The notes under the pieces were generated by a model. The model saw only the letters and a program-made list of their open reading frames with translations, was not told the DNA's origin and did no database searches. From Candidatus Nanosyncoccus sp. (GTDB taxonomy: Bacteria; Patescibacteriota; Saccharimonadia; Saccharimonadales; Saccharimonadaceae): 64,000 nt of DNA. Of the stretch, positions 1 through 64,000 are shown piece after piece. The stretch's first letter is position 1, and every line of letters starts with the position of its first letter. A program made the translations under genes and the position numbers. The stretch spans positions 17,228 to 81,227 of the forward strand of contig JAZSOC010000034.1 in the NCBI GenBank assembly GCA_045536725.1. Direction: 5' to 3'.

Positions 1-321
1 CAGCTCTATCTTGCCGGCGTTTCCCGTCTCTTTGCCCAGCCAGAGTTTATGGATAACGCCCGCGTTCAAGCTGTCGCTAAACTTCTCGATAATCTTGAGC
101 CCTGGCTCCGTGAAGCTGCCCCTGGCCAGCCCCTCAATATCTTCATTGGTCATGAAAATCCCATTGGCAAATCTTCCGAGGTCTCTCTTATCATTAGCAA
201 GTTTCGTTCCCCTTATTCAGACAATAGCTACATCGGCGTCCTTGGCCCCACCCGCCAAAATTACAGTCACGTCATGTCGCTCGTCCGTCGCGCAGGTAAT
301 ATTTTGGAGTCCACCCTATGA
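1..321 (+). CDS. hrcA: HrcA heat-inducible repressor, C-terminal part (5' end outside window)
   Basis: Frame 1 is open from nt 1. The C-terminus ...IGVLGPTRQNYSHVMSLV is typical of HrcA. Its stop overlaps the grpE start (ATGA at 318-321), matching hrcA-grpE synteny. Confidence 0.8.
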   Translation, partial: QLYLAGVSRLFAQPEFMDNARVQAVAKLLDNLEPWLREAAPGQPLNIFIGHENPIGKSSEVSLIISKFRSPYSDNSYIGVLGPTRQNYSHVMSLVRRAGNILESTL

Positions 322-749
322 CCAAAAAAGCAGCAGAAACCAATCAAGAAGCACAGATCACTGAGCTAACGAATGACCTTCAGCGTACTCGTGCCGATTT
401 TGAAAATTATCGCAAGCAAGTAGAATTGCAAAAATCCCAAGCTATGGATTCAGCCCGCTATGCTACTATTATGAAAATCTTGCCACTACTTGATAATCTC
501 GATCTCGCCATCAAAGCCCATGCAGAGCTCCAGCCCCTTGAGAAATCCTTAGCAAAAACCCTCTCAGAATTAAAGCTCGAGAAAATGCACACCGAGACTG
601 GCGTCGAATTTAATCCCGACCTCCACGAAGCCGTCATCATGGAGGATGGCGATGGCGACAAAGAAGTCGTTTCAGAAACTCTGCGCCCAGGTTACCTTTA
701 TGAAGGAAAGGTCCTTCGCGCCGCCATGGTCAAGGTCAAAAAAGCTTGA
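318..749 (+). CDS. grpE: Nucleotide exchange factor GrpE
   Basis: 143 aa with the RADFENYRKQ motif, a coiled N-terminus, and a C-terminal beta domain (FNPDLHEAV...V.KGY). Confidence 0.85.
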   Translation: MTKKAAETNQEAQITELTNDLQRTRADFENYRKQVELQKSQAMDSARYATIMKILPLLDNLDLAIKAHAELQPLEKSLAKTLSELKLEKMHTETGVEFNPDLHEAVIMEDGDGDKEVVSETLRPGYLYEGKVLRAAMVKVKKA

Positions 750-765
750 TATAATATATCTTAAT

Positions 766-1377
766 ATGGAAGAACAACTAGAGAAGATTAAAACATGGCT
801 CGGCACAGGCAGCATTAATATTTTTGGCTTACCAATGAGCGGTAAAGACACCGTCGGCATTAACCTCGCCGAACGTCTTGGCGCCAAATTCCTTTCCTCC
901 GGCCTCATCATCCGCACCATAGAAGCAGAAGAGCGTCTCCACTATACAGAAAGTGGTAAACTCTTCCCTACGGACATGTTCCGTGAACGTATTTTACCTT
1001 ATATTAATCATTCAGACCTTCGTGATTACCCCCTCATTTTAAGCTCTGTTGGTCGCTGGTCTGGCGAAGAAATTCCTACCATTGAAACTTGTGCCAACTC
1101 CGGCCACGAAATTAAAGCCGCCATCCTACTTAACATCTCCGAGTCAGACGTTCTCAACCGCTGGGAAACTGCCAAAGAAACTGGCGACCGTGGCGATCGC
1201 CCAGACGATCGTAAGCTAGAAGTCTTCCAGACTCGCATTGAAGAATTTAAAACTAAAACCATGCCCGTCATTGAACATTACCGTGAGCTCGGCCTACTTC
1301 TCACTGTCAATGCTGATGACACTCGCGAAAATGTCTTTAACAACGTCGTTTCCGCCCTTGCTCAAAAAGCCAGCTAG
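766..1377 (+). CDS. Adenylate kinase family (NMP kinase-like) protein
   Basis: P-loop-like GLPMSGKDT and an Adk-like C-terminus (RPDDRKLEVFQTRIEEFKTKTMPVIEHYRELGLL). I chose the start at ATG 766, which lies 10 nt after TGATATAAT (747-755). The ORF-track extension to 646 overlaps grpE and is probably not translated. Confidence 0.6.
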   Translation: MEEQLEKIKTWLGTGSINIFGLPMSGKDTVGINLAERLGAKFLSSGLIIRTIEAEERLHYTESGKLFPTDMFRERILPYINHSDLRDYPLILSSVGRWSGEEIPTIETCANSGHEIKAAILLNISESDVLNRWETAKETGDRGDRPDDRKLEVFQTRIEEFKTKTMPVIEHYRELGLLLTVNADDTRENVFNNVVSALAQKAS

Positions 1378-3158
1378 TCACGTTTTAACATCACAGTAAA
1401 CGCTTCGCTTGGAATATCCACCTTCCCAAAGCGTTTCATTCTCGCCTTACCTCGTTTCTGTTTTTCTAGTAGCTTTGCTTTTCTATCTCGGTCGCCCGTA
1501 TGAATTTTTACCGTCACATCTTTTCGATATGCGCCAATCGTTTCCCTTGCTAAAATCCTCGCACCAATCGCCGCTTGCAGGGCCACTTCATAGTTCTGTC
1601 GTGGAATTACTTCTTTTAGCTTCTTCGTCACTTCCCTACCTATCGCATCAGCCTCCGTTCTATGACACATAATCGCTAAAGCATCAATCTTCTGCCCCGC
1701 CACCAAGAAGTCTACTCTTACTAAATCTTCTGCCCGATAATCAGAAAGTTCATAATTAAATGACGCATATCCCGAAGAAAGTGATTTTAATTGATCATAA
1801 AAATCCGTCAGTAAATTCGCCATTGGCGCCTCAAAATCTATCACTGCCCGACCCTCAATATAGGATAAATTCTTTTGCCGCCCACGCTTCTCAATGATTA
1901 AGCTAAGTACATTGCCAATCATCTGACTTGGTAAAATAATCTCGCCCTTCACCCACGGCTCACGAATCTCCAGCACGTCGCTCATATCTGGCAAATCCGC
2001 CGCCGATTTTATTTCAATTTCTTCCCCACTATTTAACTTCACCTCATAATTCGTAGATGGATTCGTCACCACTAAATCCAGCTTGAATTCCCTTTCAAGC
2101 CTCTCCCGAATAATGTCCATATGTAGCAATCCCAAAAAGCCGATCCGCAGGCCAAAGCCAAGCACTGGTGAATTCTCTGGCTCAAACTGCAATGCCGAAT
2201 CAGACAACGCCAACTTCTCTACCGCCTCACGCAAATCCTTATACTGGTCATTACTAACCGGGAAAAAGCCCGCATAAACAAATGGCAACACGTTTTTATA
2301 TCCAGGCAAAGCCCTTTCTGCTGGAGCTTTTGCGAGCGTCACCGTATCACCCACCTTTGCCTCACGCGTAGTCTTTAAATTGGTTACAATATAACCAATT
2401 TCTCCTTCATGTAGCGCATCCCGCGGCTGCATTTCTGGACTCAATATCCCCACTTCTAGCGCCATACCTTCCACTTCCGCTGCCATCATTTTTATTGCTG
2501 AATTCTTCGCAAGTTCCCCCTCAAAAACCCGCACATATAATACCACCCCCCGATAGTCGTCAAAATAGCTATCAAAAATCAGTGCACGCAACGGACGCAC
2601 CTCAGCAACCTCTCTTTTTGGCGCAGGTGCCCGTTCAATAATCTCATCTAAAACACGTTCCACATTTAATCCTGTTTTTGCCGACACCCCAATAATCTCT
2701 TCCGACTTACAGCCGAGTAAATTCACAATCTCTGCCGTCACTTTTGGCACATCCGCTGCCGGCAAATCAATTTTATTAATCACTGGGATAATCGTTAAAT
2801 CTTGCTCTAATGCCAAATACACATTCGCAAGCGTCTGCGCCTGTATCCCCTGTGTCGCATCCACCACTAAAATTGCCGTCTCTACCGCCTGCAAACTGCG
2901 CGACACTTCATAAGAAAAATCCACATGTCCTGGCGTGTCAATCAAATTCAATTCATATCCTTTATAGTGCATCTGCACCGGCGTCAATTTAATCGTAATC
3001 CCCTTTTCCCGCTCCAACTCCATTGAATCAAGTAGCTGCTGCTTCATCGCCCGCTTCTCTACCGTACCAGTAATTTCCATCATTCGGTCAGCCAAAGTGG
3101 ATTTACCATGGTCAATATGCGCAATGATACAAAAATTCCGGATTTTTTCACTATTCAT
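1374..3158 (-). CDS. lepA: Elongation factor 4 (LepA)
   Basis: 594 aa. G-domain motifs AHIDHGKST, DTPGH, NKID, plus a conserved LepA C-terminal domain. Confidence 0.95.
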   Translation of the reverse strand: MNSEKIRNFCIIAHIDHGKSTLADRMMEITGTVEKRAMKQQLLDSMELEREKGITIKLTPVQMHYKGYELNLIDTPGHVDFSYEVSRSLQAVETAILVVDATQGIQAQTLANVYLALEQDLTIIPVINKIDLPAADVPKVTAEIVNLLGCKSEEIIGVSAKTGLNVERVLDEIIERAPAPKREVAEVRPLRALIFDSYFDDYRGVVLYVRVFEGELAKNSAIKMMAAEVEGMALEVGILSPEMQPRDALHEGEIGYIVTNLKTTREAKVGDTVTLAKAPAERALPGYKNVLPFVYAGFFPVSNDQYKDLREAVEKLALSDSALQFEPENSPVLGFGLRIGFLGLLHMDIIRERLEREFKLDLVVTNPSTNYEVKLNSGEEIEIKSAADLPDMSDVLEIREPWVKGEIILPSQMIGNVLSLIIEKRGRQKNLSYIEGRAVIDFEAPMANLLTDFYDQLKSLSSGYASFNYELSDYRAEDLVRVDFLVAGQKIDALAIMCHRTEADAIGREVTKKLKEVIPRQNYEVALQAAIGARILARETIGAYRKDVTVKIHTGDRDRKAKLLEKQKRGKARMKRFGKVDIPSEAFTVMLKRD

Positions 3159-3179
3159 TATCTATAATTATAACATATT

Positions 3180-3998
3180 CTACTTTAATATAAAGTAATT
3201 CTTCTCTAATCGCACTAACTTATCACCAGGCAAATTGAACTTCTTCCCTGGCGCATATTCACGTATCGCTTCTAAGAAATCTCTTAGTTGCGGCCGTGTT
3301 AATCTAATATTCACCCTCAAAAGCCCCGCCCTTAAAATCTCCATTGCCGCCTTCTCGTCCATTTCCTTAAACCATGCTCGCTGATACATCCCATTCCCTG
3401 GTAAAATCCCAGTAATTATCCCATCGATTTCCGTCTTTAACTCTCCCTGCTCCTCAATCATTTTCACTAATTGCGTCACCAGTAGCTCACTCATTTTTAC
3501 TCGCACACGGTTTCTCAGATACTTCTCCTCCACATTTGTCGGGTCCTGCCGGAACACTACATCATGCTCCGCCGCATATTTTAGAATTTCCTTTTTACTC
3601 ATAGTGAGCAGTGGCCGTACAATTTCATCATTACCCATCGGAGTAAGCCCCCTCCATCCCGTCCCCCGCATCAAATTAATTACCGCCGACTCTACCATAT
3701 CGTCTTGATGATGCGCCGTATAAATCCGCCCATTTTGCTCTCTTGCCACCTGCCGCAAAAATGCATAGCGCGCTTTCCTTGCCTGTTCCTCGGATACTCC
3801 CTCACCTAACCTTGCTTCCCCCACTATACATTTCACCTTATTTTCCGAACAAACTTTTTGTACAAACTCTCTATCATCCCCAGAACTTGGCCGTGTCCCA
3901 TGGTCAAAATGTGCCACCATCACTTCCGACTGATTCTTCAACATCTCAAAGAGCACCATCGAATCCACCCCTCCGCTCACCGCCAAAATCTTTTTCAT
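3180..3998 (-). CDS. tilS: tRNA(Ile)-lysidine synthase
   Basis: PP-loop SGGVDS near the N-terminus and a TilS-like body. The start is probably MKKILAV (3998); the ORF track extends to 4034. Confidence 0.8.
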   Translation of the reverse strand: MKKILAVSGGVDSMVLFEMLKNQSEVMVAHFDHGTRPSSGDDREFVQKVCSENKVKCIVGEARLGEGVSEEQARKARYAFLRQVAREQNGRIYTAHHQDDMVESAVINLMRGTGWRGLTPMGNDEIVRPLLTMSKKEILKYAAEHDVVFRQDPTNVEEKYLRNRVRVKMSELLVTQLVKMIEEQGELKTEIDGIITGILPGNGMYQRAWFKEMDEKAAMEILRAGLLRVNIRLTRPQLRDFLEAIREYAPGKKFNLPGDKLVRLEKNYFILK

Positions 3999-4066
3999 TA
4001 GTCTTTTTATATCACATCTACCCCTGTAATTCAAGCATAATCACTTAGGTATGCTATAATATAATT

Positions 4067-4675
4067 ATGTTAATACCTTCTTCACGCATCATTGGTGTTC
4101 CCGTCTTATCATTACATGTCACCGCACCCATTGGCCACACCACTGCACCCATTATCAATCCTTCCAATCTACAAATCGTTGCAATGTTTGTAGATGGTCC
4201 CGCCATCAAAAAAGATGGCGCCGGAGATATCCTTGATATTCGCTCCATTCGCGAATTCTCTAGTCTCGGCATGATTATTAATTCCGCAGATGACCTCGTT
4301 TCCCGCGAAGACGCCATCCGCCTTAAAAAAATCCTCGATATTAACTTCGAGCTTATCGGTAAAAAAGTTATCACTAAAAAAGGCACTAAGCTCGGTAAGG
4401 TCATCAATTACACCTTAGATCCTTCCACTTTTCACATCGCTCAACTCATTGTACAGCGCCCCACTTTTAAGGCTATTATTGACCCAGAGTTAGTCATTGG
4501 CTTTTCTCAGATCGCCAAAATTACCGACACGGAAATCATCGTTAAAAACGAAGAAGAAAAAGTCAGAAAAGAATCCACTAAGAAAGATTTTGTACCAAAT
4601 TTCGTTAATCCTTTCCGAGAACCTCACTACGCACCAATTCAAAGTCAAAACCCTGACGAACAAGATAAGCAATAA
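4067..4675 (+). CDS. PRC-barrel-like domain protein (two repeats)
   Basis: 202 aa with two similar segments resembling PRC-barrel proteins. The promoter is leaderless: TGCTATAAT at 4052-4060, 6 nt, then ATG. Confidence 0.4.
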   Translation: MLIPSSRIIGVPVLSLHVTAPIGHTTAPIINPSNLQIVAMFVDGPAIKKDGAGDILDIRSIREFSSLGMIINSADDLVSREDAIRLKKILDINFELIGKKVITKKGTKLGKVINYTLDPSTFHIAQLIVQRPTFKAIIDPELVIGFSQIAKITDTEIIVKNEEEKVRKESTKKDFVPNFVNPFREPHYAPIQSQNPDEQDKQ

Positions 4676-5270
4676 GTTTTTCATCTGTATAGCGTGCACG
4701 CTTTCGTGTAATCATTTTACGCAACTCCTCCCTGTCGTCTCGCCCTACTTGTGCTAATGCTCGCACGGTCAATTCTTCCGCCACCCCCTTCTTTGCAAGT
4801 TCCATTTTTAACCTTTTGGTAGATACCCCCTTCTTTAAAAACCTATTCTCTACATAATACTCCGCAAACTTCTGGTCATCTAGATATTTCTTTTCTTGGA
4901 GCCTCACTACCACCGCCTCAATATCCTCATCTGAAATTTCATACTCCGGCTTATTGAACTTCTTTTTTCGCAGATAATCATACGTCTCCCGCACCGACCG
5001 TGGCCGTGTTAATACCCATTCCAGAGTCCGTTGGTATAACTTCCCAAAATTAGACGCCTTTCTAAAGCGCAATAAATCTGCCTCGGATAGCTTCATCCCC
5101 ACCTTCACTTTTAGATCTACTACTTGCGCCACATCTAAAGAAAAGGCAAACTTATCATTCACAAACACATTCACCCGCTTTTCATTCTTCACCGCCGGTG
5201 AAAGTTTTGTTATTACCTGCAAGTTCTCGGTGTCTAAAATATCATCAGAATTATTCCTGAGTATTTCCAT
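4605..5270 (-). CDS. recX: RecA regulator RecX
   Basis: 221 aa of helical repeats (YLRKKKF..., RLQEKKYLDDQKFAEYYVENR, LAKKGV). It lies downstream of recA in the same operon. Confidence 0.7.
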   Translation of the reverse strand: MEILRNNSDDILDTENLQVITKLSPAVKNEKRVNVFVNDKFAFSLDVAQVVDLKVKVGMKLSEADLLRFRKASNFGKLYQRTLEWVLTRPRSVRETYDYLRKKKFNKPEYEISDEDIEAVVVRLQEKKYLDDQKFAEYYVENRFLKKGVSTKRLKMELAKKGVAEELTVRALAQVGRDDREELRKMITRKRARYTDEKLIAYLVRQGFDFELVRSEVLGKD

Positions 5271-5817
5271 TTTTCTTTGTCAGCCAAAACTTAGTTAGCT
5301 CCCTAGTAAAGAAAGCATTCTTAATTGGATCTTTAGCATTCTCATCTATAAATTTATCAAAATCTTTCAGTTTCACCCATTTTACTGCACTCACTTCACC
5401 ATCATCAAAGGAAAAATCATCTCCTTTCCCTGTCCAGTCACAAAGATAATGATAAGCATACATTTGTACTTCAAAGAATGTTTTCAACTTAAACATAAAC
5501 TCTAAATCTTCCGCTTTTGCGCGTGCGCCAATCTCTTCAAAAAGCTCCCGTACGGCCGCATCTACCGTACGTTCGCCATTGTTAATATGCCCCCCAGCGG
5601 AAACATCCCACTTTCCACCATGCCTAACCTGCGGCGCGCGCTGCTGAAATAATACTTCTATACCTTCATTCGTATAACGATATAACCACACAGCTGCTGC
5701 TGCCACATAAGCATCACTCTCACCATTAAGAGGGCCACCTAATGCAGCATCGTAGCCATCCGTATCCACACGTTCACCCTCCATATCATATACTTGCCAC
5801 TTTTCATCCGTGTGCAT
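5251..5817 (-). CDS. NUDIX hydrolase
   Basis: Nudix box GGHINNGERTVDAAVRELFEEIG. The start shares a TAATG overlap with the recA stop. Confidence 0.8.
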   Translation of the reverse strand: MHTDEKWQVYDMEGERVDTDGYDAALGGPLNGESDAYVAAAAVWLYRYTNEGIEVLFQQRAPQVRHGGKWDVSAGGHINNGERTVDAAVRELFEEIGARAKAEDLEFMFKLKTFFEVQMYAYHYLCDWTGKGDDFSFDDGEVSAVKWVKLKDFDKFIDENAKDPIKNAFFTRELTKFWLTKKNGNTQE

Positions 5818-6845
5818 TAAACCTCCTCTGCCGCTTTCTCGCGTACCTGTTTTTCAATTTCTTCCATTAATTCCGGCTTTTCCTTAAACAACTTTTTCAC
5901 AGCCTCACGCCCTTGCCCCAAAGTTTCGCCTTTATATTTAAGGAACGCACCAGCCTTATCAATCACGCCATACTGCACTGCAAGGTCTAAAATATCGCCA
6001 GTCTTAGAAATCCCTTCATTATACATAATGTCAAACTCTGCCGTCCTAAATGGTGCCGCAATTTTATTCTTTACCACCTTGATCTTCGTCCGGTTGCCAG
6101 AGATATTATCCCCCGCCTTAATCTGCCCAATCCGACGAATATCTAAGCGTACTGATGCATAAAACTTCAATGCGTTCCCACCAGTAGTCGTCTCCGGGTT
6201 ACCAAACATCACTCCAATCTTCATTCTAATCTGGTTAATAAAGATTACTGTTGCCTTAGACTTAGAAATGATACCTGTCAGCTTTCTCATTGCCTGAGAC
6301 ATCAAACGCGCCTGAAGGCCCATCTGCGCATCACCCATCTCACCGTCAATCTCTGCTTGCGGAACGAGCGCTGCCACTGAATCCACTACAATTAAATCTA
6401 CTGCAGATGAACGCACTAATGTTTCACAAATCTCCAGCGCCTGTTCACCATTATCTGGCTGCGAAATCAACAAATCTTCCGTCTTCACACCAATCTTCTT
6501 TGCATAGGCTGGGTCCAGTGCATGCTCCGCATCAATAAACGCTGCCTGCCCACCCTGCTTCTGAATCTCCGCAATTGCATGAAGCGCCAGAGTCGTCTTG
6601 CCAGATGATTCTGGCCCGTAAATCTCAATAATCCGACCCTTTGGATAGCCGCCGCCTAATGCCAAATCAAGCGATAAAGACCCACTTGGCAAAAGCTCTA
6701 CATCAATCTTCTTCGCCTCCCCCAGCTTCATAATGGAACCGTCTCCAAACTGTTTTGTAATCTGAGCAATCGCCAAATCTAATGCCTGGTTCTTGCCGCT
6801 ATTTGCTGTTTCTGCCATTTCTGATTTACTTGTTTTCTTTGGCAT
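5817..6845 (-). CDS. recA: Recombinase RecA
   Basis: 342 aa with Walker [10 protein letters not shown] and full-length RecA similarity. A strong SD (aaaggagg) lies upstream. Confidence 0.97.
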
Positions 6846-6925
6846 ATTTACCTCCTTTTCTTATATCTATTATATATCAGACCACCTGAGAAGTTGCAAG
6901 CATGAATAGAATTATTTTTAATTCA

Positions 6926-8143
6926 TCACGTTATCCTCCTATCTAAATATCTTACCGAGCCAAACGGAATCTTCGTCTTGATCTGCTCCGTCCCGAGCGT
7001 CGCCGCCGAATGTATCATCCGTGCTCCAAATCGCGCATTTATTGCATCTTCCGCCTCGCATATCTTCTCTGTCCGTTCTAACTCATCATCAAATAATGAC
7101 CGTTCCGCGCTTGGACTTCTTTGTAATTTATATAAAGTCACCCCAATAATCCTAACCCCCTCCTTAAATCTCGCAAACAACTGCCGCACCACCTCCATAA
7201 TCTCCGCATCCGTCCGAAAAGCCCGTGGCAAAATCAATTTCTCACTCTGTCTCTCCCCATTATAATAATTCACCCACACCTGTACCCCGCACGCATATAG
7301 CCCCTTGCTCCGCAGCCTATATCCCACATCTTCCGCTAAATGTAACATCCGCACTAAAACTTCTCCCCGATCTAAAAACTTAGACTCCAATACATATTGC
7401 CGCCCCACCGTCTGTATCTCCGACTCAAAATCATCCACTTCCACCCCTCTTAGCCGCCGATACCATTTGGCCCCATCAATGCTCTTGCATACCATTTTCA
7501 CCAGCACCTCTTCCGGCGCACGATAAAGTTCCAAAGGCGTAAATATCCCCACTGCATTCAATCTATGTTCCATTCGCACATTTATCCCTGGAAGATCTAG
7601 TAGCTTCAATCCCCTATACACCCGTTCTAAATCAGAAACCGTAATCTCATCCAGGCCATCTGGCTTATGTAACTCCGCCGCCACCTTCGCCAGCCACCGA
7701 TTCGGCCCTATACCCACATTGCATCGCATATAGCACCCTACTTCTTCCCTCAACCGTCTCTTTATCTCACGCCCAATCTCATAAGCCGTCCGTTCGTCCC
7801 CTATTGCCATCTCAGATAATTCAATCGCTCCCTCATCTATTGATTTCATTACCACCCTACTAGAATACCCCTGTAAAATCTGTTCAAATTTTTTGTGCAC
7901 ATAAACATATTTAGAGGCTTCTGTCTCCGCGAACACCAAATCTGGACACAGCTCCAAAGCTTCCGCTCTTCGCATCCCCACCTTCACTCCGCACGCCTTC
8001 GCCTCATAACTCGCCGCAATAATACAAGAATTTGGCACTAACCGGTTCGTCACCGCCACCGGCTTATAGCGTAGCCTCGGCCGCGCCTGTTGCTCCACCG
8101 TCGCAAAACAAGAATTCAAATCTACATACATCACCTTATTCAT
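6926..8143 (-). CDS. dinB: Y-family DNA polymerase IV
   Basis: 405 aa with the N-terminal MYVDLNSCFATVEQ motif, SIDE, and a little-finger region. Confidence 0.85.
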   Translation of the reverse strand: MNKVMYVDLNSCFATVEQQARPRLRYKPVAVTNRLVPNSCIIAASYEAKACGVKVGMRRAEALELCPDLVFAETEASKYVYVHKKFEQILQGYSSRVVMKSIDEGAIELSEMAIGDERTAYEIGREIKRRLREEVGCYMRCNVGIGPNRWLAKVAAELHKPDGLDEITVSDLERVYRGLKLLDLPGINVRMEHRLNAVGIFTPLELYRAPEEVLVKMVCKSIDGAKWYRRLRGVEVDDFESEIQTVGRQYVLESKFLDRGEVLVRMLHLAEDVGYRLRSKGLYACGVQVWVNYYNGERQSEKLILPRAFRTDAEIMEVVRQLFARFKEGVRIIGVTLYKLQRSPSAERSLFDDELERTEKICEAEDAINARFGARMIHSAATLGTEQIKTKIPFGSVRYLDRRIT

Positions 8144-8444
8144 AATCGCCCATCCATTCCAAATACCAAGTTAACCTCTCCGTATCAAAAACTATCCGAT
8201 AGTCTGCTTCTCCATCTGTCACATCAAAAGCAAAACAAGTTTTCAGCCCATCATACTTTGGGTGCATCAGCCCCAATTCTAAAATCTCCACCACTCGCCC
8301 ATTTGCTCGCACAAATTTACGCGGCAAACACGGCAAAGTCCCCCTTTTAAACTCCGCTTCTACTTCTATTCTCTCATGTAAGTTTTCTTGATTCATAAAA
8401 TCTCCAAATAAGTTAATTTCTAGGGGGTGATGCAATATTGGCAT
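8136..8444 (-). CDS. Hypothetical protein cotranscribed with dinB
   Basis: The ORF overlaps the dinB start by 8 nt. An alternative start at 8393 (MNQENLH) has a ggag SD. I recognised no motif. Confidence 0.4.
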   Translation of the reverse strand: MPILHHPLEINLFGDFMNQENLHERIEVEAEFKRGTLPCLPRKFVRANGRVVEILELGLMHPKYDGLKTCFAFDVTDGEADYRIVFDTERLTWYLEWMGDYE

Positions 8445-8555
8445 CTAAGAATTTATGAATCAAAGCCAGTGACCAAAGTATGGCTAGATACCCTTATTAT
8501 AACAGATGTGGTATAATATATACAAGTATTTATATCAAAGTTAGGAGTTTTTATT

Positions 8556-9257
8556 ATGTCTGGACACAGTAAATGGGCCACCACCAAACGCCAAAAGGCC
8601 GTCGTAGACGCCAAGCGTGGCGCTCTCTTCACTAAAATCGGTAATCAGATCGCCATCGCTGCTCGCGGCGGCACAGACCCCGCTATGAACCCTTCCCTTG
8701 CTATGGTTCTAGAAAAGGCCCGCCTTGCCAACATGCCAAAAGCCAACATTGAACGCGCTATTGCTCGTGTTCAATCTAAAGAAGGTGCCGCTCTCGTTGA
8801 AGAAGTTTATGAAGCTTACGGCCCTGGCGGCATCGGCATTATCATTGAAGTTGCCACCGATAATAAAAATCGCACCATGCCAGAAGTCAGGAACATCCTC
8901 TCCAAGAATGGCGGCCGCATGGCCGATCCTGGCTCCGTCATGTTCCAGTTTGAAAGAAAAGGCGTTATCTTTATTACCGATAAAGGTGAAGATTCCCTCA
9001 TGCTCGCCCTTGAAGCTGGCGCTGAAGACGCCGTCGAAGAGGATGATGGCATTGAAATCTTCACCGCTGCCGCAGACCTCATGAAAGTCCGCGCCGCCCT
9101 CGTCGACGAGGGTCTAAATGTCACTTCCGCTGAACTTAAATATGTCGCGAACACCAGCGTCCCAGTCAGCGAAGAAAACGAAGAGAAAGTTGAAAAGCTC
9201 CTCGACGCCATCGACGATCTCGACGACGTCACCGCCGTTCACACTAACGCCGAATAA
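8556..9257 (+). CDS. yebC: YebC/PmpR family transcriptional regulator
   Basis: 233 aa with the N-terminal MSGHSKWATTKRQKA signature. SD aggag lies upstream. Confidence 0.93.
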   Translation: MSGHSKWATTKRQKAVVDAKRGALFTKIGNQIAIAARGGTDPAMNPSLAMVLEKARLANMPKANIERAIARVQSKEGAALVEEVYEAYGPGGIGIIIEVATDNKNRTMPEVRNILSKNGGRMADPGSVMFQFERKGVIFITDKGEDSLMLALEAGAEDAVEEDDGIEIFTAAADLMKVRAALVDEGLNVTSAELKYVANTSVPVSEENEEKVEKLLDAIDDLDDVTAVHTNAE

Positions 9258-9262
9258 TAAAG

Positions 9263-9284
9263 GAGCCCCAAAGGGGCTCTTTTA
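9263..9284 (+). terminator. Rho-independent terminator after yebC
   Basis: Stem gagcccc, loop aaa, stem ggggctc, followed by a T-run. Confidence 0.7.
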
Positions 9285-9394
9285 TTATATCTAAAACTAT
9301 GATATAATTACTCTATTGGTACCGTAAGCCTCCGGCTTTCGGCACCTGCGTTCAGATTAAAATCTAAAACAAGTTTTAGATTTTATCTTCACTT

Positions 9395-9471
9395 GGTACC
9401 GTAGCTCAGCTGGTTAGAGCGTGGGACTCATAAGCCCGAGGTCGGTGGTTCAATCCCACCCGGTACCACCA
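9395..9471 (+). tRNA. tRNA with CAU anticodon (elongator Met or Ile2; G1-C72 is paired, so not an initiator)
   Basis: Cloverleaf read by eye: acceptor ggtaccg/cggtacc, D-arm gctcagctggttagagc, anticodon loop ctCATaa, T-arm ggtggttcaatcccacc, and an encoded CCA. The 31-39 pair is an A-G mismatch. Confidence 0.85.
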
Positions 9472-9477
9472 GGAAAA

Positions 9478-9497
9478 AGCCTCTGTTTCCAGAGGCT
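9478..9497. terminator. Bidirectional hairpin terminator
   Basis: Stem agcctctg, loop tttc, stem cagaggct, flanked by an A-run and a T-run. It lies between the tRNA and the convergent ORF 9504..9950. Confidence 0.65.
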
Positions 9498-9503
9498 ATT
9501 TGA

Positions 9504-9950
9504 TTATGCCGGAATCTTCCACTTTAATGTCCATCTATTAATCGGACGCCAGCGATAAGCTCTTATTAAATTTTCTATTTGCTTATACTGATACTGCAAT
9601 CTTATCATTTCATAATAAGAGTTATCACTAAACTTTCCAGAATTTATAGAGTCATCCATTTGAATACAATACTTTGCAAAACTTTGATTTTTTAATTCCC
9701 GTAAATCCTTCATACCTAAAGTTTTTACATCATCAAAGTCTACGAACCAATTGTCTCTCGAAAGACGATTGACTAGTTCTCTGTCAGTAATCTCTACAAA
9801 ATCATCATCGTCAGATTCACTCACGTCGCGCTTGTCACATAACTCCGCAAGCTTATAGCGTATATTTCTAGCAAAAGGTGTGTATTCATTTGCTATATAC
9901 GATATATCTCGTTTTTGTAGATATACTTTGCCATTCCGTACAATCTTCAT
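9504..9950 (-). CDS. Hypothetical protein (AT-rich orphan between two tRNA genes)
   Basis: 148-aa ORF that is visibly more AT-rich than its neighbours. I recognised no motif. Confidence 0.45.
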   Translation of the reverse strand: MKIVRNGKVYLQKRDISYIANEYTPFARNIRYKLAELCDKRDVSESDDDDFVEITDRELVNRLSRDNWFVDFDDVKTLGMKDLRELKNQSFAKYCIQMDDSINSGKFSDNSYYEMIRLQYQYKQIENLIRAYRWRPINRWTLKWKIPA

Positions 9951-10086
9951 GTTACTCCCCTCCTCTAAAGAACATGCAAAACCATTTAGTTACACATCCT
10001 CATAATATATCACAAAAACTCCCTCGTTTCAAGCTAATAATGCTAATAAATCCGCCAGACGAACAATCTAAGCGAGCAGATTGCTG

Positions 10087-10132
10087 TTTTCTCTTGCCGC
10101 CGCGCTATTCTGATAGAGCAAGGCAAGAAAAA
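10087..10132 (-). repeat. Conserved hairpin downstream of tRNA-Ser(UGA) (member H1 of a hairpin family)
   Basis: Arms ttttctcttgcc and ggcaagaaaaa around the loop gccgcgctattctgatagagca. Related copies lie at 47370-47388, 47411-47497 and 61378-61415. Confidence 0.6.
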
Positions 10133-10160
10133 TACCGCATTCGCGGCTCTCGACTTGAAT

Positions 10161-10247
10161 TGGCGGAAGGGACAGGATTCGAACCTGCGGTGCTATTAAC
10201 ACACTTGTTTTCAAGACAAGCGCCTTAAACCACTCGGCCACCCTTCC
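10161..10247 (-). tRNA. tRNA-Ser (UGA anticodon)
   Basis: The reverse complement reads ggaagggtggccgagtggtttaaggcg, then an anticodon loop ctTGAaa, a long variable arm, T-arm caggttcgaatcctg, and an encoded CCA. The -10 box (10255-10263) ends 7 nt upstream of the 5' end. Confidence 0.9.
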
Positions 10248-10293
10248 ATCTATAATTATACCACATTACCACCGAATATGTTATAATAGACCC

Positions 10294-10686
10294 ATGAATA
10301 ATCGTAAAGGTTTCACTCTTTTAGAACTTATTATCGTAATTGCTTTCGCCAGCCTAGCTTTTGTGCTTTTCTGGACACAGAAGGCTAACGTAGACGCCAT
10401 GAATCGTGACGATGCTCGCAAGATTGCCATCAATGCCATGTATTACGCTCTTGAAGAAGGGTTCTATCCAGCCAATGGCTTTTACCCAGAATCCATCTCT
10501 GAAGATAATCTTAAAGTCATCGATCCAGCCCTCTTTACCGATCCAGACGGCATCCTTCTCGGTCATACTGGCTGCGATTACTATTATGAACCAGCCAACT
10601 GTGAAGATGGCAAATGCAAAGAATACACCCTTCGTGCAGATCTGGAAAAAGAAGATACTTACGTCAAGAAAAACCGCACTAACTAA
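10294..10686 (+). CDS. Type IV pilin-like protein (prepilin N-terminal methylation motif)
   Basis: The N-terminus MNNRKGFTLLELIIVIAFASLAFVLFW is a class III signal peptide (G/FTLLE). The promoter is leaderless: TGTTATAAT at 10279-10287, 6 nt, then ATG. Confidence 0.8.
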   Translation: MNNRKGFTLLELIIVIAFASLAFVLFWTQKANVDAMNRDDARKIAINAMYYALEEGFYPANGFYPESISEDNLKVIDPALFTDPDGILLGHTGCDYYYEPANCEDGKCKEYTLRADLEKEDTYVKKNRTN

Positions 10687-11279
10687 TCAAGATCAGAATT
10701 CTTCCCTTGCCCCATCCGATATTTCTCAATATGCACTAGGTGTGAAATTACTTCTAGTTCATCTGTCGGAATGTCCACATATTTAAAGGTATAAGTCGTC
10801 TCATCACCCACCGTAGACATCCTGATTGTTCCTAACCTAAATACGTACTCATACAACCCACTCTGCTTAAAGCTCACATCCTCAATCTTTGACAGCTCAA
10901 TCACGTTCGTAGACTTCGCCATTAAAGACATCACGCTATTCTGAATCACCCGGTGATTCGTCACGTATAGACTATTACCTCGGTATACATGAGTACCAAT
11001 TATCCCCGCCACTAACATCACGCCAATCATCACATAGCAGACGAAATACATAAAGTTTTTTGCAGTATGATCCAGTCCCACTGAAAAACCACCATGTGTC
11101 AAGAAAATCATCAACACAAACAAGAAGATGAAGCCCACTACTTCACCTGTCCACATTAATATTAGCCCCACCGGAGATCGTCTAATAGATAATTCTACAT
11201 ATTCATCAGACTCTAATTTCAGACCTGGAAAATCCTTCGTACTGCGTGCGTGTCGGAGTCTCACCAAATCTTTCTTCAT
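10683..11279 (-). CDS. Membrane protein with bacterial PH (YdbS/YdbT-like) domain
   Basis: 198 aa with two TM helices, then a beta-rich domain containing DVSFKQSGLYEYVFRLGTIRM. Confidence 0.45.
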   Translation of the reverse strand: MKKDLVRLRHARSTKDFPGLKLESDEYVELSIRRSPVGLILMWTGEVVGFIFLFVLMIFLTHGGFSVGLDHTAKNFMYFVCYVMIGVMLVAGIIGTHVYRGNSLYVTNHRVIQNSVMSLMAKSTNVIELSKIEDVSFKQSGLYEYVFRLGTIRMSTVGDETTYTFKYVDIPTDELEVISHLVHIEKYRMGQGKNSDLD

Positions 11280-11286
11280 AGTTTAA

Positions 11287-12297
11287 TTATACCACATTCC
11301 TTAAATGTTGTCTACCTTTCTCCGTCACTCTCCGGCCCCTTGGTGTTCGTTCTAATAATCCTAGCTGCAAAAGATATGGCTCATAATAATCCTCAATCGT
11401 TGAAGCCTCATCACCAGTCAATGCTGCAATTGTCGACAGCCCCACCGGCCGATCTCCATAGTTCTCTTCCATCAGCGTCAGCATATTTCTATCTGCTGGA
11501 TCCAGCCCTAACCCATCAATTTCCAATAGCTCGAGTGCTCTTTCCGCAGTCACCGTATCAATAATACCATCACCATTTACATCTGCATAATCCCGCACTC
11601 GCTTTGTCAAACGATTAGCAATCCTCGGAGTCAGACGTGACCGTGAGGCTAAAAGTGCTGTTGCCTCTGGCTTAATTTCCGTACCAAGTATCCCCGCCGT
11701 CCGAGTAATAATCTGCGAAATTTCCGGCTCTTTATAATATTCCAATCTATGCACCAAGCCAAACCTATCACGCAGTGGCCCCGCCAACGAACCAGTCCTC
11801 GTCGTCGCGCCAATCAAAGTAAAACGCGGCAAATCTAACCGCACCGATCTTGCAGCCGGCCCTTTACCGATTGTAATATCTATCGCCGCATCTTCCATTG
11901 CTGAATATAGAATTTCTTCCACCGTTCTTCTCAAACGATGAATCTCATCAATAAATAGCACATCTCCATCCTGCAAATTCGTCAAAATTGAAGCTAAATC
12001 CCCAGCTCGCTCAATCGCTGGCCCACTCGTCACTTTCAAGTTTGCTCCCATCTCATGCGCTATCACGTTTGCCATCGTCGTCTTCCCTAATCCCGGTGGC
12101 CCATATAAAAGCACATGGTCCAAACTTGACCCATCTGCCCGTTTCTTTACCGCATCAATTGCCAGCTTCAAATTATTCTTTAATCTTTCCTGACCAATAT
12201 ATTCCGCAAAAGTCATCGGCCTGAGAGACACTTCTACTGCCTGTTCATCAGTATCTTCCTCATGGATAGCAGTATCAATTATCCTCTCAATTCCCAT
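11287..12297 (-). CDS. ruvB: Holliday junction helicase RuvB
   Basis: 336 aa with Walker [10 protein letters not shown], Walker B LFIDEIHR, and full-length RuvB similarity. Confidence 0.96.
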
Positions 12298-12347
12298 ACC
12301 TTCATTATAGCATAAAAAGCACCCCCTTAGGGGCGCTTCACCTATAA

Positions 12348-13307
12348 CTATATTGTTGTCATAATTCTCTTAGTTTCTTCAAATGAATTCGGATATTTTC
12401 TTAAGTAGTTAACATGAATTGACGTTGGCCCACCATGTGCCTGAATTGTCGGCCCACACCGCCAATGCAAGATCTTCACGTTCGGCAACTCTTCCAGAAT
12501 TCTTCTTTCTACTTCCGCCGCAAACTCCGGATCGTTACCATGTGCTACCACTACTTCAGTAGCCGCCTCCACGATCGTCGCTTTCACAAATCTCGCCAAT
12601 CTCATCGCTGCTTTCTTATATCCGCGATTCATCTTTGAAATCACTTCCAGTGGCCGTTCATCGCCTACATATTCCACGGAACCCAGCGGTGTTATTTTTA
12701 TCAAATTCGCTAAATCCGCTACTCCGCCACGTACCTTGCCTGAATTTTTTATGTAAGTTAAATTTCTCCAAGTAAATACATGGCCAATCCTTCCCGCATT
12801 TTCATTGACATAATCCACCACTTCCTCAACCGTCGTAAAATTCTGCATAGTTAAGTTACGAATTAATAATGCTAAGCCCGTCGAAGCGCACTGCGTATCT
12901 ATACAAATTGCCAAATGCCCGTCATAATCATCCCGACATTCCGCTAAATCCCTATAAAGCATCGATACTCCTGAGTAAACACTGGTGATTGTAGAGTTCG
13001 TCGCCAAGAAGACTACATCATTATCTTTCAGTAGCTCCTTTGTTAATCTTTCTACACTCATCACACCATATTTCTCTTCATCCTCTGCTTCATAGATCAC
13101 TGGCATACTAGTACTAGCAATATAATGACCATGCATCACCATGCCGTCCACTTTATCCTTGAAGTTGTCTGCCGTCAGTCCGTGAAACTCAATTTCTCTC
13201 TCCCCTTTCTTTTTCAAAATTATTGAATTTTTCACGACGCTAATATTCGTCTGGTCCACCTCCTCCGGTAAATCAGAAACTTCATCTACAATAAATTTTA
13301 TGCCCAT
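12348..13307 (-). CDS. DegV family (fatty-acid binding) protein
   Basis: 319 aa with DegV-like layout, including [26 protein letters not shown] near the C-terminal half. Confidence 0.55.
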
Positions 13308-13425
13308 AATTCTACCTCTCTTTCAAACAGGCTTCCTCTTAATGTGCATAGCTATAGGTTCAATTAATTATACCACAAATATAATGAAAATCAATCCTAT
13401 GTTATAATAGGACAAAGGAGAAATT

Positions 13426-13968
13426 ATGGCAGACTTTAAATCAAGCAAAACTTATCAAAACTTACAAACAGCCTTTGCTGGTGAATCTCAAGCTCGGGTC
13501 AAATACCAATTCTTTGCCTCCCGCGCCAAAAAAGATGGCTACGAGCAAATTGCTGAAATCTTCAATGAAACTTCCGATAATGAAAAAGAACATGCTAAAA
13601 TTTGGTATAAACTTTTAAATGACGGCGAGGTCGCCGATACTAAGACTAACCTTCAGCTCGGTATTGAGGGTGAAGATTATGAATATATCACCATGTATAA
13701 AGAATTTGCTAAAACTGCCCGTGAAGAAGGCTTTGATGATATTGCTGAAAAATTTGAACAAGTCGGCGCCATCGAAAAGGAACATGAAGATCGCTATCGC
13801 AAACTCTTAGAAGATGTTGATGACGATATTGTCTTTAAGTCCGAAGAAGTCACCGTCTGGAAATGCCGCAACTGTGGCTACATCTTCACTGGCAAAGAAG
13901 CCCCCGAAGTTTGCCCAGTCTGCAACCACCCACAGAGCTTTTTCGAACGCCGCGCAATCAACTACTAA
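13426..13968 (+). CDS. rbr: Rubrerythrin
   Basis: N-terminal diiron ferritin-like ExxH motifs (EKEHAKIW, EKEHEDRY) and a C-terminal rubredoxin-like CRNCG...CPVC. Confidence 0.88.
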   Translation: MADFKSSKTYQNLQTAFAGESQARVKYQFFASRAKKDGYEQIAEIFNETSDNEKEHAKIWYKLLNDGEVADTKTNLQLGIEGEDYEYITMYKEFAKTAREEGFDDIAEKFEQVGAIEKEHEDRYRKLLEDVDDDIVFKSEEVTVWKCRNCGYIFTGKEAPEVCPVCNHPQSFFERRAINY

Positions 13969-14034
13969 CTAAAGCCTTGTGAAATATAATGAGATTTTAA
14001 AATCGCTGTATAAGGATTCCTTTATGTCTCTTAT

Positions 14035-16266
14035 TTATAGCGAACTTACTATTTCGTCAAATTCTTCCATAGACTGAATGTTGACTTCGCGTGGCTTATT
14101 TCCATTCGGTGGCCCAATCACCCCAATCTCTTCAAACCAAATCGCCAAACCTGCCACATAACCATGCCCCTTTCCTAGCCACGTCTGCAAAGAAGCCGTA
14201 GAAAACTTGCCATTCTTAATTGAAATCTCCACTGCCTTCCTTACTAACGGATCATTTGGATCATATTTTCTGCCAAGGTCCCCAATTGAACCCCCGTCTG
14301 CCGGGCCCAAACCCTTAATCTGTACTGGCTGCGACACCACATCATCATTATATTCTGGCGGCCGCTGCTCACGCAGGAAATTTGTTACCTTATCAACATC
14401 TTCATCTGACGCCCATGCGCCCTGAATCCGCCGTGGCTTACCCATCATCTCGGTTGTTAGCATTAGCATATCACCTTTACCAAGTAGCTTTTCTGCTCCA
14501 CCCATATCTAGCATAATTCTTGAGTCCACCTGCGACCCTACTGCAAAGGCAATTCTCCCTGGAATGTTCGCCTTAATCAGACCCGTAATCACCTTTACTT
14601 CTGGACGCTGAGTTGCTAGGACTAAGTGGATGCCCGCCGCACGTCCCTTCTGTGCGATACGTACGATTAACATCTCTAGGTCTTTCCCTGCCATCATCAT
14701 CAGATCTGCCATCTCGTCAATAATAATCACAATATATGGCATCTTACCACCATCTTGCTTCTGCTCATTACCGTCTTCATCTGGCACCGCCACCGCCTTC
14801 TTTGCCATCTTCTTGTTATAATCCACAATGTTGCGCACCTTTTCCTTCGCCATTTCCGTATAGCGACGCTCCATCTCATTCACCGCCCATTTCATCGCTG
14901 AAAGCGCCTTATCGGTAGAATTGATAATTGGCGTAAGAAGATGCGGAATATCATTATATTGCACCATTTCTACTTGCTTTGGATCCACGATAATCAACTT
15001 CATATCACTTGGCGCATTACGATATAACAGCGAAGAAATCAAAGTGTTTGTCATCACCGACTTACCAGAACCAGTAGTACCCGCAATCAAAAGGTGCGGC
15101 ATTTTTGCTAGATTCGCCACCACAGCTTTACCAGAAATATCCTTCCCCACGGCAAAAGTCAGCGGCTCCGCCGTCCCCTTCCATTCATCGCTTTCTAGTA
15201 CTCCACGTAAACGCACATCTGCTGAGCGTACATTTGGAATTTCCACACCCACTGAGCGCGTCCCTGGAATCGGCGCCTCAATACGAATCTTATCCACTGC
15301 AAGGTTTAGTGCTAGCTCCTTATCGCGCGAAACAATCTTTGAAAGATTCACCCCTTGAGGCGGCTTCATTGTATATTGCGTTACCCGCGGACCAATATTC
15401 GCACCTTCCATTTCCACATCCAGACCAAACTCTTTCAGCGTAGACTGAATCACGAAAGCATTTTGCTGAATATTCCCTGCATCCGCTGGCTGCTGCTTCT
15501 TCTCTAAGAGCTCAATTGATGGCATCTTCCAGTTCGGATCACTCACCGTCATCATTACTCTTTCCGGTTCTACCTTAACCGCCGCCGGAGCAGATTTCTT
15601 CATATCACGTACTTTCAGCCCCTTCATTGGCTTCTCTTCCACCGCCACACCAGAATTCACCTTGATATCCATATCCCCCTTCTTCTCACCAGCCTGTGCT
15701 TTTCGCGCTACCTTCGCATTCTTCGCATCTTCCTTCTTCGTGCCAGTCTTAAACATCGCTGCTATTGCCTTGAATACCGCCACTGGCGTCGTCTGCAAAA
15801 TAAATATCCCAGTAATAAATATCAGTACCACATATATCAACATCACTACGCTCTTATCTAGAATAGCCGTGCCTGCATTATTGAGCAACTCCCCCACTAC
15901 GCCACCCGTAGGATTAACTTCACCGATAGTCGGTACTCCAAATGCCCCAGCTAGCCACAATATCATTAAGAATGATGCAAACCACATCACCGTCGGCAAC
16001 TGATTTGTATCACTCCTGAAAATTGACACCGCTAAATATACTAAAAGAATTGGCACAGCATATGCCGCATAGCCCACTAATGTCACCATGCCCTTATGTA
16101 TATTATTAAGTACTGGGCCACCCGCCTGGAACCAGGTCAGAACAAAGATTACCGCCACTACTATCATCAGTACAGCCCACACTTGCCGCCAAAAGCCACC
16201 GGGCAGTTCGTGCTCTGGTGCAACTTCTTTCGAAGACCTCCTTGTACTCTTGCGTTTCTTTGCCAT
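14035..16266 (-). CDS. ftsK: DNA translocase FtsK/SpoIIIE
   Basis: 743 aa with an N-terminal TM domain, Walker A GTTGSGKS, Walker B IIIDEMADL, and a gamma winged-helix domain at the C-terminus. Confidence 0.95.
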   Translation of the reverse strand: MAKKRKSTRRSSKEVAPEHELPGGFWRQVWAVLMIVVAVIFVLTWFQAGGPVLNNIHKGMVTLVGYAAYAVPILLVYLAVSIFRSDTNQLPTVMWFASFLMILWLAGAFGVPTIGEVNPTGGVVGELLNNAGTAILDKSVVMLIYVVLIFITGIFILQTTPVAVFKAIAAMFKTGTKKEDAKNAKVARKAQAGEKKGDMDIKVNSGVAVEEKPMKGLKVRDMKKSAPAAVKVEPERVMMTVSDPNWKMPSIELLEKKQQPADAGNIQQNAFVIQSTLKEFGLDVEMEGANIGPRVTQYTMKPPQGVNLSKIVSRDKELALNLAVDKIRIEAPIPGTRSVGVEIPNVRSADVRLRGVLESDEWKGTAEPLTFAVGKDISGKAVVANLAKMPHLLIAGTTGSGKSVMTNTLISSLLYRNAPSDMKLIIVDPKQVEMVQYNDIPHLLTPIINSTDKALSAMKWAVNEMERRYTEMAKEKVRNIVDYNKKMAKKAVAVPDEDGNEQKQDGGKMPYIVIIIDEMADLMMMAGKDLEMLIVRIAQKGRAAGIHLVLATQRPEVKVITGLIKANIPGRIAFAVGSQVDSRIMLDMGGAEKLLGKGDMLMLTTEMMGKPRRIQGAWASDEDVDKVTNFLREQRPPEYNDDVVSQPVQIKGLGPADGGSIGDLGRKYDPNDPLVRKAVEISIKNGKFSTASLQTWLGKGHGYVAGLAIWFEEIGVIGPPNGNKPREVNIQSMEEFDEIVSSL

Positions 16267-16317
16267 AAACTATATATATTATATCACATCTCCTCCCCCT
16301 CATGATAAAATAGAATC

Positions 16318-18144
16318 ATGAAGAGGTTATTTATTAAAATCATTGCTATTATTACTCTAATTCTCGTCGCCTTGCCAGCTTATCCAGTCAGCGCCAGTGC
16401 CAATGATTTCTACTTTGAAGATGCCACTTTTGATTATTATCTTACTAGAACTTCTTCCGGCGGCAATATGAAGGTAGTAGAAAAACTCACCGCTGTCTTC
16501 CCAGATTTTGATCAGAACCACGGTATTGAACGTATGATTCCTTTCACCAATCAAAATGGCGCCAATCGCACCATTGACCATCTCAATATTGCCGTCACCA
16601 GAAACGGCACCACTGAGCCTTATGAAATCATCGAGCACAATGATTATTACACTGTCCGCATCGGCAACGCCGATGAATATATTCACGGCACACAAGAATA
16701 TATCCTAGAATACGATTTCAAAAATGTCATTACTAATTTTGATTCCTTCCAAGAATTATATTGGGACACTAACGGTACCGGCTGGTGGCAAAACTTTAAT
16801 TCGCTCACTGCCACCGTTCACCTCTCTGACGATTTAAAGGATAACCTCAAGCCTGATGCCTGGTGCTACGTCGGCTCTTATGGTGAATCTGGCCAAGACC
16901 GTTGCAATATTACGAAAACATCAGACGGCTTCACCTTTACCACCACAGAACTTAAACGCTCAGAGAATCTCACTTATGTTATCCAATTTAACCCTGATAC
17001 TTTCATCGTACCCATTAATTACAATTATACCTACCTCATCTTCAGCCTCCTCTTTATTATCTTAGCTATTACTGGTCTCACTCTTGGCTTTAAACTTTTT
17101 ACCTACGCCCATCGCAATCGCAAGGCTTATCGCAAACTCTTCACCCCAGCTGAATACGCCCCTTACCCAGAATTATCCGCCGCAGAACTTGCTGAAGTTT
17201 ACGTCAAAAAGACTAAATCCCCTCTCGTCGCCACCATTCTTGAACTCGCTGTCAACCATCACGTCACCCTCGTCCGCGGTAAGAAAAAAATACTCTCTTC
17301 TAAATATGACTGGTCCTTAAACGTAAATGATACCAACATTAACCGTACAGAAAATGCCGCCCTCTGCCTCATTGGCAACCGTTCCTCCATAAAAGCCGGG
17401 GATTCTATCTCCCTCCACTCTCACGTCTCCGAAAAGGCCACTGAACTCCGCAATGATTTCAAAAACGCCGTCAATACCAAATTAATCAATACTGAACACT
17501 ACGTCACCAAAGATTCCCCCGCCGGCAAAGCCCCACTTCGTTCCATTCTCCTCGCTGTCTTCTATGTCATCCTCCACAGTGCCATCTTCTTCGGCTGGGC
17601 TCTCTTCATGGAAGATGCTCGCGGCGTCTTTGTCTGTGAATATTTATTCCCTACCGCATCCACTCTTAGTCTCCTCACTATCCCAGTTCTTATACTTATT
17701 TCCTCTAGCTGTAATCAATATGCCCGGCTCACCGAAAAAGGCCTAAAGGCTTCTAAATATGCCGAAGGTCTAAGAGATTATATCAAGCTTGCTGAAAAAG
17801 ATCGTCTTGCTTTCATGCAATCCGTCAATGGTGCCGACACCTCTAAAGAGGGCTTAGTCAAAATTTACGAAAAACTCCTACCTTACGCTAGCCTCTTTGG
17901 CCTAGAAGATAGCTGGCTCAAACAACTAGAATATTATTATCAGGATCTCGGCGAATCCTACAACGCTATGTGGTACTCCGGTGGCATCATCACCGCCCGA
18001 GACCTCCACCAGGCCGTTTCTGCCGTTAGCTCTGCTTCTCACATTTATTCCCCATCTGATAGCTCCTCTTCTGGTGGTTCCGGCGGCGGTGGCGGCGGTT
18101 TCTCCGGCGGGGGCGGTGGCGGCGGCGGGGGCGGCGGCTGGTAA
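16318..18144 (+). CDS. DUF2207-type membrane protein with Gly-rich C-terminus
   Basis: 608 aa with a signal peptide, an extracellular N-domain, TM segments, and the terminal SGGSGGGGGGFSGGGGGGGGGGGW tail characteristic of DUF2207. Confidence 0.6.
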   Translation: MKRLFIKIIAIITLILVALPAYPVSASANDFYFEDATFDYYLTRTSSGGNMKVVEKLTAVFPDFDQNHGIERMIPFTNQNGANRTIDHLNIAVTRNGTTEPYEIIEHNDYYTVRIGNADEYIHGTQEYILEYDFKNVITNFDSFQELYWDTNGTGWWQNFNSLTATVHLSDDLKDNLKPDAWCYVGSYGESGQDRCNITKTSDGFTFTTTELKRSENLTYVIQFNPDTFIVPINYNYTYLIFSLLFIILAITGLTLGFKLFTYAHRNRKAYRKLFTPAEYAPYPELSAAELAEVYVKKTKSPLVATILELAVNHHVTLVRGKKKILSSKYDWSLNVNDTNINRTENAALCLIGNRSSIKAGDSISLHSHVSEKATELRNDFKNAVNTKLINTEHYVTKDSPAGKAPLRSILLAVFYVILHSAIFFGWALFMEDARGVFVCEYLFPTASTLSLLTIPVLILISSSCNQYARLTEKGLKASKYAEGLRDYIKLAEKDRLAFMQSVNGADTSKEGLVKIYEKLLPYASLFGLEDSWLKQLEYYYQDLGESYNAMWYSGGIITARDLHQAVSAVSSASHIYSPSDSSSSGGSGGGGGGFSGGGGGGGGGGGW

Positions 18145-18159
18145 GAAACCCATCAAAAA

Positions 18160-18181
18160 GACCCCATCACGGGGTCTTTTT
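18160..18181. terminator. Bidirectional terminator between the DUF2207 gene and pnp
   Basis: Stem gacccc, loop atcac, stem ggggtc, with an A-run upstream and a T-run downstream. Confidence 0.7.
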
Positions 18182-18198
18182 AGATACTAGGTTTATTC

Positions 18199-20379
18199 CT
18201 ATTTCTGAGCCACGCCCTTCATCGATAAGCTGAGCTTCCCCTTATCGTCAATTGCTACGAGCTTCACTTTAATCGTGTCGCCCTCATGTAGCACATCTGT
18301 CACTTTATCTAGACGCTTATCTGCAATCTGAGAGATATGCAGCATCCCATCAATCCCTGGCAAGATATTCACAAATGCACCAAAGTCCTTAATAGTCACT
18401 ACCTTACCAGTATAAATCTTCCCTACTTCTGGCTCTTCTACTAAACTCTTCACCCATTCCACGGCCTTATTAATTACTTCTGCATTTGGCCCAGAAATTG
18501 TCACAAGTCCAGAATCCTCAATATCTACCTGTGCGCCAGTTTCAGAAGTAATCGCATTAATGGTCTCACCACCCTTACCAATTACCGTACCAATTTTCTT
18601 TGGATCAATCTGTACTTTTTCAATCTGTGGCGCATAATCAGATAGCTTCTCGCGTGGGCCAGCAATTACTGAAAGCATATGCTCCAAGATAAACATTCTA
18701 CCATCATGAGATTGTTTAATTGCCTTCTCCAAAATTTCCACTGGTAACCCATGCACTTTCATATCCATCTGAAGAGCCGTAATCCCCTCCGTCGTCCCAG
18801 TCACCTTAAAGTCCATATCTCCAGCAAAATCTTCCGCATCCATCAAATCTGTCAGTGTATAAGCCTTATCAATGTCCTTCACCGTAATCTCTTGCCCCTT
18901 CGGCACATCCACCATCAGACCCATTGCCACGCCAGACACTGGTCGCTTCAGAGGCACACCAGCGTCCATTAACGCCATACAGGATGAGCAAGTTGCCGCC
19001 ATAGAGGTAGAACCATTCTGAGACATAATCTCTGTCACCGAACGAATCGCATATGGGAATTCTTCTTCAGATGGTAACATTGGGAGTAAGGCCCTCTCCG
19101 CTAGGTAACCATGCCCCACTTCACGACGCCCTGGGGAACCTAATCGTCCACACTCACCCACAGTGTAAGATGGCGCATTATAGTGATGCATATAGCGACG
19201 CGTGCCATCTGTCACTTCCATAGTATCTACTACCTGTGAAAATGATAATGGTGCTAATGTCACAATATTCATCGCCTGTGTCAAACCACGAGTAAATAGT
19301 GAGGAGCCATGCACTCTTGGTAAAATCCCCACTTGTGAAGATAACGGACGTACTTCTGTCAACTTCCGACCATCCGGACGCACACCGTCTTCCACAATTG
19401 AACGCCGCACTTCATGATGTACAGCCAACTCAAAGGCTGCTGAATACTCTTTCTTCAGACGCTCATCGTAATCAATCGTCTTTTCTTCATCAGTCTCACC
19501 CACGCCATACTTTGGTGCGAACTCTTCATGCATTTTCGCCTCAATCTCAGCAAGAATCTTCTGACGCTCAAGCACATTCCCGCGTACTTTATCACCAAAG
19601 CGACCTGCCGTCCAATCGTCCACTGCTTCTTGAATTGCTGGATCTGGCAGAATTAACTCATATTCTTTCTCTGCCACGTCCAGCTTAGAACGCAATTCTT
19701 TCTGTAATTTCAGCGCCGGCTGGACATTCTCCACGGCCCACTTCATTGCAGCAATAATATCAGCCTCTGGCACTTCATCCGCCCCAGCTTCCACCATTAC
19801 CACCTTATCATCCTTCACTGCTACCACCAGATCAAGATCGGAAGCTTCGCGCTCAGAAGGTGAAAGGAATGCCTTAAATTCACCATTTACCCGACCAATT
19901 CTCAGCCCCGCCACTGGCCCATCAAATGGAATCCCCGCATTGTATAGCGCTGAAGATGCCGCAATCATCCCAATTACGTCTGGCCGGAATGTTGGATCCA
20001 TTGATAATACTGTTGCCACCACTTGCACCTCTTGGCGATAACCTTTCGGGAATAATGGACGGATTGGCCGGTCAATCAAGCGCCCAATCAAAATCGCTTC
20101 ATCTGCTGGCTTCCCCTCACGCTTAATAAACTTTGAGCCATTAATCTTCCCTGCCGCATAGAACTTCTCTTCATAGTCAATCGATAGCGGGAAGAAATCT
20201 TGCTCTACTGGCTTATCGCTCACCACTACAGAACCTAGCACCACAGTATCTCCATACTGCACCACTACGCTGGATGTAGTTCTAAAGCCTACCCTATTTA
20301 CTTCTAGCGACAATTCCCTTCCACATAACTCCGTTGATACGCGCACCATCTTCTTGCCACTTGGATTAATAATATCCAT
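18199..20379 (-). CDS. pnp: Polyribonucleotide nucleotidyltransferase (PNPase)
   Basis: 726 aa with two RNase PH domains plus KH and S1 domains, similar along the full length. Confidence 0.96.
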   Translation of the reverse strand: MDIINPSGKKMVRVSTELCGRELSLEVNRVGFRTTSSVVVQYGDTVVLGSVVVSDKPVEQDFFPLSIDYEEKFYAAGKINGSKFIKREGKPADEAILIGRLIDRPIRPLFPKGYRQEVQVVATVLSMDPTFRPDVIGMIAASSALYNAGIPFDGPVAGLRIGRVNGEFKAFLSPSEREASDLDLVVAVKDDKVVMVEAGADEVPEADIIAAMKWAVENVQPALKLQKELRSKLDVAEKEYELILPDPAIQEAVDDWTAGRFGDKVRGNVLERQKILAEIEAKMHEEFAPKYGVGETDEEKTIDYDERLKKEYSAAFELAVHHEVRRSIVEDGVRPDGRKLTEVRPLSSQVGILPRVHGSSLFTRGLTQAMNIVTLAPLSFSQVVDTMEVTDGTRRYMHHYNAPSYTVGECGRLGSPGRREVGHGYLAERALLPMLPSEEEFPYAIRSVTEIMSQNGSTSMAATCSSCMALMDAGVPLKRPVSGVAMGLMVDVPKGQEITVKDIDKAYTLTDLMDAEDFAGDMDFKVTGTTEGITALQMDMKVHGLPVEILEKAIKQSHDGRMFILEHMLSVIAGPREKLSDYAPQIEKVQIDPKKIGTVIGKGGETINAITSETGAQVDIEDSGLVTISGPNAEVINKAVEWVKSLVEEPEVGKIYTGKVVTIKDFGAFVNILPGIDGMLHISQIADKRLDKVTDVLHEGDTIKVKLVAIDDKGKLSLSMKGVAQK

Positions 20380-20526
20380 AAAAATCCTACCTTTCCAAGG
20401 AAAACACCAGATATCTAGCCTGAAGCCACCCCAGTTACAGCCAGGACTTCAATCTATATATCTGCCGTTTTCCCTTGTTAATATTCTTCTCTTATTATAT
20501 CACATCTTTACTTTTCACGCACTCTG

Positions 20527-20559
20527 TGGTATAATAGATAAGTGAACTTATGTTCACTT
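20527..20559 (+). promoter_or_regulatory. Extended -10 promoter followed by a perfect palindromic operator-like site
   Basis: TGGTATAAT at 20527-20535, then aagtgaac-ttat-gttcactt at 20540-20559 (GAAC-N4-GTTC core). It lies about 65 nt upstream of ATG 20626. Confidence 0.5.
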
Positions 20560-20625
20560 GATCTTTCAAAATACAGAGAGCGTGTCACTAGTAGTTAGTA
20601 TCCATGGCAAAAAGGAGGGTCGTTC

Positions 20626-21039
20626 ATGGAAATAGATATCAGATCATTCGTTGCCACCGATGAGGATATGGCAATAATCAAGGTCAAAAGTGACCACATT
20701 GATGAGACAGCCGTCTCATCAATCCTTGCTATTCTTAGAAAAGCTATGGAACAGCGAGGAATTGCTACACCGTGCACTAGGATGACGACTAGAAGAAGGG
20801 TGGTCGTCATTGAACTCTTTTCCGCCTCTCGGGAGATGATTAAGAAAACGATGTTATTCTTGATGGAACATCTACAAGAATACGCCAGCATCGGTATTAC
20901 CCTGGAGGAATATCTGGACAGGATTAGGAAAGGCTACTCAGTTGCTGAAACAGTCAGACCTAGCACCAAAGATCTTGGATGTTACAGTCTAATGTTTGCT
21001 AACTCGCGCCACACCAACGCGGCAGCAGCACTGGGTTAA
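20626..21039 (+). CDS. Hypothetical protein in the rpsO-pnp spacer, antisense to the operon
   Basis: 137-aa ORF with a strong SD (aaaggaggg, 6 nt before the ATG), its own promoter and palindrome, and the terminator at 21069-21097. I recognised no motif. Confidence 0.5.
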   Translation: MEIDIRSFVATDEDMAIIKVKSDHIDETAVSSILAILRKAMEQRGIATPCTRMTTRRRVVVIELFSASREMIKKTMLFLMEHLQEYASIGITLEEYLDRIRKGYSVAETVRPSTKDLGCYSLMFANSRHTNAAAALG

Positions 21040-21068
21040 ATATACTTACGCTCTCTGTTTAACAAAAA

Positions 21069-21097
21069 CCCTGCACGAATAAACGTGCAGGGTATTT
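21069..21097. terminator. Bidirectional terminator (rpsO and ORF 20626..21039)
   Basis: Stem ccctgcacg, loop aataaa, stem cgtgcaggg, flanked by an A-run and a T-run. Confidence 0.75.
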
Positions 21098-21111
21098 TAT
21101 TTGATATCTCA

Positions 21112-21378
21112 CTATTTACGTAAGCCAAGCTTTGCAACTGTGGACTTATACAAGTCAAAATCCGTCCGCTCAAGGTATTTTAGTAATCTTTTACGGCGAC
21201 CGACCATCTGCATTAAGCCACGGCGAGCCATGTAATCATGTTTATTACTCTTTGCGTGCTCGGTCACTTCTTTGATGCGCTCGGTCAAAATCGAGACCTG
21301 CACCTCTGGAGAACCAACGTCCTTCTTGTTGCGGGCCAACTTAGAAATAGCCTCTGTCTTCTTCTCTTTTGTAATCAT
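21112..21378 (-). CDS. rpsO: 30S ribosomal protein S15
   Basis: 88 aa with GSPEVQVSILTERI and RRGLMQMVGRRKRLLKYL. Confidence 0.96.
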   Translation of the reverse strand: MITKEKKTEAISKLARNKKDVGSPEVQVSILTERIKEVTEHAKSNKHDYMARRGLMQMVGRRKRLLKYLERTDFDLYKSTVAKLGLRK

Positions 21379-21393
21379 ATTATTGAAATTATA

Positions 21394-22056
21394 TCACACC
21401 CCCATAAATTTATCAAGGGTTGTCGCATCATCAACCTTATATTCACCCACTTGCGTCCGCCGAAGCGCCGTCAAATATCCCCCCACCCCCAACTTCTTCC
21501 CGATATCCTCTCCTAGTGTCCTAATATACGTCCCACTAGAAACATGACAGCATATTTTTAATTCTGGCCACTGATAATCTAAGATTTCAATACTATATAT
21601 ATTCACCTTTCGCACTGGCATCTCCACCTCTTTCCCCTCTCTCGCCAGCTTATATGCCCGTCGTCCATTAATCTTCACTGCCGAATACGCCGGCACCTTC
21701 TGCTCTATCTCCCCAACAAAACTCTGCACCGTATCTTCTACTTGTGCCCTTGAGGGCATAATATCTAATGACCCACTCTCAGAAATTACGCCCTCTGGAT
21801 CACCAGTAGATGACGTCGCCCCAAGCCTTATCGTCGCTTCATACTTTTTATCTAGCTTCAAAAATTCATTAGACCTCTTTGTCCCTTTCCCAGTTAGCAA
21901 AATTAAAAGTCCTGTTGCAAAAGGATCTAGTGTCCCCGTATGTCCCACTTTCACTTTGTGACCAGCTTGCTCAGATAACACCCGTCGCACTCTTGCCACC
22001 ACCCCAAAAGAACTCATCCCAGCAGGCTTATCAACAAGTAAAATCTCATTATTCAT
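21394..22056 (-). CDS. truB: tRNA pseudouridine-55 synthase TruB
   Basis: 220 aa with LVDKPAGMSSF and the catalytic GHTGTLDPFATG motif. Confidence 0.92.
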   Translation of the reverse strand: MNNEILLVDKPAGMSSFGVVARVRRVLSEQAGHKVKVGHTGTLDPFATGLLILLTGKGTKRSNEFLKLDKKYEATIRLGATSSTGDPEGVISESGSLDIMPSRAQVEDTVQSFVGEIEQKVPAYSAVKINGRRAYKLAREGKEVEMPVRKVNIYSIEILDYQWPELKICCHVSSGTYIRTLGEDIGKKLGVGGYLTALRRTQVGEYKVDDATTLDKFMGV

Positions 22057-22073
22057 ACCCCCATTATATCATG

Positions 22074-23528
22074 CTACATTCCTGGGATTTGGAAAGACCC
22101 CGGATCCGCTAATCCATCAGCCGCATCAGGCTTTGGCAGTAGAGCATCCGCCGCAGAACTCTCTGGTTCACCCGTTTGCTCAGTATTTACTTCGCTTGGA
22201 TCCATCTCTATCTCTGGCAACATCGGTGTTTCCGCACCCAAATCAATTGGCGGCAATGGCGGTGGCGGCAAGTTAATGTCGTCTGGTAATGGCAAATCAG
22301 GATTTACTGATACCTCTGCTTCTGCCGGCTCAATCACCGGCTCAGCCGGAGCTGATTCAGTCTTCCCCTCTTCTGACTGCACCGTCGTCCCAAAATTCAT
22401 CTCTGGGATGTTATTTGCCTCCTTCTCCTCTATCTCTGGAGCCACAGTCGCTGCCGGATTTTGCCCCGGTACAAACTCTGGTGGCTTCACATCATTAGCT
22501 ACTTGTTTTAGCTGCTCCAATAACGGATCCTGCTCTGGCGCTGGCTGCACCATCTGTTCCAATTTTTCTACTGCTTCCGCAGCTTCGCTATTTTCCTCAG
22601 GCTTGACCCCTTCCTCATCGCGATGAACTTTCAGTTCTGTTTTATCTTTCTCCCCCTCTACCTCATCTTGCTTTGGAGTTTCCTCAGTAGCTTCCTCGGG
22701 TGCACTCTCTAGTACTTCCTCATGAATCTCCTCTGAAGTCTCTCCATGAGTCTCTTCTGGCACCGTCTCGCCAGCTAACTCTATATTGTCGGCAATTAAC
22801 TTCTGATCTGCCCCCTTCTTCATTAGTTCAGATGCCACATTTAACGTCTCTGGCTTAGTTCTATCATTAGAAAATCTATCCGTCGATGCCACAATTCCCG
22901 TCAAGAATGCCGTCGCCATCTCTGGCGCCATCTTCTTTGCTACATCGCCCATCTCCATCACCAGATTCACCACCATCTCACTCACCGAGCTAGCCTTTGC
23001 GTCATTCCATTCCAAATCTGCAAATTTCCCTGGCTCACCCGCCGTAATATTAATCGCCGATGCATCATGCATAATCCTGCCATACTCAGACAATGCCGCA
23101 TCCAACTCTTCCGGCGCTTTGACATTCAGCGCAATAATCAAATCCACATTAAAGTCACCATGCGAAAATTCTAAATCTTTCTCAGATATCTCTGTCTTAT
23201 ACGGCGTAATATATACCTTAACATAGTCCCCCTCCACCTTATAGCGCAAGTGATCGGCCTTATCTTTATTCAGTGCAATAATAAAATCTTGCAGGGAGTT
23301 AGTATCAGATTCAAAAGTCTCTTCTGGCTTCAAGAACCTCAAAGCATTTGGCGTCACCCCAGAGTAAATCGCTGTTGCGTGCTTTCCTACCTCGTCTAAA
23401 AGCATCGTCAGCCCAATCGCCGCCGCCATCTCATCTACCGACGGATTCTTTGATAACGCCACCAAAATATTCTCAGAAGATTTAATCTTCTCTTTAATTT
23501 CTTCAATAATCTGATTTGTATCTGCCAT
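22074..23528 (-). CDS. DHH/NrnA-like protein with degenerate catalytic motifs and a long acidic, Pro-rich tail
   Basis: The N-terminal 230 aa follow the NrnA layout (TGIVASTDRFSN resembles GIltDTggF). The DHH position reads LIIALN and motif I reads SKNPSVDE. The C-terminal 250 aa are rich in E, P and A. Confidence 0.4.
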   Translation of the reverse strand: MADTNQIIEEIKEKIKSSENILVALSKNPSVDEMAAAIGLTMLLDEVGKHATAIYSGVTPNALRFLKPEETFESDTNSLQDFIIALNKDKADHLRYKVEGDYVKVYITPYKTEISEKDLEFSHGDFNVDLIIALNVKAPEELDAALSEYGRIMHDASAINITAGEPGKFADLEWNDAKASSVSEMVVNLVMEMGDVAKKMAPEMATAFLTGIVASTDRFSNDRTKPETLNVASELMKKGADQKLIADNIELAGETVPEETHGETSEEIHEEVLESAPEEATEETPKQDEVEGEKDKTELKVHRDEEGVKPEENSEAAEAVEKLEQMVQPAPEQDPLLEQLKQVANDVKPPEFVPGQNPAATVAPEIEEKEANNIPEMNFGTTVQSEEGKTESAPAEPVIEPAEAEVSVNPDLPLPDDINLPPPPLPPIDLGAETPMLPEIEMDPSEVNTEQTGEPESSAADALLPKPDAADGLADPGSFQIPGM

Positions 23529-23669
23529 TTTTGTTTGACCTTATTTTCTACCCCTATATTAACATAAGAATATTCAAAAAACAAGTAAAATCTCTTTACA
23601 AACTCACAAAAATACGTTAAACTATAAGCATTAAGGTCTAAATTATTTATTATTAATGGGGTCTCCACA

Positions 23670-24305
23670 ATGACAAAAAATATTTCAACAAAAATTATTG
23701 CCACCCTTGGGCTCACCGCGGCTCTAGGTGTCGCAGCTCTACCAATTAGCTCATACGCTACGGTGCGTTCAGATCAAGACACTACTACTGTCTCTGCCAC
23801 CGTTAATCCTGTCCTCTCTTTAAGAGGTACCAGCAATAACCCAGAAGTCAACATGAACGCAAGTGATGTCAATGCTAACATCTATACTCTGTTAGAAGCC
23901 ACTTGCAATGTCTTATCTGGCTACACTATCACCGCCAATACCACTACTGGTGGCGGCACCGCCCTTGTTCACACTACTGATAGCAGATACACTATCCCTT
24001 CATATACTACTGCCACTGTACTTACTGCCGCTCCTGGTTGGGGTATGGCTGTTTCCGGCACAGAAACCACCGGCTCCAGCTTTCCACTCCTCTCTTCTAA
24101 CACTTTCTTAGGCCTTGGTGTCACTCACACTGATCCAGTTTCTGGTGACACTGTTGCCGATAATATCGTCACTAACACCGGCGCTCTTACTTCTGGCGTC
24201 ACCTACCGTGACACTAAAGTCACTTACGGCATCTCTACTCCAGATACTGCTGCCGCTGGCCGCTACACCGGTGGCGTTACTTTCACTATCGCCGTCAACC
24301 AATAG
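23670..24305 (+). CDS. Secreted surface protein (beta-rich, Thr/Gly-rich)
   Basis: Signal peptide (…ALPISSYA) and a C-terminal ...AAAGRYTGGVTFTIAVNQ. It shares its layout with the N-terminal domain of 53394..54704. Confidence 0.5.
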   Translation: MTKNISTKIIATLGLTAALGVAALPISSYATVRSDQDTTTVSATVNPVLSLRGTSNNPEVNMNASDVNANIYTLLEATCNVLSGYTITANTTTGGGTALVHTTDSRYTIPSYTTATVLTAAPGWGMAVSGTETTGSSFPLLSSNTFLGLGVTHTDPVSGDTVADNIVTNTGALTSGVTYRDTKVTYGISTPDTAAAGRYTGGVTFTIAVNQ

Positions 24306-24381
24306 TCACCCCTTTACATTCTGATTAAAAAGGTGTATAATTACACAAACTATATATTACTAACCTATAAGAGGAATCAGA

Positions 24382-24735
24382 ATGCCGATTATTAAATCTG
24401 CTAAGAAAGCCGCACGTCAGGCTGTCAAACGCAACAAGAACAATCAACAAATCAAAAAGATAATTAAGACCTCCCTTAAAGCTTTCCGTGCCAACCCTAG
24501 CACAGAAACTTTATCCAAAGCTCAGTCTGAGTATGACAAAGCCGCTAAAAAGGGCCTCATCAAGAAGAATACTGCTTCCCGTCGTAAGGCTGCCCTTTCT
24601 AAAATTGCTAAAGCAGCCGGCGTCAAGCCTGCCGCTAAGAGCACCACTAAGGCTCCAGCCAAGAAAGCTCCAGCCGCTAAGAAGGCTACAGCGAAGAAAC
24701 CCGCAGCAAAAAAGACTGTATCAAAGGCCAAGTAG
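24382..24735 (+). CDS. rpsT: 30S ribosomal protein S20 with a Lys/Ala-rich C-terminal extension
   Basis: The N-terminus MPIIKSAKKAARQAVKRNKNN is the S20 signature. SD aagagg lies upstream. The last 35 aa or so form an AKKxxA histone-H1-like tail. Confidence 0.9.
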   Translation: MPIIKSAKKAARQAVKRNKNNQQIKKIIKTSLKAFRANPSTETLSKAQSEYDKAAKKGLIKKNTASRRKAALSKIAKAAGVKPAAKSTTKAPAKKAPAAKKATAKKPAAKKTVSKAK

Positions 24736-25300
24736 TGCTCACGCCACTATCGCCTTTCATCTGCATATCAAGTTTAGAGAGTTCCAGTAGGACTCTCTTT
24801 TCTTTAGCCCCATGCCGCCATTCATACTTTTTCACCGCCTGCGAAACAAGTAGCCCAAAGAACATAAAAGGCTCCTGTTCCTCCCTTATCTCTTCCAACA
24901 TTTTTACCGCCTTCTCCCCATCTTTTAGGGCTGTATCATAAATCTCAAAGATTATCTTTCTGTCTACCACCTGAGTAATCTTAAATTCCTTAATGCTCAC
25001 CCTCTGATCTTTTGCCAGCCTCTTGATAATCGCCATCCGCTTATCCAGTTTCTCTTCCCATAACACTACTTCGTGCTTCGTATCCAGATACTCCTCAAGC
25101 TCCGCAAAAACGTTCTTATTCATTGATAAATTCTTTACTACAATCTTCCTCTCACCAAAAATTGACATCCCAAAGAATATATCCGGCAAATCATTTTTTG
25201 TCAGCTCCTCCCCATCCATCACTTCATAGTCATCGCCAAAAAGTTTCTTAATCTCTTTCTGAGCTTTCACTCTATCATCACCATAATATATATAAATCAT
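24686..25300 (-). CDS. holA: DNA polymerase III delta subunit (short form)
   Basis: MIYIYYGDD...SIFGERKIVVKN resembles the delta N-domain. The start shares an ATGA overlap with the mutM stop (25297-25300). rpsT-holA synteny is conserved. Confidence 0.55.
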   Translation of the reverse strand: MIYIYYGDDRVKAQKEIKKLFGDDYEVMDGEELTKNDLPDIFFGMSIFGERKIVVKNLSMNKNVFAELEEYLDTKHEVVLWEEKLDKRMAIIKRLAKDQRVSIKEFKITQVVDRKIIFEIYDTALKDGEKAVKMLEEIREEQEPFMFFGLLVSQAVKKYEWRHGAKEKRVLLELSKLDMQMKGDSGVSTTWPLIQSFLLRVSSL

Positions 25301-26151
25301 TTTTTCTCCTTCTGGCAATGTGGGCAAATATGTGTCCCCCGCCCTACAACTCTAATCTTCATAATTTCATGTCCACACCGCGAGCAAGGCTGCCCTTCTC
25401 TTCGAAAAACTTTTGCAAATAACTCCAAATAATTCCCCTTCGTTCCATCCGCCCGCACATAAGTCGCCATCGTCGAGCCACCAGAATCTATCGACGCCCG
25501 CATCACTTTCGCCGCCCCATCCAAAATATTCTTCGCATCTTCCAGACTTAGCGCCCCACACAGACTTCGCGGATCTATCCCCGCATCAAATAATGCCTCA
25601 TCCGCATAGATGTTCCCTATTCCCGCCACTACCTTTTGGTCCAAAATCACCCCTTTTACCGGCGACCCCTTCCTCCGCTTAAAAACTTCATATAATTTCT
25701 CTGGCTGAAGATCCCAAGGCTCCGGCGCTAGACTCGCAATAAACCTATCCTGCTCCATCTCCTCTGTCGGCAAGACTTTCACAAATCCAAATTTCCGCTG
25801 ATCATTAAAAAACAGCACCCCATCTTCAAACTTAAAAACTACTCTAGTCTGCTTATTTGGCAACTCCGCCGTAAAATTCTCGCTCGGATGCCCCGCAGCA
25901 TATCGCTCATCTCCCACCCATATAATTTGTCCAGTCATCCTAAGATGTATCAACATTGTAATACCATTAGAAAGGTCAATCAATAATGCCTTCCCCCTCC
26001 GTCGCACCAAAACAACCTCCGCTCCAGCTACAACCTCTCTCGGCCCAATAAAAGATTTCTCACAAAAAACCGTCACAGAAGTAATCTTCTTTCCAATGAT
26101 AAACTTGGAAAGCCCCCGCCGAATTGTCTCTACCTCTGGAAGCTCTGGCAT
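25297..26151 (-). CDS. mutM: Formamidopyrimidine-DNA glycosylase
   Basis: MPELPEVETIRR N-terminus, an H2TH region, and a C-terminal zinc finger CSRCG...CPHC. Confidence 0.93.
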   Translation of the reverse strand: MPELPEVETIRRGLSKFIIGKKITSVTVFCEKSFIGPREVVAGAEVVLVRRRGKALLIDLSNGITMLIHLRMTGQIIWVGDERYAAGHPSENFTAELPNKQTRVVFKFEDGVLFFNDQRKFGFVKVLPTEEMEQDRFIASLAPEPWDLQPEKLYEVFKRRKGSPVKGVILDQKVVAGIGNIYADEALFDAGIDPRSLCGALSLEDAKNILDGAAKVMRASIDSGGSTMATYVRADGTKGNYLELFAKVFRREGQPCSRCGHEIMKIRVVGRGTHICPHCQKEKK

Positions 26152-26191
26152 AATTCTATTGTAACATAAAAAGAGCCCCGAAGGGCCCTTT

Positions 26192-26728
26192 CTAATCTAG
26201 TTTTACTTCCGTAATCAGGCAATCAATATTCTCGTCAAGTTCAAAACTCACATATTCAATTGAATCTTGGATGTAATCATATTCTCGACTCATTAAGCCT
26301 TTCCCATATTTATCACGAAAATAATTCAAACCCGTTATAAATGGTGTAGATAACTTAAGCGCTATAATGTATGTCTGCGGATTTCCAGCTTTCAGTGCAC
26401 TAATTGATAGTTTTCTTTCTAATACACTACAACCAAAATCTTTCCTGACTATAACATTCTTACGAATAGCGACCAAACCTCTCAGTTTCTGCGTCCACGC
26501 TTCCAGCAGTTCCATCTCGCTCAACGCAGAATATTCATTCTGCATCCTGAAAAAATCAACAGTTTCCATCCTCTCACGCTCAGCGACTTTTGAAAGCATC
26601 GCATCCGACTCTCTGCTGTCCATCCCCACCACGATAATCGCCACCGGCCGGAGCAACTTGCTCTTTTGCTGTTCCTCAATCATCTGACACAGTTTCTCGC
26701 CATCAACACTTGTCATTACTTTTCTCAT
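26192..26728 (-). CDS. Hypothetical cytoplasmic protein (degenerate P-loop-like)
   Basis: 178-aa ORF with SD aggagg upstream. AIIVVGMDSRES resembles a decayed Walker A. It lies downstream of the large membrane protein gene. Confidence 0.4.
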   Translation of the reverse strand: MRKVMTSVDGEKLCQMIEEQQKSKLLRPVAIIVVGMDSRESDAMLSKVAERERMETVDFFRMQNEYSALSEMELLEAWTQKLRGLVAIRKNVIVRKDFGCSVLERKLSISALKAGNPQTYIIALKLSTPFITGLNYFRDKYGKGLMSREYDYIQDSIEYVSFELDENIDCLITEVKLD

Positions 26729-26830
26729 AGGCCCTCCTCCTATCTCACTAGATTAACAGTTACTAAAAAACTCAAAGTATACACTTTGCTAATCGCAATT
26801 ATACCTTATTTTTTAAGTTTTAGCAAGTTG

Positions 26831-29800
26831 CTACATATTTATTTTAGTCCAGCCCGCATTCCCCACCGTTGCATCCATATTCCCTAGCACCTTACCATTC
26901 TTTGCATCCCAATATTCACCGTTAGCATTTTTCAAATAAATCTCACCTTTATTATTTGTGTATGCCTCCGTCGCGTTAAATCCGCTCTTTTCATAACCAT
27001 TCAGTACTCCAGACTGCCCCGCAATATTGCCACCATTAGCAAACTTTAAGGCTTTCTTTCCTGCCATCTGCGAGCTAAACTCTGCCTTCGTCGTCTTTGC
27101 GTCCTTATGCTCAACCTTATTCCCCTCCATGTCTCGCACATCATTACTTGGGTTCATTGCCGCAACCTGTTCAAGTACAGGTCTCTTCCCGGCATCTGAA
27201 GCAATGCCAGTCTTCACTGCTGGAGGAGCATTCTCGCTTACCATTGCATTTGCCATCTGCGAAGTGAACTTCCCATCCACAGTATCACGCTTGAGAGCTG
27301 TAGTATTCTGCGTCATACGATCATCCATCGTCTGATCTGAGCCAAATGCAGCATCGTTAATATTCTTATATTCACCAGCCTTATTCATACCTCTAGAATT
27401 CGCAAATTCAAAAGCTGTTTTATCTCTTCTCTTTAGCTGCTGCGCAAACTTGTCATTATTTGACATATAGCTTTGAATTTTTGCCAGTTTCGCCTGGTTA
27501 CTGAGTGCATTTGCGGTATATTTCCCATCGGCATCCTTCTCTTCTATATTAAAGCTTGCATCAGAAAGCATTGATGAAATATAATCAGCCGTACCCTTCA
27601 TGTCTTGTGACGCCGCCCTCTCCATTGCTATATCAAAATCGCCTTTACCATCTAGCGCCTCAGATACTCTCCCATTCAAAACGGAATTTGGCTGCCATTC
27701 ATCCGCTATTCTATCAAGATACGCTCCAGCCACACGGTCTTTCTGTTGCGTCTCTTCCCAAGCTTGATTCTGCCGTGCCAACTGCCGCCTAAATCCAGTT
27801 CTCTTTCCAAACTTAGTATTTGCTATTTTATTTCGCCAGCTAGTACCCTTCGTCGCCTGTAATTGCTGATGCGTCTTATAAGCATCACTCCCTTTCACTG
27901 CCTTTATACCCTTATCGGTCGCCTTCTGACCAAAGCCTCTAATCTTATCACCAATACCATTAATGGCTTTTAGCGACCCACTCACTAATGGAATAATAAA
28001 GAAGTACGGAGCGCATAGTAATAATAGCCCAACCAATTGGAAGATAAAACTCCCAGAATCCACCAGCAATATAATCCTCGCTGCAAAGTAGAACCCACCA
28101 ATTAATAGCCCTACTGCCGGATATACCAGTAATAAATTAATAAACAACTTGCTCCATTTTTGGAAAAGTTTATTGGTATTTGGCAGTATATAAAGCACAA
28201 ATGCGATCGGTGATGTCACCACCAAAAGCAATATAGCTGCCTGCCTCACGCCTAATATTACAAACCCAAAGAATACTGCTACCAGCCCTGACAGTATCGT
28301 CAATAATAGTGGCAATACCCACAACATACCAGTCAAAACCGTCGCCACCGCCCCAGAAGTTATCGCTAAAATTATTACTTCTATCGCACCACCTACAGTC
28401 GTGAAAGTCCCACCAGCACTACCACCTTTCACCCCTCCAGATACTACTACATTTTTCACCTGATCATTAGCCAGCCCTATCAACAAATCTTTCAGTCCCG
28501 CCCCAAAGATGTTTGAAAGATCCACCGCCAATTGGCAAATTAAGAATGAAAAGTTCACTAGTACTGCTGTTACAATCAACCTTGGTAAAGCTCTTTTAAT
28601 CCCGTAATTATCTATCCCCACACCAGTAAGCTGGGAAAATATCACGACCAAGAACATTATAATAAAGACTATATTCGCAATATTCCTAAATAGCGACCAA
28701 GCTCCATACACCCCATTATTCCCATCCACTGCCAAAGAGCTAAGTATCCCAGAATTAGTTTGTAGTAGTGGCTCTATATACTTACCATAAATACTCGAGA
28801 GTGCATCACTCGCCGCTTTAATTACTGGGCAAACAAACCACCCCAATGCACCAGATGCCGTATAACATGGATCACTCTCCGCCTTTTCCCCCTCCTCATC
28901 ACTTTTACTAGATGTCGTTCCATCTGGTCCCATCAGTACATCATCGTCTGGACTCAATTTAAACATTGCCTCAATCACGTCCTTAAATGTCATTGCTTTA
29001 TCTAGGACATATCCAGACCCACCTTCACTAAATCCAGACACTTTCAGATTAGCATAGTTACTATCTACGGACACAGTACACCAACCATCAGTTGTTTTTA
29101 TCCAATATTTTGTAGAGCCACCACTCGTCTCCACTGCACTACTTGGTTTATTTTTTTGGCACTGCTCAGCTCTATCGGATTGTGTTGTCTTATATACGTC
29201 AGCCAAATAATATCCATATAGCTCATATTTCTCATTATCACTAAATTTGCTTCTCTCGGCCCCAGATAAGTACTTAGCAAAAACTTTATATGCACTCGAA
29301 AAAGTCCCTCTCCGTTTTTCAGTTTCTTTTACACTGTATTCATTACTTAGCTGTGTACTGTCACTCTTCTCGTTATAGCTGCCCTTGAATACCACATCTC
29401 CGCCATCTCGCACATTGGAAATCACACACTGTATCGCGTCATAGTTTTTAAATGCCTCGACGCTAGAAACGTCATATTTTCCGTTTTTATTCGGCACCGC
29501 AGTCTGTGCAAATGAACAATCTCCGTATTTATCATCATGTGCAACCAGTTGCCCCAGGCCGCCCATCCATATCTTTTTAGAGTCACTACTCTTTGCCGCA
29601 TATGCCAGCTCTATCGGACTATCAAACCCATTCTTTAAATCTACTTCATTCCAACAGATATTGCCAACTTTAGACCAACTATCCCCTTCTCTACCAGTGC
29701 CAGTCGTTATATCGACACAATACTTCTTATTATTTGTCGTCGAGGTGCCACTCGCCTCCGTATAGCCTATATTCTTTACAAAATTTACGATTTCCGTCTT

Positions 29801-30211
29801 TGAAGTGCTGCCATTTACAACTGCGGTCTTACCATAAGCCTCAAACACCCCTTTCATACTCCCACCGTATGTACCGACACCAGTCTTATCTCCTAAGAAT
29901 ATCTCATAACAACCCACCTTTGGTACCCCACCTGAAGTATCATCAATCGTATTCCCCACCTTTGACGGTAAAAAGATATTGGTCGATGATTTCTTCTTCG
30001 CCTTCAATATACTCTTAGCAAACGTATCATAATCATCAACATTCACCGATGAAACAAGATTAGAGCTATTATAACAATCATACGCCGAATTTAAGATAGC
30101 CTTTTTATATAGACCGTTCTTCGTTGCATAAGTTTTATTCACTGGAACAACCGCAAAAACAGCAGCGAATAATACAATCAGACCTAATTTCTTCATTTTA
30201 TTCACTGCCAC
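26831..30211 (-). CDS. Large polytopic membrane protein (VirB6/TrbL/TcpH-like topology, speculative)
   Basis: 1126 aa with a signal peptide and an extracellular domain of about 450 aa. About 8 hydrophobic helices span aa 500-760, followed by a hydrophilic C-terminal domain of about 370 aa. Confidence 0.5.
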   Translation of the reverse strand: MAVNKMKKLGLIVLFAAVFAVVPVNKTYATKNGLYKKAILNSAYDCYNSSNLVSSVNVDDYDTFAKSILKAKKKSSTNIFLPSKVGNTIDDTSGGVPKVGCYEIFLGDKTGVGTYGGSMKGVFEAYGKTAVVNGSTSKTEIVNFVKNIGYTEASGTSTTNNKKYCVDITTGTGREGDSWSKVGNICWNEVDLKNGFDSPIELAYAAKSSDSKKIWMGGLGQLVAHDDKYGDCSFAQTAVPNKNGKYDVSSVEAFKNYDAIQCVISNVRDGGDVVFKGSYNEKSDSTQLSNEYSVKETEKRRGTFSSAYKVFAKYLSGAERSKFSDNEKYELYGYYLADVYKTTQSDRAEQCQKNKPSSAVETSGGSTKYWIKTTDGWCTVSVDSNYANLKVSGFSEGGSGYVLDKAMTFKDVIEAMFKLSPDDDVLMGPDGTTSSKSDEEGEKAESDPCYTASGALGWFVCPVIKAASDALSSIYGKYIEPLLQTNSGILSSLAVDGNNGVYGAWSLFRNIANIVFIIMFLVVIFSQLTGVGIDNYGIKRALPRLIVTAVLVNFSFLICQLAVDLSNIFGAGLKDLLIGLANDQVKNVVVSGGVKGGSAGGTFTTVGGAIEVIILAITSGAVATVLTGMLWVLPLLLTILSGLVAVFFGFVILGVRQAAILLLVVTSPIAFVLYILPNTNKLFQKWSKLFINLLLVYPAVGLLIGGFYFAARIILLVDSGSFIFQLVGLLLLCAPYFFIIPLVSGSLKAINGIGDKIRGFGQKATDKGIKAVKGSDAYKTHQQLQATKGTSWRNKIANTKFGKRTGFRRQLARQNQAWEETQQKDRVAGAYLDRIADEWQPNSVLNGRVSEALDGKGDFDIAMERAASQDMKGTADYISSMLSDASFNIEEKDADGKYTANALSNQAKLAKIQSYMSNNDKFAQQLKRRDKTAFEFANSRGMNKAGEYKNINDAAFGSDQTMDDRMTQNTTALKRDTVDGKFTSQMANAMVSENAPPAVKTGIASDAGKRPVLEQVAAMNPSNDVRDMEGNKVEHKDAKTTKAEFSSQMAGKKALKFANGGNIAGQSGVLNGYEKSGFNATEAYTNNKGEIYLKNANGEYWDAKNGKVLGNMDATVGNAGWTKINM

Positions 30212-31037
30212 CTCCTAATAATTCAAATAATAGCTCCACATTACTCCTAATTGTATCATCTAGCATCATCACTTGGGCTCTCACTAGAGCTAAGGCATCA
30301 CCAGTTCTTATCTCCACATTGAATGCATCATCTGGCATTTCCTCAACGCACTCATCATTTACTATTCCATCAATCACACAACCATTCTCATTATATAGCT
30401 GATACTCTTTAATTGCTTCCCGTACATACCCAGTCATAGATATATAATATTCATACATTTCATCATTTTCATCCACTGCTGACTCCAGCTCCCTAAGTAA
30501 ACTCTCAGCCATATCCTTTCTCAAAGCATCCTTCACTTCATCAGTATAAGCCAGTCTTGTTTCTCTTCTATACACCTCTAATATACCAGCCTGTTTCACT
30601 AAAATATCATGCGCTTCCCCACTCTTCACAGCTTTTAATGCTGTCTCATACTTCTTATTCAACTCTTCCCAATATTCATCCGCATTTTCAGGAGAACGTA
30701 ATGCCATCTCTTCAAATTTGAATTCCGTATTACTACTTAGTATTTCACTATTACTAAAATCCTGCTCATCTTCCACATCTTCAGCCCCAGCCAGTAGATA
30801 ATTCGCATAATCTTCAAACTTTTTCCAAGCACCACTGCCGCCCCCCGTCTTATACGTATTAGTAATCAGAATCGTCACCACTAAGCATATTATTGCCGCA
30901 ATCACTGCCGCCGCAATCACTAGAATTACTTTTTTCTTATTATCCCCCGCCGGCTCACTCGGCACCAAAATAATATCACCCGCATCATTCCCAGGGGTCA
31001 CCCAGCCCCCACCTGCCTGCTGATTCACCGGTCCCAT
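30198..31037 (-). CDS. Single-pass membrane protein with acidic helical ectodomain
   Basis: 279 aa with one TM helix (VILVIAAAVIAAIICLVVTILI). It overlaps the downstream 1126-aa gene by 14 nt. Confidence 0.45.
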   Translation of the reverse strand: MGPVNQQAGGGWVTPGNDAGDIILVPSEPAGDNKKKVILVIAAAVIAAIICLVVTILITNTYKTGGGSGAWKKFEDYANYLLAGAEDVEDEQDFSNSEILSSNTEFKFEEMALRSPENADEYWEELNKKYETALKAVKSGEAHDILVKQAGILEVYRRETRLAYTDEVKDALRKDMAESLLRELESAVDENDEMYEYYISMTGYVREAIKEYQLYNENGCVIDGIVNDECVEEMPDDAFNVEIRTGDALALVRAQVMMLDDTIRSNVELLFELLGGGSE

Positions 31038-31110
31038 ACTTACTCCTATTATACCATAAGCACCATCAAATCAACAAAAAAGTTGCAACCTTCGCCACAA
31101 CTTTTTTAGC

Positions 31111-32073
31111 TTAAATCATCATCCCACTATATATCACGTAGGTATAATATGCCACAAACACCGCCAGCATCACCACCCCCTCCACACGCGTAATCCTCCG
31201 GTCGTTCCGCGCAAAGACATAAAGCAGTACCGCCGATAGAATCATTGCGATAATATCAATATAATTAAAGGTTACATTCGGAATCGTTCCAAATAGTGCC
31301 ACCGGCAACCCTAACACCAGCCCCACGTTAAAGATGTTTGACCCCACCACGTTACCGATTGCAATATCATATTCCCCTTTCCTTGTTGCCGTCACCGAAG
31401 TCACAAGCTCCGGCAAAGATGTCCCAAGCGCCACTACCGTTAGCGCAATCATTCTTTCGCTTACCCCCAGTCCCGCTGCTACTCCTGATGCTCCATTCAC
31501 CACTAGCTGGCTCCCCACCACAATCGCGATAATCCCACCTACCGTCCAAAGTACCGCCTTCGGTAACTTCATATATTCACTTGGCTTCCCTACCTCTTTC
31601 TCAGTCCTCTGCGCCATCTTCACGAGATAGTAGATGAACACACAGAACGTCAAAATCAACGCAATTCCATCCCCTCTCGCAAACATATTCGGTATCCCCG
31701 AAAGTAACTCATCGCACATCAGCGCCGCAAACATTAACGTCATTAAAATTACAATTGGCAGTTCCCGCTTCACCGTATCATCCTTCACCACTAGCGAATG
31801 GAACATCGATGCCACTCCTAGAATCAACAATACATTCAATATATTCGACCCCACCACGTTGCCAATCACAATGTCTCCGCTCCCCGACAAAATCGATTGA
31901 ATACTCACCGCTAATTCTGGCGCACTCGTCCCAAACGCCACAATCGTCAGACCAATCAACATCTTCGGCACCCTTAACCGCCCCGCGACCGAGGACGCCC
32001 CATCCACAAACACATCCGCCCCCTTAATCAAAACAACAAAACCAAGTATAAGAAATATGATATTGAGTAACAT
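31111..32073 (-). CDS. CaCA family Na+/Ca2+ exchanger (YrbG-like)
   Basis: 320 aa with about 10 TM helices and two alpha-repeats, GNVVGSNILNVLLILG and GNVVGSNIFNVGLVLG. Confidence 0.85.
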   Translation of the reverse strand: MLLNIIFLILGFVVLIKGADVFVDGASSVAGRLRVPKMLIGLTIVAFGTSAPELAVSIQSILSGSGDIVIGNVVGSNILNVLLILGVASMFHSLVVKDDTVKRELPIVILMTLMFAALMCDELLSGIPNMFARGDGIALILTFCVFIYYLVKMAQRTEKEVGKPSEYMKLPKAVLWTVGGIIAIVVGSQLVVNGASGVAAGLGVSERMIALTVVALGTSLPELVTSVTATRKGEYDIAIGNVVGSNIFNVGLVLGLPVALFGTIPNVTFNYIDIIAMILSAVLLYVFARNDRRITRVEGVVMLAVFVAYYTYVIYSGMMI

Positions 32074-32080
32074 AAGCTTA

Positions 32081-34519
32081 TTATAACACGCCCCAATTGT
32101 TTCCGCTAGTCACTTCCACGTTAAAGCTTATCGGAAGTTCCGGTGCAATTCCCTCCATCGTCTTTCGCAAAATCTCCGAGACCTCTTCACGCAATTCAGT
32201 CTCACATTCCACTATCAACGAATCGTGCACCTGCAGAATCAATTCCGCCCCCTCCGGCAACAACTTATCCACCTTAATCATCGCCCGCTTCATCAAATCA
32301 GCCTCCGTCCCCTGAATTGGCATATTCTGCGCCGCTCTTTCTGCACCCATTCTAATCATATAATTCGACGATTTCACATCTGGCGTCGGTCTCCTCCGTC
32401 CATAAAATGTCGCCACATATCCCTCATTTCGCGCCTGTGCCAATGTGTCATCAAGATACTTTCTTATTGCCTTTCGCACTTCAAAGTAATGGTCAATAAA
32501 TTCCTTCGCCTCCACCACATTCATCCCAGCCGCTTCCGCGAGACCCTTCGCGCTCATTCCGTACAACACTCCAAAGTTAATCACTTTCGCCGCGCGCCGC
32601 TGTCTCTTCGTCACCTCACTCATCGGCACACCAAATACTTCCGAAGCCGTCTTCGTATGTACATCTACTCCCGAATTAAAGGTCTCCGTCAGACCATCAT
32701 CCCCAGAAAGCACCGCCGCAAGTCGCAGTTCAAACTGTGAATAATCCGCCGATACAAAGCATCTCCCCTCCGGCGCAATGAATCCTTCCCTTATCCTCTT
32801 CCCTGCCTCCGTTCGTACTGGAATATTTTGTAAATTCGGATTTAAGCTTGATAATCTTCCCGTCGCCGTTACATTCTGCGTAAAAGTCGTATGTATCCTC
32901 GATTCTTTATCCACCATGTCTGTCAATGGTAAAATATAAGTTGACAATAACTTCGCCACTTCCCGATATTCTAGGATTTTCGGAATTATCGGATGCTCAT
33001 CCTTCAATTTTTCTAGCTCTTTCGCTCCAGTAGAATAACCTCTCGACGTCTTTTTTATTCCCTTCACCGGCAAGCCCATCTTCTCAAACAGTATTTCCGA
33101 TAGCTGCATCGGCGAATTGATATTAAAGGCCACACCCGCCAATTCATTAATTTCCTGCACTAGCTCATTAATTTTTACTTCATACTCTTCTTTTAGTTTC
33201 CCAAAATATTCCTTATCTAGCTTTATCCCCCACTTTTCCATTTTATAAAGCACTGGAATCAGTGGTAAATCATACTCCGTAAAAATCCTATATAGCTGCT
33301 CATTTTTCTCAAATAACTTTTTCTGTCGCCAATATTCCCTCTTTTTATCAATTACTTCATCTTCATTCCTTCGCACCAAAGGATCTAATAAGAATCTCCC
33401 CTGCTCTAAATCCCAGAATTTTTCACCTGCCAGAATCCTTTTTGCTAACCTTTCATCTTCATGCATCTTCTTTTTTATATTAAAATCAATAATCACATCC
33501 TCTGGCAAATCTTCCGCTTCCTCTACTTCTTCTTCCTCCGCTTCATCCATATGACCTAATATTTCTCGCTCAAATCTTTTTACCAAAGACCTAAACTCTA
33601 ATTTATTTAATTCCCTTAGGACTCTTTTTCCATCAATTACAAAATCTGGTATCTCATTTATTGTTACCGGCGCATCCGTCATAATCTTTGCTAAACTCTT
33701 AGACATATATGCCAGCTCTTTCCCCGCCTCTAATCTCTTTGCCATACCGGGCGCTATCTCACCCAAATTTGCATAAATTCCGTCTAGATCACCGTATTTT
33801 TCCAGCAACTTCGCCGCACCCTTCTCGCCAATCCCCGGCACACCTGGAATATTATCTGAACTATCCCCCTTCAGCGCTTTTAGATCCAAGAATTGCTCTT
33901 TCTTAATGCCGTACTTTTCTTCCACTGCCGCCACATCCATTTTCTGTATATCAGAAAAACCTCTCATCACTCGGTACATTACCACATTATCATTCACCAC
34001 CTGCAGCATATCAAGATCCGACGATATAATTACCATAGACCAGGGTTGCGCATTAGTGGCAGAATTATGCGAGGAAGCGGGAGTAGCGGAAGGAGCCGTA
34101 TTTGGCATACGGCGACTGAGCAACGCATCCGCTGACGAAGCAGAATCCGCCACCTGATGCGCAAGCGTACCAATGATGTCATCGGCCTCATACCCATCGC
34201 ACTCCAAAAACCCCCACGAAAGCGCTGCTATTAGTTCCTTCAATAACGGTATCTGCGCGTAAAAATCCTCTGGCGGCTTCACTCGCCCAGCCTTATATTC
34301 CGGATAGATTGCTAATCTCTTCTCAGTCGATGTTCCCGCCTTATCCCACGCCACCACTACTTTGTCCGGCTTCAGCCTCCGCACAATTTCCATCGCAATC
34401 ACTGCAAATCCATACACCCCACTCGTCGACTGCCCATCTTTTGTCGAAAGTGTCCCCATCGCATAATATCCTCGATAGAAAACACTTTTACCGTCTATCA
34501 CCACCAGCTTCTTCATCAC
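32081..34519 (-). CDS. polA: DNA polymerase I
   Basis: 812 aa with a 5'-nuclease domain (YEADDIIGTLA, SSDLDMLQ) and polymerase motifs (DYSQFELR, RRAAKVINFGVLYGMS, QVHDSL). It contains the in-frame repeat at 34046-34164. Confidence 0.95.
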   Translation of the reverse strand: MMKKLVVIDGKSVFYRGYYAMGTLSTKDGQSTSGVYGFAVIAMEIVRRLKPDKVVVAWDKAGTSTEKRLAIYPEYKAGRVKPPEDFYAQIPLLKELIAALSWGFLECDGYEADDIIGTLAHQVADSASSADALLSRRMPNTAPSATPASSHNSATNAQPWSMVIISSDLDMLQVVNDNVVMYRVMRGFSDIQKMDVAAVEEKYGIKKEQFLDLKALKGDSSDNIPGVPGIGEKGAAKLLEKYGDLDGIYANLGEIAPGMAKRLEAGKELAYMSKSLAKIMTDAPVTINEIPDFVIDGKRVLRELNKLEFRSLVKRFEREILGHMDEAEEEEVEEAEDLPEDVIIDFNIKKKMHEDERLAKRILAGEKFWDLEQGRFLLDPLVRRNEDEVIDKKREYWRQKKLFEKNEQLYRIFTEYDLPLIPVLYKMEKWGIKLDKEYFGKLKEEYEVKINELVQEINELAGVAFNINSPMQLSEILFEKMGLPVKGIKKTSRGYSTGAKELEKLKDEHPIIPKILEYREVAKLLSTYILPLTDMVDKESRIHTTFTQNVTATGRLSSLNPNLQNIPVRTEAGKRIREGFIAPEGRCFVSADYSQFELRLAAVLSGDDGLTETFNSGVDVHTKTASEVFGVPMSEVTKRQRRAAKVINFGVLYGMSAKGLAEAAGMNVVEAKEFIDHYFEVRKAIRKYLDDTLAQARNEGYVATFYGRRRPTPDVKSSNYMIRMGAERAAQNMPIQGTEADLMKRAMIKVDKLLPEGAELILQVHDSLIVECETELREEVSEILRKTMEGIAPELPISFNVEVTSGNNWGVL
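34046..34164 (-). repeat. In-frame palindromic insertion element, copy 1 (inside polA)
   Basis: Terminal inverted arms ttgcgcattagtggc and gccacctgatgcgcaa, and a central hairpin at 34095-34113. The 70-nt core (34071-34140) is 57/70 identical to 44459-44528. It encodes SSADALLSRRMPNTAPSATPASS. Confidence 0.8.
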
Positions 34520-34533
34520 CGCCTCCTTTAATA

Positions 34534-35094
34534 CTAAAAATCAATTTCTTGTAGAATCTTATCAATCTGCTCGTGCATTGCATCCACTGAACCATCATTC
34601 ATCACATAATAATCCGCCCCCGCAATCGGTCCACCTTTTTCTAAATTCTCAATTTCTGAACGGTCTCTTTCTTGAATCTCCTCAGCATTAAATGGCCGCT
34701 CTGGACGCTGTGCTACCCTCTTATATCGAAGAGCCTTTGGTACTATCACCGCCATAAAAGTCAATGCTCCCGGGAATTCATGTTTCAGTATTTTATACTC
34801 CGTCCAAGAATATACTCCGTCCAGCACAATCCTCTTTTGGCCAGCATCAATGAGGCTATGCACTTCCTTTATCACTTGCTGCACCACCCAATCCTTCCCC
34901 TCCTGCTCACGAATCAGCTCTCTAAACTTCTTTTCATTTTCCGCATTAATTTCAATCCCCCGCTCCTTCATCCCTTTCAAAATCATCCCACCAAAATAAA
35001 CCTTCGGATATCCCTTATCCGTCAAATAATCCACCGCTACAGACTTCCCACTACCACTCATCCCCACCACTGCAATTATCTTCACATTACTCAT
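34534..35094 (-). CDS. P-loop nucleotide kinase (CoaE/UPF0200-like)
   Basis: 186 aa with Walker A GMSGSGKS, a lid-like RPERPFNAEEIQERDRSE, and a position next to polA, as coaE often is. Confidence 0.45.
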   Translation of the reverse strand: MSNVKIIAVVGMSGSGKSVAVDYLTDKGYPKVYFGGMILKGMKERGIEINAENEKKFRELIREQEGKDWVVQQVIKEVHSLIDAGQKRIVLDGVYSWTEYKILKHEFPGALTFMAVIVPKALRYKRVAQRPERPFNAEEIQERDRSEIENLEKGGPIAGADYYVMNDGSVDAMHEQIDKILQEIDF

Positions 35095-35106
35095 ATCTTT
35101 AGTATA

Positions 35107-35997
35107 TCATATCTTAAAGACTTTTATCGGCGTCTCCACCTTCCTAAACTCCAGCTGACTCACCTTATCAAACAACTTATATTCTCCCTCAGACTGCAAT
35201 ACTACTCTTGCTGGTTCACTAAACTTTAACACATCCCCCTTCGTTTCCCTACCTGGCACTTTCCTTAAACTTTTTAACATAAATGTTGCTAGCTTCAAAA
35301 AATTTTTATTCTTTCCAGTTGCTCGCCAAAAAACTTTCTTCCTTAAATAATAATCTCCACCCTTCATCACCCGCGCCAACGTTCCCCCATTCACTGCCAA
35401 ATAATCAGACCCCTCAAACTTCCTCCCGTTTATCATCACCGTTGGCAAAAACTCCTGCTTCCGATTCTTAAAATACCATTTCGCCAAAGTCCATACAGAA
35501 AACACTAGCCTCTTCTTATATTTAATTAATTTCTCCCGCACCGCATGCTCATCGAAGACCGCTGTTGACTCCGCAAACATCCCTGCTGAAAAATACCCTA
35601 ACGCATATCTAAAATGATTCCCATCCACTAAACATTCCAAGCTATAAGTTTCTGCCGTCTTTGCTTTTAATGTCTTTTCCAAACTTTTTGTACCCAACAT
35701 CCTGGCCACATCATTAAAGTTCCCATAGCCCAGCACCCCCAGCCGCACATCTTTTCCCGATAATATAATACTATTCACCCCCACTTCCGTCGTACCATCC
35801 CCCCCAGCCGTCACCACGATATCACCATCCTTTAAAATCCTGGCCAGCTTCCTTGCATTCTCATCCACACTCCGCCCATACACTTCAAATCTCCCCACCA
35901 TATACCCAGCCAACTTCCTCGCCGGATCCAGCACATCTTTTTTAATTTCTTTCACTCGCGTTGAGCGAGAATTATAAACAATTACCAATCTCTGCAT
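35107..35997 (-). CDS. Diacylglycerol/lipid kinase family protein (YegS/BmrU-like)
   Basis: It carries the GGDGT motif (VVTAGGDGTTEVGVN). The likely start is MQRLVIVYNS at 35997, sharing a TAATG overlap with the upstream pilin gene stop. The ORF track extends to 36051. Confidence 0.6.
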   Translation of the reverse strand: MQRLVIVYNSRSTRVKEIKKDVLDPARKLAGYMVGRFEVYGRSVDENARKLARILKDGDIVVTAGGDGTTEVGVNSIILSGKDVRLGVLGYGNFNDVARMLGTKSLEKTLKAKTAETYSLECLVDGNHFRYALGYFSAGMFAESTAVFDEHAVREKLIKYKKRLVFSVWTLAKWYFKNRKQEFLPTVMINGRKFEGSDYLAVNGGTLARVMKGGDYYLRKKVFWRATGKNKNFLKLATFMLKSLRKVPGRETKGDVLKFSEPARVVLQSEGEYKLFDKVSQLEFRKVETPIKVFKI

Positions 35998-36440
35998 TAA
36001 TTCCCATTCCCAAATAGCCCACCAGGAAGAAGGAACTGTAGCACGCCCCACATCAAAGCATACACTGCTAGACCTATTACAATCTGCAATAATCTATCCT
36101 TTGCCTTTTGTACTTTGGAAGCATCATCTTTTGCTGTAATATATTGATATCCAGATAGCACAATCCCTATCGTTGCCAATATTCCCACGCCAAAAGTCAT
36201 CACCGTTAAAACAATGTTCAATATATCAAAAATCCCCTCTCCATCGTCACCAGTCTTCATACAACGGATCTTATTCCCCTTCGCATCCTTATAAGCCTTA
36301 CCGTCTTTGTCCGTTGAACTACCTAAAATGCTTGTCTGCACATAGCCATCTGGACAGCCAGCAGCCTGCACCTTCCCAGGCATCAGTACCGCCGCGCCCA
36401 TCATTATTACTGCTGCTACTATGGCTATCTTTTTCTTCAT
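35997..36440 (-). CDS. T4SS_pilin family (VirB2/TrbC-like) small membrane protein
   Basis: 147 aa with a signal peptide and two TM helices flanking SGYQYITAKDDASKVQKAKDRLLQIVIGL. This matches the pattern I recall for the CPR-abundant T4SS pilin family (PF18895). Confidence 0.6.
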   Translation of the reverse strand: MKKKIAIVAAVIMMGAAVLMPGKVQAAGCPDGYVQTSILGSSTDKDGKAYKDAKGNKIRCMKTGDDGEGIFDILNIVLTVMTFGVGILATIGIVLSGYQYITAKDDASKVQKAKDRLLQIVIGLAVYALMWGVLQFLLPGGLFGNGN

Positions 36441-36442
36441 TA

Positions 36443-37414
36443 TTACCTCAAATATTCATGTAATTTCTTCGTATCTTTATGCTTGCGTAATTTCGATAGT
36501 GCCTTTGCTTCAATCTGGCGAATACGCTCTCTAGTTACAGAAAACTCCGCCCCCACCTCTTCCAACGTATGTGGCCGGCCACCGCCCACACCAAAACGCA
36601 ACTTAATAATCTTCTGTTCTCTCTCAGACAATGTAGTCAATATTTCCGCTAGCTGTTCCTTCAAAATCTGCGTCGCCGCAGAATCCTCTGGTGTAATTCT
36701 CTCTTCATCTTCCACAAAGTCACCTAGCACAGAATCCTCATCCTCACCGTCCCGTCCTACTGATGCATCTAGTGATGCAATGTCTTGCTTAATCCGCATC
36801 ACATATTCAATCTTCTCTACATCCATTTCCATTTCTTTGGCAATCTCTTCCGTAGTCGGCTCACGGTTCAGTTCTTGAGTTAGCTTCCTTGTCGTACGCA
36901 GCACTTTATTAATAGTTTCCACCATATGCACTGGAATACGAATCGTCCTTGCCTGATCAGCAATTGCCCTTGTGATCGCCTGGCGAATCCACCATGTTGC
37001 ATAAGTAGAAAACTTAAAACCTTTATCCGGATCAAATTTCTCCACCGCACGAAGTAATCCGGTATTCCCTTCCTGAATCAAATCCAGAAAATCCAGCCCT
37101 CTCCCAGAATAACGCTTCGCAATAGACACCACTAGGCGCATGTTTGCTTCCACCATTTTATCTTTAGCACGTTTATCTCCCTTCGCGGCTTTTTGTGCTA
37201 ACTTCTGTTCCTCTTCTTGAGTCAAAAGTGGAATCTTACCAATTTCCCTTAAATACAGACGTACGGAATCATCCGCAAAAGAATCCACATTATCAACAGT
37301 AATCTCTAGCTCTTCATCGGAAAGCTCTTCTTCGTCATCAAGCTCCCCCATATCAGGCTCTTGCGGCTCTATTGTAGCCGCCCCCACCAAAATATCATCT
37401 TGTTCTTCCTTCAT
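36443..37414 (-). CDS. rpoD: RNA polymerase sigma-70 factor RpoD
   Basis: 323 aa with regions 1.2-4 ([36 protein letters not shown]). Confidence 0.95.
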
Positions 37415-37446
37415 TGTTTATAATTATACCTACTTTTCCCTATTTT

Positions 37447-39069
37447 TCAACCTATTTTATGCTTTTTTCTTAGAGTCATAATCTCACGCATAATCTTCTT
37501 TGCTTCTTCTTCGTCGCTCTCTTCTGCTTCCGCCAGCTTCCGCTCCAACTCGTCGATCTCACGCTGCACCCGCTCTTTTTCTAGTGCTTTTTTCAGCTCC
37601 TTCACTTCCTCGTCCAGCATCCTCGGCGTCCACTTGCCATACCGCGTTTCATAGACCAACTCCAGCTCCGCTAGTCTCACCTCATCTTCCGGCATCTCCA
37701 AATCCGCCTCTACCGTCTGCCCTCCATAAATCATAATCGAAAGCAGATTATCTTCTAGCCGCTTCAACACATCACTTTTTTGTTCCGTCTTTACCTGTTT
37801 TAATCGCGATTTCTTGTTTTCAAATTTCTTCCCCTTCAAATCTTCTACGCTCACATCCAGCCGTTTCGCCACTAGCTGTTCATAATGTTTTTTCTCCACT
37901 GGATCTTGTAAAAAGTTAATCACCCTCATCGCAATATCAGAATATTCTTTCTTCCCTGGCCCAGATGTTAAATCTAGTCTTTCCTCGTACTGGTTCAGTA
38001 GCCATTCCACTGCTGGTAACCTCTCCTCCACTGCCTTTTGCCACAAAATTGGATCTTTCTGAATTAACTCATCTGGATCTTTTGCATCACCATAGCCAGA
38101 TATTACTGATAAATCTATCCCTAGCTTCCCCGCCAGCATTATCGCCCGCTCTGCCGCCTGCACTCCTGCTGCGTCCCCATCATAAGCCAGCCGTATATCG
38201 CCCGTCAACCGTGATAATATCTTCAGGTGCATTTCTGTCATCGCTGTTCCACTAGTCGCCACTGCCTCCTTCACTCCTGCCTGATGCGACGATATCACAT
38301 CCATATTCCCTTCCACTATCACAATAAAATTACTACGTCGTACTGCATCTTTAGCATGATACAAACCAAACACGAATCGGCTCTTATTAAAAAGCAACGT
38401 TTCTGGCGTGTTCAAATATTTTGGCTCGCCCTTGTCTAAAATTCTCGCCGTAAAGCCTATCACCTGCCCATCCGTATCAATAAATGGCACCATCATCCGC
38501 CCCCTAAATAAGTCGCCACCATATTGATTTAAAAGCCCTGCATCTTTTATTTCACTATCCCTATAACCCTTCTTTTTCAAAAAGTTTAGAAGTGATCTAC
38601 CATCCTTCGGCGCATAACCTATCCTAAATTCTTTCACCGTAGCTTTATTCAAATTCCGTTTATAAAAAACATACTCACATACCGGCTTATTCCGCGTCAG
38701 ACATACTTGATAATATTTACATGCCCATTCCAAGCATTCCCTCATCCTCACCTTTCGCGCAGCAATCTTCTTATCTCCACCAGTATACTTTGGCAAGTCC
38801 ACTCCTGCCTGCCCTGCCAACTTTTCTAGCGCTTCTCTAAACGGTATCCCCTCCACCTCCATAATAAACGTAAAGATATCTCCGCCCTTATTCGCCGAAA
38901 AATCATGCCATATCCCCTTCTCTGGCGACACCATAAAAGATGGGGTCTTATCTACGCCCCAAGGACTCCGCCCTTTCAAGCTCCGGCCAGCACGCTTCAA
39001 TTCAATATACTGCCCCACCACATCTTCCACTGGCAGCCGTGCCCTAATTTCCTCCTTCACGTCCTCCAT
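37447..39069 (-). CDS. dnaG: DNA primase DnaG
   Basis: Zinc-finger region, a TOPRIM domain (IVEGNMDV, YDGDAAG). The start at MEDVKEEI (39069) lies 6 nt after TGGTATAAT. The ORF track extends to 39138. Confidence 0.9.
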   Translation of the reverse strand: MEDVKEEIRARLPVEDVVGQYIELKRAGRSLKGRSPWGVDKTPSFMVSPEKGIWHDFSANKGGDIFTFIMEVEGIPFREALEKLAGQAGVDLPKYTGGDKKIAARKVRMRECLEWACKYYQVCLTRNKPVCEYVFYKRNLNKATVKEFRIGYAPKDGRSLLNFLKKKGYRDSEIKDAGLLNQYGGDLFRGRMMVPFIDTDGQVIGFTARILDKGEPKYLNTPETLLFNKSRFVFGLYHAKDAVRRSNFIVIVEGNMDVISSHQAGVKEAVATSGTAMTEMHLKILSRLTGDIRLAYDGDAAGVQAAERAIMLAGKLGIDLSVISGYGDAKDPDELIQKDPILWQKAVEERLPAVEWLLNQYEERLDLTSGPGKKEYSDIAMRVINFLQDPVEKKHYEQLVAKRLDVSVEDLKGKKFENKKSRLKQVKTEQKSDVLKRLEDNLLSIMIYGGQTVEADLEMPEDEVRLAELELVYETRYGKWTPRMLDEEVKELKKALEKERVQREIDELERKLAEAEESDEEEAKKIMREIMTLRKKHKIG

Positions 39070-39127
39070 AGTTTCATTATACCACCCTTGAAAATATGAA
39101 AAAGCATATATATAATATATAGTAGTT

Positions 39128-39742
39128 ATGGATAACATGTCTTACCTTCAATCTATCTCCGCCAAACCTAAAAAATCTGGTCCTCTCGGCGGCAATCTCT
39201 TCTCTAAAAAGTTTCTCATTCCCCTTATCGCCGTCGCTATTATTTCCATTCTCATTATCATTGTTGGCAGCATCTCCGGCAGCAAGCCTAAAAACCTCGA
39301 CATCACCGTCCGCCTCAGCGACCGCACCGCTAATCTCACTAAGACCGTTGACAAATACACCCCTCTCCTTAAATCCTCAGAGCTTCGCGGCATGGGTAGC
39401 TCCTTTTCCAGCATCTTAAAGACCACCTCCGTCCCCCTCACTAACTCCGTCAAAAATGATTTCGCCAAAGCCAGCAAGACCACTCTTGACGATATTGCCG
39501 CCGAAGAAACAGAATATATCACCAACGTTAATAACACCTTAGAAAACGCCCGCCTCAATGCCATTTTAGATCGCACTTTCGCCCGCGAAATCGCCTATCA
39601 AATTGCCATGCTCCGCACCCTCCAACAAGATTGTATCAATAACACTAAAAATGACACTCTCAAGTCTTCCCTTGAAAGCTCCGTTGATAGTCTCAATAAT
39701 CTTTATGAACAATTCATGAATTACAGCAGTAAAACTGATTAA
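39128..39742 (+). CDS. Membrane-anchored hypothetical protein
   Basis: 204 aa with one N-terminal TM helix and a helical ectodomain. I recognised no motif. Confidence 0.45.
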   Translation: MDNMSYLQSISAKPKKSGPLGGNLFSKKFLIPLIAVAIISILIIIVGSISGSKPKNLDITVRLSDRTANLTKTVDKYTPLLKSSELRGMGSSFSSILKTTSVPLTNSVKNDFAKASKTTLDDIAAEETEYITNVNNTLENARLNAILDRTFAREIAYQIAMLRTLQQDCINNTKNDTLKSSLESSVDSLNNLYEQFMNYSSKTD

Positions 39743-39779
39743 TATTTATACATTCCCTCTGGTATGATATAATTGCCTC

Positions 39780-40256
39780 ATGGATAAGAATGAGTTAAAA
39801 GCGCGTGCTAAAGCCGCCCGCAAGAAGGCTAAGGCCGCCCGTGAAAGTGGTATTATTAAAGAATTTCGCGATTTCATTAATCGTGGCAGTGTCATCGATC
39901 TCGCCGTAGGTGTCATCGTCGGTGGTGCTTTTCAGAAAATCATCAGTTCTCTCGTTTCTGATATTCTAATGCCTATTGTCGGTATCTTTATTGGCGGCGT
40001 CAATTTTACCGATATGATTCTCGTCATCCCTAGCTGGAATGGTAAAGTCAGCCTCAATGTCGGCAATTTCATCCAAAACACTGTCGATTTCCTCATTATC
40101 GCTTTCGTAATCTTCCTCATTGTCCGCGCTATTAACCGCCTCACCAAGGGTAAAGAAGAAGAGGAAAAAGCCGATAAAAAGGCCGCCAAAAAGACTGAAG
40201 AAGACGAGCTTGCCGTTCTTAAAGACATCCGCGCCGAGCTTAAAAAGAAGAAATAA
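39780..40256 (+). CDS. mscL: Large-conductance mechanosensitive channel MscL with a Lys/Glu-rich tail
   Basis: EFRDFINRGSVIDLAVGVIVGGAF signature. The promoter is leaderless: TGATATAAT at 39765-39773, 6 nt, then ATG. Confidence 0.9.
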   Translation: MDKNELKARAKAARKKAKAARESGIIKEFRDFINRGSVIDLAVGVIVGGAFQKIISSLVSDILMPIVGIFIGGVNFTDMILVIPSWNGKVSLNVGNFIQNTVDFLIIAFVIFLIVRAINRLTKGKEEEEKADKKAAKKTEEDELAVLKDIRAELKKKK

Positions 40257-40259
40257 AGT

Positions 40260-40553
40260 TTACTCCACACTCAAATTATACGAGAGCCGCACCAGGTCAT
40301 AAATTTCATCTTCAGAAATCTGCCCCGTCGGCACAATTTCTATACCACCCTTACCAAAATACCTTGACTCCATCACGCTCTCATATTTTTCCATCAACAG
40401 CTTCTTTAAGTTCTGATCCGTCCGCACTTCAATCGTATTTGGTCGCACCAGGCAAAACACTTTGCCATTTGGCACCAAATAAGTCATCCCTGTTGCCGTA
40501 TCTTCCCCGTCAAATTCACCAATACCTGTTACCTTATTAATATCAAATTTCAT
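40260..40553 (-). CDS. MmcQ/YjbR-like small protein
   Basis: The C-terminus YFGKGGIEIVPTGQISEDEIYDLVRLSYNL resembles the YjbR family. The start MKFDINK (40553) shares an ATGA overlap with the orn stop. The ORF track extends to 40574. Confidence 0.4.
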   Translation of the reverse strand: MKFDINKVTGIGEFDGEDTATGMTYLVPNGKVFCLVRPNTIEVRTDQNLKKLLMEKYESVMESRYFGKGGIEIVPTGQISEDEIYDLVRLSYNLSVE

Positions 40554-41077
40554 TTGAAAAATCCTATATACCATTTTAATTCGTCAATTGAGCCCTGAAT
40601 GTCATCTAACGCCCGATGCAGTTCTGGCTTCACGAACTTCTTCCCACGCGCCCCTTCAAAATACACTTTCCATGCTGATACATCCAGCATCCGATAATGC
40701 AACCTCTCCGCTAGCCGCGGCCACTCCCTATCGATAAATTTCCTATCCTGGTGGATGGAGTTACCCGCCAGTATCACTTCCTTGCCAAAATTTTGATCTA
40801 TAAATGCTAGCAGCCTGCCCTCCACATCAGAAGCCATAGCCCCATTTTCATTCTGTGCCATCAACGCATCTCGAGATTTAGCATTCTTCTCCCAAAATTC
40901 TCCCACCATCCGCTCTTTCATGAGCACTGGATCCACTTTCACTACATCTTCAAAGGTTGCCATCGGCTCTAAATCCCATCCCGTCGCAATCGCAGCCACC
41001 TCCAAAATTTTGTCTACCTCCGGATCTAACCCCGTCATCTCTAAATCCACCCATAAAAGTTTTGCCTTCTTACTCAT
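40550..41077 (-). CDS. orn: Oligoribonuclease
   Basis: 175 aa with DEDDh motifs (LLWVDLEMTGLDP, SIHQDRKFI, HRALDDIQGSI). The start shares a TAATG overlap with argS. Confidence 0.9.
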   Translation of the reverse strand: MSKKAKLLWVDLEMTGLDPEVDKILEVAAIATGWDLEPMATFEDVVKVDPVLMKERMVGEFWEKNAKSRDALMAQNENGAMASDVEGRLLAFIDQNFGKEVILAGNSIHQDRKFIDREWPRLAERLHYRMLDVSAWKVYFEGARGKKFVKPELHRALDDIQGSIDELKWYIGFFK

Positions 41078-42729
41078 TACATCTCCTCCGGCACTTCCAT
41101 GCCAAGTAGTGAAAGCCCATGCTCCATCACCTTTACATACACACGTACAATTTGCAAACGCTCCGCCTCTTCATCACTCCCCACCACTTTCACATTCTCA
41201 TAAAATCTGCTAAACTCTTGTGACAATTCATAAAGATACTGACACACCTTATGTGGTGCGAGCTCCTTTACTGCCTCAGCCAGCACATCCTCATATTGCA
41301 ACAATTTCTTAGCCAAAGTTTTTTCATGTTCATCGGTCAAAGCCACCTCAGCGAATTCTTCGGACGCACCCCGAGCTAGAATCTTCTTCGCTCTCACTAC
41401 TGAATACAATAAATACACTCCACTATTCCCCGTCGTTGCTACCGAAGATTTCACATCAAACTCAATATCCCCTCCCATTTTATATTTCAAAAAGGCATAT
41501 TTTGTCGCCGCAAGAACCACTCGCTTGTCAGTTTCCTCTGGCAAAGCATCAGCCACCGCCGCCAACACATCTCCTGCCCGCAAGAAATTCCCCTTCCTTG
41601 AGCTCATCTTCTCCATGCCTGGTAGCTTCACCATCCCGTGGGTTAAATGCTCCGTCTTCTCCACTAGCTCTGGCGCATACAATGAAACACTTTTTAGCAC
41701 CACCTTCATGTAATCAATAATTTCATTGCCAGTAATCACCACTGATTTATCAAAGTGATAATCATCCCACTTCGTAAAAAGTAGCCCCACATCCTTCGCC
41801 TCATAAGTCGGCAAGCCATCCTTATTGATAAACACTCTTGTATGTAGGCCATACTCTTCCCCTCTAAAAATCGTCGCACCATCACTTAAAACATAGACCT
41901 TCGGATGTGCCGTCACCTCCGTATAGCCACGCAGTGCCACACTAGATTCTGGGTAATATTTATCAAATTTCAACCCTAGCTCTGCATAAAACCTCTTAAA
42001 GTAATCATAGCTCGCCTTTCGCCCAATCCAGTAAATCGTCGCAAGGTCCGTGTTCCGCTTATCTTTTGCTACTATATTATATATTTCTTTATTCAGCTCC
42101 GTAATTTCTGCCCGCGCCTTCTCATCATCTTCATAAGCCCTCGTCCCCTCTACGTAGCACTGCGCCATCAGTTCCGCCTTTTCCTCCAAAGTCGGCAAAG
42201 CAAAGAACTCTTCCCTTTTATTCTGTAAAACATACAAATTTTTTGCCACGTGTAAGCCCACATCCCCACCAAAGTTTGCCCGCACTACTTTTCCACCCGC
42301 AAATTCAATCAGCCGTGATATCGCATCCCCCACCACAGAAGTATATAAATGCCCCACATGTAACACCTTAAAAGGGTTCGGGTCTGAAAATTCACAAACT
42401 ACCTTCTGCCCGGAATATTCATCCAGTGATATATTTTTATCAAAATCAACTACCAATTCCCCCAATTTCTGGTCATAATATTCATCTGGTGCGATAAAAT
42501 TTAAGAATCCTGGCCCCGCCACTTCCACCTTAAAATCAGTAACTTTCTCTGCTATCTTTTCCGCAATCTCTTTCGGTGATTTATGTAGCTCCCGAGTCAG
42601 CTGCATAGCAATATTTGACGCATAATCCGCCCCCGTATCTTCTGGCGCCGCCACCACCTCTGGCTGAACGTCTTCCATACCAAAAACATCACTAATAATC
42701 TTTCTCAGTTGCTCCTCTATCTCTCTCAT
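41077..42729 (-). CDS. argS: Arginyl-tRNA synthetase
   Basis: 550 aa with HIGH-type HVGHL, MSSRKG, and a C-terminal DALR anticodon-binding domain ending in M. Confidence 0.94.
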   Translation of the reverse strand: MREIEEQLRKIISDVFGMEDVQPEVVAAPEDTGADYASNIAMQLTRELHKSPKEIAEKIAEKVTDFKVEVAGPGFLNFIAPDEYYDQKLGELVVDFDKNISLDEYSGQKVVCEFSDPNPFKVLHVGHLYTSVVGDAISRLIEFAGGKVVRANFGGDVGLHVAKNLYVLQNKREEFFALPTLEEKAELMAQCYVEGTRAYEDDEKARAEITELNKEIYNIVAKDKRNTDLATIYWIGRKASYDYFKRFYAELGLKFDKYYPESSVALRGYTEVTAHPKVYVLSDGATIFRGEEYGLHTRVFINKDGLPTYEAKDVGLLFTKWDDYHFDKSVVITGNEIIDYMKVVLKSVSLYAPELVEKTEHLTHGMVKLPGMEKMSSRKGNFLRAGDVLAAVADALPEETDKRVVLAATKYAFLKYKMGGDIEFDVKSSVATTGNSGVYLLYSVVRAKKILARGASEEFAEVALTDEHEKTLAKKLLQYEDVLAEAVKELAPHKVCQYLYELSQEFSRFYENVKVVGSDEEAERLQIVRVYVKVMEHGLSLLGMEVPEEM

Positions 42730-42775
42730 TACCTATATTTTACCATATTTACCACCCACCACCAATCACAAGCAT

Positions 42776-43750
42776 TTACCCCTCTAGGAGTTTACATACT
42801 AGCGCTACAATCAGCTCCTTTTCCTCTGGCTCACTCTCAGCAATCAATAATGCTATCGCCGTCAATGCCCTATCAGATATTTTCGTCTGTCCATCTTTCG
42901 TCAAATGAAAATCATTCATTGTCAAATAGATAATAAATAGTAGCGCCCCAATCCGCTTGTTCCCATCATAAAACGGGTGATCTTTAATCACAAAATACAG
43001 CAAATTCGCAGATTTCTCCGCTACTGTTTTATACAGTTCTTCCCCGTCAAAGCTCTGATTTATCCCCTGTAAAATTCCATAGAAACTCTCATCCCGCATT
43101 TTACCAAACAGCTCCCCCGCCGAAAGACTCAGCCTTAGCTCCGCAATAAATTGCTCACAATCATCCGCACTTAAAATTTTCCGCGCCTTCCGACCTCTAC
43201 TTAATACGATATGCCCTTCATCATACTCTTTCAGCGCTTTAAAGCTCCCCGCATAACGAGAAATCACCTCTAGTACTCCGTTAGCTTCTCCCGCCGACAG
43301 CTCATTTCTCTGAATTAATCGCTGCACCACCCCCATCATCTGTTCCACGTCTTTTAGTCTCTTCTCCGGTAGCTCTTTCAGGCGTCGCTCATTCACTGCC
43401 ACCCCACCTACAATATACCGTTTCAAAGTCCTCGTCGCCCAAATCCGGAAATCCGTCGCCTTCCGCGAGTTCACCCGGTATCCCACCGAAATAATCGCAT
43501 CGAGGTTATACATCTTCACTTGGTAGGTTTTACCATCCGCGGCAGTATGTGCATTTTTTGCACATACTGAACTTTCTATTAATTCTCCCTCTTTAAAAAT
43601 ATTCCTTAAGTGGCGCCCAATTACTGTTCTATCCACTCCAAACAATTCTGATATCTGCGCCTGCGTTGCCCAAATCGTTTCTTCTTTCTTATCGACATCA
43701 AAAATTACTTCTCCATTCGCCCCCTGATATATCTCTATATCCTTATTCAT
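42776..43750 (-). CDS. RhuM-like N-domain fused to a Fic/Doc domain
   Basis: The N-terminus (WATQAQISELFGVDRTVIGRHLRNIF...ISVGYRVNSRKATDFRIWAT) is RhuM-type. The C-terminus carries HPFYDGNKRIGA (Doc-type HxFxDGNKR). Confidence 0.75.
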   Translation of the reverse strand: MNKDIEIYQGANGEVIFDVDKKEETIWATQAQISELFGVDRTVIGRHLRNIFKEGELIESSVCAKNAHTAADGKTYQVKMYNLDAIISVGYRVNSRKATDFRIWATRTLKRYIVGGVAVNERRLKELPEKRLKDVEQMMGVVQRLIQRNELSAGEANGVLEVISRYAGSFKALKEYDEGHIVLSRGRKARKILSADDCEQFIAELRLSLSAGELFGKMRDESFYGILQGINQSFDGEELYKTVAEKSANLLYFVIKDHPFYDGNKRIGALLFIIYLTMNDFHLTKDGQTKISDRALTAIALLIAESEPEEKELIVALVCKLLEG

Positions 43751-43803
43751 ATTTTGATTATATCAATTAGTCATATAAAAGTCAGGACATGTGCCTTGTC
43801 TCT

Positions 43804-45570
43804 CTAGCGAAGCGCCTTCATGAAGTGATAAAATAGTGGGTGCACTGCCATTGGCCTAGAGCGAAATTCTGGATGCGCCTGTGTCGCCACAAAGAATTTG
43901 CAATCTGGCGCCTCCACAAATTCCACTAGCTTTCCATCTGGCGAAAGCCCTGACACTTTCACTCCACCTTTCTCAATCTCTGGCAAAAACTTCTGGTTCA
44001 CCTCATAGCGATGCCGGTGCCTCTCCACCACATTAACATCACCATTTTTCACTGGCTTTATCCCCGCAGTAAAACACTCATCATCAAATTCTTTCTGATA
44101 AATCTTTGCGGTCTTTGTCCCCTTCTTGAGCACTGCCGGATAATCACCCAGTCGCATCGTCCCACCAGTAGACTCTTTCCCCTTTTGTCCTTCCATGATA
44201 TATATTACATTATTGCCATCTTTCTCGCTCGCACCAAACTCTTCCGAGTTTGCCTTCTTTACTCCACCCTTTCTCGCTGCTGCGACACAGGCCATTTGCA
44301 TCCCTAAACATAACCCCAAATACGGCACATCATTTTCTAGTGCATAAGTTGCCGCAGCAATCTTCCCCTCTGCGCCTCTCGCACCAAATCCTCCCGGCAC
44401 CACAATCCCATCCACTTCTCTAAGCATTTTCAACGCTTGCTCAGGGGGCGTCAGCTTCGAGGAGGCAGGAGTAGCGGACCGAGCCGTACTAGACGTACGG
44501 CGAGAGAGCAACACACCTGCTGACGAAGAAGATGACGCTGCCTGTGCAAGTGCTTCTGCGTTAATCCAAATAATTTCTAATCCCAAATTATGATGTATCG
44601 CCGCCGCCTTCAAAGCTTCTGTCACACAAATATACGTATCTGAATTCCCCACATACTTTGCCACCAACCCCACTTTTACTTTCTTTTTGTGTTCTTTCTT
44701 CTGCATCTTTGAGAACTTCTCCCAAGCCGTCATATCTGGCACTTTCTTATCGCCCATAAACTTGTTCAGGATATTCAGCACCCCAGAATTTAACACGTTA
44801 AACGGCACGTCATACACACTCTCGATATCTGGCAAATTCACTACTGCGTCACCAGAAATCCCGGCAAAAGCTGCAATTTTTTCACAAATCTCCCGGCCCG
44901 CCGGCTTCTCTGTCCGCACAAACACCATATCTGGTACAATCCCAAAACCACGCAAATCCTTCAAAGCATTCTGAGCCGGCTTCGTCTTTAACTCATGTGA
45001 AGCATTCAGCCACGGCACAAATACTACACTTGCATACATACAGTTCTCTCTTCCCACTCTGTTTGCAAACAATCTAATTGCCTCCACAAAAGCTAAACCT
45101 TCATAGTCACCAATTGTCCCACCCAGCTCCACAATATGCACATCAGACCCTTCCGATGCCTTCTCAATCTTCTCCTGTACCAACCCCGTAAAATGTGGAA
45201 CTAGCTGCACAGTCTTCCCGTGGAATCCCCCAGCACGCTCTTTCTCAATCAATTCTCGGTTAATTGCCCCAGAGAGAGTAATAGAATATTTATTGGTTTC
45301 TATATCCAAAAATCTCTCATAGTGCCCAAGGTCTAAATCTGTTTCCACTCCATCATGCGTCACAAAACATTCCCCATGCTCCACCGGATTTAAAAGTCCC
45401 GCATCCACATTTAGATACGGATCACATTTTTGGATAGAAACCTTATACCCCTTTGCTTTTAAAATCGCACCAATACTTGCTGCTGTAATTCCTTTTCCCA
45501 CCCCAGACAATACCCCTCCAGTCACAAAGATATATTTACAGGGCACAGTTCTCTCCTTTCGCCCACTCAC
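43804..45570 (-). CDS. pyrG: CTP synthase
   Basis: 588 aa with KYIFVTGGVLSGVGKG and the GATase domain LGLCLGMQ ... HRHRYEVN. It has a GTG start with an aaagagg SD and contains the in-frame repeat at 44436-44550. Confidence 0.95.
   Translation of the reverse strand: MSGRKERTVPCKYIFVTGGVLSGVGKGITAASIGAILKAKGYKVSIQKCDPYLNVDAGLLNPVEHGECFVTHDGVETDLDLGHYERFLDIETNKYSITLSGAINRELIEKERAGGFHGKTVQLVPHFTGLVQEKIEKASEGSDVHIVELGGTIGDYEGLAFVEAIRLFANRVGRENCMYASVVFVPWLNASHELKTKPAQNALKDLRGFGIVPDMVFVRTEKPAGREICEKIAAFAGISGDAVVNLPDIESVYDVPFNVLNSGVLNILNKFMGDKKVPDMTAWEKFSKMQKKEHKKKVKVGLVAKYVGNSDTYICVTEALKAAAIHHNLGLEIIWINAEALAQAASSSSSAGVLLSRRTSSTARSATPASSKLTPPEQALKMLREVDGIVVPGGFGARGAEGKIAAATYALENDVPYLGLCLGMQMACVAAARKGGVKKANSEEFGASEKDGNNVIYIMEGQKGKESTGGTMRLGDYPAVLKKGTKTAKIYQKEFDDECFTAGIKPVKNGDVNVVERHRHRYEVNQKFLPEIEKGGVKVSGLSPDGKLVEFVEAPDCKFFVATQAHPEFRSRPMAVHPLFYHFMKALR
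44436..44550 (-). repeat. In-frame palindromic insertion element, copy 2 (inside pyrG)
   Basis: The arm cttgctcagggggcgtcagcttc matches the reverse complement of gaagaagatgacgctgcctgtgcaag. The central hairpin is gccgtac-tagac-gtacggc (44483-44501). It encodes SSSAGVLLSRRTSSTARSATPASS. Confidence 0.8.
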
Positions 45571-45609
45571 TTATTAACCTCTTTACCTTATTTTATCATA
45601 AAAACTAAG

Positions 45610-46176
45610 CTACACGAGAAAATTTAAGCGTTTTGAAACATTTTTACTCAAACGTAATAAATCATTTGTATAATCCGTCTTCTTCGCTTCCATAAATCCG
45701 CACCGCACCCACGCCATCAATACTGCTGCGACCTCATAACTATACACATTTTTTATCTTTACTGTCGCCACACCATAATCATTCCCTTTATTCTCTACAA
45801 AATCCCATATAATCTCCCCCATTCGCTCAAACACTCCTACATATTCTAGCTCCATCATCACCTCAAATAGCTCTTTATTTCTCTCCACAAAGGTCAAAGT
45901 CGCCACTGCTATATCCTGCATATTGCCTCCACCCCTCTTTATTCGCCCCAGTATTTTCTTATATTCTCTTAACACTCTCTGCTCATTTAATCGCATCATT
46001 CCCGCTAGTGTCTTATGGTGCCGATAAAAAGTCGATGCCGCCAGTCCCGCCTCTCTCGACACAATAATTGGCCGTATATTTATTACTCTCATCTTCCGTG
46101 CAATCATCAAAAAAGCCCTCACTAGCTTCTTTTCTGAGCGCACATATCTAGTATCGTTTTTGTCTTTTACCACCAA
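45610..46176 (-). CDS. TetR/AcrR-like transcriptional regulator
   Basis: 188 aa with an N-terminal HTH, IIVSREAGLAASTFYRHHKTLAGMM. Confidence 0.5.
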   Translation of the reverse strand: MVVKDKNDTRYVRSEKKLVRAFLMIARKMRVINIRPIIVSREAGLAASTFYRHHKTLAGMMRLNEQRVLREYKKILGRIKRGGGNMQDIAVATLTFVERNKELFEVMMELEYVGVFERMGEIIWDFVENKGNDYGVATVKIKNVYSYEVAAVLMAWVRCGFMEAKKTDYTNDLLRLSKNVSKRLNFLV

Positions 46177-46184
46177 GCCCCCAG

Positions 46185-46673
46185 CTACAATTTACTCGCC
46201 GCCTCAGTAATCGCCTTATTATAAGCCTCCGTGACCTTCATTGCCGTATCGCTCGCCACCGAACGTAGCTTTTCTAATTCTTCGGCAATCGCATTATTAT
46301 CCTTCTTATCATAAATATCTTTTAAGCTCTTCCATTCCGTCAAATAACTCTCTAGCGCACCCTTCGCCTCCTCATTCTTTACCTTTTTTACTATTTTTTC
46401 TAACTTCACTAAGTACGCAATAATATTATCACTATTTGCCTCGTTTGACGTTTCCCCATTTAGGTCACTCAACATCTTTAAAACTTCTGTTTTTTCGGTA
46501 ATTGTTTCACCAAGCTGCTTTAAACTATCTTCAACATCTTCCCGTTGTTGTGCTCTTCCAGATTCTACACCCTTATCATAGACAATCTTCACAGCCACCG
46601 CCCCACCAATTAGCACCAAAACTGCCGCCACCACCGCTAAGATTATCCATTTTCGCTTATCCATTCTTTTCAT
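46185..46673 (-). CDS. Membrane-anchored coiled-coil hypothetical protein
   Basis: 162 aa with one N-terminal TM helix and a helical remainder. Confidence 0.4.
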   Translation of the reverse strand: MKRMDKRKWIILAVVAAVLVLIGGAVAVKIVYDKGVESGRAQQREDVEDSLKQLGETITEKTEVLKMLSDLNGETSNEANSDNIIAYLVKLEKIVKKVKNEEAKGALESYLTEWKSLKDIYDKKDNNAIAEELEKLRSVASDTAMKVTEAYNKAITEAASKL

Positions 46674-46681
46674 TTTACCTC

Positions 46682-47311
46682 CTACTTATTAGTCCATAGC
46701 TCCCAGTCAAGTGGCCAAGCGTTAAACGAATCGCAACCTCTCAATCCTGTTGATTGCTGCAACATAATCGGCGCTGGCCCACCATTCGGGCAAGACTCCT
46801 CATGCGCATAATGTCCCAGCCAATGCCCCACTTCATGATTCACTACCATATGCTGATAATCTCGCTGAGACATTCCCGCCGCATTACTCGCCGTAGTCCC
46901 ATTCCGCCATCTCAAATCATTAATAATCACCTGGTTATGCCAAGTTGTACACGACAAATCACCAGAACATCCTGCTATCGTATCTAATGTCGCCGCATCA
47001 GATAAAGCAATAATTAAATCATAATCATCACCCGTTGTCTCCGTAAAAGTCATTCCTCCCCTCGTCCAGCCTCGGCCATCATTTAAAGTTTCCGCCACTT
47101 TCTTTCTAAAATCACCAACATCCGCCAACACTGTCCCCCACACTTCAATCTTATATTTAAAATCTCTCTGCCCCGTCCCCGTCACCATTGTAGAATGGCT
47201 CGACGCTAGTGGGCTAGTCGCCACTACTGGCTCCGGCCACTTCTCATAATCAGTCGGCACTTTCAGCACCGCCTGCTCCAGCGTCAGTCCCACCAACACC
47301 TCTGTAATCAT
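46682..47311 (-). CDS. Zn-metalloprotease-like protein (HExxH; DUF3152-like)
   Basis: It carries VVNHEVGHWLGHYAHEE. The start MITEV (47311) lies 7 nt after TGGTATAAT. The ORF track extends to 47362. Confidence 0.5.
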   Translation of the reverse strand: MITEVLVGLTLEQAVLKVPTDYEKWPEPVVATSPLASSHSTMVTGTGQRDFKYKIEVWGTVLADVGDFRKKVAETLNDGRGWTRGGMTFTETTGDDYDLIIALSDAATLDTIAGCSGDLSCTTWHNQVIINDLRWRNGTTASNAAGMSQRDYQHMVVNHEVGHWLGHYAHEESCPNGGPAPIMLQQSTGLRGCDSFNAWPLDWELWTNK

Positions 47312-47410
47312 TACCTTAATTATACCACACCCCCAAATTTTTGAATAAACAAAATCCGCCAAGGTGGTATTTTCTCTTGCCGAAGCGCATTTAGGAGTTC
47401 ATTTATAGAT

Positions 47411-47497
47411 AGAATCGTTCAAATGGGTGTTTTCTTCTACCCTTGCGCGATCTATTATCGAGCAACGGGTAGAAAAAACGCCCAGTTGGGCGATTCT
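47411..47497. repeat. Long imperfect inverted repeat (hairpin family member H3)
   Basis: Arms agaatcgttcaaatgggtgttttcttctaccc (47411-47442) and gggtagaaaaaacgcccagttgggcgattct (47467-47497). The loop gcgcgatctattatcgagca resembles the H1 loop at 10099-10121. Confidence 0.6.
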
Positions 47498-47510
47498 AGC
47501 AGCTATAAAT

Positions 47511-47540
47511 TGGCGGGGGTGCCTGGACGAAGTTCGAAAC
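47511..47540 (-). repeat. tRNA 3'-end-like fragment C
   Basis: tggcgggggtgcctggacgaagttcgaaac aligns with fragments at 61418, 62240 and 60435, and more loosely with the 3' ends of the tRNA-Ser genes. Confidence 0.6.
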
Positions 47541-47622
47541 AAACTGATATGATATAATATCCGTATGGCAGTATTGTCATAGAACTTTAAGGCATTGTTG
47601 CGATTTTTGCAGGAGGTGAATT

Positions 47623-48096
47623 ATGATTACTACTAGTTGTTATTCTTCTTGTAATCTAAACGACGGTAATTTCCACTATTGTTCTATCTCTGGCGATCGT
47701 GGCAAAAGAGTGGGGTATGTCGGGAAATGTTATCGTGCTCTCGCACCAAAACTATCATTTTGGGAAATCTGGCACTCTAATATTGGAAAAATCCCCGTAT
47801 TAGACAATGACCGATTTTATGTTAGAGAATATTACAAACAAGTTCTGTCAAAACTAGATCCAAAAGAAGTTTATAAGGAATTAGATGGCCAAACCACAAT
47901 ACTCCTGTGCTATGAGCCTCATAATGAATTTTGTCATCGCCATATAGTTTCTGCATGGATGGAGCTAGCTACCGGTAAAATAGTCCCTGAAATCATGCAG
48001 CAAGAAAACAGTAACCTTATAAATGTTAGCAAACCTATCTGGGTAAAAGAGTATCTGGAAGATATTATCAAAAGTTGCAAAATGCCTAAACGGTAA
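47623..48096 (+). CDS. DUF488-like protein (tentative)
   Basis: 157 aa and AT-rich. LLCYEPHNEFCHRHIVSAWME resembles the DUF488 C-terminal CHR motif. SD aggagg lies upstream. Confidence 0.4.
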   Translation: MITTSCYSSCNLNDGNFHYCSISGDRGKRVGYVGKCYRALAPKLSFWEIWHSNIGKIPVLDNDRFYVREYYKQVLSKLDPKEVYKELDGQTTILLCYEPHNEFCHRHIVSAWMELATGKIVPEIMQQENSNLINVSKPIWVKEYLEDIIKSCKMPKR

Positions 48097-48367
48097 AGCT
48101 GCTTCTGTCTAGAAGCAGTTTTTCAATGGTGGGAATACCTAGATGAAATTCAAACTTCAGTAATAAGCCATTAGCATAGAGGAATGTTTTACATGGATAT
48201 TTTAGTTCAGAATACACCAAATCAAGCATCATTGACTTTGACGTGCCATGTATGAAGGGGTCTATCCCAGTGGCATTGAAAATTACAGCCCGTCCCCAAT
48301 CATCATAATGCTCTTCTACGCCAATTATCCCGAATATATCTTGGTGATGAATTAGAAAATACCCCAT
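48086..48367 (-). CDS. Hypothetical protein
   Basis: 93-aa ORF. Its start overlaps the end of the 35-aa ORF 48352..48459, and its 3' end contains the terminator hairpin of the convergent gene. Confidence 0.3.
   Translation of the reverse strand: MGYFLIHHQDIFGIIGVEEHYDDWGRAVIFNATGIDPFIHGTSKSMMLDLVYSELKYPCKTFLYANGLLLKFEFHLGIPTIEKLLLDRSSFTV
48099..48123 (+). terminator. Rho-independent terminator after 47623..48096
   Basis: Stem ctgcttct, loop gtct, stem agaagcag, followed by ttttt. Confidence 0.7.
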
Positions 48368-48459
48368 TTCTTCATGCTCAAAAGCAAACTATTTTTATCA
48401 AGTTCATCAAATTTCGGTAACTTTTTTTGATGCTGCAATGCATAAATTTTTTGGCTCAT
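48352..48459 (-). CDS. Small ORF (35 aa) with a strong SD
   Basis: aaggaggg lies 8 nt before the ATG at 48459. It translates as MSQKIYALQHQKKLPKFDELDKNSLLLSMKKWGIF. It may be the frameshifted N-terminus of 48086..48367. Confidence 0.3.
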   Translation of the reverse strand: MSQKIYALQHQKKLPKFDELDKNSLLLSMKKWGIF

Positions 48460-48538
48460 AAACTAACCCTCCTTATAAAAGAACTTCTCACCTCTTATTA
48501 TTATATTTCACAAAAAACAGCAAACCCATGGTTGCTTT

Positions 48539-48675
48539 TGGCGGAAGCGAGAGGATTAAGCGCGCGGCAGCGCGCTTTCCGTTCCTCGTGGCTCAAAAAA
48601 TCATAAGCAAGCTTCTGATTTTTACTCGCTCACTCGTCCGGTCGAACCTACGGTTCTCATCCTCTCACTCCCAAT
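48539..48675 (-). pseudogene. Partial tRNA-Ser(GGA) copy with an 85-nt insertion at the T-loop position
   Basis: 48539-48557 is 19/19 identical to the tRNA 3' end at 48790-48808. An 85-nt insert follows (48558-48642, two hairpins), then cgaacctacgg resumes. There is no anticodon arm or 5' half. Confidence 0.6.
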
Positions 48676-48679
48676 CATA

Positions 48680-48789
48680 TGAATTCTTTCTTGAAAGCCG
48701 GTAGATTGGTATTTTCTCCGTGCGAGACGCATCTTCTGGATGGTCGAGCACGAAAAAATGCCGAGATACCGGCTTTCAACAAGAATTCA
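48680..48789. repeat. 23-24 bp inverted repeat abutting the tRNA-Ser(GGA) 3' end
   Basis: Arms tgaattctttcttgaaagccggta (48680-48703) and taccggctttcaacaagaattca (48767-48789). The right arm ends exactly at the base before the encoded CCA end. Confidence 0.6.
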
Positions 48790-48879
48790 TGGCGGAAGCG
48801 AGAGGATTCGAACCTCCGATACGGTTTCCCGCATACACGCGTTCCAGGCGTGCTCCTTCAACCACTCGGACACGCTTCC
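48790..48879 (-). tRNA. tRNA-Ser (GGA anticodon)
   Basis: The reverse complement reads ggaagcgtgtccgagtggttgaaggagc, then an anticodon loop ctGGAac, a long variable arm atgcgggaaaccgtat, T-arm ggaggttcgaatcctct, and an encoded CCA. TGATATAAT lies 10 nt upstream of the 5' end. Confidence 0.9.
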
Positions 48880-49032
48880 GTCTTCCCCAATTATATCACA
48901 CTCCCTGTTTTACGCAAAATCCGGCCTCCATAGCCGGCTCCATTCCCCTTATGTTTATATCTTCATTATAGCACAGCCCTCCCCAAATGTCACGTCTTGT
49001 TTTTTCCCTGTTATCACCCTATACTAAAACCA

Positions 49033-49905
49033 ATGTCTGGAGATAATATTGATACCATTATTAAGCTTACTAACGTAAGCAAGAGCTACGGTTACGGCGC
49101 AGCTTCCTCCTTCGCACTCCAGGATTTCTCACTAGAAGTTAAACGCGGCGAATTTATTATGATTATGGGACCATCTGGCTGCGGTAAAACCACTTTATTA
49201 AACATCCTCGGCCTCCTCGACAAACCCACTCATGGTACCTATCTACTCCACGATAAGCCCATTGAAAAAATCTCCCCTCGCCGCAAAGCTCGTATTCGCT
49301 CAGACAAAATCGGCATGATTTTCCAAAGTTTTAACTTAATCCCCACTCTTCAAGTCATTGAGAATGTCGCTCTCCCCCTTGTTTATTCCGGCTACGGCAA
49401 GACTAATCGCCTCAAAAAAGCTTCCGCCACTCTAGAGCGCTTCCACCTTAAAGAGCGTGAATACTTCTTCCCAGAGCAACTTTCTGGTGGCCAGCAGCAG
49501 CGCGTCGCCATCGCTCGCTCCCTCGTCGCCAACCCAGAAATCATCCTTGCCGATGAACCCACCGGCAATCTTGACAGTCGTTCCTCCCATATCGTCATGG
49601 AAGAGCTCCGTGCTATCCACGCCGCTGGCAACACCATCATCATGGTTACCCACAACCCTAATCTCACCACTTATGCCACTCGCGTCATTCACATGCTCGA
49701 CGGCCACATCGATACCGACATTAAAACCGTCGATGATGCTGATCTCCCTCAGCCAATCGCCGTTCACATCGTCAAGAAAACTCCTGTCGTTAGCACCGAA
49801 AAGAAAGAAAAAAGGGATAAAAAAGACACCCCTAAGAAAAAATCAGCCAAGAAAAAGAACACCAAATCCCAATCTAAGAAATCCAAAAAGAAAGGAGCGA
49901 AATAA
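49033..49905 (+). CDS. ABC transporter ATP-binding protein (MacB/LolD-type) with a Lys-rich tail
   Basis: Walker A GPSGCGKTT, signature LSGGQQQRVAIARS, Walker B ILADEPT. The C-terminal 50 aa are K-rich. The start is probably MSGDNID (49033). Confidence 0.9.
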   Translation: MSGDNIDTIIKLTNVSKSYGYGAASSFALQDFSLEVKRGEFIMIMGPSGCGKTTLLNILGLLDKPTHGTYLLHDKPIEKISPRRKARIRSDKIGMIFQSFNLIPTLQVIENVALPLVYSGYGKTNRLKKASATLERFHLKEREYFFPEQLSGGQQQRVAIARSLVANPEIILADEPTGNLDSRSSHIVMEELRAIHAAGNTIIMVTHNPNLTTYATRVIHMLDGHIDTDIKTVDDADLPQPIAVHIVKKTPVVSTEKKEKRDKKDTPKKKSAKKKNTKSQSKKSKKKGAK

Positions 49906-51125
49906 TGCCATTACTTCTTCGCACTCATTATCGTCTAGCTGTTGAGTCGCTTAAACACAATCGCACACGCTCCCTGCTCACCTGTCTCGGTATTGCTATT
50001 GGTGTCGCCAGCGTCATTCTAATCCTTTCTCTCATGGGCAGTGTTAACCGTCTCATCTCTAATGAAATAGAATCCCTCGGCAGCGACCTCATTCTTGTCC
50101 GCCCTACCGTCCATAGAAGTGATGTCGATAATATTTTCAGTGAACTCACCTCTGCTAATCAATACCTCGGCAGCAATCTTACTTTAGATGATGTTAATAC
50201 CATTAAAAAACTAGACAACGTCACCGCTGTCGCCCCCCTGGCCGCCTCTGTCAATACTCTCAAGGGTGAACACACCGTAGATTCCGCTACTGTCGTCGCC
50301 ACCAACGAAGACATCCAGCCCATCTTAAATCTCACCCTTGATAACGGCTCCTTCATTTCCAGCTCCTTCACCCAAAAAACCGCCGTCATCGGCCATAATC
50401 TCGCCCTAGATCTTTTCAGCACTGAGACTGCCGTCGGTCAAACCTTCTCTATGCTCGGCGAAAAATACCTCGTCATTGGCGTCCTCAATAAGGTGGACGC
50501 TCCTATTAATATTAGCAATATCGATTTCGACCATTCCGCCTTTATCCATACTAAATTCGCCAAAGATTCAGGCCTCCAAGTCCAGCAAATTAGCGTCAAA
50601 GTTAAAAACACCAGTTCCCTAGAATCCACCGCCACTGCCATCACTTCTTCCCTGGAAAAGAGTAAATCGGGTGATCAAAACTTCTCCGTCAATTACGGTA
50701 GTCACATCACTCATCCTGCCGGCTCCCTCATTGATATTATCTCTAAAATGCTTACTCTCGTCGCCAGTATTTCCCTGCTCGTTGGCGGCATCGGCATCAT
50801 GAATATCATGCTTGTTTCCGTCGCTGAGCGCACTCATGAAATCGGCATCAGAAAAGCCGTTGGCGCCGCTAATCTCAATATTTTCCTCCAGTTCCTCTTT
50901 GAGAGTTTAGTTCTTTCCTTTATTGGTGGCGTCCTCGGGCTTGGTCTTGGCTATGCTTTCGCCTTCCTCATCTCCCTCATCACACCTTTCACACCTTTCT
51001 TCAGCTGGGATATTCTCCTTTCCGTCCTCTATATCTCCGTCTCTGTCGGCACCATCTTTGGCCTCTATCCCGCCCTTAAAGCTTCCCATAAAAATCCGAT
51101 TGATTCCCTGCGCAGCTATTGCTAA
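49905..51125 (+). CDS. ABC transporter permease (MacB/FtsX family)
   Basis: 406 aa with an N-terminal TM helix, a periplasmic domain, and a C-terminal FtsX 3-TM module. Its start overlaps the ATPase stop. Confidence 0.85.
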   Translation: MPLLLRTHYRLAVESLKHNRTRSLLTCLGIAIGVASVILILSLMGSVNRLISNEIESLGSDLILVRPTVHRSDVDNIFSELTSANQYLGSNLTLDDVNTIKKLDNVTAVAPLAASVNTLKGEHTVDSATVVATNEDIQPILNLTLDNGSFISSSFTQKTAVIGHNLALDLFSTETAVGQTFSMLGEKYLVIGVLNKVDAPINISNIDFDHSAFIHTKFAKDSGLQVQQISVKVKNTSSLESTATAITSSLEKSKSGDQNFSVNYGSHITHPAGSLIDIISKMLTLVASISLLVGGIGIMNIMLVSVAERTHEIGIRKAVGAANLNIFLQFLFESLVLSFIGGVLGLGLGYAFAFLISLITPFTPFFSWDILLSVLYISVSVGTIFGLYPALKASHKNPIDSLRSYC

Positions 51126-51153
51126 TGTCTATAATTGTGTTATAATAAACATA

Positions 51154-51723
51154 ATGAAAGAACAGGCCAAACAGATTTTTTCCAGATTTGTCTCTGGGGA
51201 GCATTTCTCCGAGGGCCTTTTTAATCATTCTCACAATGTTGCCACCGTCGCCGAAGCTATCGCGGAACATGTTAAAGATTTAGACCCAGACAAGGCCTAC
51301 GCTTATGGCCTCCTTCACGATATCGGCCGTTATCCTGGCGACGTCGGCCTCAATCATATCATTATTGGCTACAAACTTCTCCAGAAAGAGGGTCTAGAAG
51401 ATGCTGCTCGCATTGCTCTCACCCACACCTTCTATGAAGGCCAGGATTGGGAAGTTTTCTGGGATGAACGTGGCCTCACCGATGATGAAAAACAATTCGT
51501 CATGGACTATTTAAGCAATATTGAGTTTGATGATTACGATCGTCTCATTCAGCTCGCCGATAATATGGCCACCGTCCATGAAATCACCACAGTCGAAAAG
51601 CGCTTCGCCGACGTCCTCACTCGTCACACTTTTGATCATCCCGAAGACAATCTTCAAGCTCTCAAAGCCCTCAAGTCCTACTTCGACGCTAAAACTGGCC
51701 TTGATATCTATACTCTCTTCTAA
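51154..51723 (+). CDS. HD-domain phosphohydrolase
   Basis: It carries H...LLHDIGR motifs. The promoter is leaderless: TGTTATAAT at 51138-51146, 7 nt, then ATG. The ORF track extends upstream to 50923 into the permease gene. Confidence 0.6.
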   Translation: MKEQAKQIFSRFVSGEHFSEGLFNHSHNVATVAEAIAEHVKDLDPDKAYAYGLLHDIGRYPGDVGLNHIIIGYKLLQKEGLEDAARIALTHTFYEGQDWEVFWDERGLTDDEKQFVMDYLSNIEFDDYDRLIQLADNMATVHEITTVEKRFADVLTRHTFDHPEDNLQALKALKSYFDAKTGLDIYTLF

Positions 51724-51769
51724 TTTACTAACAAAAATGGGAGCCCTTAGGCTCCCTTATCGTCACCTC

Positions 51770-51931
51770 CTATTTTATTTCCGTTACATGAAACTCTTCA
51801 TACTCTACATCCGATTCATACAGTTTACTACCCGCTCTTTCACTAGCCTCTGCTTCAGTTAATGCGTAAATTTCAAAACTACTCACTACTATATCATCTA
51901 CGCCTATCACTTCAACTAAAAATTTTCTCAT
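51770..51931 (-). CDS. Small acidic hypothetical protein (53 aa)
   Basis: It is below the ORF-track cutoff. SD aaagggga precedes the ATG at 51931, and the hairpin gggagcc/ggctccc plus a T-run (51739-51756) lies downstream on the minus strand. Confidence 0.3.
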   Translation of the reverse strand: MRKFLVEVIGVDDIVVSSFEIYALTEAEASERAGSKLYESDVEYEEFHVTEIK

Positions 51932-52075
51932 TTTACTCTCCCCTTTCATAAAAAATAGAAGATGCTCCTAATGTACTACATCACCTTATATTATACCACA
52001 CCGCTTATGCTATGTCAATATTTTTCACACTTCGCTTATGCTTTCACCCCTGTAAAATTATGATATAATAGCTCT

Positions 52076-53137
52076 ATGTATATTCTTGCTATCGAAAGCT
52101 CCTGCGATGAAACCGCCGCTGCGGTCGTCAAAGATGGTAAAGAAATTTTAAGCAACGTTATTGTTTCCCAGATTGATATTTTTAAAGCTTACGGTGGTGT
52201 CATTCCAGAAGTTGCCGCCCGTTCCCACCTTGAAGCCATCATCCCCGTTGTTAATAAAGCCTTAAAAGATGCAGATAAAACTTGGGACGATATAACAGCT
52301 ATTGCCGTCACTCACACCCCTGGCCTACTCGGCTCACTCTTGATTGGCACCCTCACCGCCCGCACCCTCGCTATCTTACACGATAAACCTCTCTATCCCG
52401 TCCATCACCTAAAGAGCCATATCTATGCAGCCTGGTATAATCATCAAATTCAGTTCCCAATCTTGTCGTTAGTAGTCTCCGGCGGCCACACCCAGATTCT
52501 CCGTATGGCCAAGCATAATGACTTTAAAATTATTGGTACCACCCGGGATGATGCCGTCGGCGAATGCTTTGATAAGGTCGCTAAAATCCTCGGTCTTCCC
52601 TACCCTGGCGGCCCCGCCATCGCTGAAGCCGCTAAACATGGCGACCCAAACAAGTATCATTTCCCTCACCCCCATCTCACCAGCCCCGCCCGCGGTCAAA
52701 AACATTATTCAGACCTTGACTTTTCTTTTTCCGGCCTCAAAACCGCAGTACTTCGCAAGGTCCAAGAGGAGCTAAATCTCCCCTTAAATCACCCTTCCCA
52801 CGACCTTAAAAATCACCTCACTAAACAGCAGATTGCCGACTTCGCCGCCAGCTTTCAAAGCACCGCCATTGACATCCTCCTAGAAAACTTAGAGAAAGCC
52901 TATCACAAATACCCTGACACCAAGTCTATCGTCATTGCCGGCGGTGTCTCCGCCAATGAATTATTAAGAGACAAAGCAGTGCAAAAATTCGGCCCCAAAG
53001 TCTTCTTCCCTGATAAACCACTGAGTGGCGACAACGCCGCCATGGTCGGCGCCGCCGCTTACTACGAAATCAAAGATGGCAAAAGCCCTAGCGACCCCTA
53101 CCACCTAGACATTCTCCCTAGAAGCACCATCAACTAA
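52076..53137 (+). CDS. tsaD: tRNA N6-adenosine threonylcarbamoyltransferase TsaD
   Basis: 353 aa with ILAIESSCDETAAAV and the HxxxH metal site (VHHLKSH). The promoter is leaderless: TGATATAAT at 52061-52069, 6 nt, then ATG. Confidence 0.93.
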   Translation: MYILAIESSCDETAAAVVKDGKEILSNVIVSQIDIFKAYGGVIPEVAARSHLEAIIPVVNKALKDADKTWDDITAIAVTHTPGLLGSLLIGTLTARTLAILHDKPLYPVHHLKSHIYAAWYNHQIQFPILSLVVSGGHTQILRMAKHNDFKIIGTTRDDAVGECFDKVAKILGLPYPGGPAIAEAAKHGDPNKYHFPHPHLTSPARGQKHYSDLDFSFSGLKTAVLRKVQEELNLPLNHPSHDLKNHLTKQQIADFAASFQSTAIDILLENLEKAYHKYPDTKSIVIAGGVSANELLRDKAVQKFGPKVFFPDKPLSGDNAAMVGAAAYYEIKDGKSPSDPYHLDILPRSTIN

Positions 53138-53393
53138 ACGCATATTTTTGTATTTTTCAACGCGCTCGTGTATAATAAATATTGACATATCTCATTCATA
53201 TAAAAGCGTGGATCGTTTTTAGAACTTATTTTTATTAAAAACACTTACCAAGAAGTACGGTATCGGCGTCATAAGTATTTTGTCGGTGCTGTCGCAGCTT
53301 GGTAAAAGGTGCACGCATGGATGAGATATGTCAGCTTGTGGCGCCGATACTCTACTTAAGCCATTGGTGCCACCAATATTAATGGAGGTACAA

Positions 53394-54704
53394 ATGCGCG
53401 ACAGCAAAAAATTCAAGCTCAAAAAATCATCTTATTCCCATTTCCTGGTGGGTGTTTTTATTTTCTTCTTCTCATTCTTTTCTTCAGCAATCATTTCTGG
53501 GATGCTCACGCCCGTTGATGATTCCTCCGCCCAGACCGTCTCCGTGGAAAATCGTGCCACCGGCTATTTCATCACTGTCACCGCCCCAGACTCTGCCGGG
53601 CTTAATGTTACCCCTTCTGCAGAAGACACCGTTTCAGTCTCCCCTGCCAGCAATGTTAACGTTTTGACCAATGCTCCTGGCGGCTATAAGCTTTACCTCT
53701 CAGCCACTAATGTCGATCTTTCCGCCACCAATATCACCCCCAAATTCACCCCTACAGAATCTTCTTCCCTTTCTCCCAACTCTTGGGGCTACAGCTTGGA
53801 CCAGTCCACCTGGTCCGGCATTACCACTTCAGAGGTAAACATCTCCAGCCGCGAGCAGTCTAATTATCCTAACGGCACCAATGTCCCAGTTTACTACGGA
53901 GTCAAGGCCAACACCACTATGCCAGCCGCCACCTACTCCACCACTGTCACTTACACCGCTTTCGCCGAAGGAATTTATCAAAAACTCAGCGACGTCGTAG
54001 CAGTCGGCGATTATGTCCACATGGTGCCAAACTACGTCGGCAGTTACACCCCTACCACTAATAGCAGCAGCCCATACTATACCGGCACCTCCACCCCCGG
54101 CTCCGTCACTCCATCTGAATTAGACACCTGGGTAGTAATTAAGAAAAATGCGAATGGTAGCCTAGAAATGGTAAGTAAAAATGTCTCTAGTTCAAATATT
54201 ACATTCTACGGAAGATCTGGGTATGATAATTTTGTAGAATCCCTTGAAAAAATCGCCGAACAATATGAAAATAGCAATTTTACAAGCAGCTCAAGGTATT
54301 TTGGCCATAAGGAGGGTGAAGTTATGTATAATGGAGGAGATAGTTCATCCTGGAGACACGGAGAAGGAAGTACTTATTATGAAACCGATATGAATCTAGT
54401 GAAGAATGCCTTAGGCGTCCGCGGAGAGGCAACATTAATTGCAGGCAATCCCAATAATGTAGTCGAATATTGGCTAGGCTCCTCTAGCTTTACTAATACT
54501 TCTACTCTTTGGTATTGTGAAGCTCGTTACATCACGACATCAGGAACAACTACCTACACAACACTATCCTCTCATGGAGTAGGCGGTACTCAATATGCAT
54601 TACCTAAAGCTATCCGCCCCATCCTCACCACCAAGCCCGACATCCTCGTCGATACCACCGGTGACGGCTCTGCCGCCCACCCCTGGGTCCTCACCACCTA
54701 CTGA
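53394..54704 (+). CDS. Secreted or anchored surface protein (N-domain paralogous to 23670..24305)
   Basis: The start MRDSKKF follows SD ggagg. It has an N-terminal TM/signal sequence, then a beta-rich domain ending AATYSTTVTYTAF, then a C-domain of about 230 aa. Confidence 0.5.
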   Translation: MRDSKKFKLKKSSYSHFLVGVFIFFFSFFSSAIISGMLTPVDDSSAQTVSVENRATGYFITVTAPDSAGLNVTPSAEDTVSVSPASNVNVLTNAPGGYKLYLSATNVDLSATNITPKFTPTESSSLSPNSWGYSLDQSTWSGITTSEVNISSREQSNYPNGTNVPVYYGVKANTTMPAATYSTTVTYTAFAEGIYQKLSDVVAVGDYVHMVPNYVGSYTPTTNSSSPYYTGTSTPGSVTPSELDTWVVIKKNANGSLEMVSKNVSSSNITFYGRSGYDNFVESLEKIAEQYENSNFTSSSRYFGHKEGEVMYNGGDSSSWRHGEGSTYYETDMNLVKNALGVRGEATLIAGNPNNVVEYWLGSSSFTNTSTLWYCEARYITTSGTTTYTTLSSHGVGGTQYALPKAIRPILTTKPDILVDTTGDGSAAHPWVLTTY

Positions 54705-54806
54705 TCTATAGATGCTGTGGAAAACCTGTGGAAATCTCCCAGCCAAAGTGTGGAAAACTCTCCCCTGTTCCACCTCTGCAAACGCAAAGTATGCTATAAT
54801 ATAAAA

Positions 54807-55754
54807 ATGGAACATTTGTTGCAATCTCGGGAGTGGCAAAAATACGAAGAGCTTGAAGGTCATAAAACTTTCTTCGAAGAAGGCGATGGCTACCACTTTC
54901 TAGCTGTCGAGCATAAAACACCCTTTGGAAATTACCTTTTTTGCCCTTACGGCCCCGAATTTCGCGATAAACGTAGCTTTTTAAAGGCTCTGAGAGCGCT
55001 TAAAACGCTCGGTATATCAAAAAACGTAACCTTTATCAGAATCGAGCCAAGAATAGCCTTAAATGGCCCAGAAATGGCCAAATACAGCCAAAAAATCGGA
55101 AACCTCATTAAAAAATCACACGACTTAGATCCAGCCCACACTTGGCACCTCGATCTCACGCAAAATGAAGAAGAAATCTTAAAAAACATTGAATCTCGCA
55201 AGGTCCGCTACTGGAAAAATCACCAGAAAAAAGGCATTACCCTTAAAAAAAGCCAGAACCCTGAAGATATCACCATTTTGATTAAATTTCTCAAAAATCT
55301 CGGCGAAGTTGATAATTTCACCCCTCAGGACGAAAATCACCTAAAAAATCAGCTCAAATCTGGCTTCGCCACCCTCTACATCGCTGATCTCACCGAGGAT
55401 GATAAGACTGAACCTATCGCCGCCGCCCTAATTTATGACTACAAAGATACTCGCTATTACGCCCACGCCGCCACTGACTTCGAACATCGCAAGCTCGCCG
55501 CCGGCACCATCATCCTTATCCAAATGATTCTCGACGCCAAAAAAGACGGCCAGAAAATCTACGATTTTTGGGGTATCACCACTAGCGAAGATAAAAATCA
55601 CCCTTGGTACGGCTTCACTCAGTATAAAAAATCTTTCGGCGGCCACCAAGTCGATTTCGCCGGCACCTACGATATCATCTTAAACCAGCCAAAGTACAAA
55701 CTTTACCAATTCTTCCGCAAAATCAATCGGATGAAACGCAAAATCAAAAAATAG
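54807..55754 (+). CDS. FemAB-family peptidoglycan bridge-forming aminoacyltransferase
   Basis: 315 aa from MEHLLQSREWQKYE, with a FemAB-like layout (…YYAHAATDFEHRKLAAGT…FWGI…YKKSFGG). The promoter is leaderless: TGCTATAAT at 54792-54800, 6 nt, then ATG. Confidence 0.6.
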   Translation: MEHLLQSREWQKYEELEGHKTFFEEGDGYHFLAVEHKTPFGNYLFCPYGPEFRDKRSFLKALRALKTLGISKNVTFIRIEPRIALNGPEMAKYSQKIGNLIKKSHDLDPAHTWHLDLTQNEEEILKNIESRKVRYWKNHQKKGITLKKSQNPEDITILIKFLKNLGEVDNFTPQDENHLKNQLKSGFATLYIADLTEDDKTEPIAAALIYDYKDTRYYAHAATDFEHRKLAAGTIILIQMILDAKKDGQKIYDFWGITTSEDKNHPWYGFTQYKKSFGGHQVDFAGTYDIILNQPKYKLYQFFRKINRMKRKIKK

Positions 55755-55790
55755 CAGTTCCCTGCCCTAGAAAAATAGTCCCAGTCGGGG

Positions 55791-55997
55791 CTATTTTTTC
55801 TCATATTTGGATAAATCAAATAAACTTTGCTTTCCCTCATCGATGATTCCCTGCGCTTTCTTTAAAAGCTTCGTGATTCCCTTTTCTGTTGTCGCCGAGC
55901 CCACGTGTACTGTCTTCACCACTCTTCCCCGCTCCTTATAGCACACCTGTATGCCTGTCGCCCCCGAAGCCGTCTTAAATTTCCGAATATACGCCAT
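55791..55997 (-). mobile_element. N-terminal fragment of a transposase (IS1634/ISLre2-like), truncated
   Basis: The 68-aa ORF MAYIRKFKTASGATGIQVCYKERGRVVKTVHVGSA resembles the conserved N-terminus of this transposase type. No DDE domain follows. Confidence 0.4.
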
Positions 55998-56396
55998 ACC
56001 CTAATTATACACGACTTATTCCACATCCGTAAAATGCTTACATCTATATATTAGCATCCACTTGTCTTAGCAACCCGCTTATGCTACAATAGAATTAATC
56101 AGCTACACAGGTGGGCAACTCCAAGTAGTTGAGGAGGAACGTTAGTCGACGGCCGCACAGGGGATTATCTCTAAGAATCAAGCGTAAGGTAGGCCGCCAT
56201 ATCAGAAAAATTAAGATAACGCAATTAAAATAGTATTTTATTGCAAAAAATCAAATTTTTTCACGTGCCCCAACAGGGAAAGCACGTAATTTTGCTGTGT
56301 AAATTATGTTTTGATTATGCTTGCGAAAGCCATTAGACTCGTGTAAACTAGTAAAGACTACTAATCCACGCACTTTTTTTAAAGGAGGGAATTGTT

Positions 56397-56957
56397 ATGG
56401 CAAAAGTAGTAGTATTTATTGGTTCTATGAGTGACGCAGAGAAGATGAAACCCTGCATTGATACCCTTAAAGAAGCCGGGGTCAACTACGACGTTCATTG
56501 CATCTCTGCACATCGCGCACCCGATGTTCTTCGCGACACTGTGGCTAAGGAGTGCTCTTCGCTTTCCGATCTGGTGCAAAAGACTTCAAGAGATGGAACG
56601 CTGGTCACCGCCACAACCCATGCTGAAAAATGCGGCGTTATTATTGCTGCTGCCGGCATGGCAGCCGCTCTCCCAGGGGTAATCGCCAGCCACACCACTA
56701 TACCAGTGATTGGTGTACCACTCTCTGGCTCAGCTCTCAATGGGCAGGATGCTCTCTATTCCATCGCTCAAATGCCGCCTGGCATCCCTGTTGCTACGGT
56801 AGCAATCAACGGCGCCAAGAACGCCGCCATCCTTGCGATGCAAATCATTAGCACCTCGACACCTGGTATTGCCAAAAAGCTGGATACACAGAGAGCAGAA
56901 CTTAGAAATCAGGCTCTTCACGCCGACAGAGAAGCATCATCTTTCTATGATAACTAG
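56397..56957 (+). CDS. purE: PurE-like (N5-CAIR mutase family) protein
   Basis: It carries VFIGSMSD, SAHRAPD, IIAAAGMAAALPGV, IPVIGVP and MPPGIPVATVAI. It has about 23 extra aa (CSSLSDLVQKTSRDGTLVTATTH) relative to E. coli PurE. SD aaggaggg lies upstream. Confidence 0.75.
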   Translation: MAKVVVFIGSMSDAEKMKPCIDTLKEAGVNYDVHCISAHRAPDVLRDTVAKECSSLSDLVQKTSRDGTLVTATTHAEKCGVIIAAAGMAAALPGVIASHTTIPVIGVPLSGSALNGQDALYSIAQMPPGIPVATVAINGAKNAAILAMQIISTSTPGIAKKLDTQRAELRNQALHADREASSFYDN

Positions 56958-56980
56958 AAAAATAGACCAAACCTCAAAAA

Positions 56981-57007
56981 CTCCGGTAGGGAATTACCGG
57001 AGTTTTT
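56981..57007. terminator. Bidirectional terminator between purE and valS
   Basis: Stem ctccggta, loop gggaat, stem taccggag, flanked by an A-run and a T-run. Confidence 0.75.
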
Positions 57008-57013
57008 CTTGTC

Positions 57014-59659
57014 TTAAATCACCTCTAATTGCTTCTTGAGGTCCGCAATCAGCTTCTCTTTTTCAGCGATAGCATCACGCGTCTCTTTCACTAACCCCGC
57101 TGGCGCCCGCTCCACATAGCTAGGATTCATCATTCGGGCATTTAAGCCATCTAGCTCCCGCCCTACGGAGAGAATCCGCTCCTCTAATCCTTTACGATAC
57201 TTCGCTACCACCTTAGCATCCACATCTAAGTATAAATCATGATTAGCTAACGCTAAGCGCAAACCTCTTGGCTGTCCTTCACACGGATTTACCGCTGAAA
57301 GTCGTCCCAAATACTGCACTAGCAAAGTATTATCGTTCACTAGGGAATCATCGCCATACAGTAATTCTAATTTACCCTTAGTAAGCTTTGAGAGCGCCTG
57401 TGAGGTGGTTCTCACTTCAGACACGACAAGCTGCAATCTATCAAAATTCTCCGCCGAAATCGGGTCGTATGACATCTCAGAAGGCCATTCTCCGCTTGCT
57501 AGCATCCCCTCCGTCCAAGATAAATTCTGCCAAATCGCCTCCGTCACGAACGGTGCAAACGGATGGAGCATTGCAAGGATTGTCTCTAATGTCGCCCTCA
57601 GTAGTGGAATATTCTTATAGATCTTCTGACTCTCTAAGAACCAATCCGCATACTTATCCCAAATCGTTGAATATAGCACTTCCACCGCCTCAGAGAAACG
57701 ATACTCAGCCATATCTTGTTCCACCATCTTCCGGCAACGGTCTAGCTCCCGACAAATCCAGTCCTCACCCATATTCAAGGTTGTATACTCAATCTGACCA
57801 GGATTCATCTTGTCAGAAGCTGTACTTTCTAAATCACCCTCTGGGTTAGTTAGTACCGTATCCACTTCCGCTTCAGAATAGCCTCTCTCAGAAACTTCTT
57901 CATCCACCAACGACTGCACAAAGCGCGAAATATTCCACAGCTTATTGCACAAGTTCCGGCCAGATACCACCGAGTTCTCCGAAAACGCTTGGTTCATTCC
58001 CGCAGAACGGCCACGTAAAATCCCAAGCCTCAGTGCATCTGAACCGTACTTAGACACCATCTCCATTGGATTAATCACGTTCCCCTTGGACTTGCTCATC
58101 TTCTTGCCATGCGCATCTAGCACCAAGCCGTGCAAGTATACCTCACGGAAAGGCACCTCACCAGTGACATATAGCCCCATCATAATCATCCGTGCCACCC
58201 ACGCAAATAAGATATCCGCCCCTGTCTCCATCACATTCAAAGGATAAAACGGGGAACCAACGCCTTCTTCCCAATCTGTGCACACGATTGGCCAATGTGA
58301 AGACGAAAACCACGTATCAAACGTATCTTCATCCCGTACGTATTTCCGTCCGCCTACTTCAATCTCAGACAGCTCCACCCGCGTATCGAATATCCACTCG
58401 CCAGTCTCTTCGCAGTAAAACATTGGAATCGGTATGCCCCACGGTATCTGCCGTGAAATATTCCAATCCTTCAATCCAGAAAGGTAATTAATCAAAATCT
58501 TTTCCTTAGAAGCAGGGAAGAACTTAATTTCACCAGCCTCGAGATGTTCTATTGCTATCTTCGCCAGCTTTTCCGTATCGATAAACCACTGCTCCATGAG
58601 GAGTGGCTCAATCACCGTCCCACATTTATAACAATGCGCTACTGAGTGAACAATCTCTTTTTCACCCCTAAGTAAATCTTGTTCTTTCAAATCATGCAAG
58701 ACTTTCTTTCTACACTCAGCGGTAGAAAGTCCAGCATATTCCGGCCCACATACTGGCAACATTTTTCCATCAAAGCCAATCACTGTCACTCTCGGTAAAT
58801 CATGCCGCTCGCCCACCTCAAAGTCATCATAATCATGCGCTGGCGTAATCTTCACCGCCCCTGTCCCATACTCCATATCTGCATGTTCATCAGCTACAAC
58901 AGGAATCTCACGGTCTGTCAAGGGGAGATGCACCGTCCTACCAATTAAATCCTTGTAGCGCGAATCTTCTGGATTCACCGCCACTGCTGTATCACCAAAT
59001 AATGTCTCTGGCCGCGTTGTGGATACAATTATTTCACCCCCGTCATAAGTATAGGCAATATCCCAAAGGTGGCCCTTTTCATCCACATGTTCCACCTCAA
59101 TATCCGCAAAGGCCGTCTGATGCTTCGTACAATAGTTTACCAGCTTTTCACCCCTATAAACCATCCCATCCTTCCACATCTTTTCAAAGGTAGCATACAC
59201 CCGGCGCACGACATTCTCATCTAGTGTAAAAGTCAGATCTGGCCAAGCACAGGACGCACCCAATGCCCGCACTTGGAGCTCCATATTGCCACGCTGCTCC
59301 TGTACAAAGTCCCACACCCGTGCATATAATTCTTCCCGTGGATAATCAAAGCGCGTCTTCCCCTGAGCCTCCAGCGCCCTCTCATATACCACCCAGGTCT
59401 CAAACCCAGCATGATCCGCCCCTGGCACATACCAAGTATCTCGCCCACGCAAACGGTAATAGCGCGTCAAAGAGTCCTCTACTGCAATCGTCAGCCCATG
59501 CCCAATATGCAAGTTGCCATTCGCATTTGGCGGTGGCATCACAATGCTATACTTCTTCTCCAAAGAAGATGCAGGCTTATCGAAAACCCCCGCCGCCTCC
59601 CAGGCTGCATAAATATCTATTTCAAACTCCCCCGGCTCATACGCACTCGCAAATTTCAT
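57014..59659 (-). CDS. valS: Valyl-tRNA synthetase
   Basis: About 881 aa with PPPNANGNLHIGH, KMSKSKGN, an editing domain, and a C-terminal coiled coil. The start is probably MKFASAY (59659) with a ggag SD. The ORF-track TTG start is at 59671. Confidence 0.95.
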   Translation of the reverse strand: MKFASAYEPGEFEIDIYAAWEAAGVFDKPASSLEKKYSIVMPPPNANGNLHIGHGLTIAVEDSLTRYYRLRGRDTWYVPGADHAGFETWVVYERALEAQGKTRFDYPREELYARVWDFVQEQRGNMELQVRALGASCAWPDLTFTLDENVVRRVYATFEKMWKDGMVYRGEKLVNYCTKHQTAFADIEVEHVDEKGHLWDIAYTYDGGEIIVSTTRPETLFGDTAVAVNPEDSRYKDLIGRTVHLPLTDREIPVVADEHADMEYGTGAVKITPAHDYDDFEVGERHDLPRVTVIGFDGKMLPVCGPEYAGLSTAECRKKVLHDLKEQDLLRGEKEIVHSVAHCYKCGTVIEPLLMEQWFIDTEKLAKIAIEHLEAGEIKFFPASKEKILINYLSGLKDWNISRQIPWGIPIPMFYCEETGEWIFDTRVELSEIEVGGRKYVRDEDTFDTWFSSSHWPIVCTDWEEGVGSPFYPLNVMETGADILFAWVARMIMMGLYVTGEVPFREVYLHGLVLDAHGKKMSKSKGNVINPMEMVSKYGSDALRLGILRGRSAGMNQAFSENSVVSGRNLCNKLWNISRFVQSLVDEEVSERGYSEAEVDTVLTNPEGDLESTASDKMNPGQIEYTTLNMGEDWICRELDRCRKMVEQDMAEYRFSEAVEVLYSTIWDKYADWFLESQKIYKNIPLLRATLETILAMLHPFAPFVTEAIWQNLSWTEGMLASGEWPSEMSYDPISAENFDRLQLVVSEVRTTSQALSKLTKGKLELLYGDDSLVNDNTLLVQYLGRLSAVNPCEGQPRGLRLALANHDLYLDVDAKVVAKYRKGLEERILSVGRELDGLNARMMNPSYVERAPAGLVKETRDAIAEKEKLIADLKKQLEVI

Positions 59660-59724
59660 TAAAAACTCCAAATTAACCCACTAATTACTACAATTTTACC
59701 ATATTTTCCCTAGACTCGCCACCC

Positions 59725-60102
59725 CTATACCAGCGCCAGCTTCTCTCTAATCTCTTCCATCTCTTCAGGAGTTAACTTCACCTCGCGCCCATGCGTCCAG
59801 GTCTCATCATACGGCATCAGATGAATATGCGCATGTGGCACATCCGTCCCAATCACTTTCCAGAGCGTCCTCGTCCCCAGCACCTTCTCCATATTCACCG
59901 ACAACTTCTTCGCCGTCTGTAGTAGCGCTACATAATCTTCCTCTGGCAATTCATAAATTTTATCGCATTCTAGCTTTGGAATCACCAGCGTATGCCCAGC
60001 CGTCTCCGGATGAATATCTAAGAACGCAAAAGTCTTCTCGTCCTCATAAATTTTATAGCAAGGGATCTCACCCTTAATAATCTTCGTAAAAATACTCGCC
60101 AT
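59725..60102 (-). CDS. HIT family (HinT-like) hydrolase
   Basis: IFTKIIKGEIP N-terminus and the histidine triad HAHIHLMP. The ATG at 60102 has an aaggag SD. The ORF-track GTG start is at 60108. Confidence 0.85.
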   Translation of the reverse strand: MASIFTKIIKGEIPCYKIYEDEKTFAFLDIHPETAGHTLVIPKLECDKIYELPEEDYVALLQTAKKLSVNMEKVLGTRTLWKVIGTDVPHAHIHLMPYDETWTHGREVKLTPEEMEEIREKLALV

Positions 60103-60434
60103 ATTCACTCCTTTCCTCCATTATATCATTTACTGAGTAATTCCTATATGAGTAGTCAGAAGACAATGTCCTCACTGCACGCAAGCTATAAGTATAGGTA
60201 TAGTCAGCGCACTCCATATTAATAGACACAGGCTGATCATCTGCACCGTAAGAAATCGCCGAGCCTTCATCAGGTAATAGCTCAAATTAACACCTTCCAA
60301 CCTTTCTTCGTAGATGAAGTAGGCATAGCAGGAGCAATATTTTCCCTCACGTTCGCACGAAAAGCCGCTTCATAGTTATCACCTTCACCCATACCTATAT
60401 TTACTTTTATTTTTCAAGTGAAAGGCCAGTAACT

Positions 60435-60463
60435 TAGCAAAAGCACCTGAACAAAGTTCGAAC
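60435..60463 (-). repeat. Degenerate tRNA 3'-end-like fragment G
   Basis: tagcaaaagcacctgaacaaagttcgaac aligns with fragment C (gtgcctggacgaagttcgaaac), about 17/22 over the T-arm-like part. Confidence 0.4.
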
Positions 60464-60559
60464 TATAGCCTTACAAAACCCCGAACGCCATCTCAGAAAC
60501 GAAGCCCTCATGGAACACGTATACCTTAGTACGAGAGCTTTTCGTGCTACAATGAACTT

Positions 60560-61237
60560 ATGGACAGATTAAAAAAAGCGCGGGAACTGAGTAGTAAGAT
60601 TCTAGAAAGCGATGGCTCTGGCCACGGAATAGATCACACTAACAGGGTCATAAAATTATCTTTAAAATTCGCTAAGGAAGAATCAGCTAATTCCGAAATT
60701 GTATCTTTAATAGCCCTACTGCATGATATGGATGATTATAAATTGTTCGGCACGGAATTTGCTGAAAATCTCACTAACGCCAGAAAAATTCTAGATGATT
60801 GCGGTTTTGATGAAGCGACAAAGGAACAAGTTACCCAAGCTATTAAAGCCATCGGCTATAGTAAAAGACTGCAAGGTATATATCCTGCCACAATTGAAGG
60901 TAAAATTGTGTCAGATGCCGATATGTGCGACGGCATGGGAGCCACTGGCATACTCCGTAGTTTCCAATACCAGATAGCTCATCATGGCGCCTTCTTTGAT
61001 CGAAATACTTATCCAAATTTAGACATGTCAGCGACTGAGTACAAAACTAAAAGTGATGGTACATCCGTCAACCATATCTTTGAAAAAATCTTAAGGCTAA
61101 AAGATTTAATGCTAACAGAGTCTGGTCGAAAAGAGGCTATAAAAAGACACGATTTTGTGGTTGACTTTCTCTATCATTTCTTTGAAGAAGAAAACACCCC
61201 AGAATGGATTGAATACCTAGAAAACTACCTAAAATAA
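60560..61237 (+). CDS. HD-domain phosphohydrolase
   Basis: It carries HGIDHTNRV and LLHDMDD motifs. The promoter is leaderless: TGCTACAAT at 60545-60553, 6 nt, then ATG. Confidence 0.65.
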   Translation: MDRLKKARELSSKILESDGSGHGIDHTNRVIKLSLKFAKEESANSEIVSLIALLHDMDDYKLFGTEFAENLTNARKILDDCGFDEATKEQVTQAIKAIGYSKRLQGIYPATIEGKIVSDADMCDGMGATGILRSFQYQIAHHGAFFDRNTYPNLDMSATEYKTKSDGTSVNHIFEKILRLKDLMLTESGRKEAIKRHDFVVDFLYHFFEEENTPEWIEYLENYLK

Positions 61238-61246
61238 ACCTTATCC

Positions 61247-61272
61247 TGGCGGAAGCGAAGGGATTCGCCTCC
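61247..61272 (-). repeat. tRNA-Ser(GGA) 3'-end-like fragment D
   Basis: Compare tggcggaagcgaagggattcgcctcc with the genuine tggcggaagcgagaggattcgaacctcc. Confidence 0.6.
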
Positions 61273-61377
61273 AAATATATCATTAAATATATCATTTTTC
61301 TAAACTAATACATACTTAATAAACAAAAAGCAAATCGCGACATGTGCGTGACTTGTTTTTCATACTAGTTTCTTTTT

Positions 61378-61415
61378 CGTTTGGACTTTTTCTTTTTAAA
61401 GAAAAAACCCAGTCG
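61378..61415. repeat. Hairpin family member H4 (short form)
   Basis: Arms cgtttggactttttcttt and aaagaaaaaacccagtcg. The right arm is homologous to 47470-47488 (agaaaaaacgcccagttgg). Confidence 0.5.
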
Positions 61416-61417
61416 TT

Positions 61418-61447
61418 TGGCGGAAATGTCTGGACGAATTTTGAACC
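61418..61447 (-). repeat. tRNA 3'-end-like fragment E
   Basis: tggcggaaatgtctggacgaattttgaacc aligns with fragments C and F. Confidence 0.6.
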
Positions 61448-61539
61448 AAATTACAGGATGTTTATATTTACAAAACGTAAGAAATATGCTATTATAAAAA
61501 TAGACCGTACCCTGTCATATTCAAAGGAGGTGAATACCT

Positions 61540-62118
61540 ATGGCAGTAACACAGAAAGTTGACGATCAGTTCTTTTTATTTACACGAATGATACTTGATT
61601 TCTGCGGATATCAATATACAAAAAGTGGCGAAATTACCCCAAGACAGCCCGCTAGCACTAGTTATGGCGACGTACACGGTGGGAACTGGCTTCCGTACAC
61701 ATTTCCAAGAGACAAGAACGCGTGCATTCAAATAATGTACGAAGAGGGAAACAACTATATCATCGCCCATCAAGATAAGCACTCCATATTTTTTGTCCAA
61801 GACGAGCTTATGAAAAGGGCTACCGACGCATGGTATATGGAGTTCCCAATTCTCAATTTTCACTATGAGCCTGGGGCTGAATCGTGGTTCTTCTGGAGAA
61901 GGCACGCCATGATTGGAAAGATTAACAAAAGCAAGCTTCGAGTATACCGCATATCTGATGATATCATAAATTTAGCAACAAATCTTGATGCTGAGCAACG
62001 CTTGTCGGTTGAAAATATGACCAAAGTTCTTGATTCTACAACCGATAAACCTCTTTCCGCACAAGAGTTAGAAGAAGAAATACCGGAAATCGTTAACTTC
62101 TTCCAACCGGGATATTGA
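61540..62118 (+). CDS. Hypothetical protein (AT-rich cassette gene)
   Basis: 192-aa ORF with SD aaggagg upstream and a terminator at 62133-62163. I recognised no motif. Confidence 0.5.
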   Translation: MAVTQKVDDQFFLFTRMILDFCGYQYTKSGEITPRQPASTSYGDVHGGNWLPYTFPRDKNACIQIMYEEGNNYIIAHQDKHSIFFVQDELMKRATDAWYMEFPILNFHYEPGAESWFFWRRHAMIGKINKSKLRVYRISDDIINLATNLDAEQRLSVENMTKVLDSTTDKPLSAQELEEEIPEIVNFFQPGY

Positions 62119-62132
62119 GCTGAGTTACATTA

Positions 62133-62163
62133 AAAAGAGCGGTCAATATGGCTGCTCTTTTTC
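62133..62163 (+). terminator. Rho-independent terminator
   Basis: Stem aaaagagc, a 13-nt loop, stem gctctttt, followed by a T-run. Confidence 0.55.
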
Positions 62164-62239
62164 CACATTCTTCTTAGCAGGGATAAAACTATATTAAAAA
62201 ACTTGTATCTTTTTCCTTGGCGTTTTATCTTTATCAAAA

Positions 62240-62269
62240 TGGCGGAAGCGTCTGGACGGAGTTCGAACC
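62240..62269 (-). repeat. tRNA 3'-end-like fragment F
   Basis: tggcggaagcgtctggacggagttcgaacc. The first 11 nt are identical to the tRNA-Ser(GGA) 3' end, then it follows the C/E-type sequence. Confidence 0.6.
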
Positions 62270-62288
62270 TTAATGCTAAAATAAGATT

Positions 62289-63323
62289 ATGAATAAATTT
62301 ACTGGAAGCTATGCTGAGTTTGGCGAATATCTCGCCAAAAAACTTGCGGAAAGAAACCACGATTTTGATACTCGCGTGAACAAGCGAACCCTAAATAAAC
62401 AACTCAAAATCTACAAAAAGTATTGGCCAGAACTTTTGGAAGAATCCAAAGCCGTTGCTCATTTTCTAAATATGCCCGAGGATGAGATTCTCTACGACGA
62501 AATTGCATCTACCATTGATAACCAAAAACGCCACGTCAAAAATGCTCACGACTCAAAGACTGACGCCTGCACAATTTTTGCTATTAAGGAAAATGGCAAA
62601 ACTTTTGTCGGTCGCAATTATGATTGGGACCCTTCGGCACGTAATTATTTTCAAAATTATGATTTAAAAATTGGCAATTCTTATCGTTATTTCGCTTTTT
62701 CTGATGAAGGAACTTACCCTCGTCATTACGGTCGTCGTACCTGGAAACTTTACATGGAAGATGCCATCAATGAACACGGGCTTTACATTGGTCTCACCGC
62801 TTCAAAACTACGTGAAAAATATTGGAATTATGGTTTTTCATCTTATCATATCATTCGTTATATTGCCGAACACTGCAAAACCACCAAAGAGGCATTAGCT
62901 ATCTTCCGCAAAATTCCTGTTGCTGTACCAAAAAACTTCTTAATTGCAGATAAATCTGGTGACATTGCCGTTATTGAACACGCCGCAAAAGATTACCGAA
63001 TTTTGCGCCCCAAAATTTTTGCCGACGCTGGATATATCATCCATACTAATCACTGTTTGTCGCCAGAATACAAAAAAGTTGACCCCATCCTCGAAAGCAA
63101 TCCACAGGCAAACACTTATCTTCGTTATGAAGAAGCCGACTATCTAATTCGCCAAGAACTACCAAACTACGATTTTACAGATACCGGCCGCATCCTCAGA
63201 AACTCTCACTATATCTATAGCGAAGACACTATTTGGTCACTTGCATTAGAACTTTCTGAACTTCATCTGACGTATTATCGTGATACCGCCGAAGGTCAAA
63301 AAGAACAAAAGTTATCCTTCTAG
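62289..63323 (+). CDS. Ntn-hydrolase (peptidase C45 / choloylglycine hydrolase-like)
   Basis: 344 aa. DACTIFAIKENGKTFVGRNYDWD fits a nucleophile Cys after a propeptide of about 90 aa. The promoter is leaderless: TGCTAAAAT at 62274-62282, 6 nt, then ATG. Confidence 0.5.
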   Translation: MNKFTGSYAEFGEYLAKKLAERNHDFDTRVNKRTLNKQLKIYKKYWPELLEESKAVAHFLNMPEDEILYDEIASTIDNQKRHVKNAHDSKTDACTIFAIKENGKTFVGRNYDWDPSARNYFQNYDLKIGNSYRYFAFSDEGTYPRHYGRRTWKLYMEDAINEHGLYIGLTASKLREKYWNYGFSSYHIIRYIAEHCKTTKEALAIFRKIPVAVPKNFLIADKSGDIAVIEHAAKDYRILRPKIFADAGYIIHTNHCLSPEYKKVDPILESNPQANTYLRYEEADYLIRQELPNYDFTDTGRILRNSHYIYSEDTIWSLALELSELHLTYYRDTAEGQKEQKLSF

Positions 63324-63408
63324 TGGCATAGTATCCCATATTATTATTCATCAACAAAAATAGAAGAATAAACTATCCATTTTTAATACCATAAAAAGGT
63401 AGTTTATC

Positions 63409-63723
63409 TTAATAGTTTGTTATTAAAACTTCTCTAGTTTCATTTTTATCTCTGTGTTTTGCATGATAACTTGAATTTGCGTAATTTTTGTCTATACTGT
63501 GTAAATTATACCCGCCTTTATCTATCCATTCTAAAAGTAAATCATTTTTTACTCCTTTATGGTAAGTTCCGTTTGATAGAGCAAATTTGATATACCTGCT
63601 ATCCAAATCATCTAAAATATCAAGAAGTTTCCTCCCATATATTTCGTTCCAACCTGTAAATCCTCTTTTATTGTAGACAAACCTGTAATTTATGATAAAA
63701 TACAAAAAGAACAATTCGTACAT
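63409..63723 (-). pseudogene. C-terminal remnant of a Dam-type (D12 class) N6-adenine DNA methyltransferase
   Basis: The 104-aa ORF ends ...KFALSN...RDKNETREVLITNY, typical of Dam C-termini. The DPPY region is degenerate and the SAM-binding N-half is missing. Confidence 0.5.
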
Positions 63724-63749
63724 TAAGTTTTTGTTAGGAGGTGATTAAT

Positions 63750-64000
63750 GTGTATCCAGCGATCAATACTAAAAACCAAGGATTTGATTTTTGCGGAATA
63801 GATCTCAGTGGCCCAAAGGCCATTCCACAGGCGCCAAATCCTGAATTTGATGATTACAATGCAAGCATTAGAGAAATCGTGATGGATTATCTAGAATACG
63901 ATTCAAATTCATATCCACATGACGACGTAGCATTAGCATTGAGATATGACTGCGAATTTGGTATCCATATTATTCTTTTTTCTAAAGTAATTAATCTATC
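63750..64000 (+). CDS. Hypothetical protein, 5' part (runs off the window)
   Basis: A GTG start lies 8 nt after aggagg, and the frame is open for 83 codons to the window end. It is absent from the ORF track because no stop lies in the window. Confidence 0.35.
   Translation, partial: MYPAINTKNQGFDFCGIDLSGPKAIPQAPNPEFDDYNASIREIVMDYLEYDSNSYPHDDVALALRYDCEFGIHIILFSKVINL

Follow-up and report, generated by a model that had tools for sequence, protein, structure and literature searches.

Palindromic DNA repeats of about 120 nt lie in frame within polA, pyrG and other genes of Saccharibacteria

The 64,000-nt stretch of Candidatus Nanosyncoccus sp. DNA that was analysed here (the window) contains a polA and a pyrG gene, each of which carries an imperfect palindrome inserted in frame (Table 1). 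In PolA the insert is located in the loop following the GTLA helix of the 5'-nuclease domain, where it splits the Pfam match PF02739 into two stretches, with PF01367 and PF00476 also being present. In PyrG it follows WINAE and precedes VDGIVVPGGFG near the start of the glutamine amidotransferase domain, as seen from an alignment of 120 orthologues. In both host proteins the Pfam domains are intact on either side of the insert. Copy 1 is bounded by the terminal arms ttgcgcattagtggc (34046-34060) and gccacctgatgcgcaa (34149-34164) and its apical hairpin reads gccgtat-ttggc-atacggc; the coordinates and sequences that the initial annotation had quoted for the arms and the apical hairpin of this copy were all correct on recheck. 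The second copy, which had been reported from pyrG, is indeed present in identical orientation and identical reading frame, whereby its extent was re-measured as 44432-44554 instead of 44436-44550. Both copies share 78% identity across 87 ungapped nt. A compensatory change distinguishes their apical stems (GCCGTAT/ATACGGC compared to GCCGTAC/GTACGGC), and the 3-nt indel that separates the two copies is mirrored on both arms. Each copy folds into a single long hairpin, with z-scores of -4.2 to -6.7 for RNA and -3.2 to -4.3 for DNA, the fold of the antisense strand being the more stable one in both cases. The G+C content of the element is 56-61% compared to 44% for the window. An independent HMM, which was trained on 54 copies from other genomes and zero window sequence, detected exactly two sites in the window, at 34051-34156 (E 2.5e-28) and 44428-44545 (E 1.4e-27), with the next-best window match at only E 3.7. 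Because a model without any window sequence recovers exactly these two sites, the window copies are not due to chance.

Table 1. Element copies and their host genes in the window.
Feature	Position	Strand	Description
Host gene polA	32081..34519	-	DNA polymerase I, 812 aa; 5'-nuclease domain and family A polymerase domain (translation, Pfam)
Element copy 1	34046..34164	-	119-nt imperfect palindrome, in frame in polA, encodes ...LAHQVADSASSADALLSRRMPNTAPSATPASSHNSATNAQ...
Apical hairpin, copy 1	34095..34113	-	7-bp stem and 5-nt loop, GCCGTAT-NNNNN-ATACGGC
Host gene pyrG	43804..45570	-	CTP synthase, 588 aa (translation; Pfam PF06418, PF00117)
Element copy 2	44432..44554	-	123-nt imperfect palindrome, in frame in pyrG, encodes ...ALAQAASSSSSAGVLLSRRTSSTARSATPASSKLTPPEQAL...
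Apical hairpin, copy 2	44483..44501	-	GCCGTAC-NNNNN-GTACGGC

When residues 1-321 of PolA were modelled with AlphaFold2 (mean pLDDT 93), the insert was predicted to form a low-confidence surface extension on an otherwise confidently folded 5'-nuclease domain, with pLDDT values above 95 outside of residues 121-160 and of 55-86 within them. This prediction agrees with the earlier proposal of a tolerated surface loop, and the length of this PolA loop varies among orthologues. Judging from the absence of stops and from the frame bias described below, the inserts are probably transcribed and translated. The insert-peptide profile was compared with 5.8 billion proteins at a cut-off of E<=10, where 76 word-sharing candidates were obtained, none of which reached the cut-off; the shortness and the low complexity of the insert peptide make it unsuited to this kind of search.

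Saccharibacteria are ultrasmall episymbionts that belong to the Candidate Phyla Radiation (CPR) and have genomes of ~0.7-1 Mb. The distribution of the element was analyzed by searching GTDB species genomes and viral contigs with a 34-nt core pattern. At least 119 stretches were found in the GTDB species genomes, nearly all of them from Saccharibacteria and including CP128407.1, the complete genome of an oral strain, whereby about one chance match is estimated. The viral contigs yielded no match to the core pattern, and thus there is no sign of a phage origin. With nhmmer, 135 non-redundant copies were identified in 1.05 Mb of fetched DNA; they are spread over 87 assemblies, one of which contains eight copies within 16 kb of fetched sequence. 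These counts bear out the earlier suggestion of a repeat family. The genomes that carry it, at least 87 at species level, originate from gut, mouth, termite gut, and groundwater. The element has no match in Rfam, neither at gathering nor at E-value thresholds. Each copy consists of a conserved ~80-nt core, with the motif CTC..TC..CGTAC/GTACG.CTC..TCCG, around the 7-bp stem and 5-nt loop, as well as outer arms of ~18-20 bp; since most copies were gathered via the fixed core pattern, the conservation of 19 core positions is inflated and diverged relatives are missed. The arm sequences vary among subfamilies and copies, and the two arms of any one copy still pair together. Subfamily termini such as CTTGCTCAGAA...TTCTGAGCAAG and GGAGCTC...GAGCTCC represent terminal inverted repeats, which are simply the base of a palindrome that spans the entire element and has a uniform length of ~120 nt.

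The genic copies are found at about 20 different sites, and their hosts belong to at least 10 protein families. Their host proteins include IleS, ArgS, PolA, PyrG, Fpg, LepA, MraY, a response regulator, and a type IV secretion coupling protein; in IleS of oral strains the insert peptide reads ...YAEVDEFTFPYDTASSDAFLVHR.... Here, copies with E<=1e-15 were regarded as high-confidence copies (n=50) and copies within a sense ORF of at least 200 aa as genic. Among the high-confidence copies, 33 are genic, all 33 of which are in sense orientation and in one frame, with none in antisense, while 17 lie outside of long ORFs. In a wider genic set, one frame is used by 58 of 61 copies. The used frame is free of stops over the full length in 44 of 46 genic copies compared to 11 of 34 intergenic ones. 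In the consensus, each of the three antisense frames is interrupted by stops, and the three sense frames are open; the single sense frame in use is the one that is rich in Ser/Thr/Ala. The in-frame colonisation of ORFs that had been claimed for the element thus extends to many unrelated housekeeping genes, but the element is not ORF-specific, as only about two thirds of the high-confidence copies are intragenic, and about one third are intergenic, mostly near gene 3' ends. Consistently, a gene 3' end is the neighbor in 28 of the 40 flank contacts that intergenic copies make. No U-run was found 3' of those intergenic copies that were inspected. A GGTTCGAG-like motif occurs downstream of several intergenic copies. 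Few copies are located near tRNA genes, and insertion into tRNA genes or tRNA introns was rejected, as ARAGORN, run with and without intron search, identified no tRNA containing a copy.

Comparison with orthologues revealed a patchy presence of the element, as relatives differ in the insert for PolA, PyrG, and ArgS. The PolA insert is present at the same site in four of 120 relatives and absent from the other 116, so that the segment is indeed extra, as had been stated, and is not conserved in distant PolA orthologues, while copies at the nucleotide level exist elsewhere. The PyrG insert occurs in ~25 of 120 relatives and is absent from ~95, including the two closest orthologues. The site is vacant in the closest pyrG relative that was found, with 25 nt in place of the 136 nt of the window, and this relative contains no copy within 21.6 kb. 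At two ArgS sites, presence and absence are reciprocal between the related genomes L004 and L009, and the ArgS of the window itself has neither of these two inserts. Furthermore, the core of the pyrG copy of L004 is 97% identical to that of the secretion coupling-protein copy of a third genome (L067), whereas the cores of orthologous polA copies can be only 55% identical despite 91% protein identity of the host flanks. One pyrG loop is occupied by two arm subfamilies. No target-site duplication was detected, the best flanking direct repeat having a mean length of 2.70 nt compared to 2.68 nt in mismatched-flank controls. In a non-systematic inspection of the 8-20 kb around each copy, neither a transposase or other mobilising gene nor a parent IS with matching ends was identified. 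We also considered that the outer arms are, as a general rule, made from the target at insertion. This was rejected, since the arms form subfamilies and the palindrome length is uniform, and the arms of the non-orthologous copies with 97% identical cores are recognisably homologous, which also argues against target-derived arms. In some copies, the outermost extension may nevertheless be derived from the target: in ArgS of L004 the right outer arm repeats the host-conserved codons A-R-K-I-L-A as their inverted complement, and this arm is absent at the empty orthologous site.

In order to describe the level at which the element is conserved, codon positions and arm pairing were analyzed across the family. 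Entropy in genic copies is 0.74, 0.78, and 0.76 for codon positions 1, 2, and 3, respectively, without an excess at the third position, and the columns that are conserved in genic copies are also conserved in intergenic ones. Thus, conservation acts on the nucleotides and not on the peptide. The arms extend from the loop over a median of 58 nt compared to 6 nt when the outer flank is shuffled. Paired cells amount to 83.8% versus 62.5% in shuffles and cells changed on both sides to 490 versus 177, and none of 500 shuffles reached either value; controls with partners slid by 1-3 columns gave 37-43% paired. Pairing reaches 98.8% across the family at the apical pairs 57-62/68-73, and pair 62/68 alternates between CG and UA. 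Mismatches on the sense strand are equally rare for G.T (150) and A.C (164; p=0.46), and GC/CG and AU/UA flips are common, whereas the G.U and A.C intermediates are almost absent. The strong arm covariation without strand preference points to a DNA palindrome rather than to an RNA. A strand-specific RNA structure was rejected accordingly, as the antisense advantage seen for the two window copies is not family-wide. At orthologous sites, the nucleotide identity of the core is 0.61-0.73 compared to 0.44-0.46 for third codon positions of the host. Since a purely neutral, dead insertion should decay, the slowly changing core together with the compensatory changes means that some constraint, conversion, or turnover must act on the element, and a function for the host is conceivable.

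Taken as a whole, we consider it probable that both segments are members of a family of non-coding palindromic DNA repeats of ~120 nt that are dispersed in Saccharibacteria genomes and behave as follows. Copies at new sites would arise by a copy-and-insert process that leaves no target-site duplication, and host selection would then sort which of them persist. Intergenic copies would persist chiefly at gene 3' ends. Genic copies would persist only in sense orientation, because every antisense frame of the consensus is closed by stops, and among the sense frames only in the hydrophilic Ser/Thr/Ala/Pro-rich reading ..SS.DALL..R.S.T.RS.TP.SS... They would do so only in variable surface loops, for example those of PolA and PyrG, as a tolerated, largely disordered translated extension. 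The palindrome seems to be kept at the DNA level, for which the likeliest route would be a templated arm-to-arm correction via hairpin or template-switch intermediates, and this correction might sometimes extend the palindrome into host codons.

A different account of the covariation would be a structured RNA under selection, in which the transcript hairpin, for example, stabilises or terminates 3' ends, is cleaved by RNase III, or makes translation pause and the genic copies are regulatory. The very strong covariation, the core that is slower than synonymous sites, the preference of intergenic copies for gene 3' ends (28 of 40 flank contacts), and the more stable antisense strand of the two window copies would all be in line with this. 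However, the family as a whole favors no strand (150 G.T versus 164 A.C), and common flips with nearly no G.U intermediates are a better fit to a DNA palindrome. Moreover, the majority of the high-confidence copies is situated within ORFs, Rfam gave no match, and the inspected intergenic copies are not followed by U-runs, so that we regard a selected RNA as unlikely. It might also be that the element is not mobile at present and that few ancient, vertically inherited insertions were repeatedly lost, with similarity arising via gene conversion and recombination between naturally competent relatives. Consistent with such a history, the same IleS site (YAEVD|) is filled in human oral and ruminant lineages, copies within one genome are only ~78% identical, and neither a target-site duplication nor, in the non-systematic inspection of 8-20 kb around each copy, a transposase was identified. 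It is nonetheless improbable, since the spread over ~20 separate sites and at least 10 gene families, the reciprocal ArgS pattern in related genomes, the core identities of up to 94-97% between non-orthologous copies compared to as low as 55% between orthologous ones, and the two arm subfamilies in one pyrG loop require new insertions.

Two further explanations concern the translated product. If the insert functioned as a peptide module, for instance as a linker or as a tag for interaction or localisation, protein selection would act on it and the palindrome would be incidental, and the recurrence of SS.DALL..R.S.T.RS.TP.SS in many proteins and always in one frame could be read in this way. 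But third codon positions are not more variable, the same DNA occurs in intergenic regions with many copies having stops in that frame, the profile found no protein at E<=10 among 5.8 billion, and the segment is predicted to be disordered. As protein selection cannot account for the palindromic covariation either, we judge a peptide module to be very unlikely. An intervening sequence, meaning an intron or mini-intein that is removed after transcription or translation and leaves mature proteins without the segment, would profit from a hairpin that juxtaposes the insert ends as in bulge-helix-bulge introns. Removal at the RNA level, however, implies no constraint on frame or stops, yet such a constraint is evident from the stop-free genic copies (44 of 46 versus 11 of 34 intergenic ones) and from the single frame used by 58 of 61. 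No intein or intron family of Pfam or Rfam was matched, and ARAGORN found no element copy in an intron-containing tRNA, which leaves an intervening sequence extremely improbable.

Within the account of a mobile palindromic repeat, a more far-reaching version is that the element, instead of being a mere decaying passenger, is an actively maintained DNA palindrome, in which arm-to-arm correction preserves the match between the arms through long evolutionary periods and outward growth by inverted copying of host codons could continually rewrite the surface loops of essential enzymes phylum-wide. We put this forward only tentatively; it would fit the A-R-K-I-L-A arm in ArgS of L004, the matched 3-nt indel, the nearly intermediate-free flips, and the slow core. 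In a still stronger version, the conserved core may be bound by a host or element-encoded protein and may have acquired a function.

To our knowledge, Rickettsia is the only textbook case of palindromic selfish DNA that colonises essential genes in frame. REPs are 20-40 bp in size and extragenic. GC-rich palindromic clusters and double-hairpin elements of fungal mitochondria are richer in G+C than the genome and can sit in frame in genes; they belong to an organelle and another lineage, are usually shorter, and have no sequence relationship to the element, which is likewise G+C-rich relative to its surroundings and in frame in genes. The Rickettsia palindromic elements (RPE) have been summarised in a review on MITEs (PMC10969869). 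Like the Saccharibacteria family, they are short palindromic repeats of ~100-150 bp that occur in intergenic regions and in frame in unrelated housekeeping genes of a host-dependent bacterium with a reduced genome, whereby every copy adds a conserved peptide. The Saccharibacteria family thus shows the behavior of this class, being a multi-copy palindromic repeat that is in frame in unrelated genes and, as predicted from the PolA model only, lies on the surface without disturbing the fold. The likeness to RPE that the initial annotation had pointed out therefore holds for behavior; the hosts belong to the Patescibacteria/CPR instead of the Alphaproteobacteria, and no sequence relationship is expected. 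In contrast to RPE, the outer arms vary and covary, the core is slower than synonymous sites, and at least 87 species-level genomes are involved.

Bacterial MITEs such as Correia/NEMIS, ERIC, and Nezha are also small, non-coding, multi-copy, and hairpin-forming, have inverted-repeat termini, and are sometimes intragenic and often located at gene ends. The element shares the terminal inverted repeats with them but differs in that there is no detectable target-site duplication and that the whole element and not the termini alone is palindromic. REP/BIME sequences, which are mobilised by RAYT (IS200/IS605-like Y1 transposases), as well as palindrome-associated transposable elements resemble it in being hairpin repeats without target-site duplications that favor gene 3' ends. 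By analogy to REP/BIME, recognition of a hairpin in single-stranded DNA would fit the DNA-level palindromy found here. Yet the Saccharibacteria element is ~120 nt long and about two thirds of its high-confidence copies are intragenic, and hence it is not a short extragenic palindrome. It is neither strand-specific, G.U-tolerant, nor restricted to sequence outside of coding regions, as a structured non-coding RNA should be, and it matches no intron or intein family of Pfam or Rfam and, as regards introns, lacks their freedom from frame constraint. In the open-access literature, we found no paper joining Saccharibacteria and palindromic elements, nor one among the papers listed for miniature inverted-repeat elements and CPR, in agreement with the earlier remark that no description was known for this kind of genome. 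The family is new, and the kind of element is already known.

The same behavior in Saccharibacteria suggests that in-frame colonisation arises generally in small host-dependent genomes that have little intergenic space and is not an oddity of Rickettsia. The inserts explain odd low-complexity segments in aminoacyl-tRNA synthetases, PolA, PyrG, LepA, and other proteins of the phylum, and such segments are a possible source of error in alignments, phylogenies, domain calls, and structure predictions. Several Saccharibacteria can now be grown in culture, of which at least one is amenable to genetics (PMC10633639), so that it can be tested directly whether the inserts are transcribed and translated and whether they are costly or beneficial. 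The strict DNA-level covariation and the way in which the palindrome seems to have grown into host codons make the element a natural system for the maintenance of long palindromes in bacteria. In addition, the inserts can serve as presence/absence markers for lineage typing.

The window is part of a chromosome from the Saccharibacteria (TM7), a lineage of the Candidate Phyla Radiation, and has a G+C content of 44%. Its nearest PolA and PyrG relatives all come from Candidatus Saccharibacteria metagenome-assembled genomes, many of them from the ruminant gut. The protein collection searched apparently does not include the source genome, the best PolA match there being 64% identical. Two copies of an imperfect palindromic element are located within polA and pyrG. 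The arm and hairpin coordinates given for the polA copy in the initial annotation were all exact on re-reading of the sequence, and the claimed second copy in pyrG was borne out by a 78% identity of the two copies over 87 ungapped nt. It was also found by an HMM built from 54 copies of other genomes (window excluded), which matched exactly two window sites with E values of 2.5e-28 and 1.4e-27, the latter for the pyrG copy; the next-best window match had an E value of 3.7. Both copies have a G+C content of 56-61%, which is above that of the window, and each forms a single long imperfect hairpin (z -4.2 to -6.7 as RNA, -3.2 to -4.3 as DNA). A compensatory change distinguishes their apical stems (GCCGTAT/ATACGGC versus GCCGTAC/GTACGGC), and a 3-nt indel between the copies is present in both arms in matched form. 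The window observation is real and not a product of chance.

Positions of element copies and related features in the window and in DNA loci fetched from other genomes (L numbers)
Feature	Sequence	Position	Strand	Location
Element copy 1	window	34046-34164	minus	inside polA (32081-34519)
Element copy 2	window	44432-44554	minus	inside pyrG (43804-45570)
argS	window	41077-42729
Intergenic hairpin, ~95 nt	window	47405-47503		in the gap between an ORF end (47362) and an ORF start (47623)
Intergenic hairpin, ~105 nt	window	48683-48787		directly upstream of tRNA-Ser(GGA) (48790-48879)
Nested inverted repeats (pairs I4, I8, I14, I7)	window	53183-53406 and 53692-53839		around the start of an ORF (53328-54704)
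polA with GC-rich palindrome	L001	3557-4684		gene of the PolA relative P0005
Weak antisense match (E 2e-6)	L104	3718-3805		inside an intact TsaD ORF
fpg with diverged copies	L096	6421-7299
fpg with diverged copies	L121	2420-3279
Five full or partial copies	L064 (JAFWOH010000011.1)	389-2552		mostly non-coding, adjoining tRNA-Arg(CCT)

A first family HMM of seven copies was run on contigs fetched for the PyrG and PolA relatives and led to the identification of more copies inside argS and of one just past the stop codon of a pilin-like gene. The 34-nt core pattern CTCNNTCNNSGTAYNNNNNRTACSNCTCNNTCCG was then written from ten copies, with about one chance match estimated for 596 Gb. It had no match in viral contigs and matched at least 119 stretches in GTDB species genomes, whereby nearly all of the matches listed belong to Candidatus Saccharibacteria. 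Their sources are the human mouth, groundwater, and the guts of ruminants, termites, and other hosts; the complete CP128407.1 genome of an oral strain is among them. Pattern matches were also present in assemblies labelled Gammaproteobacteria, Paceibacterota, Yanofskybacteria, and Acidobacteriota (L011, L046, L061, L106, L108, L115), which are either mis-binned Saccharibacteria contigs or reflect a wider range of the family. The further genomic copies that the initial annotation had expected were found with nhmmer, which yielded 135 non-redundant copies (E<=1e-3) from 87 assemblies in the window and all loci (1.05 Mb); copies were counted within 8-20 kb around each match. These numbers and the taxonomic range are lower bounds, as most copies were collected with the fixed core pattern, by which 19 core positions are forced to be identical and diverged relatives are missed. 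One assembly contained eight copies in 16 kb of fetched sequence. The five full or partial copies of locus L064 share one orientation over ~2.2 kb, with a 221-bp tandem duplication made up of two of them.

Flanking peptides revealed about 20 distinct insertion sites. Hosts identified by Pfam comprise a class I aminoacyl-tRNA synthetase (IleS type), ArgS, PolA, PyrG, Fpg/MutM, a LepA-like GTPase, an MraY-type transferase, a response regulator, and a type IV secretion coupling protein. At E<=1e-15, 33 of 50 copies lie in sense orientation within ORFs of >=200 aa, none lies in an antisense-only ORF, and 17 are outside long ORFs. All 33 genic copies are read in one frame, in line with the in-frame colonisation resembling that of Rickettsia palindromic elements that had been proposed from the sequence alone. 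At E<=1e-3, 61 of the 135 copies are in sense ORFs of that length (58 in the same frame, three in another), seven are in antisense-only ORFs, and 67 outside long ORFs. This orientation and frame bias arises because every antisense frame of the consensus contains stop codons, with all three sense frames being open; the used sense frame reads STSSADALLTHRTSSTARSATPAS and the two unused ones LLRQQMRCSLTVRQVRLVPLLL and YFVSRCVAHSPYVKYGSFRYSC. Over the full element, the used frame is stop-free in 44 of 46 genic copies versus 11 of 34 intergenic ones, which speaks strongly, if indirectly, for translation of the genic copies and so for their presumed retention in mRNA and protein. Intergenic copies adjoin mostly gene 3' ends: 18 contacts lie <=30 nt past the stop of an upstream gene in the same orientation, 10 are with the 3' end of a downstream gene that converges on the copy, and 12 are at gene 5' sides. 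The TsaD copy, which adds about 60 residues, is the only plausible antisense genic copy among those inspected. A diverged subfamily occurs two to three times within each of the two fpg genes and recurs at the pyrG site of the PyrG relative P0225; it translates to ..SDSPVRSHR.L.TAPLRASNLP.. or ..SPSPYPKYGSVRSS..., and therefore other frames or variants are sometimes tolerated.

Conservation acts on the nucleotides and not on the peptide, since genic copies show no excess of third-position variation (entropy 0.74/0.78/0.76 at codon positions 1/2/3) and share their conserved columns with intergenic copies. Counted from the loop, the arms pair over a median of 58 nt versus 6 nt with the outer right flank shuffled, and the total palindrome has a median length of 120 nt. 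RNAalifold predicted 23 pairs from an ungapped MAFFT alignment of 56 copies, 15 of them with compensatory changes. When a 36-pair structure was scored on the MAFFT alignment of 56 copies, 83.8% of the cells were in a standard pair (shuffled mean 62.5%) and 490 cells were changed on both sides (shuffled mean 177), values reached in none of 500 shuffles. Sliding the 3' partner by 1-3 columns left 37-43% paired, and the inner helices are 89-99% paired. In the 56-copy alignment, GC/CG and AU/UA flips are common and intermediates nearly absent. Across all copies, G.T and A.C mismatches on the sense strand are equally rare (150 versus 164, p=0.46), and therefore neither strand is favoured, which fits a DNA palindrome and not an RNA helix. 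A structured RNA was rejected on these grounds; Rfam had no match at the element. Watson-Crick pairing is higher in the outer arms (85%) than in the core (65%), which contains conserved pyrimidine-rich mismatched stretches, CTC..TC on both arms. Two arm subfamilies were distinguished, type A with the termini CTTGCTCAGAA...TTCTGAGCAAG, which both window copies resemble, and type B with GGAGCTC...GAGCTCC. Arm sequences have diverged faster than the core yet remain complementary to each other.

Among orthologous copies, the core is better conserved than the third codon positions of the host gene, with mean nucleotide identities of 0.65 versus 0.44 at IleS site A, 0.72 versus 0.45 in PyrG, 0.61 versus 0.46 in PolA, and 0.73 versus 0.44 at ArgS site A; this also holds for copies collected without the pattern. 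The orthologous IleS copies of L056 and L111 differ at three positions of one outer arm, and each of these substitutions has its counterpart on the opposite arm. At ArgS site B of L004, the right outer arm reads GCTGCTAGTACTTCCTGG, the inverted complement of CCAGGAAGATACTAGCAGC; the latter encodes the host-conserved A-R-K-I-L-A, and this right arm is absent from the empty site of L009. A slow core, matched substitutions, and an arm complementary to host codons are not explained by a simple "dead insertion". The most economical reading of the covarying arms would be a templated correction between them via hairpin or template-switch intermediates, which would keep the arms complementary and might occasionally extend the palindrome into host codons. 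It may be that the core is bound by a protein or that the element has another function.

The distribution among orthologues is patchy. An insert at the PolA window site occurs in four of 120 relatives, all among the five closest matches, and in one of the four (L001) it is a different, GC-rich palindrome. Its core reads GCCCGGCCCAT-CGCC-ATGGGCGGGC between the outer arms CATGAGG..CTCTTTC and GAAAGAG..CCTCATG, which points to a hot spot used by a second family or holding a remodelled core. The polA gene of this contig is split into two ORF calls (375 and 510 aa), and an upstream gene has a weak RVT_1 match. About 25 of 120 PyrG relatives carry an insert at one site, which is missing in the two closest orthologues. 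The nearest pyrG relative found (L130, 79% nucleotide identity) has an empty site of 25 nt versus 136 nt in the window, and no element copy was detected in its 21.6 kb. The PyrG relative P0158 retains the two flanks of the insert (AAEYSAS...SSSHSISAIEAL) and not its middle, as if the palindrome centre had been lost by internal deletion. The ArgS of L004 has an insert at site B but not at site A, that of L009 at site A but not at site B, and the window ArgS has none at either site (KTLYAL|, RAKKILA|), thus providing empty-site references. Between L002 and L071, the orthologous polA copies share 91% of their host flanks (protein identity) and only 55% of their cores, whereas identities of 94-97% can occur between non-orthologous copies, for example pyrG of L004 and a coupling-protein gene of L067; thus, cores do not follow their hosts in similarity. 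In the pyrG loop, the arms are of type A or type B depending on the lineage. Together, presence and absence in PolA, PyrG, and ArgS, the decoupled cores, and the two subfamilies require repeated insertion or replacement and hence mobility of the element. No target-site duplication was detectable at the copies (2.70 nt versus 2.68 nt in controls).

In PolA and PyrG, Pfam recognised intact host domains on either side of the insert. An AlphaFold2 model of PolA residues 1-321 from 58 homologues had a mean pLDDT of 93 with a confident 5'-nuclease fold; the insert (residues ~121-160) was modelled as an extension of helix 111-135 followed by coil, with pLDDT values of 86, 72, 55, and 69 per ten-residue block.

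Rickettsia palindromic elements are palindromic repeats that lie in frame in unrelated housekeeping genes and add a conserved peptide to each (PMC10969869), and the element resembles them in these respects. A typical MITE was rejected, given the lack of a target-site duplication and of a known parent insertion sequence, and a REP because the element is too long and often genic; an intron or intein was likewise rejected. The open-access papers searched included none linking Saccharibacteria with palindromic elements, nor did any such paper turn up among those listed for miniature inverted-repeat elements and CPR. The element is therefore filed as a new family with a kind of behaviour already known from Rickettsia; its unusual secondary features are the covarying arms, the slow core evolution, and the phylum-wide range including human oral strains.

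The window contains further palindromes. Neither of the two intergenic hairpins was matched by the element HMM. The one upstream of tRNA-Ser has a DNA fold of -30.6 kcal/mol (z -8.9). The other is near-perfect with a 5-nt loop (DNA fold -34.4 kcal/mol, z -10.1), and its apex CTTGCGCGAT-CTATT-ATCGAGCAAC resembles the type A termini of the element; it may belong to another family of palindromic repeats or be a remnant related to the element.

Follow-up and report, generated by a model that had tools for sequence, protein, structure and literature searches.

Introduction

Hairpin MITEs such as Correia/NEMIS, ERIC, RUP, and BOX are present in dozens of copies per genome, and the hairpins that they form in mRNA are acted on by RNase III or RNase E. 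MITEs are characterized by conserved terminal inverted repeats, target-site duplications, and an insertion sequence origin. In bacteria they measure 70 to 300 bp, and their robust folds can stabilize or destabilize the mRNA with which they are cotranscribed (PMC3733652); ERIC and BOX units can carry open reading frames (PMC10969869).

Other palindromic repeats reside within genes. Intragenic REPs have been reported in Proteobacteria and Opitutus (PMC3733652), and those tagged with GTAG/CGTC occur in DNA polymerase I, tRNA synthetase, and repair genes, where they are translated in frame (Di Nocera et al. 2013, PMC3733652). REP units are 20 to 40 bp long, have stems of 5 to 13 bp, and are tagged at one end; their dimers encode 20 to 30 amino acids, and the CGTC class lacks a dedicated transposase (PMC3733652). 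Rickettsia palindromic elements (RPEs), especially RPE-1, are palindromes of roughly 100 to 150 bp that occur between genes as well as in frame within unrelated housekeeping genes; they encode a conserved peptide compatible with protein function and have no known transposase (PMC10969869, PMC3733652). Template switching during replication of a DNA quasi-palindrome creates, extends, and repairs stems, and it can make compensatory changes in one step, without selection on each pair (PMC8794818). The literature that we searched contained no account of palindromic repeats lying in frame in genes of Saccharibacteria or Patescibacteria.

Two copies of a hairpin element in unrelated genes

We analyzed a 64-kb stretch of DNA (the window) in which an initial annotation had noticed similar palindromic segments inside polA and pyrG. 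The match that it reported between 44459-44528 and 34071-34140, identical at 57/70 nucleotides, was confirmed (blastn E = 1.5e-12); the next-best 70-mer on either strand of the whole window reached 36/70, against a background mean of 16 to 18 (sd 3.7). The encoded PyrG and Pol I peptides have LLSRR and SATPASS in common, as described. Both compensatory exchanges that had been pointed out are present in the sequence: in the central stem, gccgtaT/Atacggc of polA corresponds to gccgtaC/Gtacggc of pyrG, and in the outer stem, gcGgg/tcCgc corresponds to gcAgg/ccTgc. The pyrG outer arms are inverted repeats as proposed (44436-44458 and 44528-44550, 83% complementary), and in the polA copy the outer arms (34046-34070 with 34140-34164, 72% complementary) differ from these and are particular to that copy. 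The fold energy of both copies is well below that of shuffled sequences (z = -4.0 to -7.8). The sense orientation of the element corresponds to the coding strand of pyrG (Table 1).

Table 1. Positions in the window of the two element copies, their parts, and their host genes.
Feature	Positions	Strand	Evidence
Host gene pyrG (CTP synthase), open reading frame	43804-45570	-	
Host gene polA (DNA polymerase I), open reading frame	32081-34519	-	
pyrG copy, whole hairpin, ~119 nt	44434..44552	-	Inverted arms, both-strand folds, covariance model match (89 bits)
pyrG copy, conserved 78-nt core, encodes SSSSSAGVLLSRRTSSTARSATPASS	44455..44532	-	31-copy ungapped alignment, covariation counts
pyrG copy, apical stem-loop GCCGTAC-TAGAC-GTACGGC	44483..44501	.	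Stem covaries, loop variable
pyrG copy, 5' outer arm (gene sense), copy-specific sequence, encodes EALAQAA	44533..44552	-	Arm duplex energies
pyrG copy, 3' outer arm (gene sense), complementary to 5' arm, encodes KLTPPEQA	44434..44454	-	
polA sister copy, whole hairpin (core 34067-34144)	34046..34164	-	Arms, folds, covariance model match

The PyrG insert is located at the start of the glutaminase domain, with the WINAE strand on one side and DGIVVPGGFG on the other. Relative to the structure of T. thermophilus CTP synthetase (1vco), 37 residues (345-381) stand in place of 4, which agrees with the ~33 extra residues counted initially; the boundary between inserted and host-derived sequence is approximate, and the net insert amounts to ~81 to 126 nt depending on the empty allele used. 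In Pol I, the copy is in the 5'-nuclease domain, directly after the conserved GTLA, and its outer arm extends into the host Leu-Ala codons (CTTGCG). Searches with nhmmer (--max) and a covariance model detected no copies in the 64-kb window beyond those in pyrG and polA. At gathering and E-value thresholds, Rfam 15 detected only tRNAs in the window, and its best score over the element was 15 bits for v-snoRNA-1, against a cutoff of 75. An exact look-up of the window's PyrG returned no record.

A family of copies in ruminant-gut Saccharibacteria

We found at least 34 copies in ~20 genomes (MAGs) of ruminant-gut Candidatus Saccharibacteria, plus 2 metagenome contigs, and as far as sampled the family is confined to this clade. 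Pattern matches in other phyla were dismissed as chance because the similarity does not extend beyond them; a scan of JGI metagenomes gave two true copies and seven other loci that were chance matches. The genic copies occupy at least nine sites in seven gene families, namely, pyrG (two sites), polA, argS (two sites), ileS, a murE-like gene, tsaD, and a histidine kinase gene, and ~8 to 10 copies are intergenic. A single phase is shared by all sense copies in genes, even though frames s2 and a1 are open in 26/32 and 18/32 copies, respectively. These copies encode a Ser/Ala/Thr/Pro/Arg-rich peptide (consensus SSASADALLTRRTSSTARSATPASLN), with a flipped copy as the single exception.

PyrG ranges in length from 546 to 622 aa across Saccharibacteria. 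We compared orthologs with and without the insert, as the initial annotation had suggested, and found the insert to be patchily distributed over the PyrG tree. L032 and L034, whose PyrG is closest to that of the window (0.91 identity), are without the insert, and the more distant L003 has it. L032 and L034 carry another, widespread linker type of 9 aa instead. We detected no copy in ~46 kb of L032-L034, where pyrG, argS, and tsaD are uninterrupted. Decayed versions of the element occur in other lineages (P0003, P0025, P0027, and P0059).

Searching a word index of proteins with the two insert peptides gave no match, which probably reflects a limit of the index because that collection includes PyrG homologs carrying the peptide. 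When 1.84 billion representatives were searched with a profile of the peptide, only 15 weak matches resulted, mostly to short open reading frames; therefore, this search does not provide a census of the host range.

Base pairing covaries across the family

Each copy consists of a conserved core of 78 nt (columns 15-92 of alignment A4) and, on each side, an arm of ~20 nt; the two arms are copy-specific and complementary to each other. Measured on the antisense-strand fold, the modal hairpin is ~120 nt long (median 123), and 17/32 copies fall between 118 and 123 nt. The core contains the apical stem-loop, two covarying helices, and conserved internal loops, in which the positions T[GT]CGTC, GATGCGTTGCTC, and TCCGCTAC are near-invariant; the apical loop is variable. 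Conservation of columns 69-89 is partly ascertainment because these columns served as a search pattern.

The proposal that a hairpin is preserved predicted covariation in a larger set of copies, and we found it to be strong in an ungapped alignment of 31 copies that was not fitted to the structure. Paired cells accounted for 94.9% of the total, compared to 74.0 ± 0.9% in shuffles and 32 to 46% in slid controls. Double changes occurred in 22/31 pairs, nearly all of them replacing a Watson-Crick pair with a different one of that type, and affected 192 cells, compared to 55 ± 6 in shuffles; on four of five covariation measures, none of 500 shuffles equaled the observed value. Pairs 47/63, 48/62, and 52/58 appear as CG, AU, GC, or UA in different copies. 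With ~20 cells changed on one side only against 192 changed on both, G-U intermediates are nearly absent. This pattern fits one-step template switching, by which compensatory changes can be made without selection on each pair. The A.C/G.T positions are retained, rather than perfected, in 25/31 copies.

Which strand carries the structure had also been asked. Folding is ~10 kcal/mol more favorable for the antisense strand, relative to the host genes, in 32/32 copies, but this advantage constitutes one observation, not 32, because it rests on three to four inherited G.T positions. In 33/34 copies, including all nine intergenic copies scored, the flanks are G-rich on the strand that carries the element in sense orientation.

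Comparison with described repeats and a probable origin

Judged by their descriptions rather than by sequence similarity, RPEs resemble the element in size, hairpin fold, in-frame location in unrelated genes, conserved peptide, and a site compatible with the protein fold, and the host is likewise a reduced-genome, host-dependent bacterium. It belongs to a different phylum, however, Candidatus Saccharibacteria (Patescibacteria/candidate phyla radiation), and homology to RPE families 1 to 10 is not expected because the taxa are unrelated. Three features of the element go unmentioned for RPEs in PMC10969869 and PMC3733652: copy-specific arms that pair with host-flank codons, a copy flipped in situ, and conservation of the core far above saturated synonymous sites.

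As in tagged REPs, CGTC is near-invariant in the core (columns 22-25) and GTAG is on the opposite strand (columns 73-76), but here the tags lie inside internal loops of the 78-nt core of a single ~120-nt hairpin, not at an end. We saw no RAYT gene among the open reading frames of the 64-kb window, and the element does not qualify as a member of a REP/REPIN-RAYT system. MITEs are similar in size and in their long-hairpin fold, but the termini of this element are its least conserved part, and we found neither a target-site duplication nor, in the 64-kb window and the annotated loci, a parent insertion sequence. Template switching, or quasi-palindrome correction, explains multibase compensation that bypasses G-U intermediates, stem extension into adjacent sequence, and inverted segments (PMC8794818, PMC5453318); however, it is a mutational process rather than an element, and it leaves the dispersed conserved core and its spread unexplained.

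We consider it probable that these copies constitute a new family of palindromic repeats, non-autonomous and of the same kind as RPEs, intragenic REPs, or MITEs, which the host proteins tolerate as a disordered loop. Copies, which are present both between genes and inside essential genes, would have spread through a trans-acting mechanism, and those in other frames or orientations would have been lost through protein disruption. Pairing may be kept by constraint at the level of the hairpin, by template switching, or by both. Compensatory changes could arise at least partly from template switching within the palindrome during replication, in which one arm is copied from the other, and pairing would thereby run out into flanking host codons. 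Conservation of the core may reflect purifying selection on the hairpin, either as the substrate of a mobilizing or binding factor or in a host-level role, or the copies may be continually renewed through re-insertion, gene conversion, or allele exchange.

The initial annotation had suggested looking for a transposase or nuclease that could act in trans. We saw no transposase, nuclease, or autonomous partner in the 64-kb window, where ten unidentified open reading frames were scanned with Pfam and the others were read by eye, and no transposase in the annotated loci. Direct repeats of 3 to 6 nt, sought over all boundary pairs as target-site duplications, occurred in at best 4/32 copies. We infer mobility from the distribution of the copies, rather than observing it, because the set contains no clean pair of empty and filled sites. 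Other points also count against this reading. If the copies were purely selfish relics, decay at orthologous sites would be expected, and it has not taken place in them, although decayed versions occur in other lineages. In addition, the tight modal hairpin length is not obviously expected from gradual, random palindrome extension.

If the family is of this kind, a class best known from Rickettsia now reaches into the candidate phyla radiation, where the genome that carries it is once more reduced and host-dependent. The element accounts for length variation in many Saccharibacteria housekeeping proteins, which matters for annotation, phylogenomic alignments, and structure prediction.

Conservation and age of the copies

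The core is conserved far above neutral host sites. Orthologous cores are 0.74 to 0.92 identical (mean 0.84), and four-fold sites of the hosts are saturated (0.15 to 0.55 identical); identity at third codon positions is 0.62 to 0.84 within the element and 0.43 to 0.53 in the flanks within 20 codons. Within that distance, we did not see the elevated flank similarity that is expected from homing by recombination. Concerted evolution within genomes was rejected, with identities of 0.79 for copies in the same genome, 0.84 for copies at the same site, and 0.80 for all others. The closest copies at different sites are 97% identical and are in different genomes; there is no sign of very recent transposition because no near-identical pair occupies different sites. 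Conservation of the core at ~84% over saturated synonymous sites makes it a testable question what maintains the element: a function, a dedicated enzyme, or constant renewal.

One possible but less than probable explanation of this conservation is that the element has been exapted as a functional nucleic-acid module, its core being a hairpin for protein binding or processing that the cell or the element family needs. It may act in mRNA, e.g., as an RNase III-type or stability element, or in single-stranded DNA at the fork, e.g., as the substrate of a HUH/RAYT-like or other hairpin-binding enzyme, and purifying selection would hold it at fixed positions in essential genes. Besides the identity of orthologous cores, the near-invariant internal-loop positions next to a variable apical loop, the A.C/G.T positions kept in 25/31 copies, and the tight modal length fit such a role. 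The consistent placement of the sense strand on the G-rich flank strand (33/34 copies) also fits, but orientation and gene direction are confounded in these genomes, which are strongly skewed. Moreover, the element has no Rfam match, its presence on the PyrG tree is patchy, the closely related L032-L034 do without it in ~46 kb, decayed copies exist, and one copy works flipped.

The patchy distribution, with L032 and L034 lacking the insert and the more distant L003 carrying it, is instead what would be expected if the copies are not old and vertically inherited but result from recurrent site-specific insertion or horizontal allele exchange, e.g., through transformation and recombination or through targeting of short quasi-palindromes. 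The copies would then be young, and their conservation would be only apparent. We regard this account as credible, though doubtful. Core subtypes cross sites, in that the B-type is carried at pyrG site 1 by L001 and L020 and in argS by L007; pyrG site 1 is occupied in both orientations; and the filled polA site, which reads CGTCAGGCAGACG, is a short quasi-palindrome. The empty polA sites of other lineages, however, are not palindromic. Host flanks beside the element are not raised in similarity, copies differ by ~20% and hence are not recent, and copies at orthologous sites have arm types in common and resemble one another slightly more than nonorthologous copies do (0.84 vs 0.80).

On a more tentative and rather unlikely reading, the core would be not inert selfish DNA but a nucleic-acid module that is under purifying selection and is recognized by a hairpin-specific factor. 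Being palindromic, the module would rewrite neighboring host codons into additional stem (palindrome creep), and it can flip in place. Hairpin maintenance would then dictate amino acid changes in Pol I (R to H) and in ArgRS (Y to W). Such a module would be kept at constant sites within the essential genes that an ultra-reduced episymbiont carries, and its factor would act on single-stranded DNA or RNA.

Outer arms and host codons

Arms pair with their own partners: the mean duplex energy is -25.9 kcal/mol for cognate arms and -11.1 ± 5.2 kcal/mol for noncognate arms, and the cognate arm is the best partner in 25/32 copies. As terminal inverted repeats, the outermost ~20 nt differ between copies, and CTTGCTCAG...CTGAGCAAG is common to subsets only. 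The stems include codons that are conserved in the hosts, those of GTLA in polA (CTTGCG) and of TLWAL in argS (TGGGCACTT). The right flank in polA retains the host length (ADEAGDWET vs ADAPGKWEV vs ATNAQPWSM), and the polA host codons R(CGT)/D(GAC) changed together to H(CAT)/D(GAT).

IS1397 inserts into REPs, and the outer arms might similarly be pre-existing target hairpins, with the element inserting in the loop of short palindromes or terminators. Arms do have the local base composition (GC content of 0.52 in genes and 0.35 between genes), several intergenic copies (L014, L022, and L028) lie between A-runs and T-runs in a terminator-like arrangement, and in pyrG the EEL...ELL codons are reverse complementary by nature. 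We nevertheless think this origin of the arms unlikely. At the pyrG, argS, and polA sites, we found no pre-existing palindrome of ~20 bp in orthologs without the insert; furthermore, one arm in polA and argS is a conserved host motif, and the other arm replaces nonhomologous host residues with no change in length.

Constraint acts on the nucleic acid rather than the peptide

The initial annotation held that the hairpin, not the peptide, is the target of constraint, and three lines of evidence bear this out. First, variability is not concentrated at third codon positions (entropy of 0.43, 0.41, and 0.44 bits at positions 1, 2, and 3). Second, intergenic copies are as conserved as genic copies, with identities to the consensus of 0.864 and 0.875, respectively. 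Third, the pyrG site 1 copy of L020 is inverted and is read in frame a1 (alignment score of 62, compared to ≤28 for the other frames), and it encodes an unrelated peptide at the same pyrG site; the copy in L001, its nearest relative, has the same core subtype in the sense orientation. The constraint on pairing and on core sequence thus acts on the nucleic acid and not on the protein. Covariation of T..S with M..N in the peptide stems from pair 52/58, and these residues covary only because their codons pair. Given this covariation, the host codons drawn into the stem, and the different peptide of the flipped copy, the family is an unusually clean case in which pairing at the DNA level overrides evolution at the protein level.

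In an AlphaFold2 model of PyrG, residues 348-370 have pLDDT <50 and are located between two helices, and the EALAQAA segment is predicted to be helical (helix 338-347). The insert peptide is thus predicted to be a disordered loop at a position compatible with the fold. Its hydrophilic character, predicted disorder, and constant frame, together with an RRxS-like motif, would suit a low-complexity linker or short linear motif (RRxS) for which the DNA palindrome is incidental. Such a protein-level feature is highly improbable, being contradicted by the equal conservation of intergenic copies, the lack of excess change at third positions, the covariation of residues as their codons pair, the flipped copy, and the profile search that matched only 15 of 1.84 billion representatives.

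The alternative that the initial annotation itself had named, a recent patch of gene conversion limited to polA and pyrG, is refuted, as is an assembly artifact: although the 64-kb window contains only two copies, the at least 34 copies in ~20 genomes come from independent assemblies, several studies and animals, and many genes.

Two copies in pyrG and polA

Two imperfect palindromes lie in the window, one within pyrG (CTP synthase) and one within polA (DNA polymerase I). Their central regions are identical without gaps at 57/70 nt, against 36/70 for the runner-up 70-mer in the entire window on both strands, and each folds as a single long hairpin (z -4.0 to -7.8 versus dinucleotide shuffles). 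Neither nhmmer without filters nor a covariance model found a third copy in the window. Every substitution listed in the initial annotation, which took the preserved pairing to imply selection on a hairpin, or mobilisation that depends on one, rather than selection on the peptide, is present in these sequences; the finding is real, and its interpretation is supported by the results below. The PyrG of the window places 37 residues opposite four chain residues of the solved T. thermophilus enzyme (1vco). AlphaFold2 predicts disorder for the residues encoded by the conserved 78-nt core of the element (348-370) and short helices for those encoded by its outer arms (338-347 and 375-385). A RhuM/Fic-type gene lies directly 3' of pyrG and is conserved there in L032 and L034, two relatives without the insert.

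Features of the window and of related Saccharibacteria loci
Feature	Sequence	Coordinates	Strand
H+-pyrophosphatase, two ORFs (307 + 418 aa)	L001	7186-9392	
H+-pyrophosphatase, one ORF (732 aa)	L002	4722-6920	
PyrG of 622 aa with two element copies	L003	4458-6326	
argS with duplicated arm region	L010	about 5700-6000	
tsaD copy, diverged subfamily	L011	5676-5783	
Site-1 pyrG copy, inverted	L020	1105-1210	
Copy in spacer upstream of polA	L020	2943-3048	
1126-aa ORF	window	26831-30211	-
DNA polymerase I (polA) ORF, host gene	window	32081-34519	-
Imperfect palindrome in polA	window	34046-34164	within - strand gene
RhuM/Fic-type gene	window	42776-43750	-
CTP synthase (PyrG) ORF, host gene	window	43804-45570	-
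Imperfect palindrome in pyrG	window	44434-44552	within - strand gene
Low-GC segment (last 4 kb)	window	60001-64000	

Family size and host range

PyrG and PolA homologues assign the window to Candidatus Saccharibacteria. A recognisable insert occupies the same site in about 20 of 120 PyrG homologues, decayed versions are seen in a few, and short linkers of 9 or 15 aa in the remainder. We scanned 185,579 species genomes with a degenerate 21-nt stretch of the core, which matched 28 loci, 20 of them in Saccharibacteria MAGs assembled from the guts of roe deer, sheep and goats or from related co-assemblies. In the other eight, which belong to other phyla, similarity stops at the pattern ends. Counting also the contigs to which PyrG homologues led and two contigs from metagenomes, the total is at least 34 copies. 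Nine further copies within about 22 loci of about 8 kb each, and the density of two per 64 kb in the window, suggest, as a rough inference, some tens of copies in each genome. In L032 to L034, which are closely related to the window, about 46 kb hold zero copies. A diverged subfamily encoding ...LRASNSPR[NT]SS... is present in one MAG (L011), within tsaD and murE, and in a PyrG of another lineage (P0086); at the L011 tsaD locus, the L011 murE-like ORF and P0086, the apical stem-loop is kept and the inner helices differ.

Compensatory change across copies

The alignment of 31 copies over 106 columns has no gaps and was therefore not fitted to any structure. RNAalifold returned a single hairpin of 31 pairs, and 22 of these show two-sided changes. 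Paired cells amount to 94.9%, compared to 74.0 +/- 0.9% after shuffling of the 3' partners and 32-46% after sliding of these partners by 1-3 columns. Double-change cells number 192 versus 55 +/- 6 in shuffles, a value reached by 0 of 500 shuffles, and only about 20 cells are one-sided. Nearly all changes go from Watson-Crick to Watson-Crick, including transversion flips (CG to GC, UA to AU). Covariation between peptide positions is a by-product: pair 52/58, C-G or T-A, yields ...RRTSST... or ...RRMSNT...

The strand antisense to host genes is the more stable in 32/32 copies (-59.5 vs -49.4 kcal/mol), because in most copies three to four positions are G.T there but A.C on the sense strand. Since the copies inherited these positions, all 32 count as one observation. 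It shows that mismatches are retained rather than perfected, and does not identify the active strand.

Constraint on nucleic acid rather than peptide

Within genic copies, entropy is equal at codon positions 1, 2 and 3 (0.43, 0.41 and 0.44 bits). Identity to consensus is 0.875 in genic and 0.864 in intergenic copies (0.848 and 0.835 without the search-pattern columns). The site-1 pyrG copy of L020 is inverted relative to its gene, which lies on the - strand, and is read in the antisense frame a1 as MRCDEGGATERNALKVRRASSASPEEA (score 62 vs <=28 in other frames). In L001, its nearest relative, a copy of that core subtype lies in sense orientation, which indicates that the L020 copy flipped in place. 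The constraint is on the nucleic acid rather than the peptide. The 5.8-kb L020 locus holds three element copies.

Insertion sites and orientation

Within genes, copies occupy pyrG (two sites), polA, argS (two sites), ileS, a Mur ligase, tsaD and a histidine kinase, the last in its C-terminal tail. About 8-10 others fall between genes or in 5' leaders, such as the one that takes up the spacer 5' of polA in L020. All sense genic copies share one phase and encode a peptide of about SSASADALLTRRTSSTARSATPASLN, and alternative frames are commonly open (s2 in 26/32 copies, a1 in 18/32). The sense strand is the G-rich strand of the flanks in 33/34 copies, including all nine intergenic copies scored. 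Because the G-rich strand is also the coding strand in these genomes, effects of replication and transcription are inseparable. The second PyrG site, in the glutaminase domain after AARRG, is common to L003 and L027; the L003 PyrG has copies at two different sites. The ArgRS loop that follows GGDVGLHVAKTLY is a hot spot of length expansion (17 to >100 residues) in the argS genes of L010, L003 and L007: L010 has a tandem duplication of the 3' arm region (NNNHSEQSDE ... DNNHSKQSSE), and L003 holds an unrelated Gly/Pro-rich insert.

Origin of the outer arms

In each copy the stem extends past the core by 14-26 bp of copy-specific sequence. Cognate arm duplexes reach -25.9 kcal/mol, compared to -11.1 +/- 5.2 for non-cognate ones, and the cognate arm is the best-pairing partner in 25/32 copies. 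The inner ~10 nt show family resemblance (...CAGYGGMT / AAKCCTRCTG...), and a subset of copies shares the termini CTTGCTCAG...CTGAGCAAG. The outer portion is local in character, with arm GC of 0.52 in genic and 0.35 in intergenic copies. Host-conserved codons lie inside the stem, GTLA (CTTGCG) in polA and TLWAL (TGGGCACTT) in argS, and in both genes the partner arm stands in place of non-homologous host residues. The right flank in polA keeps the host length (ADEAGDWET at an empty site, ADAPGKWEV in L019, ATNAQPWSM in the window), and host codons there covary between R(CGT)/D(GAC) and H(CAT)/D(GAT). These features match the products of in-register template switching inside a quasi-palindrome: extended stems, compensation at several bases at once and inverted segments (PMC8794818). 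Hairpin length is tightly modal (118-123 nt in 17/32 copies), which suggests that arm formation may be tied to insertion or may itself be constrained. We found no target-site duplication at element copies and no palindrome at empty sites.

Conservation and descent

Cores at orthologous sites are 0.74-0.92 identical between genomes (mean 0.84), compared to 0.15-0.55 at host four-fold degenerate sites for the same genome pairs. Third-position identity is 0.62-0.84 inside the element versus 0.43-0.53 in host codons up to 20 codons away, and similarity in host flanks is not raised within 20 codons. The core is therefore an island of nucleotide conservation. Concerted evolution is ruled out, as mean identity is 0.79 for copies at different sites of one genome and 0.80 for all remaining pairs. 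Either purifying selection acts on the core, or re-insertion, master-copy conversion or short-patch exchange renews it.

The phyletic pattern is patchy. The nearest PyrG relatives of the window (0.91 identity) are without the insert and have the widespread 9-aa linker, the L003 PyrG (0.87) contains the insert, with an arm type shared with the window copy, and core subtypes occur across different sites. The distribution may reflect vertical descent with loss, or else recurrent gain or allele exchange.

Comparison with known systems

Rickettsia palindromic elements and intragenic GTAG/CGTC REPs are translated in frame, often with no known transposase, and the latter sit in DNA polymerase I, tRNA synthetases and repair genes (PMC10969869, PMC3733652). 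The Saccharibacteria element works like these and has the features by which the kind is defined. It differs from MITEs in its variable termini and in that no target-site duplication was found, and from REPs in unit size, in having no one-end tag and in that no associated RAYT was seen. No Rfam family matches it, the literature searched contains no description of such elements in Saccharibacteria or Patescibacteria, and no transposase or nuclease was found in the window (Pfam scan of ten unidentifiable ORFs, other ORFs read by eye). The element is a new family and variant of a kind already known, in a phylum where it is new. Its notable traits are nucleotide conservation far above neutral, recruitment of host codons into pairing, and flipping in place.

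Other observations

Throughout 1-60000 the + strand of the window shows a very strong, uniform GC skew (-0.17 to -0.45 per 2 kb), and the majority of genes are on the - strand. In the last 4 kb GC falls to 36-39% and skew is almost nil; this stretch may be an acquired segment. The 1126-aa ORF has no Pfam family at E <= 0.01. The split H+-pyrophosphatase of L001 compared to L002, near-identical contigs from different samples, may reflect a frameshift or an assembly difference. In several Saccharibacteria contigs (L044, L045), ORF calling splits polA into a 5'-nuclease and a polymerase ORF, in one case of 452 aa followed by a DNA_pol_A ORF; the polA of the window is a single ORF of 812 aa.

Follow-up and report, generated by a model that had tools for sequence, protein, structure and literature searches.

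Low-GC gene cassettes arrayed beside tRNA-Ser genes in a Saccharibacteria genome: a conserved 29-bp boundary site and its probable origin in serial integration

How did short fragments resembling the 3′ end of a tRNA come to lie between AT-rich genes in the 64,000-nt stretch of DNA analysed here (the window), which derives from a Saccharibacteria (TM7) genome? An initial annotation had described six such fragments on the plus strand. All six were recovered where it had placed them, and all are antisense to the tRNA 3′ end. Two tRNA-Ser genes, both on the minus strand, were identified by ARAGORN and Rfam. The tRNA-Ser(TGA) gene (10161-10247), together with a two-hairpin trailer recognized by covariation (10062-10247 in all, minus strand), has no fragments and represents an unoccupied reference site. 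The tRNA-Ser(GGA) gene (48790-48879) anchors the first of two gene arrays, and its locus is syntenic with tRNA-Ser(GGA)/ABC-transporter loci in L024, L018 and L002. Its 3′ end, read on the plus strand, is TGGCGGAAGCG-AGAGGA-TTCGAAC, and the 11-mer TGGCGGAAGCG has four exact matches in the window (0.07 expected).

The likeness to tRNA 3′ ends was borne out, but the fragments do not form the single family first proposed. They fall into two classes, with and without five additional nucleotides. Class 1, with the +5 insertion, comprises the fragments at 47511 (A), 60435 (C), 61418 (F) and 62240 (G). Class 2 comprises those at 48539 (B) and 61247 (E), which are plain 19-21-nt copies of a tRNA 3′ end. 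The extra 5 nt had been assigned to C, E, F and G; they are present in C (in degenerate form), F and G and also in A, but not in E.

The class-1 site is 29 bp long (TGGCGGAAGYGTCTGGACGAAGTTCGAAC) and near-invariant across 20 Saccharibacteria species genomes, in unrelated flanks. Across 33 non-redundant Saccharibacteria copies, the conserved block is limited to positions 1-29, the flanks carrying about 0 bits; positions 1-11, although left out of the selection of copies, hold 0.8-2.1 bits. The match to the tRNA covers only the first 11 nt; the remaining 18 nt are a conserved non-tRNA sequence, common to several species and to elements associated with large serine recombinases (LSRs) in other phyla. 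With up to three mismatches, the 18-mer core TCTGGACGAAGTTCGAAC has four matches in the window (47522, 60446, 61429 and 62251), all on the plus strand, against 0.03 expected, which excludes chance resemblance; a degenerate 28-nt pattern has three matches (0.02 expected). Among 185,579 species genomes there were 36 matches, 20 of them in Saccharibacteria or Nanosyncoccus, and in 13 of these 20 a tRNA-Ser(CGA or GGA) gene lies 0.2-4 kb 3′ of the site in the same relative orientation. Most of the sequences compared are MAG contigs. Class-1 sites form arrays that keep one orientation, end at a tRNA-Ser gene and divide low-GC cassettes of one to three genes; same-strand arrays were found in L003, L005, L006, L007, L013, L022, L024, L025 and L058. 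No copy of the site occurs in IMG/VR, INPHARED or PLSDB, and hence no known free element carries it. The several copies and their tRNA-like ends might suggest a tRNA-derived MITE- or SINE-like repeat, as had been proposed, or mere coincidence. We give this next to no credence, as terminal inverted repeats and target duplications are absent, conservation is limited to 29 bp between unrelated flanks, and copies occur only in one-orientation arrays beside tRNA-Ser.

In the window, array 1 is bounded distally by site A (47511-47540, plus strand; TGGCGGGGGTGCCTGGACGAAGTTCGAAA), whose core is two mismatches from the consensus. The array contains a DUF488-like gene (47623-48096, plus strand; Pfam PF22751, E = 1.3e-6; GC about 0.36-0.38) and a cassette remnant recognized by blastn to L022 (48086-48549, minus strand), consisting of ORF93 at 48086-48367 on the minus strand and its upstream region. 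Array 2 starts at the degenerate site C (60435-60463, plus strand; TTAGCAAAAGCACCTGAACAAAGTTCGAAC; detected by the 18-mer core), which adjoins the core HIT gene and is the outermost and oldest boundary of this array. There follow an HD-domain phosphohydrolase gene (60560-61237, plus strand; Pfam PF01966, NCBIfam PRK10119-like), site F (61418-61447, plus strand; TGGCGGAAATGTCTGGACGAATTTTGAAC; detected by the 28-nt pattern and the 18-mer core) and ORF192 (61540-62118, plus strand), which has no match in any family library. Site G (62240-62269, plus strand; TGGCGGAAGCGTCTGGACGGAGTTCGAAC), the best-preserved copy, is marked by pattern, core and the start of homology. It forms the left edge of the cassette with a C45-family acyltransferase/hydrolase gene (62289-63323, plus strand; Pfam and NCBIfam). 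Composition (GC 0.29-0.33) and ORFs indicate that the array continues through 63324-64000, with the truncated C-terminus of a Dam-type DNA methyltransferase (63409-63723, minus strand; PADLOC MTase_II, E = 2.5e-28) and an ORF running off the window end. In L062, C45 is followed by a 104-aa ORF as in the window, and the array ends at tRNA-Ser(CGA), 3.7 kb past C45. A tRNA-Ser(CGA) gene a few kb beyond 64000 is the predicted anchor of array 2. Cassette regions have a GC content of 0.33-0.40, versus 0.45-0.50 in the core, whose strongly negative GC skew they do not share; this foreign composition points to horizontal acquisition. Across the arrays, the cargo is accessory or defence-like (DUF488, HD, C45, MFS, H+-PPase, Fic, Schlafen/AlbA_2 and the methyltransferase remnant).

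The suggestion that the fragments are cassette boundaries fits what was found in relatives. Related genomes differ in which cassettes they carry and in how these are ordered, and the breaks fall exactly at the fragments; the cassette idea withstands this comparison, which the initial annotation had named as able to refute it. By blastn, homology of the window to L036, L058 and L059 begins at 62236-62240, at site G, and C45 cassette homology sets in with the site's first base (window 62239 versus L036 1068 and L058 9951; 88% identity). The MFS cassettes of L025 and L006 are alike (94.5% identity) only over the interval that opens with the first base of one site and closes with the last base of the following one. 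Window positions 48174-48549 match L022 3021-3557 at 90-93% identity, ending at G11 of TGGCGGAAGCG (blastn), and L005 and L006 have a common left flank and different right flanks. The C45 gene adjoins tRNA-Ser(CGA) in L036, L058 and L062 and tRNA-Ser(TGA) in L059. Cassettes have been exchanged between genomes and between tRNA-Ser isoacceptor genes.

Could the site instead be a functional host signal, such as a promoter −35 element, a transcription-factor operator or an RNA-processing signal? All four window sites precede plus-strand genes, and a promoter composed of TGGACG within the site and a TG-extended −10 element 18 nt on is predicted at 47524-47553 and 62253-62282. The initial annotation had placed a promoter and a gene after every fragment, but a gene follows the four +5 sites only; downstream of 48539 are a trailer and then the tRNA, and downstream of 61247 a gene-less spacer of roughly 150 nt. 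However, promoter-like matches were not enriched over shuffles (18 versus 11.8 ± 3.0 and 7 versus 4.7 ± 2.4), cassette genes in other genomes occur in either orientation, with the adjoining gene on the opposite strand to the site in L022, L026 and L012, and homology breaks at the site. Copies also become more degenerate the farther they lie from the tRNA. Neither strand of the site folds (z about 0), as one would expect of a sequence bound by protein in duplex form, and an Rfam scan gave no match, which further counts against the proposed processing signal. We regard a host signal as very improbable.

A candidate enzyme is suggested by CPR-type MAGs of small-genome bacteria outside Saccharibacteria, in which the identical 18-mer after TGGCGG borders defence islands (R-M systems, Shedu, AAA_15/21 and GmrSD). 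In eight loci (L019, L032, L033, L039, L046, L049, L056 and L057) it adjoins a gene of 500-540 aa with Resolvase, Recombinase and Zn_ribbon_recom domains. The 3′ end of this LSR gene is fused to TGGCGG and tRNA-Ser, an inverted copy, 99-100% identical, is fused to TGGCGG and the motif, and identity breakpoints confine the crossover to GGCGG. In three divergent lineages, TTCGAAC spans positions 18-24 of tRNA-Ser but positions 23-29 of the motif. In serine integrases, the attP half-site is 25 bp and the motif bound by the zinc-ribbon domain lies 5 bp nearer the centre in attB than in attP (PMC3783163). The extra 5 nt of class 1 match the outward shift that distinguishes an LSR attP from an attB half-site.

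We therefore favour, at a probability of about 0.6, the interpretation that class-1 fragments are attL-type scars of serial LSR-type integrations at tRNA-Ser. Serial integration at a tRNA-Ser att site had been among the initial proposals; integration fits, but the +5 sites are not simple duplicates of a tRNA att site, given that only 11 nt match the tRNA. Repeated site-specific recombination would have built both window arrays 3′ of tRNA-Ser genes and left each class-1 fragment as a hybrid junction. The crossover would fall within TGGCGG (positions 1-6), which is complementary to CCA and the discriminator base. Positions 5-29 (GGAAGCG-TCTGGA-CGAAG-TTCGAAC) would be an element-derived attP-type half-site and the tRNA-Ser 3′ end (GGAAGCG-AGAGGA-TTCGAAC), that of tRNA-Ser(GGA) included, the matching attB-type half-site, with the outer TTCGAAC exactly 5 bp farther from the crossover in the fragment, the arrangement that sets attP apart from attB in LSRs and there reflects where the zinc-ribbon domain lies. 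With each integration, new DNA (its own promoter, one to three genes and a terminator) would enter between the tRNA and the earlier insert, so that sites far from the tRNA would be older and more decayed. In array 2 the order would be 60435, then 61418, then 62240, toward the predicted tRNA-Ser(CGA).

An LSR acting in trans or since lost is inferred to have made the Saccharibacteria junctions; the enzyme is only inferred because phmmer and tblastn searches of 357 kb from Saccharibacteria, the window included, found no recombinase, with only a trivial match to tRNA antisense, in agreement with the annotated lack of an integrase in the window. Pfam tables of six loci (14-21 kb each) contained none either, the genes flanking Saccharibacteria tRNAs are housekeeping genes, and, unlike in CPR relatives, recorded ORFs that cross a Saccharibacteria tRNA-Ser in antisense do not exceed 106 aa. 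Like the att sites of A118/LI, Bxb1 and phiC31-type integrases, the class-1 sites would be short duplex sites without accessory arm sites, with a crossover within a few bases (here GGCGG), an outer motif farther out in the element-type half-site of about 25 bp (PMC3783163), and, in CPR relatives, an adjoining LSR gene. They differ in that no LSR occurs in the window or any Saccharibacteria array, that integration targets the 3′ end of a tRNA, crossing over in the CCA/discriminator region, and that arrays reach four or more sites, against the single attL and single attR of a normal prophage. Moreover, only one half-site is conserved and dyad symmetry is undetectable (9-13 of 26 matches in CPR attP-like sites versus 10.7 ± 1.3 in shuffled controls), and CPR elements have an additional attP-like site, intact and inverted, with perfect inverted repeats of 130-290 nt.

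Islands anchored at tRNA genes are common, and those with repeated partial tRNAs, for example the Prochlorococcus islands/tycheposons, contain true tRNA copies made by element-encoded tyrosine-type recombinases. The window arrays resemble them in having cargo modules beside a tRNA gene, split by direct tRNA 3′-end repeats, with foreign composition and content varying between close relatives. Phages or integrative elements may likewise have entered the tRNA-Ser 3′ end by tyrosine integrases, leaving partial tRNAs and cargo after duplication and decay. The class-2 fragments argue for this, being straight copies that end within the T-loop, as core repeats of tyrosine integrases typically do; many such copies of 17-22 nt occur in L006, L022, L023, L024, L030 and L067, and a similar fragment accompanies a tRNA-Arg gene in L064. 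Class-1 sites, however, pass after 11 nt of tRNA into a cross-species invariant 18-nt block, which makes each a conserved pseudo-tRNA that carries the +5 insertion and lacks a recombinase in cis. In relatives that block is linked to a serine, not a tyrosine, recombinase, and no Phage_integrase-type gene occurs in any annotated neighbourhood. For class 1 we consider tyrosine-integrase scars unlikely.

A difficulty for LSR-type scars is posed by clean single-gene cassettes with no spare DNA, as in L036 (site, 19 nt, C45 gene, 17 nt, tRNA): random deletion would hardly reduce a larger LSR element to such a form. An integron-like platform would accommodate them: a trans-acting recombinase needing only the right half-site (Pr in cassettes, the tRNA in the chromosome) would insert and excise recombinase-less circular cassettes at the tRNA-proximal end. 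One conserved half-site, with no left half-site conserved among Saccharibacteria copies and tRNA trailers (the would-be other half) differing between species, is consistent with this, as are the same cassettes in varied order at different tRNA-Ser genes, the freshest sites nearest the tRNA in most arrays, and the CPR layout of tRNA, LSR, site and variable cargo, which resembles intI-attI-cassettes. Integron arrays (IntI, attI, attC) share the single orientation, the very small cassettes, which lack a recombinase and are delimited by a recombination site, the recurrence of cassettes in different arrays and orders, and, in relatives, defence cargo. In contrast, no IntI is present here, and the 29-bp site is sequence-conserved and unstructured, whereas attC sites vary in sequence, keep their structure and recombine as folded single strands. 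The cassettes have their own promoters and genes in either orientation, and decayed sites also lie close to the tRNA in several arrays (L006 and L022); no recombinase was identified in Saccharibacteria, and no circular cassette junction was observed. We regard such a platform as possible, if doubtful. The pdif modules of Acinetobacter plasmids are also single-gene modules without their own recombinase, with sites of about 28 bp and the enzyme encoded elsewhere. They are Xer-dependent, with XerC/XerD dimer sites of two 11-bp arms in alternating orientation; the class-1 site lacks such symmetry, and its copies are all direct and tied to tRNA-Ser.

Class 2 is a separate phenomenon, namely short duplications of a tRNA 3′ end plus trailer. 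Fragment B (48539-48557, plus strand) is an exact 19-nt copy of the tRNA-Ser(GGA) 3′ end, and fragment E (61247-61272, plus strand; TGGCGGAAGCGAAGGGATTCG) a 21-nt copy of a tRNA-Ser(CGA)-type 3′ end, comparable to the tRNA of L029. Here alone there is a likeness to the tyrT-rtT tandem repeats of E. coli (Rfam RF00391, RtT), which follow the tRNA gene and each contain its last ~19 nt; the 64-nt tandem units of L067, each with a tRNA 3′ end, have a similar layout. Repeat length and sequence are unrelated to those of E. coli, and the weak RtT match over 48539-48681 scored 23 bits, below the gathering score of 45, and the region is therefore not an RtT member.

The hairpins noted before several fragments are indeed related, but they are the 3′ trailer of tRNA-Ser genes (a terminator plus a second, long hairpin), with compensatory changes in 10 of 20 pairs among four sequences. 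Their earlier list had missed the current trailer of tRNA-Ser(GGA) (48691-48789, minus strand; terminator 48760-48773 and second hairpin, by covariation and terminator scan), which is 84% identical to the L024 trailer, and had included a doubtful member at 61378-61415. A displaced tRNA-Ser-type trailer lies at 47405-47510 (minus strand; terminator hairpin 47479-47492 and long second hairpin), as indicated by a terminator scan and by alignment and covariation with the trailers of L024 and both tRNA-Ser genes, and an extra partial copy is present at about 47340-47404.

All six fragments that the initial annotation described as resembling a tRNA-Ser 3′ end are present, on the + strand and antisense to the tRNA 3′ end. 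Their number is not random. The 18-mer TCTGGACGAAGTTCGAAC, with ≤3 mismatches, occurs four times in the window, always on the + strand, against 0.03 expected, and TGGCGGAAGCG has four exact matches against 0.07 expected. They do not form one family as proposed, and separate into two classes by the presence or absence of five additional nucleotides. The class 1 sites (47511, 60435, 61418 and 62240; the second is degenerate) have the form TGGCGG-N5-(T/C)CTGGA-CGAAG-TTCGAAC. Their first 11 nt and their TTCGAAC agree with the tRNA, and five extra bases lie between these two stretches. The class 2 fragments (48539 and 61247) are plain 19-21-nt copies of the tRNA-Ser 3′ end that stop within the T-loop. 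The window encodes tRNA-Ser(TGA) at 10161-10247 and tRNA-Ser(GGA) at 48790-48879, both on the - strand, and a tRNA-Met is also among its tRNAs. We considered tmRNA, tRNA-Sec and other non-canonical tRNAs as the identity of the fragments, but there is no T-arm partner 5′ of them, and ARAGORN and Rfam returned nothing.

The sites lie in two low-GC regions, 47.4-48.6 kb (array 1, at tRNA-Ser(GGA)) and 60.4-64.0 kb (array 2), with a GC content of 0.29-0.40 compared to 0.45-0.50 elsewhere in the window. GC skew is near 0 in these regions (47400-48600 and 60400-64000), unlike in the core, and this contrast is a sharp compositional mark of foreign DNA. Across the core at 44000-60300 the + strand GC skew is -0.2 to -0.5, whatever the gene strand, which is an unusually strong asymmetry in its own right. 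The low-GC regions encode a DUF488-like protein, an HD phosphohydrolase, a 192-aa ORF without a family match and a C45 acyltransferase (62289-63323, +), as well as a truncated ORF at 48086-48367 (-). In the low-GC tail (63324-64000), a 104-aa ORF at 63409-63723 (-) matches PADLOC MTase_II (E = 2.5e-28) and corresponds to the C-terminal ~90 aa of a Dam-type type II DNA methyltransferase. It looks like the remnant of an R-M module within the array. The same ORF is found 3′ of the C45 gene in L062 and L063, two related loci from other genomes.

The hairpin family noted beside the fragments is real, but it is the 3′ trailer of tRNA-Ser genes, and the copy at 48691-48789 had been overlooked. The trailer comprises an intrinsic-terminator hairpin followed by a long second hairpin whose stem takes in the U-run; the second hairpin is not a terminator in either direction. 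We aligned the trailers of tRNA-Ser(TGA) (10062-10160) and tRNA-Ser(GGA) (48691-48789), the copy left of the site at 47511 (47405-47510) and that of a tRNA-Ser(GGA) from another species (L024, 3906-4004), and found compensatory changes in 10 of 20 predicted pairs. A tRNA-type trailer on the outer side of the site at 47511 is as expected if inserted DNA displaced the original tRNA 3′ end.

We scanned a single genome from each of 185,579 species with a 28-nt pattern and obtained 36 loci. Twenty of them belong to MAGs of Candidatus Saccharibacteria or Nanosyncoccus, most of which come from ruminant gut. In these the site is TGGCGGAAG(C/T)GTCTGGACGAAGTTCGAAC, nearly invariant and with unrelated flanks. 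The information profile of 33 non-redundant Saccharibacteria copies is a sharp block at positions 1-29, with ~0 bits on either side. Thirteen of the 20 loci have a tRNA-Ser(CGA or GGA) at a distance of 0.2-4 kb, positioned and oriented as expected. Sites on the same strand form arrays that divide cassettes of 0.4-3.8 kb, whose genes lie on either strand in related genomes. The cargo includes an H+-pyrophosphatase, an MFS transporter, DHH, CYTH, Fic/DOC and Schlafen-AlbA_2 proteins and many unknowns, and the C45 protein of the window shares 83-93% identity with Saccharibacteria proteins. A tRNA-derived SINE or a MITE, one of the explanations offered initially, does not agree with a conserved unit of 29 bp whose flanks are unrelated and whose copies are confined to arrays beside tRNA-Ser. 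Such repeats have terminal inverted repeats or a complete tRNA-related body, duplicate their target site and are dispersed throughout the genome, which is not the pattern seen here. As for a phage or plasmid attP (the att site of an element), the site is absent from IMG/VR, INPHARED and PLSDB. The latter two gave chance-level matches only, and the sole 18-mer match in IMG/VR, L055, falls by coincidence within coding sequence of a GC-rich phage.

Comparison of related genomes showed that homology breaks at the sites. The C45 cassette is 88% identical to those in L036 and L058, and the homology begins at the first base of the site at 62240 (62239/62240). The whole L036 insert consists of the site, 19 nt, the C45 gene, 17 nt and tRNA-Ser(CGA). 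L058 has a second site and a further gene between the C45 gene and the tRNA, the cassette abuts tRNA-Ser(TGA) in L059, and in L062 it lies deeper within a tRNA-Ser(CGA) array. The MFS cassettes of L025 and L006 share 94.5% identity from the first base of the site to the last base of the next site, and none past it. To the left of one site L005 and L006 have a common flank, and to its right they differ. Between 48174 and 48549 the window aligns at 90-93% identity with L022, which represents another tRNA-Ser locus, and the homology ends at G11 of TGGCGGAAGCG. The Saccharibacteria homology breakpoints fall within site positions 1-11. We conclude, with a probability of about 0.85, that the sites are junctions of site-specific recombination at tRNA-Ser genes and that the cassettes they bound were acquired horizontally. 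The original interpretation as integration events and cassette boundaries was essentially right, its single class of fragment aside.

Sites near the tRNA tend to be perfect and distant ones decayed, with exceptions. In array 2 the order of decay is 60435 (three core mismatches and a degraded TGGCGG), 61418 (two) and 62240 (one). No exact match to the C45 protein of the window was on record, and we used L062, the closest relative there, as a proxy for the right end of the window. In this locus the C45 gene is followed by the same 104-aa ORF, and tRNA-Ser(CGA) is 3.7 kb past the C45 gene, a layout that implies that the array in the window very probably goes on beyond 64000.

The geometry of the class 1 sites points to an enzyme class. 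Counting from the T of TGGCGG, TTCGAAC occupies positions 18-24 in the tRNA-Ser antisense and 23-29 in the motif, and this 5-bp shift was seen in Saccharibacteria and two other lineages. In serine integrases, the zinc ribbon domain binds a DNA motif that is 5 bp nearer the crossover in attB (the host site) than in attP, whose half-site measures 25 bp (Rutherford et al., 2013, PMC3783163). The class 1 sites likewise have the outer motif 5 bp further out, a half-site of ~25 bp and a crossover at a short central core common to the partner sites. If the crossover is in TGGCGG, the motif would be a 24-25-bp attP-type half-site and the tRNA an attB-type half-site. The 29-mers in the window would then be attL-type hybrids, with host DNA to the left of the core and the half-site of the element to its right. 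On neither strand does the site fold better than shuffled sequence, consistent with a duplex site for protein binding. A tyrosine integrase would leave a direct repeat identical to the tRNA 3′ end throughout the core, as a rule ≥15 nt long and extending to the T-loop or past it, and the class 1 sites instead match for 11 nt and continue into a conserved non-tRNA block. The gene for such an enzyme would be expected at the tRNA-proximal end of an island, and neither the scanned cassette and flanking ORFs nor the precomputed Pfam tables include a tyrosine integrase domain. Two-arm symmetry of the Xer/dif kind was not above shuffled controls.

The mechanism is most likely serine-recombinase based, and we moderately favour the reading of class 1 sites as scars of large serine recombinases (LSRs). 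The clean single-gene cassettes are hard to explain as random deletion remnants of LSR elements. Neither the window nor 357 kb of Saccharibacteria loci yielded an LSR gene, and we found no serine or tyrosine recombinase in any Saccharibacteria array or the surroundings examined; recombinase homologues were also undetectable in the window. A peptide search for a long ORF running antisense through Saccharibacteria tRNA-Ser genes gave only spurious ORFs of 64-106 aa, and no conserved second (left) half-site exists among the 33 Saccharibacteria sites.

A recombinase is linked to the motif in CPR relatives. Twelve of the remaining genome matches and all 18 metagenome matches have TGGCGG-(TGTTT and variants)-TCTGGACGAAGTTCGAAC. 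The motif is followed 3′ by ~300 nt of conserved non-coding DNA and then by defence genes, including R-M systems of several types, Shedu, AAA_15/21 and GmrSD-HNH, and the methyltransferase remnant in array 2 echoes the R-M part of this cargo. In eight loci (L019, L032, L033, L039, L046, L049, L056 and L057) the outer flank of the motif encodes a protein of 500-540 aa whose domains are Resolvase, Recombinase and Zn_ribbon_recom. The organism labels among the genome and metagenome matches are heterogeneous, some being explicitly CPR (Patescibacteria, Altimarinota; a Moranbacteria homologue). The LSR 3′ end runs directly into the antisense tRNA-Ser (...GKSEN-WRRGWDSNP), and an inverted copy of it, 99-100% identical, runs into the motif (...GKSEN-WRCFLDEVRT). 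The 1.06-Mb contig L056 has two LSR units at two tRNA-Ser genes, with cargo flanked by ~290-nt inverted repeats that start at the motif. Identity of these repeats ends at G2 of TGGCGG on one side and G6 on the other, indicating exchange within GGCGG. LSR-less derivatives also occur (L017, L041 and L051), and the LSR family has >7,800 homologues. Dyad symmetry of the CPR attP-like sites was not above shuffles, and no known RNA family matched in these loci or in the window.

The CPR LSR elements (L056, 4634-11600; L039, 117-7534) contain two nested pairs of near-perfect inverted repeats. One pair, of ~130 nt, consists of the LSR 3′ end with its inverted copy and encloses the LSR gene. The other, of ~270-290 nt (motif and non-coding DNA), flanks the cargo, and each pair ends at a TGGCGG core. 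This suggests either that segments can invert or that a circular form carries a pair of inverted attP sites, the latter reminiscent of the 2-micron plasmid. We do not regard the perfect inverted repeats of L039 as an assembly artefact, because the architecture recurs in L056, L049, L032, L019, L033 and L057.

The lack of a recombinase or a long antisense ORF in the loci examined, of the site in IMG/VR, INPHARED and PLSDB, of a conserved second half-site and of dyad symmetry above shuffles, together with the clean single-gene cassettes, leaves room for an integron-like process, with a trans-acting enzyme that requires the right-hand half-site alone. In such a process, a circular cassette that lacks a recombinase and whose only site is the 29-bp pseudo-tRNA half-site would enter the 3′ end of any tRNA-Ser. 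Insertion would regenerate the target, so that the array would grow at its tRNA-proximal end, and cassettes could be excised and reshuffled. In CPR relatives, the resident LSR would stand between the tRNA and an intact site, and it is this site that would feed a variable defence island. We found no recombinase adjoining the arrays, as IntI with attI and a Pc promoter does in integrons. Moreover, integron attC sites are imperfect palindromes conserved in structure and variable in sequence, whereas the 29-bp site is conserved in sequence and unfolded; a search for an attC-like folded-DNA site found no structure. Integron-like gene capture anchored at tRNA-Ser and run by an LSR, in Saccharibacteria and, with another layout, in other CPR bacteria, seems to us rather doubtful.

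The Saccharibacteria arrays behave functionally as tRNA-anchored genomic islands do, and the geometry of the 29-bp site matches that of serine-integrase att sites. They differ from both in that the half-site is a conserved pseudo-tRNA and does not copy the tRNA, that the crossover falls in the CCA/discriminator region and that the arrays consist of recombinase-less cassettes of 1-3 genes. CPR relatives differ further in an unusual element that has a pair of inverted att-like sites and whose resident LSR is fused to the tRNA. We found no description of a tRNA-Ser recombinase-island system of Saccharibacteria or CPR bacteria in the searchable literature. How these bacteria, with their tiny streamlined genomes, acquire accessory and defence genes is poorly understood. 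One conserved 29-bp landmark would delimit horizontally acquired cassettes in their genomes, point to the enzyme class and predict the crossover position and att-site geometry. In relatives, the same landmark marks a widespread LSR family whose natural target is tRNA-Ser and whose cargo is defence islands. Should the recombinase-less single-gene cassettes be moved by an enzyme acting in trans, the system would be the equivalent of the integron among serine recombinases. Genome engineering could also gain from it new serine integrases that are compact and have defined sites of 29-50 bp.

The class 2 fragments, short duplications of the tRNA 3′ end and trailer, form a distinct phenomenon, and a commoner one. 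Their distance from the tRNA is often 85-250 nt, and they can be tandem, with 64-nt units in L067 (11115-11306 and 12754-12907) and a 70-nt repeat in L064 that include ~17-22 nt of the tRNA 3′ end plus trailer. An 18-nt 3′-end fragment also occurs at a tRNA-Arg gene of L064, indicating that this class is not specific to tRNA-Ser; these features of L064 lie at 11079-11096 and 11600-11710. The fragments at 48539 and 61247 do show the direct repeat typical of tyrosine integrases, and their origin may be either integration by such an enzyme or slippage. The layout is similar to that of the E. coli tyrT-rtT repeats, and we tried RtT RNA (RF00391) as a candidate, but 48539-48681 (-) scores 23.2 bits (E = 0.11) against a gathering score of 45. 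Several class 2 fragments are directly followed by the complement of the copied tRNA segment, forming a hairpin (window 48539-48600; L022 7335-7360; L002 about 7775-7810, where it reads GCGAGAGGAT-aagg-ATCCTCTCGC).

Promoter-like matches occur in two cassettes (47524-47553 and 62253-62282), where TGGACG of the 29-mer is followed 18 nt on by a TG-extended -10 (TATGAT or TAAAAT). The 29-mer may incidentally supply a -35 element, and given the predicted promoter the C45 mRNA would be nearly leaderless. Genomes differ in the orientation of a tRNA-Ser gene, or of a tRNA-Ser/tRNA-Arg pair, with respect to flanking core or cassette genes that they have in common (L002 559-1530 versus window 48790-49905; L064 11283-11633 versus L036 and L067). 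One inversion breakpoint is at the tRNA-Ser 3′ end, and the same recombination system could have made these inversions. Finally, an 87-nt direct repeat with 78% identity (34070-34156 and 44458-44544, 10.4 kb apart) is probably within paralogous coding sequence; it is unrelated to the att-like sites.
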